Source: Vermamoeba vermiformis (lineage: Eukaryota). Taken from it: a DNA stretch of 64,000 nt. Of this stretch, positions 1 to 64,000 are shown piece by piece. The translations under genes were made by a program, and so were the position numbers. The stretch is from positions 186,001 through 250,000 of the forward strand of contig JBEWZL010000048.1 in the NCBI GenBank assembly GCA_045837725.1, read 5' to 3'. Within the stretch, counting starts at the first letter, position 1, and every line of letters begins with the position of its first letter. Under the pieces are notes generated by a model. It was not told the DNA's origin, made no database searches, and saw nothing but the letters and a program-made list of their open reading frames with translations.

Positions 1-213
1 AATATTTACCACAAGATAAACAACCAAAACAACCACAATTAGACACTGTTATTAAGACTATTGAAAAAGGTAATTAATTCTTAACTGGATGCCGCATTAT
101 TTTTCGTCCTCACGACGTTGTAAAAATTAATTTTATCCTATAAATATTTAATACCCGCCATATTCACTCCAAATAAATTATTGATATATTTTCTAATGAT
201 TGTTTTTCCTGAA

Positions 214-680
214 CAGAATGCTTGCAATTTTTAAAAGAGCCTCGAACATCAGAAGATCGATATTCAAAGTTCGCTATTAAAGTTACTATGTTTGTGCAGA
301 CTACACTGGCTATTGACGCCACTCTCAGCAAAAAAGTAACGTAGATCAAGTGTATGTCCTTGCGTGTCTAACTACGGCTTTGTATTTAGGTTGTTTGCCT
401 GATATTCTCATTCTTATTAGACGAAATTCAAAAGCATTGGGCTAATTATAAGATTGCTGAGGCTGATGTCCACCCAGACCACGTACGGATCTAGATCTGT
501 CAATACCGTTCATTAAGACTAACGCTGTCATATCCGTAGCACCCTGAAAAGAAAGACGACGATGAAGAGGATGAAGATGAGGACGAAGACGAAGAAATGA
601 ATTATGAAATGAAAGACATGCCGCGCGAAGAATTTGAAGCTTGGCAAAAGGCATTCAACTATCTGAATGTGAATGTGTAA
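214..680 (+). CDS. 3' exons of an unknown protein with an acidic C-terminal tract (5' end not resolved, may lie outside the window)
   Basis: GT-AG splicing joins ECLQFLKEPRTSEDRYSKF..., VVCLIFSFLLDEIQKHWANY... and HPEKKDDDEEDEDEDEDEEMNY...NVNV; stop TAA at 678-680. Confidence 0.55.
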
Positions 681-797
681 TGACCTGTGCAGCACTGACG
701 GTGATTAAATACAACACTTAGACTACGATGAGTTATATATAACTATTGTTATTAATATCTACAGCAATGTAATATGTACACGTCATTCCAAAGCGTT

Positions 798-1512
798 TTA
801 CAGCTCTTGTTTCAAGCCTCCGCAGTGCTCGGGCAAGGGCACGCCAATGCGATTGTAATAGCCGGGCAAGGTGTATGCCGCGCCTATCGCACAGACACCA
901 ATCATCAGACCCAGTATCGCCACGAGGTTGATGATGCGGTCGAAGGCGCTGTGCTTGCCAGTGCGACCAGTGTGCGTGGAATAGGCCAAGAGCATGCCTA
1001 GCGAAATGATGAACAGACCACCGCCCTCACGACCCTCTTCAAACTCGAACATGCGCGACAAGCTGTGATTAGCGATGTTGTCGGAGGTAATGAAGAGGAA
1101 TACTGCAATGTACAAAGAACCAAGATTAGTTTCCTTATTTAGAAAAAGATACTGAATTTTGTAATATATTTTGATAATATCAACATAATAGTATTCGTAA
1201 CGCAACAGTAAATTTGGTGATTATGCAAGTTAATTTGGAATTGTTCGATTTTTTTCCAATTGGCAAAGTCAATTTACCTGAAGCCGAGAAGCACAGTAAG
1301 CCATAAATGCCGGAGATGACGGTGCTTATTTTTCCAAAAGCACGTGATATGACTAGCAGAGCGGCGAAGCAGTAGATCGCAATCCAAAATGCTGAATCTG
1401 GATCGTTCAATTGTAGCACTGCGGCGTACAAATAGAACACTCCTAGAACTACTAGGGACGCGCGCTTAACGAACATAGTCATACTGGTGTGGGTGCTTGG
1501 TTGTGGCTTCAT
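798..1512 (-). CDS. TMEM220-family small membrane protein (2 exons)
   Basis: LQLNDPDSAFWIAIY and FEEGREGGGL motifs with hydrophobic helices across ORFs 1180-1512 and 798-1205. Confidence 0.75.
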
Positions 1513-1742
1513 TTCTTCTGTTCAGAATTTGATTACTGAACAGCTGACAAGCGGGGCTAATAAATATTCCGTGAATGAAATCTCTGTGACTGCTCTTTAC
1601 TTGATCTTTTTCCTAAATCAGGCTTGGAGGATTGATCAATCTACACCTAGCTGTTGGCGAGCAACGAAGCGGCAATCCTGCGTGAGCGAACATTGTACAA
1701 ATCAATTTATTTTTCTATATTACAGGAGGGTATTCGATTGAT

Positions 1743-3376
1743 TTAAGAGAGGCTGAAGTAACTGCTGGTGTTCAGACCATCAATATGGTGATCATCTTGC
1801 GAGTCATTCACAAACACGCCGTCCAAGTCAAATCCAGTCTCAAAGTCCAATTCGTCGTGCGTTGTGTCGTGTTCTGTTTGAGGTTCAGCGGCTGGTGCTG
1901 GTTCAGGTTGCGGCATCACAGGTGTCACATTCACTTGCGGTGGCTGATGATGGCCATTGGTGGGTGTTGCAGTGTAACTCGTGTTGGTTTTGAGTTTGAT
2001 AGACGGATAAGTCGATGGTGCAGCAGGCATGGGATAGTTGTTGTCGTACACTGGCTTGGGCGGATAGTTCGACACAGGCAAGTTGACTGGATTGAACTTG
2101 GTTTCATTCAGCACCGGTGTCGTGTTGGCCATGATATTCGTGTTGCTCACTGGTCCTGACGCGTACACTGGCATCTTGCCGCGACGTGGCTCAGTGGCGA
2201 CAGGTGTGTGACTGACACTCGGCACAGGATGGCTGTTGACAGGTGTCATCTGATGAGGTCGCTTGCCAGCTGTTGCATTGGTAGTGCTGGGCACGGCAGG
2301 CACAGCAGGAACAGTCGGGATGAGCGGTGTAGCACCAGGGGGCAGTTGAGCGTTGGGCTGTGGCAGCAGAAATACACCTGGCGGCAGGATTGGTGGCAGT
2401 GTCTGTTCTGGCGGGGCCATGCGCGTCAATTCTTGCACGAGAATGGAACTGTTAATCTTCTCATCGTTGAGACTCTTAATGTGATGCAGCAAGAAAGTCG
2501 AGTGTTGCTTGACCTGATTGAAATCTATGCCCTGGTGATACAGCTGTCAGTTGGACACGTGTCACAAAGAGGTCTGCACAATTACGTACAAATTTGTTCA
2601 GCGGACCAGTGAGTGACAGACGAGGCTCGACAACAAGTGCGTCCAACATGTTCTGCACGAGCATGCATTTGCTGAAGTCACGTGATTAGTCACTGACACG
2701 CGTCAGATACTTGTAATGGGACTTACTCAAACAAGGCGCGGAAGAGCGGTTGATACTCGGGCACGGGGTCAATCAGCAAGTACCACGCAGCATCAGTGCG
2801 AACATATATCTTCGGCACCGTACCATCTTCTGCGGCACCAAACTCGACACTCCACAACACCAGATCTCCGCTGCGCAGCGACAGATGTGAATCTGGATGT
2901 TGTCGGATAGCTGCCATACGAGCTTCAGGCGTATTGAGTGGCTCGACTATATCATACAGCTCGGGGGTAATGAGTTCTCCGGTCAATACGAGTGGATTAA
3001 TGACCACTGGATAGCGCTGTAGATCTTCGATCGAGGCAACGGGAGTGTTGGGCATGTTTGGCGCGAAGATGTTGAAGCCCACAATATAACGATAGCAATA
3101 GAGCGAGGGGTCCACACCTAGGGGCCAGTCATTGTACTTGGCAGGCACTTGCGCTTCGGGCGTGACCGTTGAGGAATGTGAGGGCAGTTTGGGTGGGATC
3201 ACGCGTGGAGTTTGACGAGGACCAGCCTTCTTAGCACGTGTATTAATGCCTGATTTTTGCGGAATATTCGGCGCTGGTTCAGGGCCTGGTTGACGCAGTT
3301 GTTGGCGCAGCATCTTGATCTCGCGTTGCAGCTTAGAGATCTGATCTTTGACTCCTGCTTGGGCATTGGGGTCCAT
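1743..3376 (-). CDS. RFTS (DNMT1 replication-foci-targeting-like) domain protein with a Pro-rich tail and no methyltransferase domain (3 exons)
   Basis: WSVEFG...KIYVRTDAAWYLLIDPVPEYQPLF...KCMLVQNMLDAL...PRLSL resembles the RFTS consensus (WxIEFG...IRTDxAWYxLxxPxxxYxPxF). Confidence 0.6.
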
Positions 3377-3815
3377 GGCTGTTGTAATTATTTGATATGT
3401 TTTGATATATTCCTAAAAACAAACAATTTTAATATGTGTACAAAGTACTTGTGAGTGGTTTTTAGCCGGTAGATTGAGTGTCGAAGAGACAACAATCGAG
3501 AGAGTTTGAAACTTCGTAAAATAGACTTATTTATATTATAGATATTTTTGAACATTTAATAGTCCATTTAGAAATAAATACAGCCTGTAATAAGTGAATT
3601 TAATTTGGCGGTAAAAATGTTAATCGAGCTAATTCAAGCTTCAATAATTACATATAATATTATATTAACATTTTTTATACATACCAATAATAATGTGTTA
3701 TTTAGCAAATATTTAATTAATTAAGTGTATTTGATCAGCTGGTGAGATTGACACACGAGAGTGAGAGGCTGACAGAGCTGAGAGATATATAATAGAGCAA
3801 AACAACTGTTATTTC

Positions 3816-6800
3816 ATGAACAGCGTGCTCGTGTGTGACTCTTCAGTCGGGTATAATGTTTCAAATTTGAAGTTTACGATAATTTTGACGACGATTTTAT
3901 CAATTTTATTATCAACCTAAAAAATGGCTGTATTGCTCAGACATACCGCAGATTTCAGAAACACCCTTAGACTACTTTACCCACATTTGTTTTTTGTACA
4001 ATTGTCATTGTGCACGCTAGAGTTGAGGAGCCAAATAGTCAGGATACATTGAAGATGGAGAGCGAGAGCGACACATCTAGTGTGTCTGATAGCGGCTCTG
4101 AGAGTTACAATCAAATACCACCACCACCACCGCTACACCTTGAGGACGATAGTACCGTCGATATTGATGACCCTGAAGCAAATCTCCAACAGCAATTGCA
4201 ACTAGCTGCGGACAAAGAGAAATTAACAGCTATATTAAATCATGTATATGATATTGCTAAAATAGAAGATGATTCATGGGTGCTCGAAGATACTCAAGTT
4301 GCGGATTTGACGTGGAACGATATTAAAGAGGGGCGGGTCAAGCCTTCAGTAAACACTGGTCGTCGATGGAACCGCATAAGAACATCTTACGTGAGTGCAT
4401 TATAATATAGCTCGCTAACAGTCTTTATATCAATTTATCTGAATTTTTTCTATTTTTGAAATTGAATTCTACTGACCCAGACCCAATGCAGCCCATTGAA
4501 CACACGAGTACCGTCAAAGTAGTGCTAGAAAAATATAAAACCTCGGCCCGAAGGGTAAGCAATGCCCGACCAATATAAAAAAATTTGCAACTGCCGATCT
4601 ATTTTCAGTTGTATTAAACCATCTTGTATATTCAAGGGACTCAGCGAAGAGCAGCGCAAGAAACGATTAGCCTTATTTGGTGAGAATACAGACATGTCGG
4701 GCACTCTCTACAAGTGGACTAAGCCGCACGGATCCATCAAGCAACAAGTGCACGACAAACTCGAGGCCTATTGGGTGCTCATAGACGGCGAGTGGTTGAA
4801 GAGACCGAGGTACATACTGTCTCCTATTTAGTCGTATATACAGCTCCTGAGTGCTAATATTTTGTTAGCTTGTCGTTGGTACCAGGCGACATTGTGCTGG
4901 TGAGCGAAGGACAAGTCGTGCCTGCAGATCTGCGCATCATTCGAGCGTGGTCGTGTTGGCTCGAGAACGGACATGCCACTTGGACTACTGCGCGCTGGGC
5001 CTCGACTTCTAATGACGGCAACACGAACTGGCTCAACTCGCCGAACATGGGCTATCAAAAGATGTGGGTCAACAGTCGGGGCTATTTGATCGGCGTCGTG
5101 ATTGCTACTGGCGAGACGACTGTCGCCAACACGCAGTATTATTATCACTACCCTGTCAAGGTGTGTAACTTGCTGTCTTCAACTCGTCATCCTAAAATTT
5201 CCTTTTTTAGTACGCAGTGGATCCAGAGGCCAAGATGTTCCTAAAGCTAGCGGGAGGCATGAATATATATATGAGAGATCTCTTGAGCTTGACGAGACTG
5301 CGGGGCTTGCAATATTTGTTCATGAACTTTGACATTTTATTGCACCACAAAAAATCCAATGTCGGTATGTATTAGCAACACTATTAGCACAATTTTACAA
5401 ACTGATTTGTATTACTGCCAGCATCTGTATTCTATAACAATAAGATCTATCAGCCTGAAGAGATTGATGCCGCAGATCTGAGTTTCATTCAATTGCATCG
5501 CGTTGCTTCGTTGGTCAATTCAGCGCATATTCACGGTACGCATCTTATTAAAGGTGTGATTATTCTAATTATTACCAAATTAGGCAATAAAGCCATCGGA
5601 ACTAACGGTTTCGATCGAGTAATCGCACTATTTTTAGAACGTTATGGCTCAGTTTCCAAAGTAAGGCCGAATATTGTAATACTGTATTCAATTGCAATTG
5701 TTAACCCCTTTTAATGAAGTGACGCAAGACGCACGAACGATATTCAGATGCTTCATCGCACGCGTTTGGTGTGTATTTAGAGGAGGGCGAGGACAAGAAT
5801 GAGAACGGCACTTCCAACGAGAACAACAACAGCAATAACAACAACAACAACAATAATAACAACAATAATCTGGTTGCCATAGCACCGTCCATTCGTTTGA
5901 GAAAGAAGAAAGCACCCAACACTGTGAATGTGGAAGGTAAATTCGGAGCACGCATCACCGTGCAAATGGACGATGCGTACACCATCATCAGCGATCAAAC
6001 TGTGCAGTACTGGATCAACAATGGCGTTATCGAAGAGCTCGATAATGGCACTCGTCAGTTCGTGCAAGATATGATCAAAGTGCTCGCTGAGCGCAAGTAC
6101 ATTATGATTGGCTACTCGATCAGATTGACCGAGCTCAGTCGCAATGTGTTTGTGGGATTCATTGCCCTGGACGTCCCTTTCAAGCCCCCAGCAGTGAAGC
6201 AGAGCATTGAACTGATGCGCGACATTGGCTACAAACAGGTCTACTTCTGTCGCTACAACTTGTACTCCATCAGGGCATTCATGGAAGCGCTGTCATTCGA
6301 GTGCGTCAAATACGATCCGTCTGACTCGGAGCACTGGCCACTCATTGGCCCTGGTCGAGCACCCGTGGTGAATGACTGGGATCAATTTGGCATGCCCATG
6401 TGGGATGGGAACAACAACAACAACAACAACGAGGACCAGCCTCCTGACGGTGATCCTCCGCGTCCACCGACCGACGAGAGCAAGAGCGAGGAGGTGAAGA
6501 AGATGTTGGCGAGCAAAGTGGTGCTGTTCGACGGAGATCTCGAATACAACCAGGCCAACAAACTGTTCTCGTCGAGTATTCTGTGCACGACCATCAATCA
6601 GCGCAATTTTCATCACCTCACCACGTCATTCACCACACTCAACACACTGGTAAGTTAGTCCATTAACAAGCACAATGCAGCTCTAATACCTCACTAGCGC
6701 CGACCATTCATCACCATTGGCTGCAATCTCGCTGACAGTCACATCCTGTCCGCATCCGCGTGCAAAATGTTCTTCTCGCGCATGTTGGGCCTGTGCTATT

Positions 6801-7001
6801 ACTACGCAACATCAGAGCTGGTGTGCATCAGTCAACGCGTGAGTGATCTAGCTCGATTTATGGAAGAGTGTAAGTGCATTGAACTGCTGCAAAAGATCTT
6901 TATTAATCACGGTGCTTTCCTTTTCAGTGAAAAAGAAGGACCAATATTTGCAGACTCATCCCAATGCAGTCGCGTACCGAGACAACTGCACCATCAGCTA
7001 G
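3816..7001 (+). CDS. P-type ATPase-derived soluble protein (N-terminal, A-, N- and P-domain remnants) with no TM helices and a C-terminal CaaX (CTIS); start uncertain (3816 or 4055)
   Basis: GLSEEQRKKRLALFGEN, LVPGDIVLVSEGQVVPADLRII, GVVIATGETT, FVGFIALDVP...VKQSIELMRDIG, ITIGCNLADSHIL; multiple GT-AG introns; stop TAG at 6999-7001. Confidence 0.7.
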
Positions 7002-7068
7002 ATCGAGCGATCAACAGCTGTCATGTTCATATTGTCGATAAATATCTGCATTATTATAATGACACGTG

Positions 7069-8188
7069 TCACTCTTCGTACAGCCACTTGTCGATGCACC
7101 GCACAATCAGCAGTTCGTGACGCATCATCTGCGCACCGAGCGATTGTTCACCGCGCAGATAGTGCAGTATCGCCGCACAGTCCTCAGCACTCAACTCATC
7201 CAACAGTGCGCGTGTCGTGTGGTACAGTGTCGACTCTGAGGCTGCGAATGAAAAGCAGTTAGCATGATCCGTACACGTGCCGAGTGAGCCTTTGAGCTGT
7301 CCAAAGTACTGCAGCACCACGCGGTAGTTGTAGTGCGCATCAGTGACGTTCTGCTGCTTCAACCAGGCCAAGCTCGGTGCGGTGAGTTCAAACACTGAGC
7401 GCGCAGTCTTCCAGCCTGAGATGCACGACACTTGCGTCAGCAGCAACTGGAGCACGAGCACTGGATCTGAGCGGTGTTAGTATCAGTGCCGCGGTGCTGA
7501 GGGGTGCTTACAGTTGGTGTTGTACCAGTTCTTGATACGGTCAACAATGTCGCGCCACGGAGCAACGAGCGCTCGAATTTCTTGTAGATCTGTCGCGGTG
7601 GTCAACTGCGCGCAATTAGAATTGTACATAGTGAGCATCAGGCTGCTATAGTTACTTGATAATACGGCGAAGATGCTTCGAACAACATCTTCTTCAACTT
7701 GATCAGCACGCCAAGCCAGTACCGCGCCTTTTCAACGGTGAAAGTCGGCGTTAAGTATTCTACGGAAGTGCTCTTAAAGAACTTCATCATCGAGTTGAGC
7801 AGCGTGCTATTGATATTAATGTTGCTGATTTTGATGCACTCGACGATCGTATCATTGATGGGCATGAATACTGACTCGACGAGTTCTAATTGCAGGTACA
7901 AATAGCGCGCCACGGCGTGATTTGAGATTAATGTGGTCGTATTAGTAGGTTTGGCAGTGGCAAAGGCATTGAGTTGTTTGAATAAGCTACTCTCGCGCAG
8001 CCAATAGGTAGCGATTGGATTCACCAAGCCGTTGATTAACGGTTCAATTTCCCTAGTTTCATGATTAATATATAAATAAGCAGTCCGATCGATGTACGAT
8101 TATAAATAAATGGTGAATTACTGCAGTGGTTCAGTGTGGTTGCTTACACGATGAAATTATTGCGGTCTTTATTGTCATACGCATTCAT
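7069..8188 (-). CDS. Hypothetical helical protein (4 exons)
   Basis: ORFs 7638-8027 and 7069-7461 plus short exons join in frame through GT-AG introns; likely start MNAYDNKDRNNF. Confidence 0.55.
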
Positions 8189-8393
8189 TGATTCGAACTA
8201 GTAGCCGGGGGGGGTATGTCAACACCATAAGGTCTTATTCATTGCGTTATGCAGCTCAATTGATGTTTTCGTTTTGAGTTGGTTGAATATTAATGAACAA
8301 ACATTGTCTGGCGTAAATTAATCAGGGACCGCCAAATAATGTTGTCTGGTTGACAGTGTTATTCATCCACACATTTATATATAGACACCACTA

Positions 8394-11300
8394 ATGGATG
8401 AAGAAGAGCTCTTGCGTCAGATGCTGCTACAGAGCATGCAAGCAGCGGGTACAAGTGACAATCAAGAGAGCTCCATCCAGACTGCGAATACGACCACTAA
8501 TACTACTGCTGCGAGTGGTGATGTGATAGAGAGTGGTGCGCGCGAAGAGGGTGAAATCAGCGATGAAGAAGGTGCTGTCACACCTGAAGAAGAGCCACAT
8601 TCAGCTGAGGACCAGCCCAAAGACGCAAATACTAATGAAAATAATACTAACACGCGCGACAATAATTATATATCGATTGATAGTGATGAGGATGATTATT
8701 CGAGGGCTTTAAAAAATTATGAAAAAAAATTAGATCCCGAATCTGACACCAAGGACGATGAACGGCGAGGAGGTAGACGAAGCAGTGCAGATGATTGGTC
8801 ACCTAAAGCTAGACGACAATTTAACGGCCCCAATGATCGGCGCAGAGAGAGAACTCGCAGATCTGACAGGTACGTGGTGGATCCAAACCATTTATTGTTG
8901 TAGTACCTCATACTAACAACAATCTAAATATAGAGGCAGACGTAACTACAGAGATGGGGGCTATTACGACGACAGGCCGCAGAATCCCGCACCAAATCCA
9001 GCCATCAATCCTGCATTTTTGCTGCAATCACTCGTCAATTTCATCGGCAATGCACGACCCCTGCCACCGCTGTCACAACCACCTGGCACTGTGCCACCCA
9101 TGCCCGCCCCGCACCTGCCACCCTACCCACACCCTGCTGAGCCCTATGGTGCTGGTGACATGGAGGTCGATCCACCCAGTGCTAATTATAGCGCGCAGTC
9201 AATGCCGTTCACTGCTCCTATAAATAGCGCGCAATATCCGCCACCATATCCTCCACCAGGGCCTTATTACAACAACTACGAACCGTCGTACAACAATTTT
9301 CACGCGAACACTGTGCCAGCACGCACCGCGATGACACCTGTCACTCAGCCACCTCCACGACCTGTCACTGCTGTCACGTCACCGCAGAAAGCGACTCCAA
9401 CTCAAGCTGTGACAGCACCGAGTGTGACACCTGTCACTAATGAAGTGTCAAACCAGCACGAGGACGAAGATCGATTGGTGATTGATCTCGGAGAATTGGA
9501 CGAGAGTTCGGAGGACAGCTCCGCTTCCGATCGATCAGCCCACCAGGCAGACACGCCAGACTGGATGCTGAACATCTCGCGCATCAAACAACAGCTCGCC
9601 GAGAAAGAGAAGCGCCGCGCTAAAAATAGCACCAAATCTGTCAGTGCTGCAAATAGTACTGCCACAGCGACCACAACAGCACCGAGTGACGACAAGACTG
9701 CAAATGACAAGCCAGCCCTGGTAGACAAAGAACAGCTGCAAACCAAAGCCCTGGCCGAGAAAGAGCAGCGCATTCAACGGCTCAAAGATGAAATTGCGCG
9801 CCGTGAACGCGAACTGCAAAGCAAGAAACAGGCCAGCAAGGACGAGACACGCGCTGAGAATTCAGTGAACGAGAGTGACGGACAAGCAGAGTCACGTGAT
9901 CAGCAGCCAATCAGCAACAAGCAAGACAAACGACCGCGCAGTCAGTCAGATCCGCACCAACTCGATGAACTGCGTGCTGCGAAACGAGCGCGCGTGACCA
10001 GTGATGACAGCACTCGTACTGGCAACACTAATAATAATAACACTAATAATAACACTCATAATAATACTACTAGTAATAACAACACTAGCAGTACTCAGAG
10101 CTCTCAACACAATGCCATACCGACCAACAATAACACCCTCAGCCCCGCACTCAGCACTGCAGTACCAAACACTGCATCTAAAAATAGCTCTCAATCACGT
10201 GTCATGACCATGGAGGATCGAGCACGTGTACTGCGTGAGAAGACAGCGGAAGAACACGCGATAATCTCCGCGCGAGATCAGCGGAACAAATTGAGTGCCG
10301 AACTGACCACCACGCAGCACGATGTACTGCGATCACGTGCTCAATTGAGTACTGCTGAGCGGAACATTCTATTTTTGGAAGAGAAACTCCGCATTGCTCG
10401 TGAAGAGCGCGAGAAATTACTCCAAATTAGGAAAGATCAGGAGAGCAAGTGCCACGTGCTCGAAGAACAGATGCGGGAGATTGATCGAGATATGGAGCGG
10501 AGATTGCACGTGATTGCGGAACATGATCACGTGCTGCAAGTGAATGATTTGCAACTAGAATTGGACCAATCAGAGCACAGCGCTGTCACCGCCAGTCCTG
10601 ACACCACTGTCACGCCACCTTCCAATTTAGGCAATACAGACGTACCTATCATTGCAAAGCCCTCAGCGACGCCACCTGTCAAACCAACATTGCCTAATAA
10701 GGAAATCGAAATCATTGACGTCGATGATGTCCCTACGCCACCAGTTTCCAAATCAAGCAAGTCCCCCGCAGTGCCAGGTGCCACACTCGATGAAACAGCG
10801 CTGCGTCAACAAGCCCTGCACGCGCTCCAATCACCGCACACGTCCAAGGCTGAGCGACGCCGTGCTCGGAGGAAGTTGCGACAGCTCGCTAACAGTGGTG
10901 GCAGTACTGCGACACCTGTCACTGTGACACCTGCACCAGTGGCTGAATCAGGGAGGCCTAGTGACGCCCCATTCATGAACGAGACAGATCAGCACATTGT
11001 CAGCAAAGTGCGTGCCTTGAAAGCAGCGGTGACGAGCGATGCAGTGCTGGTGCACGACTGGCCCAGCGACAGCGCAGAGTGGCACGAGCTTGCCCTGCAC
11101 CGCACTGTCACACTCACTGGACTCGACGATCACGTGATTGTGGATGTCACGGCAGATATTCCGCACATTCCCACGACTGAGACCGAGGGCGCTAACTACA
11201 GTGCCGTGCTGCACTCGCTGGACAGCACCGACGAGACTGATCTGCGCGTGTCTGCCACACAGCTCGCCGTGCCGTACGAGTCACCGCTCAGCGTGTTCAG

Positions 11301-14300
11301 CTCGTACAGACTCACGCCACACTGCTCGCCTCAACAGCGCACTGCAATCACGTGGAGCAACAAGATCAATCCGCACGTAATGTTCTGCAAATATGATCTG
11401 CACGGCACCTGCAATGACGACGAGTGTCACGCACAACACGTGCGCGATGTGCAGCTGAGTGGCGAGGAATTGCTGCGCGATCTTGCAAGCTACATTGAAG
11501 ACCCGAACAAGTCACGTGCTGAGAACGAGAGTGCCATCACTGCGCTGCTGAAACAAGTGCGCGGCACGATACTGAGCGAGCGAGTGGACTCTGTGATCCG
11601 ATTGGTCAATCAACTGCTGCAGGCACGTGATCCAGCACACCGCGGCATTGTGTTCACACCGCGGCACCGAACACTGACGCGCAAGACTGTGCCGCAACAA
11701 GCACCGACGAGGCGTGACAAGCGCGCAGTGAAGAGTGGCACTGTGCCACGCGATGTGCCGCACGAGGACGAGGAGGATGTGCTGGTGGTGGAAGAGCTGC
11801 AGGACGATGAACAGCCCGTGCTGCACTTGTTGGACAGCGAGCACGCACAGCTGATGCACACTGCCGCACACGAGCGCTACTTCCACGCGCACCTCTCCAA
11901 CCACCAAGTCGAGCAGTTGCTGACCGAACAGCCGCACAACATAGCGCTGTGGCTGCAGTACAGTGCCACTCAACTGCACGAGCACGTGCCACACTCGCTC
12001 ACTGCACCGCTGCTCTGGGACGAGCACGGACACTGGTTCGATGCCACAAATCTCGTGCGCGAGCTCAGTCCTGACAGCAGTGCCACCAGCCAGTCCGAGA
12101 TCAGTGTGGATGCTGCACTCCACGTGCTGTCACGTGCACTGGAGCACAATCGGCGCAGTGTGGTGCTGTGGTATTACTATTTGCGGCTGTACATCCCACG
12201 TGCACCATCACGTGAGGAGTTGATCCGCACCATCGACCAGGGCCTGTCATTCACCGCAGAGAACACTGACAACACGAACTGGACGCTGTGGTGCTTGTAA
12301 GTCAATGCCCATATTAGGCAATCACACTGACACGTGTCATCGCAGGTACATTGATGCGCATGTCTCGCTGCAGGACAAGATCAGTGCCACCGAGCGTGCT
12401 GTCACACAGCTGTCACGTGACAAGAGTCCCGAATTAGCTGCACGCACTTCAATCCTCGCTCTGCTGCTCGTGCTGCAGTCCATTCAGCTGCAAATATCTC
12501 TCGGATATCTCCCGCAAGCACGTGACAGATTGCGCAGCTACATCTACCACGTGACTGATGATGGCAAACTGTCACTGCGTCGTTTATTGCAGCCCCGCGA
12601 CTTGGAGCTGGCAGTGCTGTCGTACATGCACGTGCTGCTGTTCGATCACGTGCCCAATCTGACCAATCACGTGCTCAGCGCTGAACTGTTCGTCATCACG
12701 TGGGACAAAGCACGTGACAAGCCAGCACAGTCGCAGCTGACGCGACTGTTCAAAGAAGTGCTGGAATTCCCAGAGCTGCAGTCACGTGATCAGCCTCCCC
12801 TCGCGCTGATGGTCAATCACGTGCTGTACGCATTGCCTAATTTGGACACAGCGGAGCTCGCAGTGCAAGAATATCTCAAAGTATATCCGCAACAGTCCGC
12901 GCTGTGGAGTGTGTATGCCCTGGTCGAGAGTGCGCACCACAAGCACGATACTGTCGCGCTCATTCATGAACACGCCCTGGTGGCACACCCACGTGACTGG
13001 CAGCTGTGGTTTCACCGCACCATGCACGTGATGTCACGTGACGCGCTCGATGCAGTGTTGCAATGCTTGGCCGATGCAGTGATCGGATTGGCCCCCGCAC
13101 CCCTGGTACGCACCGCTGTTTGACACGTGTCACACTAACTTTGCGACAGAATCAGATGAAAGTGACAGCCACTGACAAGCAGAGCATTGCTGTCATTCGC
13201 TCGCTGTTCGTGACAGCACTGCAAATGACACGTGACACGGCGGAACATTTCACAGCATTCACTGGCACACTGAGTGACACCACGCCGCATGATGGCAATG
13301 TCTATTTATGGCTATTGTTCGCGCTGTTCGAAATGATCACTGGCAGTGACGAGCACGTGATGCACGTGATCAACCAGGGCACTGCGCGACTCACTGACCC
13401 GCAGCACCGCAACAAGCTGTGGTTGTTGTAAGTCACTGTTTGACACCTGTCATATGACACAAACACTAATATCTTTGCAGCTATTTTACGTGGCGCAGCA
13501 TGCACGTGCCATCAGCGGAACAATTGTTGACAGCAGTGCAGAGCTTTGTTGCCTGTCAAGTACGCACCGTTCATGAACTGACCACGTGGCATCGTCTCGA
13601 ACTCGCGCGTGATGTGTCCGCGAGTGATGTGCAGCACATGCACGTGCCAGTACACGTGGAGTACAGTGCGGTGAATCACGTGATTGCCACCACATTGCGA
13701 CACGTGTCCTCGCCACAACAGCGCATGCTATTTTTAGAACAGAGCGCGGCCCAGCTGGCGCACAACACGTACCTGACACGTGCCCTGACACGTGCGCAGT
13801 GGCAAAGTGCACTCTACAACCGCGCCAAGGGCTCGCTGCTGCTGGCACTGGTGCGCGATCCTGCGGACTTGGATCTGTGGCTCGAGTACTTATATTTACA
13901 TTTATCTATTATTTACCTATCATTTACATTTATCTATTATTTACGTTTAGCTATATTTTATCTCATTTACATTTATTACAGTAACTTTCGAGTACATTAT
14001 CAACATATATCCCTTCATATTACCGAGCACTACTAACACCTCTCCAGTCTCGCGCACATCGCCATGCTCCAGTCACGTGCCTACGATGCCAGTCACGTGC
14101 TCCTCAGTGCAGTACGCGCCGTGTCCTCAGTGCGGCTAGTTGCCACCGCGCTGGCACTGCTGTCACTCACGCGCACCACTGACCTCGCTGAGCACGTGCT
14201 CAATCTGCTCGCACATCTCCGCGCACGTGGCTACAATGTGAAGCTATTCGAAGACAAGATATTCCGCAAATCTGCTTTTGCCCTGGTAAGTCACTTGCCT

Positions 14301-14383
14301 TTTTAGGAAACAGATCAGCCCAAGCTTCACTGACACTGCTTTGAACTAATTTGGTGCCTCGCTAGCCCCGCGATGATGTTTAG
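8394..14383 (+). CDS. ZFC3H1: ZFC3H1/Red1-like zinc-finger protein (PAXT/MTREC exosome adaptor) with C-terminal HAT/TPR-like repeats
   Basis: N-terminal EEELLRQMLLQSM and EEGEISD; YESPLSVFSSYR...WSNKINPHVMFCKYDLHGTCNDDECHAQH zinc finger; ALHVLSRALEHN...LWYYYL repeats. Confidence 0.8.
13894..13944. repeat. Intronic AT-rich direct repeat (ATTTACATTTATCTATTATTTAC x2) in a low-complexity intron
   Basis: Two 23-nt copies at about 13894 and 13922. Confidence 0.7.
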
Positions 14384-15080
14384 GTGTAAGTCTCTATTCT
14401 ATTACTATATATAGAGTCGTGTTTGTTAAGTACAATTTATTTTCATGCGCGCAGTGGATCTGAACGACATTGCCGTGCAGTGGTGCCATCGATGAGACCT
14501 CGTAGTAATATATATATAGGATTAGTATTTATTTTTGTTCATATTTGTGCCAAATTTGTGATATATAACACTATGGTCTTATGTAATATAACGGATCTCT
14601 TCAGCGAAAACTCCAGTCCCTCCTTGTCTGTCAATAACGAGACTACTAGTCGCTGAATATAGCGCACTAGAAGTACTGTTATTGCAGTGAATGGAGGGCC
14701 TATTGTCAATTGAACGACGAATGTTAATAATAAAAGTGTTCAATTTCATCATTGCTACTCGACTTCTCTAATAAGCTCTATGTTGTTATTATTATAGTTA
14801 ACTCAACGATTGAGCTAAATTACGAGCCAATCTTCAGCGACTGAAATCACAGTGTAATTGCAGTTCTAGAACGATGCGACATGTCAATCGACACAGCCAC
14901 ACCGTCCTTAATTGATTGCTAATAGAACACTCGCCTTGATGCGCATAATAAGGTCCAGCCAGCTGCTACTTTACAGTTCTATCCCAGAATGTGCGGAATT
15001 ATACAACCCTTGCCGACGTTGCCAATTTTGAATGTTTTGAAACATGCCCTATTAGTAGCCACAGGAGTGACATCAGCAGC

Positions 15081-16299
15081 ATGAATCGGAGACTCGCCAT
15101 CCTATTCGGCCTCATTGCCGTCTGTTGCATATCACTGGCTATGTATTATTACGAGGCAATGAGGATGTTCGAAGATGTCCCTCTCATATTCGAGAAGCCT
15201 GTTGGCAATGAAACAACTATAGACGATGTGCTCATATTAGTGTTCACTGGTAGGTTGTTGGGCATTTATTTTGATTTTTCATTATTATTATTATTGTAAT
15301 AACTGGAAATCGCGGTTTAAAATCAACTTTAGTAGTATTTATGCTGCACCCATAATTATGAAATTAATTGCGTTCAATCACTCCGGATTTGCAAACTTCC
15401 TCAAAGCAGTTTACACTCAACCGTTGCTCCACTTGCGACACTAGTGCCTACAGTGCTATATTAACGACACCTATGACTAGGCCAAGGCACGCGCGCACGA
15501 TTGAAGACATTTATGGAGACTTGGCTGCGTCACCTGCCACTGACCTCGTTCATCGTGTACACCGATGAGGACAGCACATTATTGCCTAATATGGTCAATG
15601 TCGGTGGAGGTGAGTGTCTGACACCATCACGTGCGTTACTGACCGCACACTTTCAGCCAATGAAGGCCATCAGATGACGACCAAAGTACCGCGCGGCTTT
15701 CGTGACGCGTACAAGCGCTATCCACACAAGCGCTGGTTCTACAAAGTGGACGACGACACCTTTGTAGTGGTGCGCAACTTGGTGAAGACACTGAACAGCT
15801 ATGACTGGCAGAAGGTGCAGTACATAGGGCACCGCATGAACATCAACAACTTTGTCGATTGCAATGGCGGGGCTGGCTATGCCATCTCGCAGGGTGTGAT
15901 GCGCACATTCATGAACGAGACGTCAGAAACAGGCTCGGACTACTACCGCTGCATGACCAACGAGTGTGGCCGCACCGCTGAGGACCAGTGCATGGCGATC
16001 TGCATGCGCAAGTACTTCAAGCGCGATTGCGAGAACAATTACGGCTTCAACATGTACGAGTCCGATCAGAAGTCGCGCGCCCCTGACTGCGTGCACCAGG
16101 TACGTGCTGTGCTGTAGCTAGTAGTGTGATATATATATATATATGTGTGCGAGTACTCATTGTGGCGCAGTGCATCTCGTTGCATCACGTGTGGGGCAAC
16201 AAGGTATACACGTGGTACAAACAGCTCTACACGGATTACGAAGCGGGTCTCGGCATCAACACGATTATCAACACCTTCAACACTACGCAGCAATTGTAA
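15081..16299 (+). CDS. GT31 (Fringe/C1GALT1-like) glycosyltransferase, type II membrane protein
   Basis: N-terminal TM anchor; WFYKVDDDTFVVVRNL (DxD), GGAGYAIS, ED and ISLHH motifs. Confidence 0.85.
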
Positions 16300-16758
16300 T
16301 ATAGTCGACGAGTCTCGTGTGGTGGATGTTACTCGAAGACAGGATGTGAATAAATTTCGATTTTTTATCAATTTTATTGTTCGAACAGATATTTTGTTTC
16401 GGGCTGCTAGTCTATTATCATCTTTGCTTTAAGTAGCAACTATCGGACTTGCACTTGGTAGAGTTCAGTATTGAATTGAGCAGACGTTCAACGATCTGAT
16501 CTGGATCCACCAACAACGGTTGCAGATAGTTGCTTAGAGGCCCAACCAATATATTTATTTATTTGACAATAAGTGATCGTACTGAGCTGATTACTATCAT
16601 ACATCGAGATCGAGGTAAGCTTTCCAACTAACGGTTTATCAAATAATTGAAAATTAATAATAAATGGCTTACAATGCAACGCATATCACAAATTACGTCA
16701 CGTTAATATACCGTCAAGTCTTGTTGCTAAGGAAAATTTTTCGGTTTCAGATCCAAGC

Positions 16759-18171
16759 ATGATCTACGTGAACAAAGCTGACTGGACGCGTCAACTGCTC
16801 GCTGGAGTTCAGCGACGCTTTGCCACTATGATTTTGAGCATCACTGCGCTCATAATCACGTGTTTGATATTGCAGGCGCGCTATCCTTACTTCTTCGAGT
16901 TTGAAGATGCAGATTTCGACTACAAACTGACACCGATTGGCAAGCCCTGGCACCCTGACTTCAAATACAACGTGCTGCTCAATGGCCACTGCCACACCGA
17001 CAATCGTAAGTGCAGACTACTGTTTGACACGTGTCACTGATCACGTGCTGTCAGCGGAGGACGACGGCCAATTGACCAATCGCCAAGTGATCAAGTGGCA
17101 CATTGCCAACGGCTTCAACGCCACGGTGATCACAGGCCACAACTCGCTCAAGCCCGCCAAGCGCACACGTGACCTGGCCCGAGCCGAGTACAGCGCGGAG
17201 CTGAAAGTGTTGCTGGGCCTGGAGTGGACCAACTGTCGCATGCACATGAACCTGATCGGCATTGAACACGAGCCTCCGAACTGGAAATATCCGAGCGACG
17301 AACAGATCAAACAGGTGATCGACTTCACGCACGAACAGGGCGGCGTGGTGGTACGACTGACCAATCATAGCGCACCAGACATTGCATGCTAACTACTGAC
17401 CTAGGTGCTCAATCACATCCCCTGGTCTATACCGCGCATGCTCGACTATCCGAGCAAAGAACAAATGGCGCAGTGGGGCATCGACTACATTGAAGTGGCC
17501 TCGTCCGAGTACTTTGATTTGCAGACCTTTGTCTACGTGCGCGACCAACACTTGGGCATGATCACTGGCACGGACATGCACTACCCTGAGCCTGGTGTGT
17601 ACCGCTCGATACACGACGCATATTTGCACCTCACTCATTCATCTTTGCAGTTCATGCGTGGACACTGCTCCAGGCAGAGGAATTCACTGAAGAAGCGATC
17701 ATGCAACAACTGCGTGACAGACGCACGAGCTTTATTTACGACGCGTATGGTCGCAGAGGGTAAGTGACACGTGTCAAACAAAGACTTTAGTGCTAATTGA
17801 CTCGCAGCACGGAACAATGGCGCTGGAAGAAGTTCAACAGCTTCATTTCTCCGTTCGTGCTGCTCGGCGAAGTGATTCGATACAAGTGCGTGCTTGACAA
17901 CACTGTAGTTCGTCATTACTAACACCCCTCTAATAGCTTCTACCGCGAAGACAAGGGCATGTGGAGTTTTGTGGACGGCACGTTCTGCGAGGAAGACCAC
18001 ACCATCTTCTACCTGCACTGGGGCATGATCGTCATCACGCTGTTCTGGGTGCTGCTGCTCTTCGTGCTGGGCGAGATTGCGCGCTTGATTGTCACGCACT
18101 ACTGGCAACAGCACTGCAAACATCGCTGGGGCCGCGAACTCAAACAGCAGTCGGTCAAGTACTCGCTCTAG
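16759..18171 (+). CDS. PHP (polymerase/histidinol phosphatase)-domain protein with N- and C-terminal TM helices
   Basis: Metal-ligand motifs HCHT, ITGHN, GLEWT, HMNLIG, NHIPW and GTDMH. Confidence 0.75.
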
Positions 18172-18273
18172 TCTCGCTAAATATCGCCCTCGGGGCACTC
18201 TCCTTGTATCATAGTCGCGAATAAAATCACCCTCAATCCAACAACAGCTATTTACAAGTATTACAGTGCGACA

Positions 18274-19940
18274 CTACTGCGTCCACACGGGCGAGTTCAA
18301 TATAAACAAATTCGCTTCTTCCGCTTTGATCCAGCGCAGCAGTTGATTGCACGCTTTGATCGCTTTGGACTTGGCAATGATCGGTCCAAACAGTGCCACC
18401 AGTTCAAAGCCCTCTGTCACCCAGGCCAGCGAGGTCTCGCCGCTCGTGCTGTGCATCACCACTTTGGCGGGCTTGACGCTGCTCTGCACGGCACGTGTGC
18501 GCAGATGACTCCACAGACGAATCACGCGTCGCTGTGCAGCAGGGGCAGAGTACTGTGCGGGCCAGGCAGGGGCTGTCAGCTGCGCAGTGGTGCGCGACAC
18601 GAAGACGAAGTGCCGCAGTTCGGGGGGCGAGAGCGGGGGCGGGGGCAAGCGCCAGTCCTTGTCACGTGCTGCCTCCGCGAGTGCATTGACGAGTGCGGGC
18701 TGTGCATTGATCTGCTGCGCGAGTCGGTCGCGGTAGTCGTTGAGCACGAAGAAGTCGTCGGGTGACAGCGAGATGAGTGCCAGCATGACAGGTGTCAGCG
18801 GAGATACGCCGTGCAGGTCGAGGAATGACGCGTGCAGGTGCAAATAGCCCTGCGAGTTGAATGTGGGCAGACAGATCGGTGTCCAGACCTGATTGGTGCT
18901 CTGTATTTGATTGATCATAGTCTCGGTGGTCAGTTGATTGAACAGCAAGTGCAGATCGCGCGTTTTGAGAATGTAGCGCCGAGGACGCACGAGCTGCACC
19001 AGTCTGCCCTGCACGAGCAGCACGGCGTAGAACAGCTGTTGCGAGTCTGCAGGCTTGAGCTGTTGCATCATCGCGCCGAGTGCATTGCGGATCTGACTGT
19101 TGAGGCGCAAGCAGTGGATGGCATTGAACAGCAGGTCTGGTTGTCGCACTGCAGAGCGTATCATATTGTCGAAGAACACATCCGCACCACCCAGCAGATT
19201 GCGCGCATCGAATTGAGGCTTGCGCGTCAACACACCGTGGATCATGTTGGTCAGCAGCGAGATGATCTGCTCGTGCAAGTAGTCGAGTTGTTGCTCCAAG
19301 TAGTGTCGCGTGTCCGAGATGTGACTGCTCGTCATCACCAGGTGAAAGGGTCCTATATTCTTGAATACGATCTTCACTGGCCCTGCAACGATCATTTGAA
19401 GTGCATCTGGCTTGGCATTGAGCAGCTTGAGCAGTGCAGGATTGGCACCAATCAGCTCTTGCGACTCGACAAAGCTGTTCATGCCCGTCAATACGCCCAT
19501 CAGTGTTGTCAGCTTCATCTCATCGCCGTAGCGGCTGTAGATCGGTTTGCCTGCATTCGTCAAAATAAACGCGTGTCGTTTGTGATAGCGCCACGAAGGT
19601 GTCTCCATATCTATATTGTCATATTTCTAATCAGTGTCGTGCTCGGTGCCAATAACAAGTGCCTCAGAAATTGAAAAATCAAAAGAAAAATAAAAAAAAT
19701 TGGATCAAATAATTACAAAATCAAATACTACGCACCTTCATCCTCGCCTTTACGTTTACGTCTCGCGTCATTAGTAGTATCATTGTTGTTGTTTAATTCA
19801 GCTTGTTGCAGCACTGACTCTTCGCTCATCGCAGGCAGAGCGAGCTGTGGATCTGCCTCGCTGATAGTGCTGTCAGAGAACAGCGTGGTGTTCTGCGTCT
19901 GACCAGGCACGATGAGTGGTTCTTGACTGAGATCTTCCAT
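18274..19940 (-). CDS. MON1: Vacuolar fusion protein MON1/SAND (Rab7 GEF subunit); the first exon is ORF 19728-19940
   Basis: FILTNAGKPIYSRYGDE, FDARNLLGG, WTPICLPTFNSQGYLH, LLRWIKAEEANLFI; AT-rich intron 1 splices in frame (GEDE|DMETPSW). Confidence 0.92.
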
Positions 19941-20062
19941 CGTGCTAATCGTGAATGTCTCGTGCTTAATAGCTCACGCGTGCTGTTGTTCTCATCTGTT
20001 GGACACTCAATACAACAGCAACACAGCTCGCAGTACTGAATCAATATTATTGCAATTTAACG

Positions 20063-20410
20063 ATGACCACACATATGAATGGCAGCACTACGATCAAAGA
20101 AACTAACGAGCCGGTTGAGTTGCTGCATTCACTCGTGGAAACGGCGCAGAAGATCATCCAGTCCCCAACTCAATCAGAGAGCTTGTTTCAGCAATATCAA
20201 CAGCAGTTCTTTGCATTGCAAACACTAGTAGCGGCTTTAGAGACTGCTTCACAACCAACACAGCGAGATCTGGATCAAACACAGATCGAGCAGTTACAAA
20301 GCTCAAAAAAAGAATTAGAGCTTGAAGTTGCAGCCAAAAATAAGCGCATTGAAGAGCTCATTAAATACTTGCGCTTATTGAAAATTACTATTGAGAGCTT
20401 GCGAGCTTAA
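20063..20410 (+). CDS. Small coiled-coil protein, possibly Mediator subunit MED30-like
   Basis: Single-exon 115 aa; C-terminal QIEQL...ELELEVAAKNKRIEELIKYLRLL resembles the MED30 C-terminal helix. Confidence 0.45.
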   Translation: MTTHMNGSTTIKETNEPVELLHSLVETAQKIIQSPTQSESLFQQYQQQFFALQTLVAALETASQPTQRDLDQTQIEQLQSSKKELELEVAAKNKRIEELIKYLRLLKITIESLRA

Positions 20411-20685
20411 TTTTGGAGAAGATGCACAGCTTATTTAATAATTATGCCGTCATGAGGGTTGTGCTTCATGCACTTTATAGCAACAAATGATACAATACAA
20501 AAATCAAAACACACCACTGGTCAGATATTCCAATCTTCTGTCGTGTGACAGATGTTTCGCGTGCAATGTTCGAACAGCTGTAGAAGCGTCTAGAAGGTGT
20601 CATAATAGCCTCAAATAGCCATCGATCAAGTTCTGTCAATTCACACCAACAACAAGCAACGAACAACACAACAATAATAATAACA

Positions 20686-21797
20686 ATGTCTAGCACTGAC
20701 CTCAAGCCAATTGAGCTCTACTCGTGGGGCACACCCAACGGATGGAAGATTGAAATTGCCTTGGACGAACTCAACTTGGCTTATAATGTAAGTGATAGTC
20801 TATAATGTACTTGGATAAGACCCGTGCAGTCGTGGAACGTGTTTGCAATCTGGTTTTAAAGCACGGAGTAAATTTGAGCAGCTCCGCGATATTTTCAATA
20901 ATGTCAACCACAATACTTAGCGCATCATATTATTTATATATTAGCGCTATTATTATTGTCGTTATAAACGATTCACCGTAATTAACTGGTACAAATTGAA
21001 AACTTTGCAATCATATTTTCTCCTCGTCGCGTGGTTCACTAACTAACACGAATCTATTCGCACAGTACCACGGCATCAATATTGGTGCTGGCGATCAGTT
21101 CAAGGAGGAGTTCTTGCGCATCTCACCCAACAACAAGATCCCTGCCATTGTTGACCCCAACACGGACTTGAGTGTATTTGAATCAGGCGCTATTCTCACC
21201 TACCTCGCGCAACACTATCGCTCTCGCAGCACTGAACAGCTCTTGCCCAATGCTGAAGCGGATCCTCGCGGCAATGCAGCAGTGTTGCAGTGGGTAAGCG
21301 GATCTGAACTATTAACCAGCGACTAGTAGTGCTTACACTTCCACGCAGTTAAACTGGCAGATGGGTGGGTTCGGTCCCATGCTAGGCCAATACAATCGTA
21401 AGTTCACTGCACCCTGCAACGCTAGATCTGACTCGTGCTCGCAGACTTCTTCAACTACGCGCCAGACAAGATTGAATACGCCATCAATCGCTACAGAAAT
21501 GAGGCCAAGCGACTCTTTGGCGTGCTCGACAAACAACTCGCTGCCACCAATGCCTATGTCGCTGGAGCACACTACTCCATCGCTGACATTGCGATCTGGC
21601 CCTGGGCAATCATGATCCCGCGATTCGGCGAAGAGTTCTCAGCATTCAAGCACGTGAACGAGTGGATCGAACGTCTAAAGCAACGTCCAGCTGTTAATAA
21701 GGTGTGGACTAAGGTGTCTGAAACCGTTTCTAAGCCTCCCGCTCCTTTCACTGATGAGCAAAAGAAGATCTTGTTTGGGATTGAAACCAAGAAATAA
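20686..21797 (+). CDS. Glutathione S-transferase, YfcG/Ure2-like class
   Basis: LYSWGTPNGWK, ISPNNKIPAIVD, VFESGAIL, WQMGGFGPM, YSIADIAIWPW; 3 introns. Confidence 0.92.
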
Positions 21798-21968
21798 GCT
21801 GTGAGCTATCTGTAAATAAATATTGATGAGAATGTATTTTGAGAAAAGTGCCTATGCTTATTAATTTTCTTCCGCCTTCTTGGCCAAAAGCCCGCGCAAA
21901 CGCTATTTGGTCAGATCACGAAATATTTAAAAACTAAGCACAACAACTCGTGTAAATACTCAATATAC

Positions 21969-23248
21969 ATGGCAACTCTAAAAATAAAGAGTTCTGGTGC
22001 TAAACAACCGCGTCCTCCTGGTGCAGTACCTTGGGTTGAAAAATAGTAAGTCCAATTAATAATAAGAATTATTATTATCTCGCCAAAGTGGTCGACAACC
22101 TTTAATTAATTGCTGTGAACATTTATAAACGATGTTAAAATCAAATACATTATTAATGGTGACATCTAGTCGACCTAAATCAATGGACGAGGTCGTGCAT
22201 CAAGAAGAGGCAGTCAAAACACTCAAAAAGTCAATGGAGACAGGCAATGTAAGGAATACATAGCGAATATCACTACTAGACACTCACCTCGCACTTCAGC
22301 TGCCCCATCTGCTCTTCTACGGTCCACCAGGCACCGGCAAGACGAGCACCATTCTCGCGCTGTGTCGGGATCTGTTCGGCACACCTGAACTCATCAAACA
22401 GCGCGTGCTCGAGCTCAATGCGTCAGACGAGCGCGGCATTGAAGTCGTGCGCAATAAGGTACCCTTGGATTTCCTTATTTGGTAAAACTAATCACGTGAT
22501 CTCGCAGATCAAAACCTTCGCGCAGGGTCAAGTCAGCCAACAAGTGGTGAATGGCCGTCAATTGCCGCCCTTCAAGCTGATCATTCTCGACGAAGTGGAT
22601 CAAATGACTTCTGACGCACAGAACGCGCTGCGCCGTGTGATTGAAATCTACAGTCACGTGACTAGATTTGCACTGCTCTGCAACTACGTCTCGAAGATCA
22701 TCGATCCAATCACCTCTCGCTGCGCTAAATTTAGATTTCAACCCCTGCCACACGAACCTGTCAAAGCTCGACTCGAACACATTGTGACAGCGGAAAAACT
22801 CATGACAGACCAGTCGAGTGCGCAGATTGATCTATTTTTAGACGCGCTGATTCGCTTGTCCGAGGGTGATTTGCGCAAGGCCATCACGTACCTGCAGAGC
22901 GCGTATCGACTGTACGGCAGCAAGATGACGCTGCAGGCACTGAACGACATTGCAGGCGTGGTGCCTGAAGAGCAGATCCGCACTCTGTTTGCGGCCTGTC
23001 GCTCCAAGGGCTTCAAAGAGGTGCAGCACGAGGTGCAGACCCTGGTAGATGACGGCTACTCCACCGCGCAAGTGCTCAAACAGCTCTCCGATCACGTGAT
23101 TCGAGCGCAGGACATTGACGATGTGCGCAAATCACGTGCGCTGCTGTACTTTGCCGAGTCAGACAAGGCCCTGGTTGATGGCGCGGATGAACTGCTGCAA
23201 CTGCTGCACGTCACCACTAGCACCATGCGCGTGCTGCAACAAGTGTAG
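21969..23248 (+). CDS. RFC4: Replication factor C small subunit (human RFC4 / yeast Rfc2 type)
   Basis: [45 protein letters not shown]. Confidence 0.93.
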
Positions 23249-23387
23249 AATAGTAAAGACATCTTAATTGTACCTCCCTGTGTAGTCCTTCGGTGTCGCG
23301 GAGATTTCAAGTCACGTGACTGGTCTGCAAAAAATCAACTGCTGGCCTTCAGCAGCAATTTTATCACAGTTTGTTATAATCAACACC

Positions 23388-23783
23388 ATGTCACTGCTCA
23401 ATTACAGCGCGATTATCAAGTACAAGCCACTGTACCCAGTCATTCACTCACATCCAGGCTTTGGACTTGTTTTCAACAACTTCAATGCCAGTGACTATCA
23501 AATCTTGACTGCTGCCACTGTTGGATCTGCTCCAGTTGGCTTCTTTTTTGGTCGCGCAAACCGTCGTGCCTCAATGTTCATCTACAGCATGATTGGCTTC
23601 ACTTTTGGCTTTTTTTACAGTTACCAATCCTCTGCTGCTCGTTTGATGGGCTATCGCAGCAACGAAGCTTTGGTCAAGAAATATCCGTTCCGCCTCGATA
23701 CACCCACACCAGTACCGACTGATGCATTTAGAGAACCCACTGCCGAGGATATTGAACGTAACAAACAAGAACCCAATTATTAA
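23388..23783 (+). CDS. Mitochondrial complex I accessory subunit, NUXM/20.9-kDa type
   Basis: YPVIHSHPGFGLVFNNFNASDY...GFFYSYQSSAARLMGYRSN. Confidence 0.8.
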   Translation: MSLLNYSAIIKYKPLYPVIHSHPGFGLVFNNFNASDYQILTAATVGSAPVGFFFGRANRRASMFIYSMIGFTFGFFYSYQSSAARLMGYRSNEALVKKYPFRLDTPTPVPTDAFREPTAEDIERNKQEPNY

Positions 23784-23978
23784 TAATAATTTTTGAAATA
23801 ATATTTTTTATTCAATTTTACGCTAATAATTAGCATCAATACTGCGTTATTTATTATTTAATTGCGCACAAATTGTACATATAAATAAATTCTCAATAAT
23901 AATAGCGCAGATAATTTTCCAACAAACACCACATCCACTGCTAACTGTACAACGATGTTTATTACGAATGACAAAACA

Positions 23979-25198
23979 TTAAAAGAATCGTTTGCGAATC
24001 TTGTGCAGCGAATAGGCCACTGACCGCGCAGGCCCAGCAGTGAGCAGTCCTTTGATGGTCTGGATGCGACTCGAGCGCGCCACTCGCTGACTGAGCTGTG
24101 CGTGCAGGGTGTTGCTCGTGCTGCTGCTGTGTGCCGTGTTCTGATGCGCGCTGACACTGACACTGGCCGCGTGACGCAGGGGTGGTGGCACGTGCTCCAG
24201 GAGTGCTGTCACATCACGTGGCACGACGAATTCGTCAGCAGCATTCAACAGCCCCCACTGCTGCAGAATGGGTCTATAAATAGCATCAAATGCGCTGCCG
24301 TCCCCGACCACGCGGGATATCTTGTCGGGACTCTCCGCCCAGCCCATGCGAATATCTCCGCGGTACGACACGCCGCTCAGATGTGCGTAGAACTCGCGAC
24401 ACGTGATCGAATGCCGCAAGCCCTGGTCGATGGACTGCGCGGTGAGGAGCAGGGCAGTGATCGCGACAGCAGCGCGGTGATTGACAGCGAGTGCGTGCTG
24501 CAGTGTGACACTTGGTTCATGAACGGTCAACACGGGCTTGTGCAATCTCCCCGCGAGATAGATGTGTGACCAGTGCTCGAGATCGTCGACCAGGGCAGTG
24601 GTGCTGACCACACCATATTTGTACATGTCTGGTCCCTCGCTGAGAGTCACGTAGGGGTGATACCTAGCAGCGGTCAGTGCGAGGGTTGGACAGTGTGGCT
24701 GTCGTGCACTGAACACAGCGAGACTAGTGTACTGAGCCCTGTAGCACTAGTACTGATATCGCTGCACGAATACGTACCATATACCAGGGCCCCACTGCTG
24801 CACGCGTTGCATGGCACGTGAGGGTTGTGTGACACGTGACTGCGACTTGACGGCACTGTAGCGCCAGTAACTCGCGTAGTGCTGAGGATTGCGCGTCATA
24901 TTGTGCGCGTGCCAATCATTGAGGTGTTGGTCGTCAATCACCAGCACCACATCTATTTGTTTCTCTTTGGATGCTGACGAACAAAATTAGAATTATTACT
25001 CAGTGTCAATTATTGTTAATAATAAAATTTAATTTGGCCATCAACTTAACGCAAAGTCTTACATAAAGTATTTGCAGCGGTATTTTTACTCTCCGAAGGT
25101 TTTGCAAATAAACTGGATCCGTAGCAGAATGCGTACTGCAGTCCAGTGTTGGGCAGTACTTTCATCAACTTGCTGACTTTGTGCAGAACTGGCTCCAT
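23979..25198 (-). CDS. TAM41: Mitochondrial phosphatidate cytidylyltransferase Tam41/Mmp37
   Basis: YAFCYGS, YKYGVVST, IYLAGRLHKPV, SYRGDIRM, QTIKGLLTAG. Confidence 0.92.
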
Positions 25199-25288
25199 GT
25201 AATGGTTAATATTCACGTCTTGTGTTCATGACTCGTTGGGAGTGAATAATCATGGCGATTACAGGTTGAGTTTATTGCGGATAATTGC

Positions 25289-27285
25289 CTAATTTGGCAA
25301 AACCGAGTTATTTTTAGCGTCTAACAGTGCTGAGCGACTGGTAAGCAGGACTGCAGAGAGACAAGAGGACATTGGCGCAGTTCAGTCTCACAATCACGTG
25401 ACTGGCTGTAACTGACCCTGGTTGAAGACATCCACGAAGCTGATCTGACGACTGCGATGATATTCGATCACGTGACTGATCTTGGCATCCAGCAGCGGAG
25501 TCACCTGCTTGAGCTGTTCGTCACGTGCCTGTTCAGTGTCGCTGATCACGTGACGGATCACTGGCAGTACATAATAGCCTAATTTGGTGGCTGAGTGACT
25601 CGCTGGCCCTGGTAGAGAACTGAATTCGCGCACTAACTCCACGTGCATCAACATGTCACTGCGGAATAACTCGCGACACGTGACAATGTCCTGGATGGTG
25701 CTGGCACTGCTGGGATACTGGCCCTAAACATCAGTCGCGTCAGTTCCTAATTAGGCAAGTGCATTCCCTCACCATGAGTTGCACGTGATTGTAGCGGTGT
25801 TGCGTGCTCCAGCGCGGACTGTGCAGCCACGTGTAGTGATAGAGCGGTTGACGCGCCGTAGACCAGGAATAGTCTGCTGCTATATTTGGCAAGTGTCAGC
25901 ACCGAGCTCTGTGTCACGTGATGGCACTTACCTTCTTGGGCCCACATCACGTGACCGCCCTGTCTTTTGATGTCCTGCACTGTGTTGGCCAAGTCTCGTT
26001 CATGAACGCGGAACAAACATAGTGGCACGTGCGCTGGTGGCACATAGCCGTCGAGCGGAAAAATTGGTTTCGCGAAGAGCTCGTTCAATGAACTGTCCAA
26101 GACGGCCAGCTCCTTGAGGTTATATTTAGCCTCTGCCAAGTCACGTGCGCAAGTCAGTGCTCGCGTCCAACTCTCAGCTTCCTTATTTAGTGAACTGCCA
26201 TCAACTCCAAAAATAGCAACACCGTCAATCCAGCCAGGTGACACTGTGTCAAATTTGTCCAATTTGAGTGTCAACTGCGTGATGACACCTGTCACGCCAC
26301 GGCTGTGCACCACGCGTCGCAGATCGGTGCCGCGCAATTGTACCACTTGCGGCTCTGCCTCGCACGTGACCAGGGTAGCGCTATCAATCACGTGCTCGAG
26401 TGTGCCGTGTTTCAGTGAACCACATCCAGCCACGTGACCGGCAACGAAGCCACCGAGCGAGTGTTCTTCGACTGCATTCGGTGTGACGGGCAGTTCACAG
26501 CCGCGCTGTTGAATCACGTGCTGCAGATGTGCGAGTGACACGCCTGATTGACACGTGAGCTGTCCTGACACGTGATTGACATCCAGCACGTGATTCTGCG
26601 CGGACATGTCAATCACAATGTCGTGCGGTGAGGCGACGCTGTAGCCGGTCACGTGACTGCCAGTGCCGCGTATTTTGATCGAGCACGTGGGCCAAGCACT
26701 GCGAATGACACGCTGTGACAAGTGTCAATGAAGGGTCGGTACGGAATCACGTGACTCACCAGGGCACGCACGAGATCTTGCTGATCACGTGGCTTGAGCA
26801 CCACTTGCGCGGAGTTCTCTAACTTGGGTGCAGTGCTGAGTGCGTGTCTAAATATGGTCAGTGCCACACCCATGCTCGCACGGTACTGTACCTAAAAAAA
26901 GGATTCATCCACGAGCGATCACGTGACAGCACGCGATTGTTGTGCGTGGGCGTGATGAGGTGGTGCAGTCCTGCCTGTGTGAGACGTGTGGTCAGTGCAG
27001 TCACGTGACTGACGTGCTGTCCGAGATCACGTGACAGCTCCTCTTCCACGGCCACGTGCCACTCATTCACGGTGCCGGGCAGTTCATTCACGTGCGCGTT
27101 CTGGTGCGGAACAATGCACTCGTTCCACCGCTCTCGAGGCATCAGCACCGAGTAGCTTAATAGGCCTGGCTTGTAATAATTTCTACGAATTTTTGAGGCT
27201 GAAGTCAGCGCTGTCTTGAAGGATCTGGATGGAACTGGATCAGAAAGCTTATCGGCGTTAAAGTCTATTTTTACCGAATAAGCAT
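25289..27285 (-). CDS. FAD-linked oxidoreductase (VAO/PCMH-type FAD-binding domain), divergent, with a probable mitochondrial presequence; ends approximate
   Basis: LSRDRSWMNP, VVLKPRD, IRGTGS, IVIDMS, SLGGFVAG...GCGSLKHG, GVTGVITQLTL, MHVELVR; spliced start MLIRSFKTALTSASKIRRNY. Confidence 0.7.
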
Positions 27286-27383
27286 CAGCGCATTACAATA
27301 TCAAAATGTTCAGTATGCGATGTTTCAGTTGTGGTGTTGTGGTTGACAGATGTACAACAAGTATTTCCGCGAACAGTCGAGGC

Positions 27384-28439
27384 ATGAGCACCACAACCAA
27401 CACCAACACCGAGTCTGCGGCACAGCTCTTCTCGCGACTCAAATCAGCGCAATTAAGAACTGGTCTGGAGCCTTTGGACCGGCTAGTCAAGTTCAGTCCT
27501 GGTCAAATCCAATTTATTCAAGTAAGTTATTGTTTATTTAGTGCCACCACGATACAACTATTGGTACAAAGCGCTAATTTAATATTAAAAAAAATAATCG
27601 CAAATTATCGCGGAATTAGATCCTAACCTACCTGTGTGCGCAGGGCCCCAAAGCGAGTGGCAAGACCGAACTGTTGTATCAACTACTGACGAGCTGCATC
27701 TTGCCCAAAGAGTGGCGCGGCATGGAGCTCGGGGGACACCAGTGCGGTGTACTGCTCTTCGACACCGATCTCAAGTTCGACTTGCAGCGCGTACTCACCT
27801 TGCTGCACTACAAGTTCGTGCAGTACGTACAATGACACGTGTCAATCGGTGAATTTTGTACTTACTGGTCGTGCAGGGCTGTGAAGGCACGTGGAGGTGA
27901 AGCGAAATCTCCCGCAGAGGAGATTGAATCCGAACTCGAACAGGTACGTCAATTGACACGTGATTGCAGATCAGCGATTGACAGGTGTCAATGATTGACA
28001 GGTGTTCAAAGCCAGTCTGCAACGACTCCACGTGATCAAGTGCGGCGATTCATTCACATTCCGCACGTCACTGCACGCCCTGCAGCACGAGTCACTGAAT
28101 GACACGCGCGTGTTGATGATTGACAGCTTTGACGTGTTCTACTGGGAACACAAGCACGTGACACGTGACACTCGCGCACGTGTGCAGGACGAAGAGCTGT
28201 TGCGCAGTGTGGTGTCAAAGTGTCAAATGCTGACCGCTGTGTTGACCGTGTCAGCGGAATATCGTGCACCGACCAGTCACGTGCTCAAAGGTGTCAAACA
28301 CGAGCCCAGCAGCGCTGTTGATCACGTGATCCACACGGCTCGACGGACAGATGCTGATTGGCCCATTGAAATTTCATATTTGCAGCATCACTTTCAGGCA
28401 CGTGTCACTTCAAATGCCGGACTGGAAGTGTCAAACTGA
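27384..28439 (+). CDS. XRCC2: RAD51 paralogue XRCC2-like
   Basis: ESAAQLFSRL, Walker A GPKASGKT, CILPKEW...LGG...VLLFDTDLKFD, LMIDS..FYW. Confidence 0.82.
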
Positions 28440-28515
28440 GCACTGCAGTGGACTTGCCTTATTTGTACATAGAGCCGTTTGTAAATTTGTACAGTTTTGT
28501 TTTAAATCTTTGCAC

Positions 28516-30151
28516 TTATTTTACATGATGTCGCTTGTGATGTTCGTCCTTTTTATGGTAGGGATGGGGCTCGTGATTCTGTTCGAGATATTCCGTGGTT
28601 TGCATCTCATGCAGCCGCGACAGAGTGCGACTGAATGCAAAGATCTCTTCCTCGCCCGTGATTGGTCCCCCCGAGGCAGTGGCGGGCAGCGAGGTCGGGA
28701 AGAGCAGTTCGGGCACACTGTGCGCGGCGAGAATGAGCTTCACTTTGTGGTCGTAGCACTCGTCGATCAGCAGAATGAAGCGCCGTGCCTCGTTCAGTGA
28801 ACTGTCGGGACTCATGCGCGGCACATTGACGATGAACAGCGTGTGATACACCTCGCACAGCTTGGCGTAGTCTGCCACACCGAGAGCAGCGCGGTTGTCG
28901 CACAGCTCTGCAAAGTCGAACCACGCGATGCCCTTGAGTGCGCGCTGGACTCGCAGCACGCGTCCGTAGCCAATCGGCACCTCGCTCACCTCACCTGCGC
29001 GCTGTTCGGTCAGCTGATTCCACTGCTCTTCCAGGGCACGCGTGGTGGCACTGGGATCTTGCGCGCTGATCACGTGATAGATGTGCTTCATGCGCTGTCC
29101 GACCAGTCTGTAGTCCACGTGCGAGGTCATGTGGTGCACGTGACAGCGCTGTTTCAGCTGCGCGATGAAGGGCAAGAACAGGGCACGCTGCAGTCCACCC
29201 TTGTACAGATCTGAGGGGCACGTGACTGGTCAGCACGAGGTGACACGTGTCAAATGCAGGCACTTACCGTCAGGCGGTCTGTTCGAGGTCGCAACAACGA
29301 TCACGTGCCGCTGCCAGAGCTTGTCAAACAGTCTGCCGAGCAGCATGGCATCGGCTATGTTGGTGACTTGGAACTCGTCGAAGCAGAGCAGCTGTGTCTG
29401 TGCACGTATCTGCTGCACCACGTAGTCGAGCGGATCTGCTTTGACCACTGCCTGCTGCGTGCGGTACTGGTGGATCTGCTGGTGCACGGACTGCATGAAC
29501 GAGTTGAAGTGCACGCGCGTCTTGCTGACTTGGTGCACGTGCTGCATGAAGAGGTCCATCAGCATCGTCTTGCCGCAGCCCACGCCACCCCATATGTACA
29601 GCCCGCGCGGTGCACTCACCTCCGCGGCGACTGGATCCGGTGTCACGAGTGCTGGGGTGAGGAATGTGTTAGTGCGTAGTGCTGGAGCTTGGACGTGGTT
29701 GTAATTGCCTTTTATGGCAAGAACAAAACAGCATTGCCAAAAATGGGAATGACTTACATTTGACACGTGCCCACCAGCCACTGCTCGGCTCCTGCTCCTC
29801 GGGCTGCGTGTTGACTTGTTGTACATAGCGATGTATATCATCAGCTAGTCCTTGCAGTAGTTGCAGTGTGTAAAGCTGCGCGGGATCCAGTCGGTACTCG
29901 CCGCGTTGGATCAGCTCTTGGTACGCACGAATGATGGGTCCGTCTTGTGATATTCGAGTACTCTCGTGCTTGTTGTGGTGATGTGTATGTGTAGCACATG
30001 TACGGTATGTGATGCGAAACAGTTGGGGACGCTGTGTTGTAGATGTGTTGCGTGGTCTGTATTTCAATTTTAATGCCGGATCTGATCTTCCAGTTGACTT
30101 CCTAGTCGCGCGCAGCAACATGGGGCATATGATTAGGGATATTCGATTCAT
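28516..30151 (-). CDS. AFG1: AFG1/LACE1/ZapE-family mitochondrial ATPase
   Basis: GLYIWGGVGCGKTMLMDLF, RVHFNSFM, LCFDEFQVTNIADAM, ATSNRPP, EARRFILLID, FAFSRTLSRLHEM. Confidence 0.93.
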
Positions 30152-30529
30152 TTGCGGTGGTATTGGTCGTAACAGCGCGGATCTGTCATTTATTCTCGTT
30201 GGATCTGGTGTTCAACAAACGCGTCCAACAATAATACTGCGCTGCAATGTATCCCTCGCTACGAGTGCAGTGTGTGCAGGGGGCAGGTGTTGTTGACGAG
30301 CTGTTGCGCGGTGAGGAATGAGCAGTGTGCGCCGTTGAACTCAACACACCAACACGCGGCACATCACCTCCTAATTCAGGGCTATCGCTTGGTGAGTACT
30401 CACTCGCATTAAATATGGCTAGAGCAATTACCGCTAATAGTAACATGTGAGTATTTCGTTAATAATTTTGCAAATATCAGATTCGCTTGATTCCTGTCCA
30501 CATTCAATATCTCACGCGTATCCACAATC

Positions 30530-31059
30530 ATGTCGGTCAAACAGCTGTTGCAAGAAATTACATTGGCCATAATCAAGCCTGATTTAGCTCGTCGTATCAC
30601 TCCCGAGCAGTTGCAGCACATCCGCACCGCCGTGCAGTCCAAAGGTCTGACCGTGGCTGCCAGCAGAGATATTCCGCGCCTGACTCGCGCGCAGACTGAA
30701 TCAGTACGATTGCACGCACTATTACCGTCATATACACCGCACTAACACGCGCGCAGTTCTACGGTGCACACGAGGGTCGCTTCTTCTACCCGCGCTTGGT
30801 GCAGTACATGAGCTCGGGGCCCATCACGTGCTTGGTGCTGCAGGGGCCGCGTGCCATCACCACGTGGCGCGAGCTGATTGGTCCGACGCACATCAACACA
30901 GCCCGCAGCACTCGTCCGGACAGTCTGCGCGCACAGTTTGCATTCTCAGACACTAAAAATAGCTTCCACGGCTCTGATAGCGTCGAGTCTGCCATGGAAG
31001 AGATCAAATTCTTCTTTCCTAATTTGGATGTGCATGCCCTGGTCAAGGACTCGCAATGA
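30530..31059 (+). CDS. Nucleoside diphosphate kinase (NME6-like)
   Basis: TLAIIKPD, FYGAHEGRFFYPRLVQYMSSGP, WRELIGPT, NSFHGSDS. Confidence 0.9.
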
Positions 31060-31140
31060 TCAAACACCAACTAGGACAGTTATGAATGCACGCGTGATCC
31101 TCCTTGACCCTCCTCGAGTCTAGAGCCCTATTCACCACTG

Positions 31141-31194
31141 CACTGCACGGTCCATTCACTCCATCCAGCACCACACTGCACGGCCATTCACTCC
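31141..31194. repeat. Intergenic 21-22-nt direct repeat CACTGCACGG(T)CCATTCACTCC x2
   Basis: Copies at 31141-31162 and 31174-31194, upstream of the RRM gene. Confidence 0.7.
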
Positions 31195-31318
31195 TCCGCG
31201 CGAGCTAGAAGTCAGTACGAACGCACGAAATAAAATTGATAAAACTGGAAATTGTTCGTCTGATTCGTGTGAAATTATTAGTATACTTCAATATTACAAT
31301 ACATCACACCTAACAGCG

Positions 31319-32370
31319 ATGACTACGAATGTTCCTCCCAACGACAGAAAAGTTTTTGTTGGTGGATTAGCCCCGCATACAACAGAACAGACTCTGGGAC
31401 TCTATTTTTCGCAATTCGGTGAGGTTGAAGAGATCAAACTCATTCTCGATCGTGCTACTGGTCGATCGAAGTGCTATGGCTTCGTAAGTAAAGATGTCGA
31501 TTATTTAAAAATTATTTTAATTATTTCTGTAATGCTCTCTGGCATACTGAACATGTCAGCAATCTTTCTGATGCGCGAGAAATAATACAATATTTTTAGG
31601 TGCAATTTAGACATTACGACAATGCAGTGCTCGCTTGTCAGAATCCAAGCCCCGTGATTGATGGCAAGCAAGCCAACTGCAATTTAGCGTCACAGAACAC
31701 CAAGCCCAATGCTGCAGGAGGTGAGTACACTGCTGCGAGTGATGTGTCCACTGACCAGCACGTGACAGGTGATGCGCGACGAGGCGGCAAGCGCAACTTT
31801 GCAGGCAGTTACGGCACCCCAGGCTACGGCACAGGCATGGGCACTCCAGGCGCGTGGGGGGCAGGTGCAGCGCCAGGCTACGGCGTGGCACAGTGGGGCA
31901 GCACGGGCAGCACACCGTACGTGCAGACTGGTCACGGCGCCGAGAAGCGACGCAAGTTGGGTGGCAGCGAAGGACCGCGCGTGAGTTACGTGCAACAGCT
32001 GCAACAAGAGACTGGCACGACCATCACCAAGGAGTACGTCAAGGATCGCATTGACTCGCTGCGTGATCGCGATCCCTGCGAGGCCTACAAGTACTTCTTG
32101 GAGATGAGCGAGCTGTTCCAGGGCACGGACGAGTATCAGCCGCTGTACGAGTCACTGCTCGCTGCTGCGCGTGAAGTGCGTCAGAGTCAACAGGCTGAAC
32201 AGGGCCAGTACAGCATGAGCGAGCTGAGTCACTACTATCAACAGAGCGAGGAGCAGGGCGAGGAGAGCTACGGTGCACCGCAGCACGGCGACGAGCACCA
32301 CAACAACAATGGCGAGGGCGAGTACTATGCGCACGAACAGGAGAGCTATCAAGAGGAGCCGCAAGAGTAG
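31319..32370 (+). CDS. RRM RNA-binding protein (RBM24/38- or Musashi-like N-terminal RRM)
   Basis: KVFVGGL (RNP2), RSKCYGFV (RNP1), PSPVIDGKQANCNLA. Confidence 0.85.
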
Positions 32371-32676
32371 TGCTGTCACTGAGTGAGGTATGTGCGTCCA
32401 TTGCTACTCGCTGTCTGATTGCCACACGTGCTGATCTATTTTCTTGTCATTTACTTCAGTTACTATTTTTGGTTATTATTTTGAAGATCGATCTTCTGCT
32501 GTGGTAAATTGGCTTCAATACCCTTTTTGTTAATAATAAAGCGAACAAATAATGTTTTATAGTACCCAACCCGTGCTGGTCTGGCACGCATTTTCCCAGA
32601 ATTTTTTTTTACGATTTCACCGCAACGCTTTTTTTTTGCATTTCATAGCACCGTACTAACAGAGAACAATGAAGTA

Positions 32677-35597
32677 ATGGCATGGCGTAGAAAGTGGTTT
32701 TGGAAGAATAAAGGGAAGAAAAAGAAGGCTGCTGACGATGATGACGATCCGATCCCGATCAAGAAACGAGACAAAAATACAGTGTCATTTCAAGTGCTCG
32801 CTAGTGATAAATTTGGCACCAATACTAAGTGCAAAGAAGCTATTTCCTTGTTAAAGAAAATTCCTGGCTGTAATTTAGGTAATTGTTAAAAATATTTATT
32901 TGTATTTGAAAAAATTCACGAGATCGAGCTCTGCTTTTGTTATCTGATGCAAAAGTATTATTGACAACCATTTTTATAAGATGATGAGGCTAAGATGTGG
33001 ATCTTGCCCCTCGAACGTTACAAAGCCACCCTGAAAGTGTTCGAGCAACACAACCAAGCAGGCGAAGACCCCTATATAGATGTGCGCCCTATTCCCAAAC
33101 AAGTGTTGAATATGCTCAGCGAGGCTAAGACGCTCAAAGAGACTGTCAAAGAGCTGGATCTCTCGCGCATTCCAGATGCACTCTTGAATGCCTTGCTGCC
33201 CTTTCAATTGCGCGGTGTCACGTACGTAACTACTCCACAGCATATTGAACGCGCACACTGACCCCCCTCGCCCACAGATTCGCACTGCGCAAAGATGGAC
33301 GGTGCATGATCTGCGACGAGATGGGCCTCGGCAAGACGATTCAAGCGATTGCCATTGCGTGCTGCTACAGCGCTGAGTGGCCGCTGCTCATCATCGTGCC
33401 CTCCTCGCTCAAGCACAACTGGCGCAAGGAACTCAATCGCTGGGTGCCCGAGCACGCCGCGCTGATCAATGTGATCGACAGCACGCGGCAGTGTCACTTC
33501 TCCGCGATCAATATAGTCTCGTACGATCTCGTGCCGCGCATTCAGGCACAGCTGGAGGCCGAGCAGTTCAAAGTGGTGATTGCCGATGAGAGTCACTACC
33601 TCAAGAACCGCGAGGCACAGCGCACTCAAGCCGTGCTGCCGCTGCTCAAACAAGCCACGCGTCGAGTGCTGCTCACTGGCACCCCTGCACTCTCGCGTCC
33701 AGCCGAGCTCTGGCCCCAACTCGATGCCCTGGACTGCGGCATCTTCAGCTCGTTCAAGCAGTTCGGTGCGCGCTACTGTGCGGCGTGGCAGGGACCCTGG
33801 GGCATGGACTACAGCGGCAGCAGTCACTTGAGCGAACTGCACACCGTGCTGCACGAGTGCGTGATGATCCGTCGTCTCAAGGCCAATGTGCTCACTGAAC
33901 TGCCCGACAAGCAGCGCAATGTCGTCTATCTCGAAGCAGATCCGCACCTGAGCGAGGAGATCAAGCGCGAGATGCGCAGTCGCGGGGCGTGGGAAGAGAT
34001 CGACGAGCAGCGCAAGAAGGCCATCATGTCGCAGCTGTTCATGCAGACTGGCCGCGCCAAGATCAGTGCCGTGTGTCAGTACGTGGTGCAGCTGTTGACC
34101 GCTGAGCCTGAGCACAAACTGCTCGTGTTCGCGCATCACATGGAGGTACTCGATGGACTGCAGCACGCACTGGAAGAGCAGCACGTGACACTGGTGCGCA
34201 TCGATGGCTCGGTGGACCAGCAGCAGCGTCAGGCCCTGGTGGATCAGTTCCAGCGCAGTCACGAGCACCCCACACGCGTGGCACTGCTGTCACTCACCTG
34301 CGGCTCGTTCGGCTTCACCCTCACTGCTGCACAGCGCGTGGTGTTCGCAGAGCTGTGGTGGACACCGGGACAGTTGCTGCAGGCTGAGGACCGCGCACAC
34401 CGCATTGGCCGCGCTGATGCCACCCAGCCAGTGCTGATCGACTACTGTCTGGCACGTGGCACCATGGACGACATGATCTGGCCGCTGATTGCCAAGAAGT
34501 TGAGTGTGGTGGGCACGACGCTGAACGGCATCCGCGGTCAGCTGGACATTGAAGAGCGGATTGACATGCGCAGTGCCGCACTGTTGCGCGCGTGGCAAGA
34601 GCTCGGTGAAGATCCGATCCACGAGGCGAGTGAGGAGGAGGAGAGTGCGGGCGACAAGAAGAAGAAGAAGCAGCGCGGCAAGAAGAGCACGCACACTGCG
34701 CGGGGCAAGAAGAAGACGCGCAGCAACAACAACAACAACACGAACAGCTCAGTGTCCAGCACCAAGAAACAGCGCACAACAGTCGAGCTGAGCAGCGATG
34801 ACGTGTTGCTGGTGGACTCGGAGGACAGCGAGGCTAAAAATAGCCGCAAGACTGAGCCCAACACACCCGACAAGTACCTGCAGCGCACTACCGAAGACAA
34901 GCACGTGCCATTGGTCTATCGCGATCCACTCGCATTGTTCCGCACCCCACAGCCATCACGTGACCACACAGCACGTGACAAGCTCACACGTGCACCACTC
35001 ACTGTGGCACCTGTCGCGCGCAGTCACAAGCACGAGAACAACGTCAAAAGCGAGCCTCAGGCACCTAACATCAGTGCGCGTGTGGTGATTGACCTGGACG
35101 ACAGTGACGAGCACGTGCCTGAGGTGACACCTGTCAAGAGTGGCTATAAAAGGAAATTGGACTTTGATGCAGATGAATCGCGCAAGAAACGACGTGTCGA
35201 GCCCTTATTGGCCACTAAGATGTTGGCTGCGAGAAACAACAACAACAACCGTTCTGCCGCTGATCGTAGTGCTCCTAACAACAATCGCAATCACGAGGAG
35301 ACTGATGCACTAGGTGTCACAATGCCACAGAGCACATCAAACACGCTCAACACACGCGCAGGCAATGAGCAGCGAGGAGACAGTGAAGAAGAGCTGTTTG
35401 GACTGAGTGACTTTGATCTCGGGGACACTCTGACCGCACCTGTCAGTCACGCAACGCCAGTCACGCCAGTCACACCCAAAACAAACACTGCAGTGCGTAG
35501 TAGTGCGCCTATGACCCCCTTCAGATTGTTTTCATCACCGTCACTCTCTGACCAGACCAAAAAGCGCATTAGCTTGTCATTGCAGAAAATTACGTGA
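32677..35597 (+). CDS. SNF2-family annealing helicase, SMARCAL1/ZRANB3-like
   Basis: LLPFQLRGV, DEMGLGKT, DESHYLKN, LLTGTPALSRPAEL, RIDGS, QAEDRAHRIG. Confidence 0.9.
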
Positions 35598-35840
35598 GGT
35601 GTGAGAGTTATTGTACCATACTGTAAAATAAAAAGGTTACCTTGTAAGTACTTAGTTTGAGAGATGGGAGCGGCAAAGGTGGTTTGTGTTCAGTCACCAA
35701 TGTGGGCAGCCACTGTTGGAATTATGTAGGCCAGCATTTTTCATCTACATGGATCTATGACCAGATTGATTACTAGCCAGGTGGTCCAGCCAGCTAAGTT
35801 ATCAGACCAACTGCCTGTCTGGGACTGAGGTTAGCGTAAG

Positions 35841-36498
35841 GAGCTGGACATCCCATGGGCAGGGTGTCCCTGTGGACGGGACGTCTGCTGACCGTTCTTT
35901 GCAGCAATTGAGATTATTGTATTGATATGTTTCTGCAGAACCAGTGTATCGTTGTCTGAACTTGGACAATTTTTACGATCCCAAGATTGCCAATTCGAGG
36001 TGACCATGCTGAGCCATTCCAGTTGGATAATCTGGGGTTCTGCTGGGGGGTGGCCAGGCCAAATTGGCCAGGGTGGCCGGTCCAGCCAGGCCAGCCAGTA
36101 GGACTTAGTAATTTTGCCAGGAAGGATGCAGGAGCAGGTTCAATTCCTGCTGTAGGCAAAATTTTATGGAAGTTTGTATGGGGGGGTGGTTGCCCTGGGT
36201 TCAGTTCCTGGTATCTGCATGGATTTTTTATTTATTGGACTTTGAAAAAATCTAGTAGCCATACAGTCCCAGGTTCAATTCCTGCCGTCTGCCATTTTTT
36301 TATTTTTCTGGATGTCAGTTACTAGGGAGGTCGGCTTGCATACTGTGAGCTGGACGTCCACCATGGGCAGGGCGTCCACTGTGGACGGGGCGTCCGCTGA
36401 CCTTAGGTTTTCTCTGACAGTTGCAGCAATTGCTCAGACCACTGTATTATTGATATGTTTCTGCTATATCCAGTGTATCTGATGGTCTTGGACAATTT
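35841..36498. repeat. Diverged direct duplication of about 130-150 bp (35841-35972 and 36347-36498)
   Basis: Shared GAGCTGGAC...CCATGGGCAGGG...GTGGACGGG...GCTGACC...TTGCAGCAATTG...ATTGATATGTTTCTGC...CCAGTGTATC...CTTGGACAATTT. Confidence 0.85.
36134..36294 (+). promoter_or_regulatory. Three tRNA T-arm/B-box-like motifs without upstream tRNA bodies
   Basis: GCAGGTTCAATTCCTGC (36134), CTGGGTTCAGTTCCTGG (36195) and CCAGGTTCAATTCCTGC (36269), each followed by a T-rich tract. Confidence 0.55.
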
Positions 36499-37022
36499 CT
36501 AAAGGAGCTGGAAAAATTAGACTCATCAACAGAACTAGTCTTCTGCATACCTCACTTGGCTCCAAATGTTTACAGTTTCAATAGCTATAGTAAGCAGCTT
36601 CCAAATCTATGCGTGCACTTAAATCAAAGCTGATACAAAAAAGTTGACATGCACACCCTTTCAACAACATAAAATTTGTAGAGAATTGAAAATACACCAA
36701 GTTCTATACAGAACTATTGATGCATGAGGTTGGTTCTGTGTAAGTAACAATATTTTTTGCAACCAACTTCAATGGGAGTTCTTCATATGTAAGCAACAAA
36801 ATGGCCAGAAAATTCATAATCAATCTTTATACGGGTGGTTAAGATCTGTGCTAGTACTTAAATGGGGTTTGCTGAAATCACCAATGTATGGCAACTTCAT
36901 CCCCTCCTAATCTCTGTTCTACAGCACTCCTCAGCAGCCAGAAAGCAAAATCCACCCATTTTATATTCATGTTCTACATGCTGAAACAAGGTGCATTTGA
37001 ATTGGTCATTACTAAGGTCGGT

Positions 37023-37135
37023 GGACACCCCGTCCATGGTGGACACCCTGTCCATGGACGGACACCCTGACCATGGACGGACACCCCAACCACGGACGGA
37101 CACCCTGACCATGGATGGACACCTTGCTCACCATG
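37023..37135. repeat. Tandem array of about 6 x 18-19-bp units, consensus GGACACCCTGACCATGGAC
   Basis: Units start at 37023, 37041, 37060, 37079, 37098 and 37117. Confidence 0.9.
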
Positions 37136-38431
37136 TGCAGGACGACCTCCTAGTGGTTTCTTATCAGCCAATGGTGCTTTAATATGTATACTACTGCCTC
37201 ATATGTACAGACGCACCAGTTGGTGCATTGTACCATACCTACATACCTGGCCGGCCACACTGACCAACTTGGCCTGGCCGACCTCCGCTTGGTTGCCAAA
37301 TTTCCCCTACCTCCAGGGAGAGCTGACACGTTCTGGCTGGCCTAGGCAAGCTGGGCTGGCAACCCCTGACCACAAGCTACCAAGCATGCCCAGCTTGGCT
37401 AGGCTGTCTATGAATGCAATAGTTCTACACAGAACATGGATTTTCCTGCCTGACGCACCATAGTATTTTAGCTTGGTTTGCTAGTTTAAGTGGAGTGGAA
37501 AGTCCTTCTTTTTATAATCTACCTTGGTGGATGTCTTGTCACCAAAATTATTTTGTTGTCCATCCAGGGTCCTCTGATGTTAGTAATTGACCAACTTGTA
37601 CCAAACTGTGCCATTAGCACCAGCGGACCCAAGAATGCTACTATTGGCATCAGCAGGCTTTGGGTTAACCGCTGGAGGCTGAAAATGTCATTGTTCTGCA
37701 AAGAACTTTATTACTGGAACTTTGTTCTATTAGATGCAATATCGTTTAAACTTTGGAAATACTTAGAACTATTACTATATAACAAGAAAATATGGGTAAT
37801 CGTCAAAGATATTGTAATGACAGAAATGTAAATTTTCCGCATTAAGTAGGAACCATCCATCAGCTTTTGTTACTACACAACTATACGTATTTTATACACC
37901 ACTGAACTTTGGCTACAATTCATTGTCATCTAACTGTCCAAATTTTTTTGCATCATTTGTTGTAACTTTGTCCAGCCTGGTGGCAAACCTTTTTATATGG
38001 AAGGGATATGCTTAACCACATACATCTTATTAAAAACTTCATACTATGTGAAGTATGGTCGGACGTGCGGTCCATGGTGGACATCCAATTTTTGCCGGAC
38101 GGGATGTCCACTGATGAGTATCATCCAAGATATTGTACAGAGTCTTTTAAATTAGAATTTTGTCCTGGAGGCAAATCCAAGAAGAAGAGTGTATGTTGTT
38201 TGACAGGGGTACATATGCTCAACCTACTGGAGCAAAAAGAATTAAACTTCATTAATTACTTAAGAGGGACCTGTCCAGACAGCTTTTGGAATTGTGTTGC
38301 TTCATGCGCTTTGCTCAGCACATCAAACAGAAGGCCACCCCTCCAGACACCCTGTCCAAATCCATTGAATAACGCGTTATTTACTTTGGATGGGAATTAC
38401 TTATAATAACAAATTGACTACGAGGGTGATA

Positions 38432-39497
38432 TTAAAATTGTGGCTTGGTGCTCGCAGCAGGCAGTTGATTGCTCTCTGCTTTCTGGAGTTGTGCGCGCTC
38501 GTCCTCGCTGAGCTGATGGAACTGCAAGTGTTTCTGCGAGAGGCCAGTGTGCTGCTCGGAGGTGGCTTCAATGGCCTTGATCTCCTCGGCACTCAGATCG
38601 CGCACGTATTTGGCGGGGGTGCCAGCCCAGTACTGCTTGGTGGGGATGACTTGCTTCTCGAGCACCAGCGAGCCCGGGCCCAGCACCGCGTGACTCGAGA
38701 CCACTGCGCCGTCGAGCACCGTGCTGCCCATGCCAATGACGGACTTGTCCATAATAGTACATGCGTGCAAGATGCAGCCCTGCTCGACTGTCACGTGATT
38801 GCCAATCAGGGTCGGGGTCTCGGGCTGAGAACGACCGTGCACGACAGTACGGTCACCGATGGAAGAGTTGGATCCGATCTTAATTTTAGACACATCACCT
38901 GCGCGTAGGCGAGACTGTTAGTGGATGGAGCAGAGAATTTGGATCGAGTGTCAACTCTGCGTTGTTATTTGGTAATTACTCGCAATATCAGTATCGTTAA
39001 TTAATGTGATGGTTGTTAATGACTAATTGCTATAAAACGAGTTGGCGTAATGTTTGTATCGATCGAACAATTATAATGGGCAAAATAACCAAATATTTGA
39101 TTGAAATTCATTATAATGCGAATATATATTATAATAGACGTTAATGCGGCCACAAAAGTCACTTACCGCGCAAGATGGCGCCATACCAGACAGAGGTCTT
39201 GTCACCAACTTCCACTGAACCAATCACTGAGGCATTAGGAGCTACAAATGCCTTGTCTCCGACCTTAGGCTTGTTGTCAAAGAAATTCTGCAATCGTCTG
39301 TGTCGAGATACTAATTTAAAATAAAAAAAAAATAATTATTAAAATAATTATCACATCTAGTTGTATCAACGCTGCAATGAGTGCGTACATTGTTCTTTGA
39401 ATGCGTAATTTCCTTGGACGGTGCTGCCAAGTCTGTCAATAGCTTGGCCAGTCTCGCGGATGCCGCGACCAACTAATGATAACACGCGCTTCAACAT
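38432..39497 (-). CDS. Gamma carbonic anhydrase-like subunit of mitochondrial complex I
   Basis: GRGIRETGQAIDRLG, LSRHR, FVAPNASVIG, VWYGAILRGD, hexapeptide repeats, WAGTPAKYVRDL. Confidence 0.92.
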
Positions 39498-39692
39498 CTG
39501 ACTAGTATTAGCTTGATTTTGAATACGGAACACTAGTGCTCTTGTGCTTGCCTAGTCTGCAGTAAATAACGTACTAGCACAACGCAGCAGATTTATTTTG
39601 CCCGGGCCCTGGCTGACTATTATTTGACCAGATCTGCCGTGCCGGGCCCAGAACAGATCTGCATTGAACAGAAGCGAACACAGCTCAGTGCG

Positions 39693-42128
39693 ATGACTAA
39701 GAATCAACAGTATCTCAACTACGTGCGACACATTGCCTCCCTGTTTGCTGGCGATCAACAGCCTGAAGGTGAGTCCGTCGGTTTTCGCATCCAGATCGCA
39801 TCTCAGAAAATTTAAATCGAATTTAACGCGTATATTTATATCGACCATATTATTCGATGATTTATCTTCGTATTTGTGATGCAATTAACACGATATTCTG
39901 CCGGATCGAGTCCGATCGTCACGGTGCATAGGACAGCGACTAATTTGATTGCTAAAAATAGACGCAGAGCTGGTGCTGGACAACGCGTTCAGTGAACTGC
40001 AGGGTCATGAACTCGAAGTCTGTCAAGATCGGGACGGCAGTGCGCAGCTCGAAGTGTTGCTGCATCACAGTCACGTGACGCACTTGACTGCCCTGGTCGA
40101 GCCTCTTTTGCAGTCTGCAAATATTGCCACGTGGTTCGAGCTCATGTCCAATGTGTTTGCCAGTCACGTGATCGACGCCGTGTTCAATCAACTGCAGCAC
40201 TGCATGACCGACTATCACGTGACTGACGCGGACTATCAATCAGGGCTCAATCTCGTGCGCCAGATTGTCACGTGCATGACCAGCTCTGAACACCGCGACG
40301 TCCTGGCCGATCACTGGCGTCAACTGCTCACTTCCAAATATGGTTCGTACACGCTGCGCCACACTTATGCCCTGGTGCACGCGCTGCTCAAACACGCTAC
40401 CAAAAAAGGAAATCGCAAGGCCCAAACCACGCTGACCAATCACTTGAGCGCGCTGTTGACAGCACTCACGTGGAGTACTGACAGCAAGTACCTGATTGAC
40501 ATGTGTCACCACGAGGCCACCGCGCACGTGATCGAACTGGTCCTGGAGATTGCAGCAGATTCAGGTGCGGAGATACAGCGCGAGAATCACGTGTCTGAAT
40601 CGGGCTATTTGTGGCTCGTGGACACGCTGCTGACCTCGGAGACGAGTTCCGACGAGGAGCACGTGACTGACATCCTGAAGCGCATGAAGCACGCGGTGTG
40701 GAGCCACGTGATGATTGCGATCATCAAGCACGTGACTGCACTCAAGAACAACCAAAAATGGAACTGGGCAGTGCTGTACCAAAAGTATTTCCGCACGCGG
40801 CTGGTGGCACTGTGCGCGCACCCCGTGGCAAATTTTGTCGTCCAATCACTGATTGCCACGTCATCCACTGAACCACACTGGCGCATGCTGTTCACTGAAA
40901 TGGAGCCGCAGTTCAGGTAAGACACTGCCCTGCTCGTGTTGGCACTGGTACTAATTCAGTGAACGCCGTTCAGTGAACTGCTCGATGGTCGCTTAGGTGT
41001 GGTGCTGAATCTGCTGAACAGCAGTGTGACACATGTCAACACGCAGCCTGAGCTCGTCAAGGCAGTTGTCAAAGTGCTGTCCACACTCGTCGCCAAAGAT
41101 CTCGCTGCCAAAAATGGTAAAGAGCCTGACAGCAATACCCTGGTGCAAGAGACGCGCAAACAGATTGCCAGTCTGCTGCTGCACTTGAAGAACGCGCCAC
41201 GTCATCAGTACAAGAAGCAGGCACGTGACAGCGGCGCGGGGGACAGTGTGGCTAAAAATAGCTTCGGACAGTACTCCGGCATTGGCTGTCAACTGCTGTC
41301 CGCGCTGTTTCAACTACAGCACGAGGTCAATCAGTTCGTGCTCAAGAGTTTTGCCCAATTAGGCAAAGACGAGCACGTGAAGATGTGCAAAGATCACCAA
41401 GCTAGTCACGTGATCGAACACTTTCTGACCAGTCGCCACGTGCCACTCGCGCTCAAACAGAATTTCATTGAATCGCTCAAGGGAAGCTTTGCCGAGGTAC
41501 GGTGCTAATTTTAGATTATTGTCACGTGACTGACAGCTGACAGCTGGCACAAGACAAATATGGCTCGCATTGCGTGGACAAGTGCTATCAGAACAGCGAA
41601 TTGTCAAAAAAGGAAATGATCACCAAAGAACTGCTCAAACACGAGCGCGAACTCAACACTTCCTTTTATGGCAAGCACGTGCTCAAGAACTGTCGCGCGG
41701 AACAATACAAAAAGAAGCGCGATGTGTGGCGCAGCAAAGAGCAACAGAATGAAAAGACACGTGAAAGGTTTGCAGATATTTTAGCGGCACCCACCGAGGA
41801 CGAGCACGTGGAGGAGCACGTGACCAAGGATGAGCCTCAGACAGCAGTGGCACCCGCACCGAGCACCGAGGCACGTGGCACGAAACGCAAGCGAAAAGAA
41901 GTGACAGGTGTCAAAGAGGAGTCAGTGACAGGTGTCAAAGAAGAGTCCGCAGAAGATGACATTGACCGCGTGTTCAAGAAAATCAAACCCAACCCACGTG
42001 ACGAGGACGAGCGCGAAGAAGTGACGATGACACCTGTCATTCAGGAGTCTGCAGCGCATGACACGCGCCTCGACAACATTGTGGCGGCACTGAAGAAAAC
42101 GAAGCACAACAAACACAAGAAGAAATAG
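39693..42128 (+). CDS. NOP9: Nucleolar protein 9 (Pumilio-repeat rRNA processing factor)
   Basis: GSAQLEVLL, FASHVIDA, YGSYTLR, HPVANFVVQ, ASHVIEHFL, DKYGSHCVDKC, FYGKHVLKN; Lys-rich tail. Confidence 0.8.
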
Positions 42129-42245
42129 GGCGCTATAGTATTGTACAGGCAGTAAATAGTGATGCATCGACACGTGCGTATGACGCAGTGTTGTTATTAT
42201 TGGTATTATGTACAAGCAGTGATTACAAGCAGTGATTAGGCGCCC

Positions 42246-45200
42246 TTAATAGCGATGACCACCACGACCACCGCGGTTGTAATCATTGCGATCGGAGTGA
42301 CCTCCGCGCTGATATCCTCCGCGCCCTCGCTGATTGTTGTAGCCCGCGTTGTTGTTGTTGTATTGCTGCTGGTTGTACTGGCCTGGCTGATTGTATTGTT
42401 GACCCTGATTGTACTGTTGGCCCTGATTGTAGTGCTGACCCTGTTGCGCGTACTGGCTGTAGTTGTTGTAGCCCTGATTGCCGTACTGTTGTTGATAGCC
42501 CTGTTGATTGTGCTGCTGATTGTAGCCCCCGCGTCCGCCACGATATCCGCCGCGTCCTCCGCGCTGATCGCTGCCCTGGTAGTGGTCGCGTCTGTCCTCG
42601 TGATAGTTGTCGCGCCGTTCACGTCCGTAGCTGTCACGTGACTCGTCGCCGTAGTCGCGGCGCTGATGTTGTTCGGGGTGGTAGTGGCCGCGCTGGTAGT
42701 CGTCGTAGGGTCGATAGCGCTCGTTGTGCTGCTGATGGCCGCCACGTGATTGGTAGCCGCCACGTGACTGATAGCCTCCGCGGCCCTGGTAGTTGTCGCG
42801 GTCGTTGCGCAGATGATAGTTGAGTGTGCGATCAGCGCCACCTCCGCGACCAAACGTGCGCTCACGTCGAGCATTGCGGCGCGAGAGATCGTAGCTGGTG
42901 AGCTCTGGCTCGGGCATGCGCACACTGTCCAACAGCCCACCAGGGATCACCATGCGATGCAGTGGGGCAGTACCTTCCGGCACGGGCAGCGCTTGACCTG
43001 TGCGGAACTCCTCCGAGACAGCAGGCATGATGTACTGTGCGCACCACACAAAGCCGTCCAGTCCTAATTTGGTCATGATTGTCAGTTGGAAGGGGCTGGG
43101 TGCGAGGTGTCCGAACAGTTTTCCCGCCCCCGCGAGTGAGGTGAGGTCTGCAGCGCTGGTGATCTTGCGCCACTCAATGCTGCTCAGTGCACGCGCCACG
43201 GTATCAGCGCGCACACGATGGCGCTCGTCGAGTTCACTGCGCACTGCAGAGAGCTGCGAGCTGATGGCACTGTCGAGCTCACTGCTGCTCAGTGCGGGCT
43301 GTGCGTCACTGGCCTCGACGATGGGCACGGACTGCACGGCATCACTTGCCTTATTAGGCTCGTACTTGGTGAGGCCCAGTCCGTACAGCTCTTCAAAGAG
43401 GTGCGCTCCATCGTGATCACGTGACACGAAGATGACTTCAGCACCAATCGAGTTGCGCTTCTTCTCATCGGGCGTGAGACTGCGCTCCACGGGCTCAATG
43501 GCAGCCAACAGGCGCTGCTCGTCGATGAATGGCAGCAGTGCGACACCTTGCCACTCGTGCTTCTTGCCGTTGAGATCGATGACAAAGTTCTCAGGATAGA
43601 AGTCGAGGATGGGACTCTCAGGGTCAGTCATCAGTCGGCGATAGGGCTCGGGCACACCTTTGGCACTGGCAGCTGGCAACACACCCATGAGCTGCGCGAA
43701 GGGCGTGAAGGGAATGTCGAGCTCTGGCTGCGAGTAGAGGTCAATGTCGCGAATGGTGTGGTCGTGCAGGTACGAGGGCAGCACGGGCGGGGGCAGCTGA
43801 TTGTAGCGACCACCGTGCACGACAGCAGCGACGTCAATCTCGCTCACTCCGCCATCTGCCACCAGCTCAGCCACGAAGGGTGCGTAGTGGTACTTGTAGA
43901 ACCAGCGCCACGAGGGACAGCCCTGGTAGTAGTAGCGCAGCACCCAGCACAGGCCTTCAATGTAGCTCTGACGGATCTCTTTCATGAACTGCTTGTCGTC
44001 CATCGACACGTGGAACTTGTTCTCGTAATATCGTTCGCGCCAGCCCTCTTCACCGAGGCGCACAGGATCGCGCTCATCGTCCGAGTCCACTTCTTCGGTC
44101 TCGTCGCGCGGTCTCTTCACGCCACGATTGGGACTCACCTCCGCACCACTCTCGCTGGGGACTGCTGGCACAGGGGGCTGATTGACAGGTGTCACTGGAG
44201 TGACAGGTGTCGCACTCTGACCCTGGCTCGTGGCGTACAAATTGAGTGCGTTATCAATCGCGGCTTTCAACATTTTGGCGGCATTTTTGTTGCTGTCCAC
44301 TGAACTGCTCACGACTGGTGGCGCGGTGACAGGTGCCACTGGTGGTGCGGACTGCGCGCCGAGTGGTGGCAACACGCGTCCGAGAACATCAGCAAAGTTA
44401 CCGGCAGGGAATGCGACGGGCTGCGAGAGCTGCGAAGTGTTGTAGCGCGGCAGTGGCACATTGGCCTCGATCGGTCCGAGCACCTCTTGACTGTTGCTCA
44501 TCGACAGCTTGCGTCGCTTGGCGTTCTGTTTGCGTTGTTTCTCGCGCTGACGGCGCTCAGCCAGAATTTGATTCTCGCGCGGGGCCAGATCTTCGAGCAA
44601 TCTTTGCACGCGTTCGAGGTGCACATCTCCGTCGTGCGTGAGATATCCGCCGAGACTGGGCAAGATGCCACGATAAATCTCGGTGAGGAGATCAATGGCG
44701 CCCTCGCGGATCTCGAGGGTGGGCAAGTGCGGCAGAAAGTCATTGCCGACAAAGAAGCACAAGAACACGTAGTCGTCAATCACGCGCTCAAAGTCGTAGG
44801 GGAAGGGCAGATCTATCTTGAGATCGTTGGCCAGGTACTCGCGCAGCACATTGACGCGCAAGAACTGATAGGGCACTTGTTTCTCATCGGGGGTCTCGCC
44901 CTCCGCCGTGCTCTTCTTCGGATCCAGCACTGTCGTGCACTCAGCGGCGATGTGTCCGGGCTGGCCACAGCGGTGACAGTTGTTCGAGTGCTTCATAGTC
45001 ACCACCTCGCGCAGAATGTCAAAGTGCGGCTCGTGCGTGGCGAGTGCTAACATGATGAGATCTGCATCCAGTCCGTACAGCACGTGGTGGGTGTTCGGAT
45101 CGTAGCCAGGCTGATGTCGCTGATGTCGAATGTAGTCCATAATCTTGTGCTCACCCTCGCCAGGTACATTGGCATCGCTCAGAATCACGGCTATCTTCTG

Positions 45201-46032
45201 CCAGCCCGGATCTGATTTCTGACGCTGCGCCACATAGCCCTGCAGTCCCTGCGACACTTTGTGCATGAACTCTGTGCCCGGTGTGATCACATTGCTGTCG
45301 AGGCGTGACTTGTTCTTTGCGGCCTCTTCCTCTTCCTTGGCCTGTTCCGCGCTCAGCAGTCCCTGTGCCACCAAGTCCTCGCGCGTCTTCTGCTCGGCGA
45401 TCGCTTTGTCGCGCGCTTCTTTCGCGGCACGGAAGCGACGTGAGCGCTGCTGATTCATCTTCGCGCGCGGTGCCACGCCGTCTAAATATAGATTAGCCAA
45501 TCATCATGCGTCGCTGCTGTCTTACCGATTGCCATATATAGTAAACGACGAGGACGAACGATTGCAAAAATGCGATCAATATAACGATAAATGTTCTCTA
45601 ATACCTCTTCTTCATCTTTGGGTTGCTCCTGTTCGTAAACACAAGTAAATTAGAATTTTGACCGATGGATCAATTCGGTGTTTTATCAAAACTCGATTGG
45701 TTGTCGATTAATAATATGATCTTGGTGATATATCTGCATTATAAATCGATGGAAATTATATTCTATTTTAATCATTCAATGGAAAATTTTTGTATTTCGA
45801 TAAATTGTGGTTATGATCAAGATCGCACCTTATTTTCAGGATGGAAGCAAGGATGAATAATACCGTTCATATCTAAATATAAACAATCATATTCTACACC
45901 ATTAGGATTCTTTTGAGAGGTGTCAGGTGGGATTTGAGCTCCGTTAATTTCTCTCCACGCTTCTTCAACCACATCCACCACAATGCGTGGATATTTTTTT
46001 GTTAACCACATGAAAAACGCTGGAATACCCAT
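42246..46032 (-). CDS. XRN2: 5'-3' exoribonuclease XRN2/Rat1 with CCHC knuckle and an RGG/QNY-rich tail
   Basis: [64 protein letters not shown]. Confidence 0.95.
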
Positions 46033-46337
46033 GTCGATCTTTGTGATTAAATTATTGAGTTGATTTTAGATCGGATCCAGACCGAGTTATCTAGCTGGAA
46101 TGTAGAAAGTGACAATAAATTTAATCGCACTACCAATGATACGTGCTTGCGTATCACGTTTCAAGACAAATAATTGCCGTGAAAAAATTGGCAGCGAGGT
46201 CGTTGACAGGGACAAATTAGTTGGGAAGTTTTTGTCAGCCAAAGCCAAGAAAAAGATAACACGGCAAGCGTTTGATAGGACGATTACAAGACCATCACAT
46301 CGTAACAGCAAACACATCGTGCTCTATCGTACATACA

Positions 46338-47592
46338 ATGGGGCGCAAGAATGGTCGCAATTTGAACCCCGCGGATGCACACCGCAAAGAGCAGCGCAAA
46401 AAAGAGCTCAAAAAGGTACATATATCGTGTATTAATTATTAATAATGGTGGTACTCTCAGAACAAGAAAAAACGAGAAGAGGTGCGCACCAAAGTACTGA
46501 TGACAAAAAAACCAGATGAGCTGAAACAACAATTGCAAGAGCTTGAAAAACACGACAGCGCACACGAAAGCAAAGTGTTGCATAAGAAAAAATTAATAGA
46601 GAACGTGTTGTCGAAGATTGACAAGCCAGACGAAAGCAGGTAACTTTGCTGGTCCAGCTGCAGCACTGCCATAGTAATTAATGCGTGTATTGTGCAGCAA
46701 TGAGCCTAAAGAAGATGATTTTCCACCTGAGGAGTCGCTTTACTACGATCCAGTGTACAATCCGTACGGTGCACCTCCCCCTGGTGCGCCCCGCATGAGC
46801 AAAGGTCAGTCCTCCATGCACCCTATGTATGTGCAGTTATTAATGTCCCTCGCAGCCCAGTACGCGATGATGCAAGCCAATGCCAGCATGATGACGCGTG
46901 TACCGGGCCCTCCCACATCTGCACTCAAAGTACCTGGTCCTCCACCAGGACCTCCTCCCGCACTTAAATTCCCGGACCCCCCAGGCCCTCCCCCAACCAA
47001 TTTCCAGGTCCCCCCCCCGGTCCCCCTCCTGGTGCCAGGCCCACCGCCCAGCAAACCCCCTGGCCCACCTCCTGGCCCACCTCCTGCCAAATCTAGTGCG
47101 GTCCCCCCTGACACACCTGCACCTGTACATACTGCACCCGACACTTCCCCTCACGCCCTGCCCCTGCCACTGACCCCAGCGGTCCCCTACCCCGCCCCCG
47201 ATGCGTACAACTACCCGCCCTCGTATCCGTACCAGTACCCGCCCAACTACGGCTATTATCCGCCCTATTACCCGCCCTCCCTGCCGCACTCCAGACCTCC
47301 CATGCCACCAGTGCCACGAGTTCCAGTCCCGGTGCCCGTAACAGTTCCCGTCCCCGAACCAGAACCCGAAGTCGATGAGAAGCCAATGCTGGTCCCGACT
47401 TCGCTGCGTGTCAAACGGTTGCAACCGCTGCCACCAACGAGCAGTGCGCCCAAGGTGAAGCGAGCACGTATTGATGAGCCAAACAACACTAATACTAGCA
47501 CTACCAATAATAATAATACCAATAATACTAACGATGCTGGAGACTCGTACGAGGACTTTATGAAGGATATGAAAGATCTTGGCGCTCTCTAA
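46338..47592 (+). CDS. WBP11: WW-domain-binding protein 11-like splicing factor
   Basis: NPADAHRKEQRKKELKKNKK, SLYYDPVYNPYGAPPPG, poly-Pro, LVPTSLRVKR, YEDFMKDMKDLGAL. Confidence 0.82.
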
Positions 47593-47723
47593 AGAGCTAT
47601 TGTATAAATGTGTATTTGTGAACCTCAGGGGTCCTTATTTACTCAGGTGTTAATTACAGTTTGCTGGCGCTAAACAAAATCAGCATTAGCTGGTACTGAA
47701 AGAAGATAGCAAAGGGACTATTA

Positions 47724-48637
47724 TTACATGTAGAGCTTATGTCGCGCTAAGTAGTCGATTACGCCAGGTGGACACAAGTACTTGATTGAGAGGCCATTGC
47801 GAATAGCTTGGCGCACTTTGGTGGAACTCAGATCTGTTACGTTCCACTGCGACACTAAGATGATATTGTGTCGATGTCGATAGAGCACTTGATTGGCAAA
47901 TATCACGTCGTTCAAGGACGTGCCTTCTCGTTGCACGCAGACCACTACGTAGTCATTTACAATGTCCTCGATCTGCAACCAGGGTCAGCCACGACAATCA
48001 TTATGCATGAATGGCTCTTACATCTTGTTCCGCCCACACGCCAGGTATGTTGAATGACGCCAACAAATCACCACCGCACAGCAGCGCTACTTTGACTAAT
48101 AAGAGCTGTTAATGCGTTGTTATGTGACAGAAGGATCCGATCGGACTCACTGGGCAGGGAGCTCTTGTTGTTCTTATTGAGTTCGTCGCTGAAGTGTTTC
48201 AACACATTGACGGTGGTGGTATACTCAGACTTGAGACTCTCCCACTCATCGACCATCACCTCGTCGTGCTCCACCGCGGCTTGGTGACACATAGCGCGCC
48301 GATGATCACCGCTCAACAGACCTTTCTTGCCATACGCATCTGCCACTGGCGACATGTAGCCACCAATAACAGCATATTGGGGATGATCGTTGAACCAGTC
48401 TTTGGCCATTTCTAAAGGTCTTCAGTTAAATGGGACCCATCCAGGAAATTGAACAAATTTAATTAAGCTTGTATTTTTAATTATTAATTCAATATTTTGC
48501 GAGTGCTATTTCTTACCAAACAAGCGCATGTGTAGAATAGTTGGTGGATTAAAACTGCCGCACGCAACCAAGACCAATCCTTGCTTGCCCTCGGGCACTG
48601 GCTTCAACTTGTCTGTTACAAATTTGTAAGCGCTCAT
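47724..48637 (-). CDS. NMNAT: Nicotinamide/nicotinate mononucleotide adenylyltransferase
   Basis: ACGSFNPPTILHMRLFEMAKD, GGYMSPVADAYGKKGL, LSSTKVR, VIDYLARHKLY. Confidence 0.93.
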
Positions 48638-48815
48638 GTTGGAGCTTGTGGCACTCATATTCGGTTAATTGTATGTAGTGGTAACGGCAAGTTCGGTAAT
48701 AATTCTTAACACGCAATGTTGAAATTTCACGGCACGTGATCACACAGCATGATTTACGGTGTAACTCCACCGGTTTATGTACAAATTAGGCAAGTGTGCT
48801 ATATTACATGAATGA

Positions 48816-50339
48816 TCACTCGAACAGCTCTGCGAGTGTGTTGAACTCGTCGCTGGTGAACTGGTACTTGGTCAGCAGGCGCGGGAGACCTGCACGAAAG
48901 TTGTCCAACGCTGCAGGATTGACACGTGGCAGAGTACTGCAAATGACAGGTGTCAATGCGGGGCGAGTGACAGCTAGAGAATACTTACACGTGCAGCAAC
49001 AAGAGTGCGGTGAGTGCCGCAGACTGCGCGGTCACTTTGGGCACGTGATGCCAGTCAAATGAATCGAGCACGTGATGCAGCAGATCGAGGTGCAGTGGCG
49101 TGCGTTCTATAAATAGATCATCGCCGAACAGGTGAATGCTGCGGGCAAGCGTGAGTTAACGCATTAACCAAATATAGTCACGTACTACTTGAAGAGCATG
49201 TGTTTGACAGTGTTGCGTCGGATCAGTTCCGGGGCCTCGCTGTCCACCACTGGCAGGGTTTGCACGGCACTGTCGTCGGTCTCTGGAGTGACACCTGTCA
49301 ACACCGCACTCGTGTCAGCTGTTGGCTCTGTGCCACGCAGCCATTGACGTGTCTCGGGGGTAATCCAGTGCGAGAGTGTGGTCCACAGAGCACCAAATAT
49401 GGAAAGTTCGGGGATCGGAATTTGTTTCGAGGAAATGAAAAAATTACCAAATAAGTCAATATTTTCATCCACATCACTGTCACTCTCTGAATCTCCGCTG
49501 TCAACTTCAGGCTTGGATGCAGACTCTGTAGTGACATGTGTCTTTTGTGGTTCACTGAACGCAGTGCTATTTTTGGATTGGACGTAGCCTTCAATTGCTT
49601 GTGTCTTGGCTGTCTCTAAATTAGGCAATTCAACGACATCATGCGCAGTGTCGCGCTCTTTTATGACCAAATTAGGCAAGTCAGTGGTGGCCGTGTCAGT
49701 GACAGGTGCAGTCACGTGCTCGAATTGATCGATGACAGGTGGCGTGAACTTGGTGCGCAGATAGACGGGCTCAGTGGAGAGCTGTTGCATGTAGAGCTTG
49801 GAGTTCATCAGACACGTGCTCGTGTGGTAGTCACGTGCGGTGCTCGCATCGACCAGGGCACCCACGCGTCGATCGACTTTGTACTTGCCTGACACACTCG
49901 CCGCACTCACTGGCTGATCGCAGAGTGGCCAGCCACAGATGTGAGCAGCGCTGCGTTCATATACAACATCTGCGTAGTGTTCGGGGGTCATGTACTGGGC
50001 CTGGATGCAGCGTCAGTTAGCGAGGGGTGAGATCTGCGCTCTGAGGTCTCGAATATCGGTTCAGGATTTTAATGATAATTAATATGGTAGTATAAATGCA
50101 TTCGTATTGTTTTGACCCTCAAAAGAATTACAGAACAATTTTGAAAATAGAAATAAGATCAGATCGCGTCGCTAAACACCACGTACTGCATCAATGAGCT
50201 GTTGCTTGGTCACTTTGTCACTCTCAATTAATAGAGATTGAATGTTGAACGTCTTCTTCTCCAGCTCCACTCGTTTTTTCATCTTTTCGCGGATCTCCTC
50301 TTCTCGTTGTTTCTTGTCATCTTTGTGTCGCTTCTCCAT
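48816..50339 (-). CDS. RPAP2: RNA polymerase II CTD phosphatase RPAP2/Rtr1-like
   Basis: YADVVYERSAAHICGWPLC, LSIFGALWTTLSHWITPET. Confidence 0.8.
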
Positions 50340-50467
50340 AGTAAAATTATTGTATAAGCGGCGGTGCTGTGGTGCTCTGTATGGTTATGGTGCTAAACAA
50401 AATAAAAGAAAGTTTGTCACTTTTTCAATTTCACGATCCAAATTGAAGCCACCAAACACGAGTCGAA

Positions 50468-52080
50468 TGAGCGCACCCTCGACTCACTTACACATATTTG
50501 AGCTCGAGAAGCCCGTGCGAGTAGTAACAGATGTGAGGCAAATTGATTTGACGAAACTCGAGGAGAGTGGGAAATTACTCGGTAATGATTTAATTTATTT
50601 TTCTTAAATATTTCAGGCAGCTAAATAAAATCGGTGTATGAATTTAAAATAATAAATTCAGCATAATAATAATCAGAAAATCTAATATTTTAATGCTAAA
50701 TTTTTTGCAGGTACGTTCACTACATCCGTCAGTGTGCTGCTCAATGAAGCCAACCAGTCCATAGAATTCACTGTTATTATTAACATGCCCAAGACTAGCG
50801 ATAAGAGGTGAAGTTGATGCTCTACACACCTGTGTGTCTAATCAGCTTAACACAGTGCCAGCACGACTGCCCCACAGGTGCCCGAAGACAAAGAGAGCAC
50901 CACCACTGCCACCGCGACCAGTACGAGCAACAGCACGCAAAAAGACGCCGAGTCTGCGCCAGTGACTGAACACACGCAGCACGGCTATTACTTTGCCGGG
51001 GACTTGAAGACACTGGAGCGCACACTGCGCACATCGACATTTGACACCGTACTGTCATTTTTCAAGCTCTTGCAGGTACGTGGTTGACACGTGTCATTCA
51101 CCAGCCCCTAATCTCCCTCAGCGCTCCCTGAGTGCCGATCACGTGACACACCCGCTGTTCGTGATTGACGAGTCCCCGACACGTCGCGCGCAGTGGCTGT
51201 TGAGCGACGAGCAGAGTGTCACGGGCTACTTGCCCCTCACGCACTCTACGGCCTTCCACTCGCTCAAGGCCTATCCCATGCTGCACTACAAGGCACGTGC
51301 ATTGACCAGTCCCTCCCCCTCACTAACACTCACCTGCAGAGCGAGGAGCTGATCTTCGACATTGTGGCCAACATTGATCGCAATCGTCTGTTCCCCAAGT
51401 ACCCGGAACTCGATGCTGTGTTCACGGACACGCTCAAGCGCATTGCCACCAACTTTGACAAGCAGAAGTGGAGCTATGTCGTGGTGCCCAAAGACAAGCG
51501 GTGAGTGTCTGCACAGCACGCTGATTGACACCTGTCAACTGACCGCGGAACTGACAGCAAATTGAACGAAGAAGAGATCGCCAAGATGATCGTGGAGCAG
51601 CGCAAGTACCTGGAACTGACCATCGTGTCCAACTTGATCGTGCAGCGTGACGAGCGCAGTGTCAAGATTGACATGCTCACCATCAGCGCGCAGGATCAGT
51701 CGCAGATTGTGCAGATTGTCAAGCAGTTCATCCTCGCCACATTCCCCAAAGCAGGTTGTTCCGTACCTGAACTGGACAAGTGTCGGCGCAAGTTGACGCG
51801 TCTGATCGATGACATGCGCGCACTGCAAGACATCTTCCAGGGCTCAGAGCACGTGCTGCTCTACAACCCCTTCCTCACCGAGAGCAGTGCCGTGGTGCAT
51901 CACGGAGCACGTGTCTTGGCACCGCTCGTGCTCGGCGCAGGTCCGTTGACAGCCCCCTCACCGACCCTCTCACCGGCCCATCGTCGCGCTGAGCCCCTCA
52001 CTGCTGACCCACCGCTCGATCTCACTGTCCTCGCACGTGCTGTTGTAAATATTTTGAAGCGGAAGTACATTGCGAGTTAA
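50468..52080 (+). CDS. Hypothetical protein (about 6 exons, one with a GC donor)
   Basis: ORFs 50878, 51041, 51193 and 51562-52080 join through short introns; family not recognised. Confidence 0.6.
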
Positions 52081-52117
52081 AATAATACATCTGTTTATAC
52101 CGTGCCACTTGCCTAAT

Positions 52118-53068
52118 TTAGCTATTGCCTTTTTTGTAACAGCACTCCGCGGTACCCACGTGACGAGCAGCGTGTCGTGCAGCAACGAACAAGTAGTCCG
52201 CGAGTCGATTGATCCACGCAATCACGTGCTCTTCGACCAGGGCACTCTGCGAGTCATCTACCAGGGCCACCACTGCGCGCTCAGCTCGGCGACAGACTGC
52301 ACGTGCAATGTGCAAGCGCGCTGAGGCCTCGCCACCTGACTAGAGAGGACTGAGTATACTGCACATCGCGAGAGAGCTGCAAGTACGTACTGGCAATATG
52401 AAGGTCGTGAGGGGCGGCAGTGCGCTGTCGAGGGCGTCGATCCACTGCTCGAGTGCTTGCACGTGATTGGCTGAGAAGTCAGTGCGCGCTGCACGAGGAT
52501 GAGGACTGGCAAGGTGTATAAGGATATCATATGATAATAGTACCTAGTTGCGCGGCCGTTGAACTGTGGCGCGGAGTGGCAATGTACGAGCCGAAGTCGA
52601 ACAAGAGACACTGGATCTGCACTCGAGTCAGCTTATTGTCGCTGATAATAAGCACAATACTACTGGTACCTTTTCGAGATGTTCATCGAGTCCGTTGTTA
52701 TCTTTCTTGCACTGTTCGCGTGCTAACCTGATCGCGATCGTTAGCGTGACATGGATGCACAATAATATTTAACGTGGTGCTAGTGTGTTATTAATAGCGT
52801 AGTGTATCGTACCCAATGTGCGCATTTAATTCGTCTAGATCGCCGAGGGCTTCAAACACGTAGTCGCTTTTGCGTCTTCTTTCTCCGTTATATAACGAGC
52901 TGCTGCCTATAATAAACGATATAGTTTATTAATAATACAGCTTCGCTTTAATTACCTTGATCTCCAGTGCGCGTGTAGATCTTGCTTTTGGGCACTTCGT
53001 TTCTGCCTCGGAGATTAATAAGTGTTCAAGTGCCTCGTACAATCTTATATCACCTACTTGCTACTCAT
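52118..53068 (-). CDS. MMAB: ATP:cob(I)alamin adenosyltransferase (PduO/MMAB)
   Basis: [58 protein letters not shown]. Confidence 0.93.
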
Positions 53069-53268
53069 TTCTTAGTTTGACAACGTAACCAATAAGCAGA
53101 CCAGAGCAGGTCAAATTGAACGAGCACGTGGTCTGTCACGTGGCTCAACACGGCGTGCCTGGTCGCTGTGTTGCTCGTCTTTTCTAGCTAATGCCATCAA
53201 CTTCAACCAGTGACTTCATTATAGTAGCATCTCGCTAGCATACTGAATTGAACGAAAAGCAAGGCCAG

Positions 53269-55450
53269 ATGGAGTCAGAGGACAAGTTCAGCGCAATATT
53301 GCTGCCAGCCAACGATCAGCCTCTGTTAGTGTATCTAAATAAGCGTGATTATATTACCGAGTACGTAGTCTGATTAATTCTTTAACTAAAAATGATCTGT
53401 TCCTTGACAGGGTACTTAAACTGATCGAATCCACTTCTGAGCAGCTCGATGTCGAGTTTTTAAAGCAAAAATATTATGGACCATTACTGTACCATATTAA
53501 GAGCGAATCCAACGGCAGCTTGTCGCCCAACAGCCGAGCTTCGCAATTAGCGGGGTTTGAAGTAATTGTAGCGGTTCAGCGATCCAGGACAATCGTATCC
53601 AACTGTTTAATATTAATTCTATAGCTGCGAGGACACGCTCTTCTGGTCCATATCGAAAAGGAGGCAGATCAGACTCGACTCTTGAATTTGACACTTGAAC
53701 AGTTTGAAGACCTCAGCTCCAAAGCGACTGACATTCGGTAAGAGGACATTACTGGCAATATATAGATCATTCTAACGGCAATAGTTTCAACTTTATGCGC
53801 AATTACTGGCGCAGTCTGAAGCAGACCCTCAAACAGAGCGCAGATCAACTTCCCGCGCAGTTCCCCGAATTCAAAGACAGCAAACAGTGGCACGGCAAGA
53901 CCCCCGCAACACTCGTCAACGAGTACGTGCAAGGCAACAAACAGCTGCAAGTGGAGTACGAGAAAGTGTCCAGCAATGCCGCGGTACAACTCGCTGCCTT
54001 CGATCGCTAGTGCCTCTATATATGCTGATGTCCTATTCGCAGGGTCCACACAAGATGCGCATCAAAGTGCTGCACGGCGATGAAGAGCTCACCTTCAAGC
54101 CCGACGAGTTCCACGCCAAGCTGCAAGATGCGCGACAGAATGCCGCACTGCAGTTCGTCAAGTGGCTGGCACACGCGCAGATGACTGGCGAACAGCTCGT
54201 GCTCGGCGAGGGCGAGCAACACGTGCCGCACGAGGACGAGGACGCGTCAGATCACGAGTCCCACGCCCCCATCGAGGAGTGTCACACGGCCCCAGTGTTC
54301 GCCTACTTTGACTTTGTGCGGCAGATGGCACAGCAGTTCAAACTGGACCACGAGGCCGAGGTGTGGTCACAGCCCTCACCCGTGACTGCGTGCGACAAGG
54401 TGGTGCTGGAGGGTCGAGTGATTGAAGACATGCTCGGTGATTTGAGTCTCATGAAGATCACGCTGGAGCCTGGTCACGTGCTCGTGGAAGGGGATGTCAA
54501 GGCCTATCGCGGTAAGTGCGCCCATTCCCTTGCTGCTGCGTGCTGATCGAGTGCAGTGCACTACATGGGTGTGTTGCAAGACGAGACGGTGTTTGACTCG
54601 ACCTTTGAGCGCGACAAGTCCGAGTGGCTCAAAGTTGACGACGGCATTGATCTGATGGCCATTGGACTGCGCTCAATGCGTGTTGGCGAGAAGGTGAGAA
54701 TAAGACCTATGTTACCACTGTGCTCACCGCTGAACTAGGCACTCCTCTGGGGCACACCAGACCGCTGTTTCAAAGAGATGGGCAGTCCACCGCGCATACC
54801 TCCCAATGCGCACTGTCTGTTCTACCTGCACCTGTTGGAGGTCAAGTACGACAAGCCACTCGCCTCCGTGCCCGCGACATTGCGCGAAGATGAACAGCTC
54901 AGTCCTGCAGAGCGTGTGCTGCGTGCGAGTGCGTCCAAGCAAGAGGGCAATGCACTGTACAGTCAGACACAGCTCGCAGCTGCACTCAGCTACTACAATC
55001 AGGGCATCAAGTGGTTGCAGCTCTCCAAAGCTCAGCTCGCGGAACTCGACAGCGCCACACGCACACAGTGCCTCAGCTTGGCAGCGACACTGCACCTGAA
55101 TGCAGCAGCAGTGTACATGGCGCTGCACGAGTGGGACAAAGCAGCGCGACATTGCAGTGCGGTGAGTGGTGTCGTGCAGTGTGTGTGACGTGAACTGACA
55201 GCTGTCACAGTGTACAGAGAAAGAGCCCAGCAACGTCAAGGCCTGGATACGCAGTGCACGCATTCACATCCATCGCAACGAATATGACCGCGCTGAGAGT
55301 GCGCTGAGGCGTGCTGACGAGCTCATGCAGCGACAGAGCGGTGCGGATGTGCTCAAGGAACAGTGGCGCGAAGTGAACAGCGAGCTCCAGACACGGCGTG
55401 CAGCATATGCAGAGCGCGAGAAGAAGATGTACCGCCACATGTTTCAATAG
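53269..55450 (+). CDS. FKBP-type PPIase/TPR co-chaperone with an N-terminal extension containing a dsRBD-like segment
   Basis: WHGKTPATLVNEY...KLQDARQNAALQ; VHYMGVLQDETVFDS, GLRSMRVGEK, PPRIPPNA; KQEGNALY, LHLNAAA, NVKAWIR, EKKMYRHMF. Confidence 0.8.
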
Positions 55451-55634
55451 GCACTAAGGGGGAGTTGTAAGGGGTGTACAGTGCATAATGTAAATTGATT
55501 TGATTTGACTGTTTGACGAGCATGCTCCGCACTCTTCTGTGGGATTCTAATCCATTTCGCGAAAAAAAACTGCAAACACGAGAAACAAAATTTTTGGCTA
55601 GTCACTCAACTTGTCGCTGCAAGCAACAACACAA

Positions 55635-56281
55635 ATGGCTGAGGTAACTATAACTGACCACTAGCTAGTATAGTGGTGCTTGCGAATGTATATGATGTAG
55701 CGTACTGACGGCATTGTAAAGAAAGACAACGATGTTGAAGTGACGAAGGAGGATCAGATGATGATCAACCAGTTCGGTCGATTAACTCTCGAATTAAAAG
55801 AACTCGAAGCTGAACACAACGATGAAACAGTACGTCATTAATCGCCATGAGAGACAATTTAAATGCAAAATAATAATATTACGATTCTTACTAAAAATCT
55901 GGGCTCGCTTAATCAGCCACAGCACTTCCTATTGGCATAGATTATTATTTCAGTGCACAAATATTATTTATTTATTTTTTTGAAAGCGTGGATCCGATCT
56001 GAAACTAAACTTTCGAGCAGGAGAACTACAAGAACCTCGAAGACGCGGAAGCAGAACTGATGTTGAGTGTTGGCGATGAAGCAGTACGATTTTTAGTCGG
56101 AGAAGTATATATGAGCTTGAACAGCACAGATGCAGAACAGATGTTGGAACAAAACAAAGCCAAAGTGCAGAGTGTAATGGACAAATTATCAACGCGCATT
56201 GAAGACATCAAAAAGACCCTCGCAGAGCTGAAAGTCAAGTTATATCACAAATTTGGCTCGAATATCAACTTGGAAGAATAA
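55635..56281 (+). CDS. PFDN4: Prefoldin subunit 4
   Basis: VEVTKEDQMMINQFGRL, FLVGEVY, LKVKLYHKFGSNINLE. Confidence 0.92.
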
Positions 56282-56434
56282 GCTCGTTGTGTTATATAAA
56301 TCCCCTTCATCAACGACCATGCTGATAATAATAATAATAATAACGAGCTCGTAAATATAGATCTACCTTCGATGAGTGTCGCAAGTGATGACGCAGTTTA
56401 TTTACAAGGGAATTATTACATATGCACAGTTCTG

Positions 56435-57698
56435 TTATGAGCGCAACAGCTGCACGACTTGCTGTGAATGCACCGACATTAGTACTCGATATATATATAT
56501 GTGTAATACACATAGGACAGCGATTACCTCGAACAAGTGCAGCCACTCCGCGAGCACGTGGTCGTCTTCGTGTTCAAAGCGATAAGTGCGGTCCTCAGTG
56601 TTCACCAAGATCGAGATCAAGCGACCCTTCTCGTGCTTGGGCTGCACTGCCACCACCTGTCAACGTGTCACACTGCTGTCGGGCCCAAGTACCGTACTTA
56701 CCTTGCTGAAGTCGATCGCACCCTTGGGCTGTGCCTCGCCCTTCTTGAAGTACTTGAGCACGTAATGCGAGTCCAGCACGAATTGGCGCCACTTCCAATT
56801 GCGCACTTTGAGTCCTTTTTTGGTCAAATAGCCCTTCTTGAGCACACTGCTGCCCGCCTTCGCTTCTAACAGCGCTTCTTGCAGCGTGTCGCGCAGTCCT
56901 GTGTCGGTGAGTACAAGCGCGCGCATATGCATGACTAGCACGTACCAGGCTCTTCAATGCCGAGTGTGGTCAACAGACTAGCAATGGGCTGGGTCTCGAG
57001 CTCTTCAAAGCCAATGTTCTGATCTGCGAATTTGTATGCAATGCGATCGAGACCCATCTCGTGCAGCCAATAATAGACGCGAAAGTCCATAGTCTCCTTG
57101 GGCACTGCTACAGTCTGAACACCCATCAAGGAGGTCGGATCTGACTTGGCCTCTGAGGTCGTTAACAGCCTCATTAAATCCAAATCAAATTTCTCCTGTA
57201 AGAACGCATTAGATCAACTCCAGGTGAATGATTGTAATTGTCGTTAATTTATTCAAATAAAATAAAATATCGTACTCAGCAGCCTTTAATTAATATCCCT
57301 TCGAGTAACAACCGTACCTTTGCATATGAAAAATAATCTTCAATATTCTCACCACTGTCACTATCCTCTTCAGTGACAATTGTTTGTCGGGACCGATGTG
57401 ACCCAAGCAGAGATGGGGACGAGGAACGGGTCTGTATTAGAGAGACATTCTTTGTCTTGGCAATGTGTAACGAGGTGCCCAGATCCTTTTCTACTTGCTT
57501 GTGGAGCGCGAGGAAGATGCACGGTGTGCTCTCCATCTGCTCGGCTGTTAAATTTAAACTGGCCGAAGAGGTTACAGCAGTTATCTTACGAGTCGATGGA
57601 ACACTACACAATTCTATATAATCATTAGTAGAATACATAGGGAGAACCTCGTGCATGGAAAACGTATACATTCCTGGCAGTAGAATATTCTTGGGCAA
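56435..57698 (-). CDS. SAM + PH domain protein; start uncertain
   Basis: VYYWLHEMGLDRIAYKF...LGI (SAM); LKKGYLTKKGLKVRNWKWRQFVL...PKGAIDF...RTYRF...EWLHLF (PH). Confidence 0.8.
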
Positions 57699-59425
57699 TC
57701 TGGCTTCAGATCACACATCTGAACGAGAAGTGCGCGATATGTTCTTGCGCTATGGCAATGTTAAAGAAGTAGTGATTAGAAAGGGGTTTGGATTCATTCA
57801 ATTCGACTCTCCAGAGGCTGCTCAGAAAGCTATTGCTGCAGAAAATGGTAAATCATTCCGAGGATACAAACTAGGTAAGTAATATAATAACAATACATCT
57901 ATAAATTATTTTAAAATTATTAGAATATTTTTAAATTATGACGTCACTGACGGATCTCAGATGTGTCCCTGGCCACGGGAGAGTCGCGCAAGACCACTGA
58001 CAAGCCACGCGATGCATCACGTACTGAACTGCCGCGACCAGAGCCACGACCACTGCCTCGCCCTGAACCTCGCGAGTACCGGGAGCGAGAGTCACGTGAC
58101 AGAGAATCACGTGGCCGCGATTTAGATCGATCACGTGACAGTCGAGAACGACGAGATCGCAAGAGATCTCGATCACGTGACTGGCACGACGACCGCGCGA
58201 CCAAACGAGCGCACACTAGTCACAGCTACAGCCAGCACGCCAGTCAGTACGACAGGCCTCATTACAGTGCCCCTCAGCCCCGCAGCAGTGCAGTGCAGTG
58301 CGATGTGTTGTACGACACACCACTGCTCAGGTAGAGTACACGCTGTTCCGACAGCACCAGTTCCAGTACCACGCTAACAGTGCTCCTATCACCCTGCAGC
58401 TCACTCGCGCAAGATCTGTGCGTGGAGATTGAACGCGTGGTGCGCACCAGTGCCGGGACACACTTGAGTACTGCTTGGCATCACGTGCCTGCACGAGAAC
58501 TCGATGCAGAGTTGAGGTACTGGCTAGTGCACTAGCGCTATTCGTCTATTATAGTATTATCGTCTTGTTATTATCTTCTCTTCTTCTTCTTCTGAGTACA
58601 AATCACGTGCTGAGTATTTTTCACTGAAAAGGTCCCATGAACGCCATCAAGTGCCCTATGTGTGCGTGCTGCGCGAGTCCTATTCAGCCAACATACGCGA
58701 CTTCAGACTGCGGCGCAAGGGCGATTATTTCTTGGATCTGTTTCTTCTCGATCTGACTGGCCGCTACAGAGGTACTCGGTCTCAGCTGCTATAAACAGCG
58801 CTACTTTCTTCTTCTGAGCTAAACTTGTTGTGCTGCAGAACACCGCGACACCGAGTACGAAGTGGTGTGCGACTTGATTGCCGGGGCTGAGGCTGCACAA
58901 CACGGTGCTATAAATAGCAACACGAATAATTCCGCTGCACCACTGCTGGCACTGCTCGCACAACTGCAACAAGCACAGTCCGTGGCACCCACACAGCCCA
59001 CAGCCTCGTCCACAGAGCTCACTGCCCTGCTCAGTCAACTCGCACCACGGCTGAGTCCAGTGACACCTGTCATCGGCAGCACTCCACTCGCGGTCCCTAC
59101 ACCAGTCGTGCCAGCACAGACCTCACCGCTGCAAGACTTGAACTCACTCGTGCAGCAGTTGATTCACAGCGAGTTGCACGCCCTCGCAGCACCCAGCTCA
59201 GTACCCTCGACCAACACGACTGGATCTAGCACTGACCTACTGCAGTCACTGCTCGCTGCAGTCAATAACAGCACCAGCAACACCAATGTCGTTAATGCGC
59301 GGCCAATGCAACAGTTGACGCCACAGTTGCCCCAGCAGTTCAATCACAACACTGCAGCACCGAACAACTCGGCGAATCTGTTGTCAGCGCTGCAAACACT
59401 GCTCAATCAGAGCAAACCCATGTAA
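57655..59425 (+). CDS. RRM protein with RD/RE/RS repeats, NCOA5/Nab3-like
   Basis: SRIFLGNL, KGFGFIQF, RESRDRESRGRDLDRSRD repeats, alpha/beta middle domain, Q/L/N-rich tail. Confidence 0.65.
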
Positions 59426-59535
59426 TTAGTATTCGTAAGGATGTATAAATAGTAATGCTATCATAATCAGCCCCAGTAACTGCTACATTCACAACTATTT
59501 ATCGAGGTATTACACAAGTCTGTACAGAGCGAGCA

Positions 59536-60011
59536 CTACTCCTTCTTAGTGTTCGTAGGCTCAGGCAGTATGTCATTCAAGAACTCCAGCTCGTCGGTCT
59601 CTTTAATCGTCTTGGCTGGAGTTTGCAAGGGTTGTTAGTACGAGCGAGTAAGGGCAGTATTAGCGAGCTACGTACACAAATCTTTGTATTGAATGACTTT
59701 TCTATTCTCTCGTTTTGTGCGTTTATATGTCTCTTGTACTAAATAGTCCATAAATAATTCCTAGCACGATGTCAGATTCGTTGCAAAAGCAAAATAAAAA
59801 ATTAATTGTAAGTTACCGTTGCTTTCGCGACTAGGAAACATGCATCCGAGCTAATTAATTTTACATCTGGGTCGCTCTTAATAATTCTTTTGACGCGAGC
59901 TAGCGGCAGCAGGGTGGATGTTTTTTGATTTTTATCGCCGGCGATCTTGTCTTCCTTTTTTTCTTCTTTAGACTCACTTGAGTCACTGTGAGGTTCTTTA
60001 TCGTCGTTCAT
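59536..60011 (-). CDS. H2A-like histone-fold protein (POLE4/CHRAC1/Dpb3 type)
   Basis: LPLARVKRIIKSDPDV...AKATELF...RKVIQYKDL...LEFLNDILP. Confidence 0.85.
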
Positions 60012-60187
60012 TGTCGTATTGTTCGGTGTTACTTGATTTGCAACAGTGAATGATATTTGAATTCAGGCGCGAAAATTATCCATGCAGAGGACAAGCACGT
60101 GATCATTGGACCGAGAAGAGTAGTGACCTTAATAGAGGTAAAACTATACACGGTTTAAATATATATCACAATTGACTGTACAACAGC

Positions 60188-61000
60188 CTAGATCCGCTTG
60201 GCAATAGCTACCGCGAGTTTGGTGCCCCAATCCACGAGCTGCGTGAACGAATCGACCAATGTAGTGCCCTTGCCTCCAGCATCAGCCCCCCAATCATGGT
60301 GATCCATCTCCTCGTCTCTAAATCGCTTGATAATGCCGCGCAGTTCGCTGTCACTCGGCGTGTGTTGCACCAGTTCGCGCAGCTGATCGTTGTAATGGCT
60401 CGCAATCACGCGCTCCACACCCACCGTGCACGCCATGGCACCTTCTTGGCCCGCGAGTGCACTGCCATAGCCTAGTAGTAAGTGATGAGTTGAGAGTGCT
60501 CTGAGAGCGCAGAACAGTGACTACGTACCGATAGCATAGCCTGCAACGTGCCAGAACGGATGTAGCAGCGAGGGGCGCACGCGGCGTTCTCTGATTAGTT
60601 TGCGCATTGTTCTATAATGTTCTCTTTCTTGTCTTCGCATTTCCTGTGTCAGTCATTAGATTGGCGAGACAAGGCAATAAAGTTTTCATTAATAGTGGCT
60701 CAATTATTCTTACGTGTTCGAATGATGCGAGAATAAATTAACATATAGATCGGTTATAATAATTACCTTTAATAAATTTCCACAGCTTGCATTACCCAAA
60801 ACGGCTATTTGTCCGTCATAGATGCGCTGCGCACCGTACTCGCCAGCATGATCGACGCGCACTATACTGTCATTAATATCACGAATTTTCTCTTCACCGA
60901 CAATAGGTGAGTATTGACGCGCTGCACTCTTCGCTTGTGTGCTGTAGGCACGAGATGGAGTGCGCGGTACTCGTTTGAGCGCTAGTCGCAGTGCTTGCAT
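60188..61000 (-). CDS. COQ7: 5-demethoxyubiquinone hydroxylase
   Basis: IVRVDHAGEYGAQRIYDGQ, RPSLLHPFW, AMACTVGVE, HYNDQLR, FRDEEMDH. Confidence 0.95.
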
Positions 61001-61237
61001 GATCCACACCAGTTAATAATACTTGTGTATGGTGTCTTATATATCTGGTTAATAATGAGCTGTGTTGCTCACTCTTTGAAGAGGCATTAACTCACTGGCC
61101 ACGTGATGTCAACAAGCACGTGACAATTCAGCCCTGCGTGGCTACTGTAGTATTCTTGCCCTAGTTAACATTCATATCAATCTTAATTCAGGATTGCGTG
61201 GCGATCATAGAGTGCTGAGTATAGCCTGTGCACTGTA

Positions 61238-64000
61238 ATGAAGCGCGCTCTATCCCCCACGGACGCGAATCCAGCTCCACCAGCCAAGCGTTTGAAGCTG
61301 AGCACGAACAGCGATGACAATAGCAGCACAGACAATAATAACACTAGTCCTAATAACACCAGTGCTTCCAGTGGCAGATCTGACACCTCACCATTCTTCA
61401 AAGGCAGCTCACAGCCGTCTCAGTCACCATTCAAGCCCAAATCCTTCAACCTATCATATAGCAGCACTCCCGTTAAAAAATTGAGCAATATTACTCTACA
61501 AACAAGCTCTGGCCAGGTCAAATCCGAACCTGAAAAAGTTGCAAATGACACAAAAAATGTTTCAGTAATTAATGGCGATACTAAGAAAATAGGCACAAAT
61601 AATGGTACAAGTAATCACGACATTGACGAACAAGTAAGCAGATTTGTAGTTTTTCTGAGAATCTTTTATGCTTACACATGTTAGGTCAAATTGATTATGC
61701 AAGACATTACTCCTGAAATGTTAGAAGACGATTTTCAAATCCCACCAGGTAATATTAGCGCATACCGGTAAATATCTTGCTGATCGCGATCGACGAACTA
61801 GATCCCGCTCCTCAACCGCCTGCAGCGAAGAAACAAGCAGTAGTAGAAGTGAAGCCATCGAGTGAGAGCAACAAAATGAAGCAGTCCAAGCTCGATTTCT
61901 CCAAAGCCAAGCCCAAGCCAGTGTCGCCAGTCACTGAAACCAAATCCGTCTCTGTCTCAAAATCACCCAAAGCTGCGCCAGTAGTACACGAAGAAGACGA
62001 GGACTACGAGGGCGAGGAAGAAGGCGAGCCTGAGGATGACAAACCGCTCTCTAAGAGTGGCAACAAAATGCTGGACAAGTTTCACGACATGTCCGTCAAA
62101 GAGCGACGGAGAATGGTAAGCCACTATTGTACCATTGGTCTATCGATCGTAACACGTGCACCAGCAAAAACAAGAGTCGTGGAAGCAGAAGAACAAGCAC
62201 AAGTACGCGTTCTTGGAGCAGATCATGGACGAGAACAAGAACCCCAAGGGCAGTCCCAACTATGACCCGCGCACGCTGTACATCCCCGCACAGGCCTATG
62301 CCAACATGACGCCCTTCGAGAAGCAGTACTGGGACATCAAGCGCAATCACTTCGACACGGTGATCTTCTTCAAGAAGGGCATGTTCTACGAACTGTTCGA
62401 GACTGACGCCGAGATTGGTCACCGCGAGCTCGATCTCAAGATGACTGATCGCGTCAACATGCGCATGGTCGGACTGCCTGCAAAGCACTTCACGCATTGG
62501 GCTGCAAAGTTGATTGCCCTCGGCTACAAAGTGGCTAAAGTCGAGCAGTTAGAGACACCACTCGCGATGGCTAAGCGTCAAGGTGTCAAAGGAGCACGTG
62601 ACGTGAAAGATGTCGTGTTGAAGCGCGAACTGACACTCATCATGACACCTGCCACGATAGTCGATGAGAGTCTGCTCTCCACTCCTCAGGCGACGTACTT
62701 GCTCGCGCTCAAGGTCAGTAATTGACACCTGTCACGCGCGATTAACATGTTGACACCTGTCAGGAGGACATTGAGCGCATTCACTACGGCATTTGTCTCG
62801 TGGACACGGCCACTGGTGAGTTCAAATTGGGGCACTTCGAGGTGAGTGTTTGACACTTGGCATTGACACGTGTCACTCACGCCATGTGTTAGGATGACAA
62901 AGCACGCACGCAGTTCCAGACAATGTTGTTTCAAACTCGTCCGCGCGAAGTGGTGTTCGAGAAGGGTGCGCTGAGTGCTGTGACCATCAAACTGTTGCGC
63001 CAACAGCTCAGTCACGTGATCTTCACGCCACTCAATGCCAAGCAGTGTTGGGATGCACAGACCACACTGGACAAGTTGACATTTGAGTCGTACTTCTACC
63101 AGGGCACTGTCACTGACTACGACAAGGGTATGCGATTGCCGTTCATGAATAGATCTAATTGCCTTATTTAGTAAAAGAGAATTGGCCGACAGTGCTCACA
63201 CAGTTCAAAGACAACACGCACGTGATTACCGCACTTGGCACGTGCATCGCTTATTTGAATGAGGCACGTGACCTATTATAAGCGCATATTCAATGCTAAC
63301 CTATTTTTAGCTCAAAATCGATCAACAGCTCGTGTCGCTGAAGAATTTCGGTGAATATAATGTGCTGGGCGAGGCGGAACATTTAATTCTAGACGGCAAG
63401 AGCTTGTTCAATTTGGAGATTGTCGGTACGTATCACCCGCGCGTTATTTCCTAAAAAGGTAATTGATCTGTCGCAGAGAACAATCACGACTTGACAGCTG
63501 AAGGCACACTGCTGCACGTGATCGATGATTGCCGCACCGCTTTTGGTAAGACGTCGCCATCACCGATACACGATTAATGTCCAAATTAGGCAAGCGCTTG
63601 TTGAAGCAGTGGCTGTGTCATCCACTCAAAGACATCAACGCCATCAACGATCGCTTGAATGCTGTCGCGGATCTGATCGCAGCGGATGATCTCGCTGGTA
63701 TGTGGCACATAACGGTGCTGGCATTGAGCTCACCTTCCTAATTTAGAAAATATGCGGAAAAATTTGAAGAAGTTGCCCGATCTCCAGCGCACAATCTCGC
63801 GCATTCACGCAGGTCACGTGACACTGGCTGAGTTTGTGACAGTGCTGGACGCATTTGAGCACATTCACGTACGTACTTGCCTAATTAGGAAAGACGAGTG
63901 CTGATCTAATTTTAGAACTTCATGACGGAGATTCAAAGTCACGTTGAAGAATTCAGTTCTGTCACGCTGAAGCATATTACCAAATTAGGAGAAGGCATGC
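61238..64000 (+). CDS. MSH6: DNA mismatch repair protein MSH6 (runs off the window)
   Basis: [64 protein letters not shown]. Confidence 0.93.

What the first reader, a model, noticed from the sequence alone, without database searches (positions are those of the whole stretch)
1700..64000. Gene bodies are saturated with a small lexicon of transcription-factor-like palindromes (a eukaryotic analogue of highly iterated palindromes)
Seen: five words recur far above chance in exons and ~45-nt introns of unrelated housekeeping genes (CACGTG, TGACA-NN-TGTCA, CC(W)6GG, CTA(W)4TAG, GCCCTGGT). They appear scarce in the AT-rich 5' zones, and I saw none in the 35.65-38.38 kb island. They occur in different reading frames and on both strands, leaving VTPV, VTGV, HVT, SRD, AKNS and LPNL peptides in the proteins. 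Established: four match canonical sites of bHLH, TALE-homeodomain dimer, SRF-type MADS and MEF2-type MADS factors, which normally act at promoters or enhancers. Inference: either occupied sites are mutational or repair sinks, or these factors have been co-opted as gene-body chromatin organisers. Either would be a genome-wide DNA code overlaid on the protein code.
Basis: partly seen in the sequence, partly recalled or inferred. Interest (0 to 1): 0.9.

Follow-up and report, generated by a model that had tools for sequence, protein, structure and literature searches.

The report
Palindromic DNA words overwrite amoeba genes
In this stretch of an amoeba-like eukaryote's genome, a few short palindromic DNA words that look like classic transcription-factor sites are packed into exons and tiny introns so densely that they bend codon choice and even protein sequence, which has no described counterpart in eukaryotes.

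Summary
All five words exceed every null I ran. CACGTG occurs 202 times against 15-37 under order-0 to order-2 Markov models. In ORF segments it occurs 164 times against 61-71 under protein- and codon-preserving shuffles and 25 under codon permutation. TGACANNTGTCA occurs 31 times against under 0.5 expected.

The words lie in all three frames, without strand bias, and in RNA-supported short introns. None lies in the 35.65-38.38 kb island. They are not repeats. Their flanks extend them to full dimer-type sites: RTCACGTGAY, the MEIS3 SELEX consensus TGACAGGTGTCA, and TTKCC-W6-GGMAA.

They reshape proteins. His-Val occurs 92 times against 37 expected, and 83 of those are CAC-GTG.

New points:
- "Saturation" is regional, not general. 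Three domains covering 20% of the window hold 124 of 202 CACGTG.
- All word types co-cluster.
- One-mismatch variants are hardly enriched.

Best reading (0.4): DNA-level protein-recognition words, actively maintained in transcribed DNA. A repair or gene-conversion drive is the main rival (0.27). Function, occupancy and genome-wide extent remain untested, because no whole genome was available.

The parts
9893..14229 (+). Word-rich domain 1. It covers the 3' two-thirds of a ZFC3H1-like gene (zf-C3H1 plus HAT repeats). It holds 47 CACGTG, 3 TGACANNTGTCA, 5 CCW6GG, 2 CTAW4TAG and 4 GCCCTGGT/rc in 4.3 kb.
24189..29769 (.). Word-rich domain 2. It spans four neighbouring genes on both strands (Tam41-like, FAD-binding oxidoreductase, an unnamed + gene, AFG1-like ATPase). 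It holds 51 CACGTG, 5 12-mers and 5 CCW6GG.
40072..42766 (.). Word-rich domain 3. It covers the NOP9-like gene (+) and the 3' tail of the convergent XRN2 gene (-). It holds 26 CACGTG, 5 12-mers and 5 CCW6GG.
12297..12345 (+). 49-nt GT..AG intron supported by a spliced contig. Its interior is almost entirely CCATATTAGG plus TGACACGTGTCA.
13428..13480 (+). 53-nt RNA-supported intron carrying TGACACCTGTCA.
22457..22505 (+). 49-nt RNA-supported intron carrying TTTCCTTATTTGGTAA and ATCACGTGAT.
26713..26759 (-). 47-nt RNA-supported intron carrying TCACGTGA and TGACACTTGTCA.
25750..26724 (-). Exon of a FAD_binding_4 enzyme with 15 CACGTG, 11 of them read as His-Val. In the alignment to PDB 6v42, six of the seven HV that fall inside the aligned stretch replace variable residues (GN, DI, KA, GS, DF and the like). 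One HV (residues 51-52) falls at a two-residue gap.
41902..41937 (+). Two TGACAGGTGTCA 24 nt apart inside the NOP9-like exon, read as ..VTGVKEESVTGVKEE..
35650..38380 (.). Word-free island. It is non-coding, has nested inverted repeats and a 19-nt tandem array, and has CpG O/E 0.34 and GG/CC 1.2-1.3. This dinucleotide signature differs from the host genes. It serves as an internal negative control.

Best explanation
The window is nuclear DNA of an amoebozoan-like eukaryote. In it, a small set of short palindromic words is kept at very high copy number inside transcribed, GC-rich DNA. The words have the length, symmetry and flanks of high-affinity sites for dimeric DNA-binding proteins:
- RTCACGTGAY (bHLH type)
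- (A)TTGACA-SS-TGTCAA (MEIS/TALE type)
- TTKCC-W6-GGMAA (SRF/Mcm1 type)
- GCTA-W4-TAGC (MEF2 type)
- the non-palindromic TGCCCTGGTCGA

They are concentrated in multi-kb domains that cross gene borders.

Shown: the signal acts on the DNA duplex, not on the protein or on one RNA strand. It is maintained as exact words. It is strong enough to fix synonymous sites, fill intron interiors and replace amino acids at tolerant positions.

Inferred: the words are read by sequence-specific dimeric proteins of those families. Natural selection in a very large population keeps dense arrays of such sites in particular genic domains, for example as a mark or organiser of genic chromatin that sets host genes apart from AT-rich spacers and from mobile DNA. 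Neither the binding proteins nor the benefit is shown.
For: 1. Enrichment survives all nulls.
2. It is a DNA-level signal.
   - Three frames, 83/60/21.
   - GCCCTGGT 13 against its reverse complement 11 on the sense strand.
   - Flank variants of the E-box are equally common in either orientation.
   - Words occur in introns: the 12-mer at 3.35/kb in introns against 0.34/kb in coding segments, and CACGTG at 4.19 against 3.76/kb.
3. Protein-recognition character.
   - Symmetric flanks extend each core.
   - The commonest 12-mer equals the MEIS3 SELEX consensus.
   - Among gapped palindromes only these families stand out.
4. Exact words are favoured steeply.
   - The 12-mer with 0/1/2 mismatches: 31/16/49 observed against 0.1/4.7/43.3 expected.
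   - CACGTG with 0/1 mismatches: 202/398 against 37/412.
   - Creation followed by neutral decay would leave about as many one-off copies as exact ones (my calculation).
5. The words override coding preferences.
6. All word types rise and fall together. Spearman 0.72 between CACGTG and the other words in 2-kb bins, and 0.71 among bins with GC at or above 0.48. Variance/mean is 8.
7. They are not copies of a repeat. There are 196 distinct 14-nt contexts among 202 sites, and 0 sites lie in repeated 20-mers.
8. A second, unlinked contig (L053) shows the same vocabulary. CACGTG occurs 6 times against 1.1 expected, plus one CCW6GG, one CTAW4TAG and one ACCAGGGC. It was found through its two 12-mers, so those two do not count.
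Against: - No binding protein, occupancy or chromatin data exist.
- I could not check whether the genome encodes bHLH, TALE or MADS proteins.
- Transcription-factor sites are normally kept out of coding DNA, so this location is the opposite of what the families are known for.
- There is no spacing periodicity that would suggest nucleosome-scale organisation.
- Many ordinary genes in the same window do without the words and still have normal CpG content. 9 of 27 have 0-1 CACGTG. CpG O/E is 0.95 in word-poor and 1.02 in word-rich coding DNA. A general "genic identity" role is therefore not required for gene function.
- Regional co-clustering across genes and strands is also what a regionally varying repair or conversion process would give.
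- Strain differences listed for the laid runs avoid the words only weakly: 1 of 40 inside a word against 3.7 expected, P = 0.11. Only 40 of 172 differences were shown.
Confidence: 0.4

Rival explanations
1. Non-adaptive molecular drive. A repair or gene-conversion process that varies regionally favours these words in heteroduplex or damaged DNA. It might be linked to base modification of the CpG in CACGTG, as proposed for HIP1. The words then accumulate as a by-product, wherever protein constraint allows.
For: - The pattern is regional, strand-independent and crosses gene borders. It affects synonymous sites, introns and tolerant amino acids alike, as GC-biased gene conversion does.
- Some near-cognates are depleted against the synonymous null: AACGTG 6 against 25.6, GACGTG 23 against 43.1, CATGTG 14 against 23.9.
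- Bacterial precedents, HIP1 in passages of PMC4390886; uptake sequences and Vsr/CCWGG from recall.
- The recent-looking, word-free island fits a time-dependent process.
- A DNMT1-RFD-domain ORF lies in the window.
Against: - No eukaryotic mechanism is known that converts towards five different words.
- Sites that open chromatin for meiotic breaks are expected to be lost, not gained (recalled theory).
- The near-cognate depletion is partly built into the null, whose codon pool is inflated by the words themselves.
- AT-rich spacers inside word-rich domains stay free of words.
Confidence: 0.27
2. Ordinary cis-regulation in a compact genome. The words are working enhancer or promoter elements for nearby genes that happen to lie inside neighbouring gene bodies, because the spacers are short.
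For: The words match canonical sites with proper flanks. Intergenic spacers are short and AT-rich.
Against: - The density is far beyond any regulatory module: 47 CACGTG in 4.3 kb, down to one per 65 bp.
- Domain 3 lies at convergent 3' ends, where there is no promoter to serve.
- The AT-rich promoter-side DNA itself is at chance level.
Confidence: 0.1
3. RNA-level function. The self-complementary words act in the transcripts, for example in RNA-RNA pairing, local structure or binding of a splicing or export factor.
For: - The words are confined to transcribed DNA and are dense in introns.
- Any two copies of a palindrome in one RNA can pair (inference).
- The CC-centred form of the 12-mer is commoner on the sense strand, 13 against 5.
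Against: - The non-palindromic word and the asymmetric E-box flanks show no sense/antisense preference.
- AT-rich CArG- and MEF2-type words make poor RNA helices.
- The 13:5 skew is not significant and is confounded by codon constraints.
Confidence: 0.06
4. Mutational sink or plain compositional bias. Bound or otherwise protected words mutate less, or the genome's odd dinucleotide signature (GG/CC poor, TG/CA rich) produces them.
For: The genome has a strong signature. GG/CC O/E is 0.63-0.67 and TG/CA 1.38-1.46 in coding DNA, more extreme in word-rich genes. All words are built from favoured dinucleotides.
Against: - Order-1 to order-3 Markov nulls and dinucleotide-preserving nulls leave 2- to 300-fold excesses.
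- In a sink model the enrichment equals the fold protection, about 300-fold for the 12-mer, which is implausible (inference).
Confidence: 0.04

Closest known systems
HIP1 (GCGATCGC), the highly iterated palindrome of cyanobacteria
   Same: Both are short palindromes at about one per kb or denser. Both sit inside coding DNA irrespective of frame. Both have an unresolved cause, selection against a repair by-product (passages of PMC4390886). Here CACGTG averages one per 317 bp.
   Different: This is a eukaryote with introns. There are five co-clustering words rather than one. The words look like transcription-factor dimer sites rather than methyltransferase sites. Density is regional. No link to a methyltransferase was tested.
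DNA uptake sequences (USS/DUS), Chi and KOPS-type words of bacteria (recalled)
   Same: All are over-represented words written through genes in several frames, partly at the cost of protein sequence. For uptake sequences the accepted cause is a molecular drive.
   Different: Those words are mostly oriented or skewed with replication. No strand bias is seen here. No uptake or RecBCD-like process is known in eukaryotes.
Dcm/Vsr very-short-patch repair enriching CCWGG in E. coli (recalled)
   Same: Both show a cognate word enriched together with some depleted near-cognates. GCCCTGGT contains CCTGG.
   Different: This is a prokaryotic enzyme pair acting on a single word. Nothing comparable is known for E-box, MEIS or MADS-type words.
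Canonical binding sites of bHLH (E-box/CLEAR-type TCACGTGA), MEIS/TGIF TALE dimers, SRF/Mcm1 (CArG) and MEF2/Rlm1 MADS proteins
   Same: Cores and flanks match. TGACAGGTGTCA is listed as the MEIS3 HT-SELEX consensus (PMC5449588 passage). The other consensus sequences are from recall.
   Different: These sites normally lie in promoters and enhancers at a few copies per module. Here they lie in exons and introns at up to 15 per kb and are at chance level in AT-rich spacers.
PATCs (periodic An/Tn clusters) in C. elegans germline genes (recalled)
   Same: Both are a eukaryotic non-coding DNA signal laid through gene bodies. PATCs are thought to protect genes from silencing.
   Different: PATCs are 10-bp-periodic A/T runs in introns. 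The words here are exact palindromes, occur also in exons, and show no periodicity.
Rickettsia palindromic elements and other in-frame mobile insertions (recalled)
   Same: Both put palindromic DNA inside protein-coding genes and add peptides to proteins.
   Different: Those are mobile elements of 100-150 bp with conserved full-length copies. Here no conservation extends beyond about 14 nt, and most sites are substitutions, not insertions.

Membership tests
Iterated genomic word of the HIP1 kind | A short palindrome many-fold above expectation from composition and low-order Markov models | tested here: met
   CACGTG 202 against 14.8-37.1 at orders 0-2. The 12-mer 31 against 0.03-0.45.
Iterated genomic word of the HIP1 kind | Present within coding DNA in more than one frame and beyond what codon and amino-acid usage give | tested here: met
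   Frames 83/60/21. 164 observed against 60.8, 25.2 and 70.5 under three codon-aware nulls.
Iterated genomic word of the HIP1 kind | Spread over the whole genome | tested here: inconclusive
   No genome was held. One unlinked 1.9 kb contig (L053) shares the vocabulary. Within the window, 62% of CACGTG lie in 20% of the DNA.
Iterated genomic word of the HIP1 kind | Cognate DNA methyltransferase or modification of the word | not testable with these tools
   No base-modification data are available. Only a DNMT1-RFD-domain ORF was noted, at 2726-3412(-).
Functional transcription-factor binding sites (bHLH, TALE, SRF- and MEF2-type MADS) | Match to core and flanking consensus | tested here: met
   Flank tables. 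MEIS3 consensus identity. The other consensus sequences are recalled, not looked up.
Functional transcription-factor binding sites (bHLH, TALE, SRF- and MEF2-type MADS) | Location in promoters, enhancers or other non-coding regulatory DNA | tested here: not met
   155 of 202 CACGTG lie in coding segments and 10 in short introns. AT-rich non-coding DNA holds 1 in 7.5 kb.
Functional transcription-factor binding sites (bHLH, TALE, SRF- and MEF2-type MADS) | Occupancy by the factor, and the factor encoded in the genome | not testable with these tools
   There are no genome, ChIP or accessibility data. No such gene turned up among the 30 ORFs scanned against Pfam.
Oriented words (Chi, KOPS, uptake sequences) | Strand or orientation skew | tested here: not met
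   GCCCTGGT 13 against reverse complement 11 on the sense strand. CACGTGAC-type flanks 44 against 39.
Dispersed repeat, MITE or in-frame mobile element | Conserved sequence extending beyond the core, with copies alignable over tens of bases | tested here: not met
   196 distinct 14-nt contexts among 202 CACGTG. 0 of 202 lie in repeated 20-mers.
Periodic gene-body signals (PATC, nucleosome code) | Spacing periodicity of about 10 bp or about 150-200 bp | tested here: not met
   Pair-distance spectrum up to 400 bp shows only a codon-phase excess, 135/98/92 by distance mod 3. The sample is small.

The most novel reading that the evidence does not exclude
A free-living amoebozoan carries a eukaryotic counterpart of the bacterial iterated genomic words. 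It is a multi-word DNA vocabulary made of ancient transcription-factor dimer sites (bHLH, MEIS, SRF, MEF2). The vocabulary is written through exons and introns of whole chromosomal domains and is held there by selection or by a motif-specific conversion drive. Either process is strong enough to rewrite proteins (His-Val, Ser-Arg-Asp, Val-Thr-Pro-Val). Either way it would be a new layer of genome organisation. It may be a self or genic-DNA mark that mobile DNA, such as the CpG-depleted island, lacks.
Probability: 0.3. Interest if true: 0.9.

Novelty: new variant of a known kind. Interest (0 to 1): 0.8.

Why it matters
Over-represented words that run through genes against the grain of the protein code are known in bacteria, where they revealed uptake bias, RecBCD control and repair by-products. 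Nothing comparable is described for a eukaryote in the literature I could search. These are full-text searches of open-access papers and bioRxiv only. The organism's name is coded, so a genome paper on it may have escaped me.

If the words are bound, four of the oldest eukaryotic transcription-factor families have a second, non-promoter job. If they are driven, eukaryotes have a motif-specific conversion or repair bias that nobody has described. Both are directly testable in a culturable amoeba.

There are practical consequences too. Gene finders, codon-usage models, dN/dS estimates and motif-based promoter scans will all be misled in such a genome.

Tried and rejected
- **Whole genome:** not held.
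- **Relatives of the word-rich HAT-repeat exon in metagenomes:** none found. 47 pattern matches, 0 confirmed.
  - I screened all 117 for word density and read 21 of them.
  - Only L053 shares the whole vocabulary.
  - The rest are unrelated: tandem arrays, bacterial-GC contigs, and a repeat family with ATTGACACGTGTCAAT clusters.
  - blastn of all 117 against the window gave only three chance-level matches of about 30 nt.
- **Spacing periodicity:** none.
- **Repeat or mobile-element origin:** rejected.
- **Insertion origin of His-Val:** mostly rejected for one enzyme.
- **Correlation of density with GC3:** weak, rho 0.28, P = 0.05.
- **5'-to-3' trend:** CACGTG rises from 2.0/kb in the first gene quintile to 5-6/kb in the last two. 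A few genes carry the trend and my gene borders are approximate.
- **Strain differences against words:** underpowered, 1 of 40 against 3.7 expected, P = 0.11. 132 further differences were not shown by the tool.
- **Raw RNA reads of X21-X23:** only 103-132 reads laid per run, at 95-99% identity, and almost no joints. Intron support therefore rests on contigs of X5, whose RNA nature is the tool's guess, though the contigs lack the introns.
- **RNA depth against word density:** I did not rank genes this way because the tool warns against it.
- **Rfam:** no match in the window.
- **Taxon:** only "Amoebozoa-like" can be said, from the nearest named XRN2 relatives at 45-62% identity.

Full report
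**What the window is.** It is a gene-dense piece of a eukaryotic nuclear genome, 49% GC overall, with GC-rich exons and AT-rich spacers.
- Pfam finds ordinary housekeeping genes: XRN2, a SNF2 helicase, MON1, an RFC subunit, NOP9, a ZFC3H1-like zf-C3H1/HAT protein, a FAD-binding oxidoreductase, Tam41, AFG1, Rtr1 and a MutS-domain protein.
- Contigs of run X5 lie on the window at about 98-99% identity. They skip 14 usable GT..AG (or CT..AC) stretches, of which 8 are 47-71 nt and 6 are 89-231 nt. Short spliceosomal introns are therefore real.
- The nearest named relatives of the XRN2 domain are amoebozoans and chytrids at 45-62% identity: Thecamoeba, Phalansterium, Acanthamoeba and Balamuthia among the amoebozoans. 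I call the organism amoebozoan-like and go no further.

- CACGTG occurs 202 times, TGACANNTGTCA 31, CCW6GG 30, CTAW4TAG 21, and GCCCTGGT 16 plus 10 in reverse.
- Markov simulations of orders 0-3 give 15-86 CACGTG. They give 0.03-0.45, 1.5-4.0, 0.4-2.1 and 1.1-5.2 for the other four at any order up to 4.
- I picked 80 ORF segments (42.8 kb) by a codon-usage score trained on the Pfam-confirmed ORFs and ran three codon-aware nulls.
  - Synonymous shuffling within each segment gives 60.8 CACGTG.
  - Codon permutation gives 25.2.
  - A shuffle that keeps protein, codon family and every dinucleotide count gives 70.5.
  - The observed count is 164. The longer words are 5- to 50-fold above these nulls.
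- CACGTG sits in frames 0/1/2 at 83/60/21.

**It is not a repeat family.** The 202 CACGTG have 196 distinct 14-nt contexts, and none lies in a repeated 20-mer.

**The signal is in the DNA duplex and reshapes proteins.**
- The non-palindromic word is as common in antisense (11) as in sense (13). Asymmetric E-box flanks show no orientation preference.
- Introns are affected as much as exons for CACGTG (4.19 against 3.76 per kb) and ten times more for the 12-mer (3.35 against 0.34 per kb).
- 12 of 34 short introns, and 5 of the 14 RNA-supported ones, carry a word. An order-1 null expects about one CACGTG and no 12-mer. Some 45-50 nt introns are little more than splice signals plus two words.
- His-Val occurs 92 times against 36.6 expected from composition, and Val-His 25 times. 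83 of the 92 are CAC-GTG.
- 60 of 186 CGT codons and 62% of all ACGT tetramers lie in CACGTG.
- One exon of the FAD-binding enzyme has 11 His-Val. In the alignment to PDB 6v42 they mostly replace variable residues rather than being inserted.

**What the words look like.**
- Flanks extend them symmetrically: RTCACGTGAY, TT[G/T]CC-W6-GG[C/A]AA, [G/T]CTA-W4-TAG[A/C], and (A)T-TGACA-[C/G][C/G]-TGTCA-A.
- A scan of all gapped palindromes brings up only these families, apart from AT-rich simple words and a weaker TTCA-N0/1-TGAA.
- The commonest 12-mer, TGACAGGTGTCA/TGACACCTGTCA (18 copies), is the HT-SELEX consensus listed for human MEIS3 (passage in PMC5449588).
- The identities of the E-box, CArG box and MEF2 site are from my recall.

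1. The phenomenon is regional.
   - Three domains (9893-14229, 24189-29769, 40072-42766; 19.7% of the window) hold 124 of 202 CACGTG.
   - By my approximate borders, 9 of 27 genes have 0-1 copies.
   - Segments of equal GC range from 0 to 16 per kb.
   - A domain can span four genes on both strands, or cross into the 3' tail of a convergent neighbour.
2. All word types co-vary. Spearman is 0.72 between CACGTG and the other four in 2-kb bins, and 0.71 within GC-rich bins. Variance/mean is 8.
3. The enrichment is steep.
   - Exact, one-off and two-off versions of the 12-mer are 310-, 3.4- and 1.1-fold over an order-2 null.
   - For CACGTG the figures are 5.4-, 0.97- and 0.90-fold.
   - If exact copies were made and then decayed neutrally, about as many one-off copies as exact ones should be present (my steady-state estimate). 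They are not, so exact words are being maintained.
   - The null's expectation for one-offs is somewhat inflated by the words themselves. The size of the deficit is therefore uncertain, but its direction is not.

**The island as internal control.** The stretch 35650-38380 has none of the words.
- It is non-coding, with nested inverted repeats and a 19-nt tandem array.
- It has a foreign dinucleotide signature: CpG O/E 0.34 and GG/CC 1.2-1.3. Host coding DNA has 0.98 and 0.63-0.67.
- It looks like mobile or recently arrived DNA. The host vocabulary is thus not a property of all DNA in this nucleus.

**Weighing mechanisms.**
- Plain composition is excluded.
- A pure protection "sink" would need roughly 300-fold lower mutation at the 12-mer, which is implausible.
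- An RNA role is hard to square with strand symmetry.
- Ordinary enhancers cannot explain one site per 65 bp, or a domain centred on convergent 3' ends.
- Two readings remain.
  - Selection for dense protein binding in certain genic domains. I favour this (0.4) because the words are protein-site-like, steeply exact and of several families at once.
  - A regionally varying repair or conversion drive (0.27). It fits the cross-gene, strand-blind, intron-plus-exon pattern and has bacterial precedents (HIP1 passages), but it has no known eukaryotic mechanism.
- The listed strain differences fall inside words less often than expected (1 of 40 against 3.7), but not significantly.

**Extent and novelty.**
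- One unlinked metagenome contig (L053, 1.9 kb) shows the same style. It has an intron with two 12-mers, six CACGTG against 1.1 expected, one CArG-type, one MEF2-type and one ACCAGGGC. The phenomenon is therefore not private to this window.
- Genome-wide extent is untested.
- Six full-text searches found no description of such a vocabulary in a eukaryote. I saw only listings and abstracts, plus passages of two papers. Supplements were not consulted.
- I rate it a new variant of a known kind, the iterated genomic words of bacteria, and of high interest.

Noticed in passing
window 35650-38380: Non-coding island with nested inverted repeats, a 19-nt tandem array (37022-37135) and two tRNA T-arm-like GGTTCAATTCCTGC pieces. 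CpG O/E is 0.34 and GG/CC is in excess, unlike all surrounding DNA. It is probably mobile or recently acquired DNA, possibly methylated.
   Followed up: partly
window 2726-3412 (-): ORF with a weak but above-threshold match to the DNMT1 replication-foci domain (PF12047, 26.6 bits). No methyltransferase domain was seen in the adjoining exon 1746-2546.
   Followed up: no
whole window, coding segments: Host DNA has an unusual dinucleotide signature: GG/CC O/E 0.63-0.67, TG/CA 1.38-1.46, GC 1.25, CpG about 1.0. It is more extreme in word-rich genes. Many further hexamers (CACTGC, CTGTCA, GTGACA, CGCGCA, CAATCA) exceed the synonymous-shuffle null.
   Followed up: partly
whole window: Many other 6-bp palindromes are strongly under-represented against an order-1 expectation. 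Examples: AACGTT 2 against 16.6, CTTAAG 1 against 10.3, CGGCCG 1 against 8.9, GCCGGC 2 against 11.4, ATGCAT 9 against 36.2.
   Followed up: no
window introns, e.g. 41497-41543, 51501-51557, 55162-55210: Several short introns end in CTGACAG, so a TGACAG half-site overlaps the 3' splice site. A branch-point-like CTGAC lies only 3 nt from the AG.
   Followed up: no
whole window: A further palindrome family, TTCA-N1-TGAA (13 against 1.7) and TTCATGAA (10 against 1.7), is moderately enriched.
   Followed up: no
window 5820-5870: Asn-rich run of AAC/AAT codons inside a P-type-ATPase-like gene that otherwise carries almost none of the words.
   Followed up: no
window 10906-10931 and 26278-26295: Raw RNA reads of X21-X23 run on, or join these two places, through CCTGTCAC-type repeats not present in the window. 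This suggests a length or sequence variant in that strain (tables 5c and 7).
   Followed up: no
loci L025, L052, L059, L071, L095, L108, L115: An unrelated metagenome organism carries a repeat family with arrays of ATTGACACGTGTCAAT separated by GGGGCATGGGTC-like spacers. L023 has a tandem array of TGATTGACAGCTGTCAATCA.
   Followed up: no

Follow-up and report, generated by a model that had tools for sequence, protein, structure and literature searches.

The analyzed window, a 64-kb stretch of DNA, contains 31 exact matches of TGACANNTGTCA, a palindrome with the arms TGACA and TGTCA separated by a 2-nt spacer; these are the same 31 sites that the earlier note had claimed. Gene models in this single window were made with our own crude predictor, and were checked only for gene 6, by cross-species alignment, and for introns of the AFG1 and MutS-family genes, by Pfam continuity. 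According to these models, all 31 copies are located within predicted transcription units, 14 of them being exonic and 16 intronic, with one on a predicted stop codon. The list below gives coordinates, the spacer, the location with the strand of the gene, the codon phase and peptide of exon copies, and, for three sites, the state in L001, a related metagenome contig (79 to 87% nucleotide identity).

2237..2248, spacer GG: coding exon of predicted gene 1 (-), phase 1, MTPVN
7060..7071, spacer CG: on the predicted stop codon (TGA) of gene 3 (-)
9332..9343, spacer CC: coding exon of gene 4 (+, zf-C3H1/HAT-repeat protein), phase 1, MTPVT
9425..9436, spacer CC: coding exon of gene 4 (+), phase 1, VTPVT
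12328..12339, spacer CG: 49-nt intron 12297-12345 of gene 4 (+), 3' splice site 6 nt away
13121..13132, spacer CG: 44-nt intron 13106-13149 of gene 4 (+)
13441..13452, spacer CC: intron 13428-13498 of gene 4 (+)
17025..17036, spacer CG: 49-nt intron 17006-17054 of gene 6 (+); in L001, arms kept, spacer CGCG
17765..17776, spacer CG: 48-nt intron 17760-17807 of gene 6 (+), from intron base 6; in L001, arms kept, spacer CC
18786..18797, spacer GG: coding exon of MON1 (-), phase 1, LTPVM; 12/12 identical in L001; located at the end of a 7-residue lineage-specific insertion
26283..26294, spacer CC: coding exon (-), FAD_binding_4 ORF, phase 1, VTGVI
26716..26727, spacer AG: 47-nt intron 26713-26759 (-), 3' splice site 3 nt away
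27833..27844, spacer CG: 54-nt intron 27823-27876 of gene 11 (+)
27979..27990, spacer GG: 58-nt intron 27944-28001 of gene 11 (+)
29241..29252, spacer CG: 57-nt intron 29211-29267 of the AFG1 gene (-), Pfam profile continuing across (57-170, then 167-360)
35125..35136, spacer CC: coding exon of SNF2-family gene (+), phase 1, VTPVK
40497..40508, spacer TG: coding exon of NOP9-like gene (+), the sole phase 2 exon copy, IDMCH
41027..41038, spacer CA: coding exon of gene 16 (+), phase 1, VTHVN
41902..41913, spacer GG: coding exon of gene 16 (+), phase 1, VTGVK; unit 1 of a 24-nt tandem duplication
41926..41937, spacer GG: coding exon of gene 16 (+), phase 1, VTGVK; unit 2 of the same duplication
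42028..42039, spacer CC: coding exon of gene 16 (+), phase 1, MTPVI
44183..44194, spacer GG: coding exon of XRN2 (-), phase 1, VTPVN
48944..48955, spacer GG: 52-nt intron 48937-48988 of gene 20 (-), 3' splice site 7 nt away
49289..49300, spacer CC: coding exon of RPAP2/Rtr1 gene (-), phase 1, LTGVT
51085..51096, spacer CG: 9 nt past the GTACGT donor at 51076, in a predicted 234-nt intron whose first 48 nt end CTAAT..CAG
51526..51537, spacer CC: 57-nt intron 51501-51557 of gene 21 (+)
55196..55207, spacer GC (TGIF1 canonical form): 49-nt intron 55162-55210 of FKBP/TPR gene (+), 3' splice site 3 nt away
59061..59072, spacer CC: coding exon of gene 25 (+), phase 1, VTPVI
62723..62734, spacer CC: 50-nt intron 62714-62763 of MutS-family gene (+), between the MutS_I and MutS_II exons
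62751..62762, spacer CC: the same intron 62714-62763 of the MutS-family gene (+), the final TGTCA plus G forming the CAG acceptor
62864..62875, spacer CG: 51-nt intron 62842-62892 of the MutS-family gene (+)

No copies of the 12-mer are found in the 19.4 kb of intergenic DNA of the window; for 31 genic copies out of 31, P=1.4e-5 if 70% of the window is genic, and 6.5e-3 if 85% of it is transcribed. Within the window, the 12-mer is confined to genes, and this distribution (0 intergenic, 14 coding, 16 intronic) is unlike that of an ordinary promoter site. Short introns, with 15 copies in 4.1 kb, are approximately tenfold denser than exons, with 14 copies in 37.1 kb (P=1.9e-8). These 15 copies are spread over 14 of the 68 predicted introns of at most 130 nt, the carriers being roughly 50 nt long, while the remaining intronic copy (51085) is found at the start of the predicted 234-nt intron, in a part resembling a normal short intron. 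Thus, the claim that about half of the copies lie inside tiny introns agrees with the predicted gene models (16/31).

Spacing and enrichment

The counts demonstrate both the existence of the word and its strict 2-nt spacing. Dinucleotide-preserving shuffles contain 0.24 copies on average and 2 at most, none of the 100 reaching 31; in Markov-simulated sequences (order 1, 3, and 4), 0.3 to 0.6 copies are expected, and the previous estimate of about 0.06 copies at uniform composition is arithmetically right. When the spacer length is varied within the window, as had been proposed, inverted arms 2 nt apart yield the 31 sites, and any other length from 0 to 20 yields 0 to 2, while everted and direct arrangements of TGACA yield 0 to 8 copies each. 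Among all 5-Nn-5 palindromes with n from 0 to 8, TGACA-NN-TGTCA ranks first, with 31 copies vs. 0.43 predicted from half-site frequencies. Since lone TGACA half-sites are enriched merely about 2-fold, the dyad is the unit.

The word occurs approximately once per 2 kb of the window, and its spacer is as variable as the earlier note described (CC/GG in 18 copies, CG in 9, TG/CA in 2, GC and AG in one each). The half-sites take the form TGACAC in 39 cases of 62 and TGACAG in 20, and the pooled flanks prefer A at -2 (28/62) and T or G at -1 (45/62). One-mismatch variants are rarer than exact copies (16 vs. 31), with 4 to 7 expected by chance. Eukaryotic factor sites are usually degenerate, and the 2:1 ratio of exact to one-mismatch sites is unusual for them.

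Coding copies, flanks and conservation

Thirteen of the 14 exon copies share one codon phase (phase 1, p=0.002). Among 19 pentapeptides [VLM]T.V[TNSIKMR], 13 are encoded exactly as xTG ACA NNT GTC Axx, while codon usage predicts 0.16; similarly, T.V tripeptides are encoded as ACA NNT GTC in 17 of 55 cases (0.7 expected). This shows selection at the nucleotide level, against codon usage, acting on DNA rather than on the peptide. That the word is written into proteins is a point absent from the earlier note; some of the exon copies are located in low-complexity protein segments rich in T, P and V.

These segments, the intronic location of half of the copies, and the differing presence of introns in L001 could be taken as signs that the copies descend from a transposon, MITE or introner, or that they arose by chance through composition or peptide repeats. 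We regard this as very improbable, as it is contradicted by the flanks, the shuffles and the codon choice. The best pairwise identity of flanks is 28/50, compared with 22 to 27 for the best pairs of 20 control sets (mean identity 15.5 vs. 14.2), so that flank likeness is no higher than at random positions; the flanks do differ between copies, as had been stated, and the word is not a MITE. Terminal repeats and target duplications are absent at the copies, and the two introns differing between the species, one window-only and one L001-only, are both without the 12-mer. Shuffles and Markov models yield less than one copy, and the signal is carried by the choice of codons, not by the peptide.

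In the comparison with L001, which covers three sites on one contig, the arms are retained at 3/3 orthologous copies, two intronic and one exonic. In the MAFFT alignment, 17 of 20 arm positions of the intron copies are identical, or 20 of 20 with a 2-nt indel moved into the spacer, while the rest of the four shared intron interiors is identical at 57 of 145 positions (39%; P=3.6e-5). The spacers of the intron copies differ, CG being replaced by CC at 17765 and by CGCG at 17025, as expected for uncontacted bases. RNA reads from a related strain differ at the neighboring positions 18783, 18798 and 18799, with no listed difference inside the exon copy 18786. By these alignments, the word is retained at orthologous places in the relative.

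Persistence of the arms at three orthologous sites over roughly 15 to 20% divergence, with the surrounding intron randomized, implies either selection or a drive that has been running for long. A non-adaptive molecular drive could maintain the abundance of the word without any function in the host genes, by sequence-specific mismatch repair or biased gene conversion toward the word, for which very-short-patch repair and bacterial uptake sequences offer parallels, or by repeated insertion of a very short element. It would account for the excess of exact over one-mismatch sites (31 vs. 16) and for the word being imposed on proteins against codon usage; the MON1 copy borders the 7-residue insertion limited to the lineage, and copies 41902 and 41926 arose by the 24-nt duplication. 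Still, we find such a drive improbable: a general one should fill intergenic DNA as well, and there are no intergenic copies. This absence is not due to base composition, as the arms, at 40% G+C, fall within the range of intergenic DNA (36 to 47%), nor is the word an inserted element, since no flanks are shared. Among known systems, DNA uptake sequences (USS/DUS) of bacteria are similar in being short exact genomic words, present approximately once per 1 to 2 kb, in coding sequence, in the least costly frames, and with exact copies exceeding near-misses. Unlike them, the word described here is eukaryotic and palindromic, has no intergenic copies, is densest in spliceosomal introns, and implies no uptake.

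Introns and the transcript

The intronic copies take variable positions: their distance to the donor ranges from 5 to 37 nt, and that to the acceptor from 1 to 46 nt. The 12-mer could work at the RNA level, in pre-mRNA or mRNA, and be palindromic for a reason other than binding of a dimer to DNA; possible routes are an RNA-binding protein, recognition of tiny introns (the left half, yUGAC, resembles a branch site), and pairing between copies. Such a role is in line with the location of 31/31 copies in predicted transcription units, with none in the 19.4 kb of intergenic DNA, and with the tenfold density in short introns. On the sense strand of introns, T precedes the 12-mer in 12 of 15 cases, while A follows it in 4 of 15 (p=0.009), an asymmetry that a purely symmetric DNA site should lack, although the sense-strand bias of spacers is weak (CC 13 vs. 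GG 5). In six introns the 12-mer comes close to the 3' splice site (distance 1 to 11 nt), and in the introns of 12328, 26716, 27979, 48944 and 55196 its own CTGAC or TTGAC is the best branch-site candidate seen; the intron with 62751 has an additional TTAAC farther upstream. In most carrier introns, however, a CTAAC or CTGAC branch site exists apart from the 12-mer, the place of the 12-mer within the intron is not fixed, and just 14 of 68 short introns contain it. Two copies with the CG spacer can form a 12-bp RNA duplex (computed energy -19.3 kcal/mol), but the hairpin has just 4 bp closing a loop of 4 nt (-2.1 kcal/mol), the folding energy of 40-nt windows is barely lower than that of shuffled sequences (-7.8 vs. 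-6.5, sd 2.7), and perfect dyad symmetry is useless to a single-strand RNA-binding protein. We consider action at the RNA level rather unlikely.

Candidate DNA-binding proteins

Every copy has, by construction, a generic E-box (CANNTG, 31/31) in its center, and hence the 12-mer can also be read as an extended E-box, TGA-CANNTG-TCA, recognized by a bHLH or bHLH-zipper dimer within the same regulatory system as CACGTG; host bHLH proteins would then bind TGACACCTGTCA as well as CACGTG. In introns, where the spacer is free of coding constraint, CG is the most frequent spacer, the center being CACGTG in 8 of 16 copies, followed by CACCTG in 6. CACGTG saturates the window, being its most frequent hexamer (202 copies), and it too is mainly genic, 160 of its copies being exonic and 19 intronic vs. 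14 between genes, with the median of 4.3 per kb in genes with the 12-mer vs. 0 in others (p=0.0006), but this co-enrichment has just p=0.064 in genes of at least 1 kb. The outer flanks of CACGTG favor T (172/404) or G (129/404) in the pooled data, while A, the inner flank in the 12-mer, is disfavored by other CACGTG sites of the window (59/404, 18 of these from the 12-mers themselves). Unlike a plain E-box, the 12-mer adds three fixed bases at each side and accepts several central dinucleotides, and one bHLH dimer would rarely accept CG, CC/GG, GC, CA/TG and AG all together; the usual bHLH footprint is smaller than ten fixed bases reaching 3 bp past the E-box. There is no favored distance between the 12-mer and CACGTG (9/31 copies within 40 nt, 10.7 expected), and CACGTG sites turn over fast, 1/7 being kept in L001, in contrast to 3/3 for the arms of the 12-mer. 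Overall, the bHLH reading seems unlikely. The abundance of CACGTG, exceeding that of the 12-mer, is absent from the earlier note.

The strict 2-bp spacing, the perfect dyad of the arms and the free spacer are characteristic of sites that a protein dimer occupies on double-stranded DNA. Tentatively, we favor a selected site for such a protein inside genes, with a MEIS/TGIF-like TALE homeodomain as the leading candidate, since the most frequent variant of the word equals the published MEIS3 consensus. The precision of the word, with 31 exact copies vs. 16 one-mismatch variants, also speaks for this reading. The Hth/MEIS dimer motif is given as TGACA_NN_TGTCA (PMC5501803) and the MEIS3 consensus as TGACAGGTGTCA (PMC5449588), the latter being equal, in either orientation, to 18 of 31 copies; in the TGIF1 crystal, two homeodomain chains occupy ATTGACAGCTGTCAAT, matched by one copy of 31 (PMC6158717). 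The CG spacer, present in 9/31 copies, is given in neither excerpt of PMC5501803 and PMC5449588. The TALE dimer interpretation of the earlier note is thus supported in part: the strict spacing, the arms kept while the spacer changes, and the literal motif match agree with it, while the E-box center, the CG spacer and the non-promoter distribution do not. In particular, a classical transcription-factor site should also be found upstream of genes, whereas the 19.4 kb of intergenic DNA contains none. The palindromic MEIS/PKNOX/TGIF site of animals, TGACAG[G/C]TGTCA, has the same inverted TGACA arms and 2-bp spacer; here, unlike the animal site, the word recurs about every 2 kb, always within transcription units and in part within coding sequence, the CG spacer is common, TGACAC exceeds TGACAG (39 vs. 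20 of 62), and one-mismatch forms are rare. MEIS- and PBC-class homeobox genes are reported for Acanthamoeba (PMC4053784), and the nearest named relatives of XRN2 of this organism are amoebozoan.

For the dimeric reading, we infer that TGACA-NN-TGTCA would be a docking site for a sequence-specific protein, possibly paired MEIS/TGIF-like TALE homeodomains, one per TGACA arm, and would act as an intragenic cis-element from within the transcription units of a compact, probably amoebozoan, genome. Introns of about 50 nt would be the preferred carriers because they are free of coding constraint, and exonic copies would be present only where the protein tolerates them, in the codon phase reading [V/L/M]-T-[P/G/H]-V. 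Binding may affect the host gene by changing its transcription or its gene-body chromatin. Intron-mediated enhancement in plants and PATC tracts in C. elegans introns are intron-borne expression signals, similarly located in introns or gene bodies rather than upstream, and thought to affect expression of the host gene; these signals are loose, degenerate or periodic, and lack dyad symmetry, whereas the word described here is an exact 10-base dyad found in exons as well.

Copy number, geometry and position of the TGACA-NN-TGTCA word

The earlier note had listed 31 copies of the 12-mer TGACA-NN-TGTCA, two inverted TGACA arms separated by a 2-nt spacer. All of them proved to be exact matches to TGACANNTGTCA, and the motif count over the one 64-kb window yielded no others, giving a density of about 0.5 per kb (roughly one per 2 kb). 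This compares with a mean of 0.24 and a maximum of 2 copies in 100 dinucleotide-preserving shuffles of the window, and with 0.3 to 0.6 copies expected from Markov simulations of order 1, 3 and 4. Among all palindromes of the form 5-N(0-8)-5 the 12-mer ranks first (31 copies vs. 0.43 expected from half-site counts).

The spacer-length comparison suggested in the same note gave 31 copies of the inverted arms at 2 nt and 0 to 2 at each other spacer between 0 and 20 nt. Everted and direct arrangements of TGACA half-sites are not enriched in the window, and the enrichment of lone half-sites is weak. The spacer itself is CC/GG in 18 copies, CG in nine, TG/CA in two, and GC and AG in one each. One-mismatch variants number 16 (4 to 7 by chance), fewer than the exact copies, which is atypical for a degenerate factor site.

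The flanks of the copies resemble each other no more than those of random positions do, and thus the word does not represent a repeat family: the best pair of flanks is identical at 28 of 50 positions (control maxima 22 to 27), with mean identity 15.5 vs. 14.2 in controls. The exclusion of a MITE therefore holds. An origin from a transposon remnant, base composition or peptide repeats is highly improbable, being contradicted by the unrelated flanks, the shuffle and Markov counts, and the codon-level signal described below. Two of the 31 copies lie in an in-frame 24-nt tandem duplication at 41890-41940 (VTGVKEES twice), and hence are not independent events.

Genes were predicted by a home-made exon-chaining finder (codon log-odds plus GT..AG introns, antisense overlaps removed), yielding 30 genes with 37.1 kb of exons, and 19.4 kb of intergenic DNA. 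The 68 predicted short introns (<=130 nt, median 54.5 nt, 4.1 kb in total) have donors GTAAGT, GTACGT or GTGAGT, branch sites similar to CTAAC or CTGAC, and acceptors CAG or TAG; a further 16 longer "introns" (3.4 kb) are doubtful. Part of the models is verified: cross-species alignment confirms the introns of gene 6 (forward strand), with exons 86% and intron interiors 39% identical; a Pfam profile runs unbroken across the AFG1 intron; and one MutS intron is flanked by the domains MutS_I and MutS_II, which supports it. RNA reads over 9301-29300 (three runs with the same species label, 103 to 132 reads each, mostly 95-99% alike) contain no joints at predicted introns, but their depth of at most about 3.5-fold is too thin for splicing or expression.

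Distribution of the 31 copies over the predicted gene models, and the copies discussed individually
Coding exons: 14 copies, 0.38 per kb
Short introns: 15 copies, 3.7 per kb, in 14 of the 68 introns
51085: 5' end of a long intron of doubtful validity, resembling a normal 48-nt intron; makes 16 intron copies
7060: spans the predicted stop codon of gene 3 (reverse strand)
Intergenic DNA: 0 copies in 19.4 kb (home-made models)
9332, 9425, 12328, 13121, 13441: copies in gene 4 (forward strand, zf-C3H1/HAT-repeat protein)
17025, 17765: intron copies aligned to a related contig
18786: exon copy in MON1 (reverse strand), aligned to the same contig

The location of all copies within genes is significant (P=1.4e-5 if 70% of the window is genic, P=6.5e-3 if 85% is transcribed). 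Base composition does not explain the intergenic absence, as the G+C content of the arms (40%) overlaps that of intergenic DNA (36 to 47%). In genes with several copies, such as gene 4, these are scattered along the gene and hence are not a 5'-end signal. Introns carry an excess over exons (P=1.9e-8); within introns the distance from the word varies from 5 to 37 nt to the donor and from 1 to 46 nt to the acceptor.

The restriction to transcribed DNA and the intron excess are compatible with a role of the word in RNA, as is a sense-strand asymmetry of the intron copies, preceded by T in 12 of 15 cases and followed by A in four of 15 (p=0.009). In some introns (about five) the branch site is probably supplied by the left half of the word itself. 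Still, such a role gives no account of the dyad symmetry, and the RNA hairpin formed by the 12-mer is weak (-2.1 kcal/mol), making it an unlikely explanation. A spliceosomal signal (branch site or splice enhancer) was rejected, given the presence of the word in 14 of 68 short introns, its variable position and palindromic form, and the 14 exon copies.

Codon phase and conservation

In 13 of the 14 exon copies the word is in phase 1, xTG ACA NNT GTC Axx, and encodes [V/L/M]-T-[P/G/H]-V-x; phase 0 opens with a TGA stop, while phase 2 requires Asp-x-Cys. Among the 19 occurrences of the peptide [VLM]T.V[TNSIKMR] in the predicted proteins, 13 use exactly the codons of the motif, vs. 0.16 expected from codon usage, and for T.V tripeptides in general ACA NNT GTC is used in 17 of 55 (0.7 expected). 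Selection acts on the word as DNA (or RNA) rather than on the peptide. The CG spacer, which would encode Thr-Arg-Val, is found in none of the 14 exon copies, compared with eight of the 16 intron copies, where it is the commonest spacer.

The alignment of MON1 illustrates the effect on proteins. At 18786-18830 (reverse strand) an insertion of seven residues, DLHGVSP, is present in the window, in P0131 and in the related metagenome contig L001, while the same loop has 0-2 residues in 14 other eukaryotes. The 12-mer directly follows this insertion, and its T-P-V aligns to T/D-[D/E]-[L/V/I] of the other 14 sequences. As judged from this alignment, the protein is changed at the position of the word, with a conserved acidic residue replaced. 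Spread of the word by molecular drive would fit both its exactness and its cost to proteins; the empty intergenic DNA does not fit, and this explanation is very unlikely.

Conservation was assessed with L001 as the sole relative, a contig of 5,422 nt that covers three copies and aligns to 16732-19527 with 79 to 87% DNA identity (95% for the MON1 protein). Exon copy 18786 is identical in all 12 bases. Both arms of the two intron copies are kept, the spacer being changed from CG to CC in 17765 and replaced by CGCG in 17025. The arm positions of these two copies are identical in 17 of 20 cases in the MAFFT alignment, and would be so in 20 of 20 with the 2-nt indel assigned to the spacer, whereas the rest of the four shared intron interiors is identical at 57 of 145 positions (P=3.6e-5). 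With one contig and three sites, conservation of the 12-mer between relatives is suggestive, not conclusive.

The introns themselves differ. The 54-nt intron at 17351-17404, which carries no 12-mer, is cleanly absent from L001, and L001 has an intron of its own of about 44 nt near window position 18092, also without the word; hence introns have recently been gained or lost in this lineage. The RNA reads of a related strain stop at 10906-10931 and 26278-26295 and go on with dissimilar sequence in which ACACCTGTCAC-type words are frequent, suggesting that this strain has additional copies, or half-copies, at sites that are not orthologous.

A candidate dimeric reader of the word

As a sequence, the 12-mer is an already known motif. 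The Hth/MEIS dimer motif is TGACA_NN_TGTCA (PMC5501803), the MEIS3 consensus is TGACAGGTGTCA (PMC5449588), and two homeodomain chains of TGIF1 have been crystallised on ATTGACAGCTGTCAAT (PMC6158717). In a full-text search for the 12-mer spellings, the relevant papers concern animal TALE factors, and the other occurrences are bacterial sites or primers. The MEIS3 consensus is matched by 18 of the 31 copies and the GC spacer of TGIF1 by one, while CG (nine of 31) and TG, CA or AG (three of 31) go beyond the GG/CC and GC spacers given there for MEIS3 and TGIF1. The pooled flanks favour A in position -2 and T or G in position -1. Proteins of the MEIS and PBC homeodomain classes can occur in Amoebozoa, as in Acanthamoeba, which has both (PMC4053784); in the window, no homeobox was recognised by Pfam in the ORFs and exons scanned.

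The earlier note had interpreted the word as a TALE homeodomain (TGIF/PKNOX/MEIS) dimer site. The arms (the TALE half-site TGACA/TGTCA, in all 31 copies by definition), their inversion and the spacing of exactly 2 bp agree with this interpretation; the location does not, as the copies are found in exons (14), introns (16) and a stop codon (1), and never in intergenic DNA, unlike the promoter or enhancer position expected of such sites. Given this discrepancy and the putative nature of binding, the 12-mer is not classified as a proven TALE site.

The dyad, the strict spacing, the free and species-variable spacer and the weak enrichment of lone half-sites point to a dimeric reader of double-stranded DNA. 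From these sequence features, the explanation we tentatively place first, at somewhat less than an even chance, is a dimeric DNA-binding protein, with the TALE type as the leading candidate, acting within gene bodies. Such a dimer would read double-stranded DNA at the 12-mer from inside the gene, with introns possibly serving as cheap carriers of the site; its effect might be that of an intragenic enhancer, concern gene-body chromatin, or be something else. This interpretation does not explain why the regions upstream of genes lack copies altogether.

No report of the exact dyad confined to transcription units was found in full-text searches of the literature, as judged mostly from abstracts. 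What appears to be new is the genomic phenomenon: a conserved word at about 0.5 per kb, intragenic only, translated as part of proteins and present in a fifth of 50-nt introns. If the dimer reading is true, the MEIS/TGIF dimer site of the animal type is of old origin and serves a unicellular eukaryote as an exact recognition word, intragenically and about once per 2 kb; this would provide a handle on the role of TALE homeodomains before animals and plants. It would also bear on why very short introns persist, about a fifth of them carrying a conserved protein-type site, and on how far selection for a DNA word overrides protein sequence (13 of 19 peptides; the acidic residue of MON1). The exactness, number and conservation of the sites would give a binding assay a clear read-out, and word-bearing and word-free introns are natural reporters.

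CACGTG, other words and gene content

The commonest hexamer in the window is CACGTG, with 202 copies that concentrate in genes (160 in exons, 19 in introns, 14 in intergenic DNA); TCACGTGA occurs 39 and CACGTGAC 83 times. In frame 0 it encodes His-Val, and HV dipeptides number 91 vs. 32.6 expected. It occurs across the window, for example in 39693-42128, 8394-14365 and 23941-27142, and its density varies greatly among genes, from 0 to 10.3 per kb. A regular, nucleosome-like spacing was rejected, as the copies occur in clusters (median gap 84, coefficient of variation 1.9), with no period in the histogram of pair distances.

The 12-mer might accordingly be seen as an extended E-box, TGA-CANNTG-TCA. 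The core CANNTG is present in all 31 copies by construction, and CACGTG is abundant, more so in genes that contain the 12-mer. On the other hand, the centres are mixed (CG 9, CC/GG 18, GC 1, CA/TG 2, AG 1) rather than one preferred dinucleotide, and A, the inner flank in the 12-mer, is disfavoured at other CACGTG sites, which prefer T or G. The two words show no link in spacing, and a composite of the 12-mer with a nearby CACGTG was rejected: nine of 31 copies have one within 40 nt, vs. 10.7 when positions are drawn at random within those genes. Moreover, CACGTG turns over fast, L001 retaining one of the seven copies in 16700-19540, in contrast to the 12-mer. The E-box interpretation is thus rather unlikely.

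A wider view, which we consider quite improbable, is that the 12-mer and CACGTG form a system of "gene-body words", exact palindromes placed in transcription units and not between genes, changing proteins and differing from an ordinary transcription-factor regulon. The protein cost would be T-P-V and His-Val, and the 50-nt introns would be filled; a dimeric reader could mark native genes, for example for DNA modification or chromatin in the gene body, or as a means of distinguishing them from DNA of foreign or viral origin. On this view a eukaryote would have its own equivalent of the genomic words of bacteria. The comparison with uptake sequences is mixed: the frame bias (13 of 14) and the excess of exact copies over one-mismatch variants (31 vs. 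16) agree with such a word, but the lack of copies between genes does not agree with a spread over the whole sequence.

A third palindrome-like word is found in introns, TTGCC-(A/T)6-GGCAA with near variants, which resembles the CArG box (CCW6GG), for example in the introns 12297-12345, 25189-25416, 25724-25772, 29652-29757 and 63869-63915. CAAATTAGGCAA occurs six times in the window, and eight of the 30 strict CCW6GG matches fall in the 4.1 kb of short introns.

No known RNA families or tRNAs were found in the window. The largest gap in the dense gene array, 35573-38431 (2.9 kb, 44% G+C), contains no predicted gene, 12-mer or CACGTG. Gene 2 (5047-7001) is richer in A+T, with long Asn runs and neither word. 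Runs of AAC codons (poly-Asn; AACAACAACAAC 11 times) are present in several predicted proteins, e.g. at 5800-5860, 6400-6440, 10300-10420 and 34900-35400.

The housekeeping genes of the window encode XRN2, an SNF2-family helicase, MON1, an RFC subunit, NOP9, AFG1, TAM41, RPAP2, a MutS-family protein and others. XRN2 has nothing close among 5.8 billion proteins; identities of the best matches are 45 to 62%, and of those with a named source the top two belong to the amoebozoans Thecamoeba and Phalansterium. MON1 has a single relative at 97% identity, which is metagenomic, and the next matches are all at or below about 40%. P0220, a predicted protein of 493 residues from a public assembly, combines domains of a reverse transcriptase and an integrase with the first longin domain of MON1, this part being 87% identical to MON1 of the window over 22% of its length; it may represent a retroelement adjoining or inside MON1 of a related strain, or a mis-assembly.

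Follow-up and report, generated by a model that had tools for sequence, protein, structure and literature searches.

A putatively prenylated, membrane-less descendant of the P-type ATPases encoded in Vermamoeba vermiformis

P-type ATPases are defined by the coupling of a cytoplasmic headpiece to a membrane domain, and the type II pumps (Na,K/H,K-ATPase alpha, PMR1/SPCA, SERCA) carry the Pfam set PF00690, PF00122, PF00702/PF13246 and PF00689. Membrane-free relatives of the P domain are the soluble HAD-family phosphatases, among them an archaeal protein once named 'soluble P-type ATPase'; these are enzymes that keep the catalytic aspartate (DxDxT) and have neither an A domain nor a CaaX box. In the HIPPs, HMA, a soluble domain that P-type ATPases also contain, occurs together with a CaaX isoprenylation motif at the C terminus (PMC12294528). 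Within the portions of the literature accessible to us, we found no pseudoenzyme built from the headpiece of a P-type pump.

Here we describe a gene in a 64,000-nucleotide stretch of the V. vermiformis genome (the window) whose product compares with these systems as follows. Its N-terminal segment and actuator (A) domain are homologous to those of type II pumps, and it is weakly but collinearly similar to the KGAPE-DPPR-TGD stretch of their N and P domains. Unlike the pumps, it has no transmembrane helices, no Cation_ATPase_C and no TGES, DKTGT, TGD or GDGxND, while it adds a 112-residue N-terminal region, Asn-rich and Pro/acid-rich insertions and a CaaX box. The HIPPs share with it the concept of a soluble, pump-shared domain joined to CaaX; however, they carry the small metal-binding HMA of P1B pumps in place of an A/P/N engine, occur in vascular plants only and are not homologous to the window protein. 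Soluble HAD phosphatases are likewise membrane-free, but their Asp motif is absent here. In having a presumably conserved fold with replaced catalytic residues under purifying selection, the protein resembles pseudokinases and pseudophosphatases. On balance we favour the reading that it is a lineage-restricted protein of ~790 residues descended from a type II/III P-type ATPase, membrane-less, catalytically dead, maintained by selection and putatively anchored through its CaaX box.

The gene lies on the + strand and comprises 10 exons, with a coding sequence at 4055-7001 and a product of ~791 residues ending in NCTIS (see table). Its first ATG aligns with the start codons of both a related protein (P0004) and a metagenome locus from a third species (L001). 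An initial annotation of this DNA had placed the gene at 3816-7001 and its last exon at 6929-7001; the shared end holds, whereas the coding sequence begins at the ATG at 4055 (each frame of 3816-4054 contains stops) and the last exon at 6928. The stretch 3816-4054 is probably 5' UTR, and transcript depth in the RNA-type run X5, which is 99.8% identical to the window, starts in bin 4011-4121. All peptide strings quoted in that annotation were recovered by script from the spliced product, namely GLSEEQRKKRLALFGEN, VLIDGEW, LVPGDIV..VPADLRII, GVVIATGETT, NIYMRDLLSLTRLRGLQYLFMNFDILL, ITIGCNLADSHIL and the terminal AYRDNCTIS with its stop.

In the X5 contigs the joined exons are 3-4, 4-5-6-7-8 and 8-9-10; no additional exon intervenes, and collinearity with the window continues to 48 nt beyond the stop codon. 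Exact intron removal is seen in these contigs for seven of the nine introns, the last included, and is absent from the DNA run X1. Introns 1 and 2, neither of whose junctions is covered by an X5 contig, fit P0004 and L001; intron lengths range over 48-101 nt. The last exon, which encodes CTIS, is used: its spliced form occurs in X5 (depth 8.2) and in reads of a more distant relative (two in X22, three in X24). The evidence for expression is modest, amounting to a contig depth of 4-8 in one run (X5) plus the few reads from the relative. The gene is real, transcribed and spliced.

Table. Coordinates of the gene and of the features discussed, numbered from the first base of the window.
Feature	Position	Strand	Description
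Upstream stretch	3816..4054	+	35-codon uORF-like frame 3816-3920; stops in 3/3 frames; no similarity to L001 upstream DNA
Exon 1	4055..4390	+	112 codons; acidic/Ser-rich start, then conserved N-terminal region; ATG conserved in L001 and P0004
Exon 2	4492..4554	+	21 codons; introns 1 and 2 GT-AG; junctions agree with P0004 and L001
Exon 3	4637..4809	+	Cation_ATPase_N-like GLSEEQRKKRLALFGEN (4637-4687), then start of A domain, without M1-M2
Exon 4	4869..5160	+	A (actuator) domain core; TWTT 4978-4989 at TGES place; intron 3 joint in X5
Exon 5	5211..5364	+	Directly after A domain, without M3-M4; NFDIL 5325-5339; X5 joint 5158->5209
Exon 6	5422..5535	+	X5 joints 5363->5421 and 5534->5583; conserved in L001
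Exon 7	5584..5660	+	Exons 5-6-7 spanned by X5 contig 11, which enters exon 8
TGA at conserved Trp codon	5720..5722	+	Exon 8 codon 1 under orthologous acceptor AG 5718-5719
Alternative acceptor AG	5727..5728	+	9 nt downstream; frame kept, WRK dropped; sequence only
Exon 8	5729..6649	+	307 codons; ATPase-like part 6020-6247 (NNGVIE..DVPFKPP..); CRY 6248-6256 at TGD place
Exon 9	6698..6869	+	GCNLAD 6719-6736; X5 joints 6648->6697 and 6869->6928
Exon 10	6928..7001	+	LKKKDQYLQTHPNAVAYRDN, then CaaX box CTIS 6987-6998; stop TAG 6999-7001

Several profile comparisons firmly establish that the N-terminal motif and the A domain are homologous to their counterparts in P-type ATPases. PF00122 matches exon 4 (Pfam E 6.5e-7; 29.5 bits against a cut-off of 28.1) and P0001 (E 1.1e-7, also above the 28.1-bit cut-off), with PF00690 matching weakly (E 0.1 on the window protein, 0.0044 on P0001). 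The PDB match is to residues 133-230 of Na,K/H,K-ATPase alpha (E 1.7e-4), with TGES opposite TWTT. When compared with 18 real ATPases by hhalign the protein reaches Prob 97.9 and E 3.6e-13, the alignment showing a gap for M1-M2, and an HMM of the same 18 gives 59 bits, residues 115-151 aligning with model positions 10-45 and residues 180-275 with 124-221. Among 30 language-model neighbours there are at least 11 distinct P-type ATPase cluster sets, and no non-ATPase set occurs among the matches listed. NCBIfam subfamilies match the A domain only (IIA2 1.7e-7, IIIA 2.3e-6, IIC 3.8e-6, IID 1e-5), at 13-29 bits against cut-offs of 62-975. The putative N domain and the M5 stalk may resemble those of Na,K-ATPase as well.

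Within exon 3 the N-terminal motif is separated from the start of the A domain by 29 residues, compared with 79 positions in the model of real ATPases. The maximum Kyte-Doolittle hydropathy over 19 residues is 1.19 in the window protein and 1.30 in P0004, below the criterion of 1.6 for a transmembrane segment. No Cation_ATPase_C-type match and no other ATPase-like sequence was found in the 64-kb window. The M1-M2 hairpin is therefore absent, as are segments hydrophobic enough to span a membrane, in line with the initial proposal that the transmembrane blocks are missing.

The catalytic signatures fare no better. Across the three full-length family sequences TGE[SN], DKTG, D.TGT and [MVI]TGD are all missing, against their presence in 18/18 real ATPases, and GDG..D occurs in 0/3 compared with 17/18. 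TWTT stands at the aligned TGES position in 3/3, and hhalign sets CRY opposite TGD. By these counts every catalytic signature (TGES, DKTGT, TGD, GDGxND) is absent. Of the three replacements first proposed, that of TGES by TWTT is borne out by significant alignments, whereas the pairings of DKTGT with NFDIL and of GDGxND with GCNLAD score within the range of shuffled sequences and should be read as positional guesses. Regions 296-420 and 655-798 gave hhalign scores of 15.7 and 16.9 against whole ATPases (shuffles up to 22.7 and 22.9) and of 14.3 and 9.6 against the collinear template segments only (shuffles up to 24.3 and 21.5), and phmmer searches of exons 9 and 5 against the PDB returned bromodomain and polyubiquitin noise only. 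The second alignment of a low-stringency, near-global hhalign comparison did place NFDIL opposite DKTGT, at a Prob of 7.7, and was discounted.

The same architecture is found in at least three other lineages. P0004 is 79% identical, with junctions as in the window, an open frame and a terminal CTIS; L001 contains 10/10 exons in an open frame ending in NCSIS. Between the window and L001, dN/dS is 0.093 over 739 codons, far from 1, which indicates purifying selection on the family; uncorrected pN/pS is 0.20 (bootstrap CI 0.17-0.24), with an upper CI below 0.43 in every segment. Exon 1 has a pN/pS of 0.15, and searches of Pfam and the PDB with its conserved N-terminal region gave no match. Judged by these substitution rates the family is under strong purifying selection, and family-wide decay into a pseudogene was rejected on the dN/dS and on the open frames of P0004 and L001. 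The initial annotation had named as refuting it transcripts with unrecognised TM exons or with a last exon lacking CTIS, or an untranscribed locus with a dN/dS near 1; on each of these points the outcome supported its interpretation.

The family is narrow: among billions of proteins it comprises one cluster of full-length proteins and two fragment representatives, and searches for relatives confirmed 0/170 pattern matches in IMG/VR viral contigs and 0/97 in prokaryote genomes. The initial annotation knew of no described family of this kind, and in our own search the literature, as far as its texts were accessible, yielded no account of one. Of the sampled words, 9-43% occurred in runs X6-X20, whose labels name other organisms or metagenomes of sediment, aquifer or water; nothing on habitat or host is concluded from these shares. 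A convergent gene that follows the stop codon is conserved and syntenic in L001. An RFC4-like neighbour gene scores higher against human than against yeast chains.

The allele in the window has a peculiarity that the initial annotation did not mention. Under the acceptor used in orthologues, exon 8 would open with TGA, at a position where three relatives encode tryptophan (TGG in the X5 transcript, which joins 5660 to 5720; TAG followed by TGG in L001; W in P0004). The initial description of an intact reading frame is correct for the relatives, whose frames are open, and applies to the window allele only via the AG 9 nt downstream. The window allele with TGA at this conserved Trp may thus be rescued by that downstream acceptor, or may be null or hypomorphic. 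It is a real possibility, if not our preferred one, that the sequenced strain carries a recent null or hypomorphic allele, in which the orthologous acceptor is used, UGA comes first in exon 8 and either the mRNA is degraded or a fragment of ~400 residues is made, predicted to consist of the N-terminal region, the A domain and a short tail. The TGA is present in both the window and the DNA run X1, where the contig (depth ~420) has no variant counterpart; the 99.8%-identical X5 uses AG 5718-5719 and reads TGG, as L001 does, with W in P0004; the candidate acceptors both read AAG, with the upstream one encountered first. No read shows use of the AG at 5727-5728. Against a null allele, this in-frame acceptor is available, the remaining frame is undamaged, UGA followed by C is a leaky stop context, and the window differs from X5 at just 3 of ~1,980 transcript bases, so that any decay would be very recent. 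A null allele in the sequenced strain is compatible with a functional family in its relatives.

The CaaX box is kept in all three known C-termini (CTIS in the window, CTIS in P0004, CSIS in L001). In a farnesyl-type CaaX box a C-terminal Cys is followed by two residues, the second aliphatic, and by X = S/M/A/Q/C; by this general rule CTIS and CSIS both fit, and we infer that the Cys is farnesylated. It is unlikely that CTIS instead goes unprenylated, the protein being soluble or nuclear and its tail maintained on other grounds. That alternative would be suited by the basic patch RKKKAP, which is conserved, and by the conservation of the entire last exon relative to L001 (22 of 23 residues identical), which makes the conservation of the last four residues unspecific in that comparison. 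However, the Cys at -4, Ile at -2 and terminal Ser match the general farnesyltransferase pattern in 3/3 orthologues, and P0004 has changed the three residues just before NCTIS yet retains NCTIS itself.

The origin of the C-terminal 500 residues is less readily traced, and Pfam, NCBIfam and PDB-HMMER searches find nothing there. Two Asn-rich tracts lie in exon 8. The only detectably ATPase-like part of this half corresponds to the pumps' stretch from KGAPE to TGD: the collinear KGAPE-DPPR-TGD stretch (6020-6247) has an hhalign E of 0.0023-0.0027, a score reached by 0/130 column shuffles, and the KGAPE-to-TGD sub-region an E of 0.0012 (0/127 shuffles). Residues 296-798 taken alone have HAD and P-type ATPase N-domain clusters as language-model neighbours (0.91). 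These results suggest a much-diverged P/N headpiece, HAD-type and nucleotide-binding. A fusion, in which descent from a pump is confined to the N-terminal segment and A domain and exon shuffling has added an unrelated domain, would accord with the blank HMMER-based searches beyond the A domain and with the lack of significance of regions 296-420 and 655-798 in profile comparison. We consider such a fusion quite improbable, because the single significant C-terminal match sits collinearly, its score reached by none of 127-130 shuffles, and the neighbours of residues 296-798 alone are themselves of the HAD and N-domain type.

Two further explanations carry little weight. The TGA/TGG difference is an A to G change seen in an RNA-type run and might be read as A-to-I editing of the window's own transcript rather than as a strain difference, but this is very improbable: X5 also differs at 6451 (T>C) and 6480 (G>A) and so represents another genotype, and Trp is encoded in L001 and P0004 at the DNA or protein level. 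Stop-codon-removing A-to-I editing is known in filamentous ascomycetes, where U is preferred at -1 (PMC11156358), while the -1 base here is G. An apparent in-frame stop in an AFG1-like gene near 29230 proved to be an ordinary intron with a length divisible by three and gives no hint of recoded stops. Finally, the idea that the gene model has overlooked the membrane exons of an ordinary pump draws on the lack of RNA support for introns 1 and 2. It can be set aside almost entirely, given that the place of M1-M2 falls within the contiguous exon 3, that RNA shows the joints of exons 4-5 and 8-9-10 and a transcript contig extends beyond the stop, that the real ATPases P0007 and P0034 have no further match in the window, and that in the window and L001 alike a conserved convergent gene lies ~70-90 nt past the stop.

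We return to a membrane-less, catalytically dead pump descendant as the favoured reading. From a type II/III P-type ATPase it retains the N-terminal segment and the A domain, and a farnesyl tether would hold it at the cytosolic surface of a membrane, about where helix M5 entered the bilayer. Aspartyl-phosphate formation and ion pumping would be impossible in the absence of the catalytic signatures, so its role would be that of a non-catalytic binding module, with regulator, scaffold or possibly nucleotide-dependent switch as candidate roles. More speculatively, and doubtfully in its full form, this may be the first known case of a pump engine (A, P and N) taken off its membrane domain, anchored anew through a farnesyl group at the start of M5 and used as a non-catalytic conformational module acting in trans. 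It might, for example, dock on a canonical pump or a different membrane protein, or link nucleotide occupancy with movement of the A domain.

Taken together, the results suggest that the cytoplasmic part of a pump has acquired a new, non-pumping job. If the more speculative version is true, the family would constitute a new class of pump-derived pseudoenzyme, although its general importance is uncertain because it is so narrow. A headpiece-only descendant maintained by selection would mean that these domains can function without transport or phosphoenzyme chemistry, and would provide a natural soluble, lipid-tethered form of a module that is difficult to study alone. Should it bind real pumps or nucleotides, it would reveal an unrecognised layer of pump regulation.

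The gene comprises ten exons on the + strand, separated by GT-AG introns of 48-101 nt, as read from positions 3000-8000 of the window with a frame listing. Its predicted product of 791 aa contains every peptide quoted in the initial annotation and ends in AYRDNCTIS, followed by TAG. The gene does not begin at 3816, as had been proposed: positions 3816-4054 are non-coding, with stops in all frames and no conservation at the orthologous locus, and the ATG at 4055 aligns with the start codons of orthologues. Contigs of the RNA-type run X5, which match the window at 99.8% identity (3 differences in ∼1,980 bases), have introns 3, 4, 5, 6, 7, 8 and 9 precisely spliced out, and none of these joints occurs in the DNA run X1. 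A single X5 contig spans exons 5-6-7 and reaches into exon 8; a second carries exons 8-9-10 and runs on along the genomic sequence for 48 nt beyond the stop. The last splice is also present in raw RNA reads of X22 (n=2) and X24 (n=3), and placing its boundary from the read joints, a 1-base shift from the scripted model, retains the annotated CTIS-encoding exon and moves its start from 6929 to 6928. RNA support covers introns 3-9; introns 1 and 2 are consistent with the database protein P0004 (798 aa) and with conserved exons of the metagenome contig L001. X22 and X24 share the species label of X1; their reads are only 90-99% alike to the window (5978-6965) and therefore come from a relative; apparently, lineages that have diverged are filed under this one label. 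The differences are fixed at every listed site.

Exons of the gene under study (window coordinates)
Exon	Position	Strand	Remark
1	4055-4390	+	
2	4492-4554	+	
3	4637-4809	+	
4	4869-5160	+	
5	5211-5364	+	
6	5422-5535	+	
7	5584-5660	+	
8	5729-6649	+	start given for acceptor AG 5727-5728
9	6698-6869	+	
10	6928-7001	+	boundary from read joints

The start of exon 8 differs between the window and its relatives. Exon 8 of the relatives opens with WRK (TAG/TGG CGC AAG in L001; SKWRKTHERY in P0004), and in the X5 transcript 5660 is spliced to 5720, which gives TGG. The window has AAG/TGA CGC AAG/ACG, and TGA is likewise found in the X1 DNA contig (depth ∼420, no variant). The sequenced strain would thus either use the in-frame acceptor AG 5727-5728, which drops WRK and is assumed in the 791-aa model, or carry a nonsense allele. 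Editing of the transcript, which would turn genomic TGA into the TGG that is read, is unlikely: X5 has two other differences from the window, of other kinds, and the -1 base here is G, whereas the described fungal stop-codon editing favours U (PMC11156358). Unlike the TGA site, 6287-6370 is represented by two X1 contig variants (depth 315 vs 146; 6319 G>A, 6340 A>C), and two haplotypes are therefore present in the X1 sample, at ∼2:1.

The protein is a descendant of P-type ATPases. Pfam E1-E2_ATPase scores over its cut-off (E 6.5e-7 for exon 4; 1.1e-7 for the family protein P0001) and Cation_ATPase_N matches under its own. A phmmer search of the PDB retrieved H,K- and Na,K-ATPase alpha chains by their A domain (E 1.7e-4), in an alignment that pairs TGES with TWTT as first suggested. 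Type II ATPases were retrieved with the A-domain region from a database of 5.8 billion proteins (best E 1.6e-4), and 18 of the 36, taken from the top of the list, were aligned. Profile-profile comparison with these matched family residues 118-344 (Prob 97.9, E 3.6e-13), the alignment being broken by a long gap where M1-M2 would lie. The HMM built from the 18 placed residues 115-151 at model positions 10-45 and 180-275 at 124-221, bearing out the loss of M1-M2 (29 residues, against 79 positions in pumps). Among the matches listed, all language-model neighbours of P0004 were P-type ATPase clusters (0.91-0.94). ATGETT, where the A domain ends (5104-5115), includes a TGE[ST]-like string, TGET, which is kept in 3/3 orthologues and occupies another place in the structure than the TGES loop.

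The gene structure leaves no space in which membrane exons could have been overlooked. The N-terminal motif lies in exon 3 together with the beginning of the A domain, RNA shows exons 4 and 5 joined, a convergent gene with a counterpart at this place in L001 closely follows the stop codon, and the transcript joints of introns 3-9 reveal none of the unrecognised transmembrane exons against which the initial annotation had cautioned. Two real ATPases compared by tblastn with the 64-kb window gave no match outside exons 3-4. The usual transmembrane threshold for 19-residue Kyte-Doolittle hydropathy is 1.6, and the peaks lie under it in both the window protein (1.19) and P0004 (1.30), their most hydrophobic windows being A- and P-domain strands.

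HMMER-based searches of Pfam, NCBIfam and the PDB matched nothing in the C-terminal half, and short segments gave only noise against the PDB. Profile comparison detected one matching stretch, NNGVIEELD...KYIMIGY...FVGFIALDVPFKPPAVKQS..LGYKQ.Y, which pairs with KGAPE...LRVLA...GLVGMIDPPR...AGI..VMI, the pump stretch leading up to TGD (E 0.0023-0.0027, score attained by 0/130 column shuffles; as a sub-region E 0.0012, 0/127). Its position is collinear with pumps, and CRY then occupies the expected place of TGD. For residues 296-798 alone, the nearest language-model neighbours were HAD-hydrolase and P-type ATPase N-domain clusters (0.91), a lead only. The regions around NFDIL and GCNLAD scored within shuffles, even against collinear template segments alone; the proposed pairings with DKTGT and GDGxND therefore stay positional conjectures. 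Independently of any alignment, the claimed absence of catalytic motifs held: DKTG, TGE[SN] and [MVI]TGD occur in 0/3 full-length family sequences and 18/18 pumps, and GDG..D in 0/3 and 17/18. Lacking these motifs, the protein is incapable of the P-type reaction cycle.

Relatives are very scarce: databases of 5.8 and 1.84 billion proteins yielded a handful, and the viral contigs and prokaryote genomes searched yielded none. The full-length forms make up one cluster, P0001 (675 aa), P0004 (6 contigs) and P0005 (500 aa); two further representatives, P0002 and P0003 with P0006, are exon-8 ORFs running into the intron, and L001 carries the entire gene of the P0006 lineage. The window protein is 79.8% identical to P0004 (787 aligned residues) and 76.8% to L001 (737), and shares 10/10 exons and 9/9 intron positions with L001; identities involving P0002 are 68-72% (213-214 residues). 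By the Nei-Gojobori method, 739 aligned codons of window and L001 gave pN 0.132, pS 0.655, dN 0.145 and dS 1.55 (saturated), hence a dN/dS of 0.093 rather than one near 1; uncorrected pN/pS was 0.20 (bootstrap 95% interval 0.17-0.24), with an upper limit <0.43 in each of five segments. The substitutes at former catalytic positions (TWTT, NFDIL, CRY, GCxxAD) are conserved as well. Two Asn-rich (AAC/AAT) coding tracts of exon 8 (5815-5872, 6401-6441) differ in length and sequence among orthologues and were skipped as repeats in read mapping.

Orthologues keep the CaaX box, as anticipated, in 3/3 known C-termini (CTIS, CTIS, CSIS), and in P0004 the three residues ahead of N-C-T-I-S differ with the box retained. 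Farnesyltransferase recognises Cys at -4, an aliphatic a2 and Ser as X; by this rule CTIS and CSIS are predicted farnesyltransferase-type signals.

A convergent multi-exon gene without a Pfam family (7069-8099, - strand) has its end ∼70 nt beyond the stop codon, with a syntenic counterpart in L001 (3123-4118; 51-71% identity per exon). The divergent upstream neighbour (2723-3412, - strand) has a DNMT1-RFD domain (E 7e-6), and the others are ordinary housekeeping genes (XRN, SNF2, RFC, MON1/FUZ longin, NOP9, Tam41, MutS). An in-frame stop that seems to split an AFG1-like ATPase gene (29210-29266, - strand) is explained by a GTAAGT...CAG intron with a length that is a multiple of three.

The literature searched, largely non-subscription, held nothing pertinent on membrane-less, soluble, pseudoenzyme or prenylated P-type ATPases. 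As a concept, the plant HIPP family comes closest: it pairs an HMA domain with CaaX (PMC12294528), and in sequence it is unrelated to the window protein.

In summary, with high confidence this is a pump-derived protein that lacks both a membrane part and the catalytic motifs, is expressed and constrained, and bears a conserved CaaX box. It lies outside P-type ATPases as defined, since five defining features were tested and none was found. The headpiece-like motion of P-type ATPases may be retained. Our overall reading, which we favour with some reserve, is that this pump-derived protein would serve as a non-catalytic headpiece, tethered by a farnesyl group and acting through binding.
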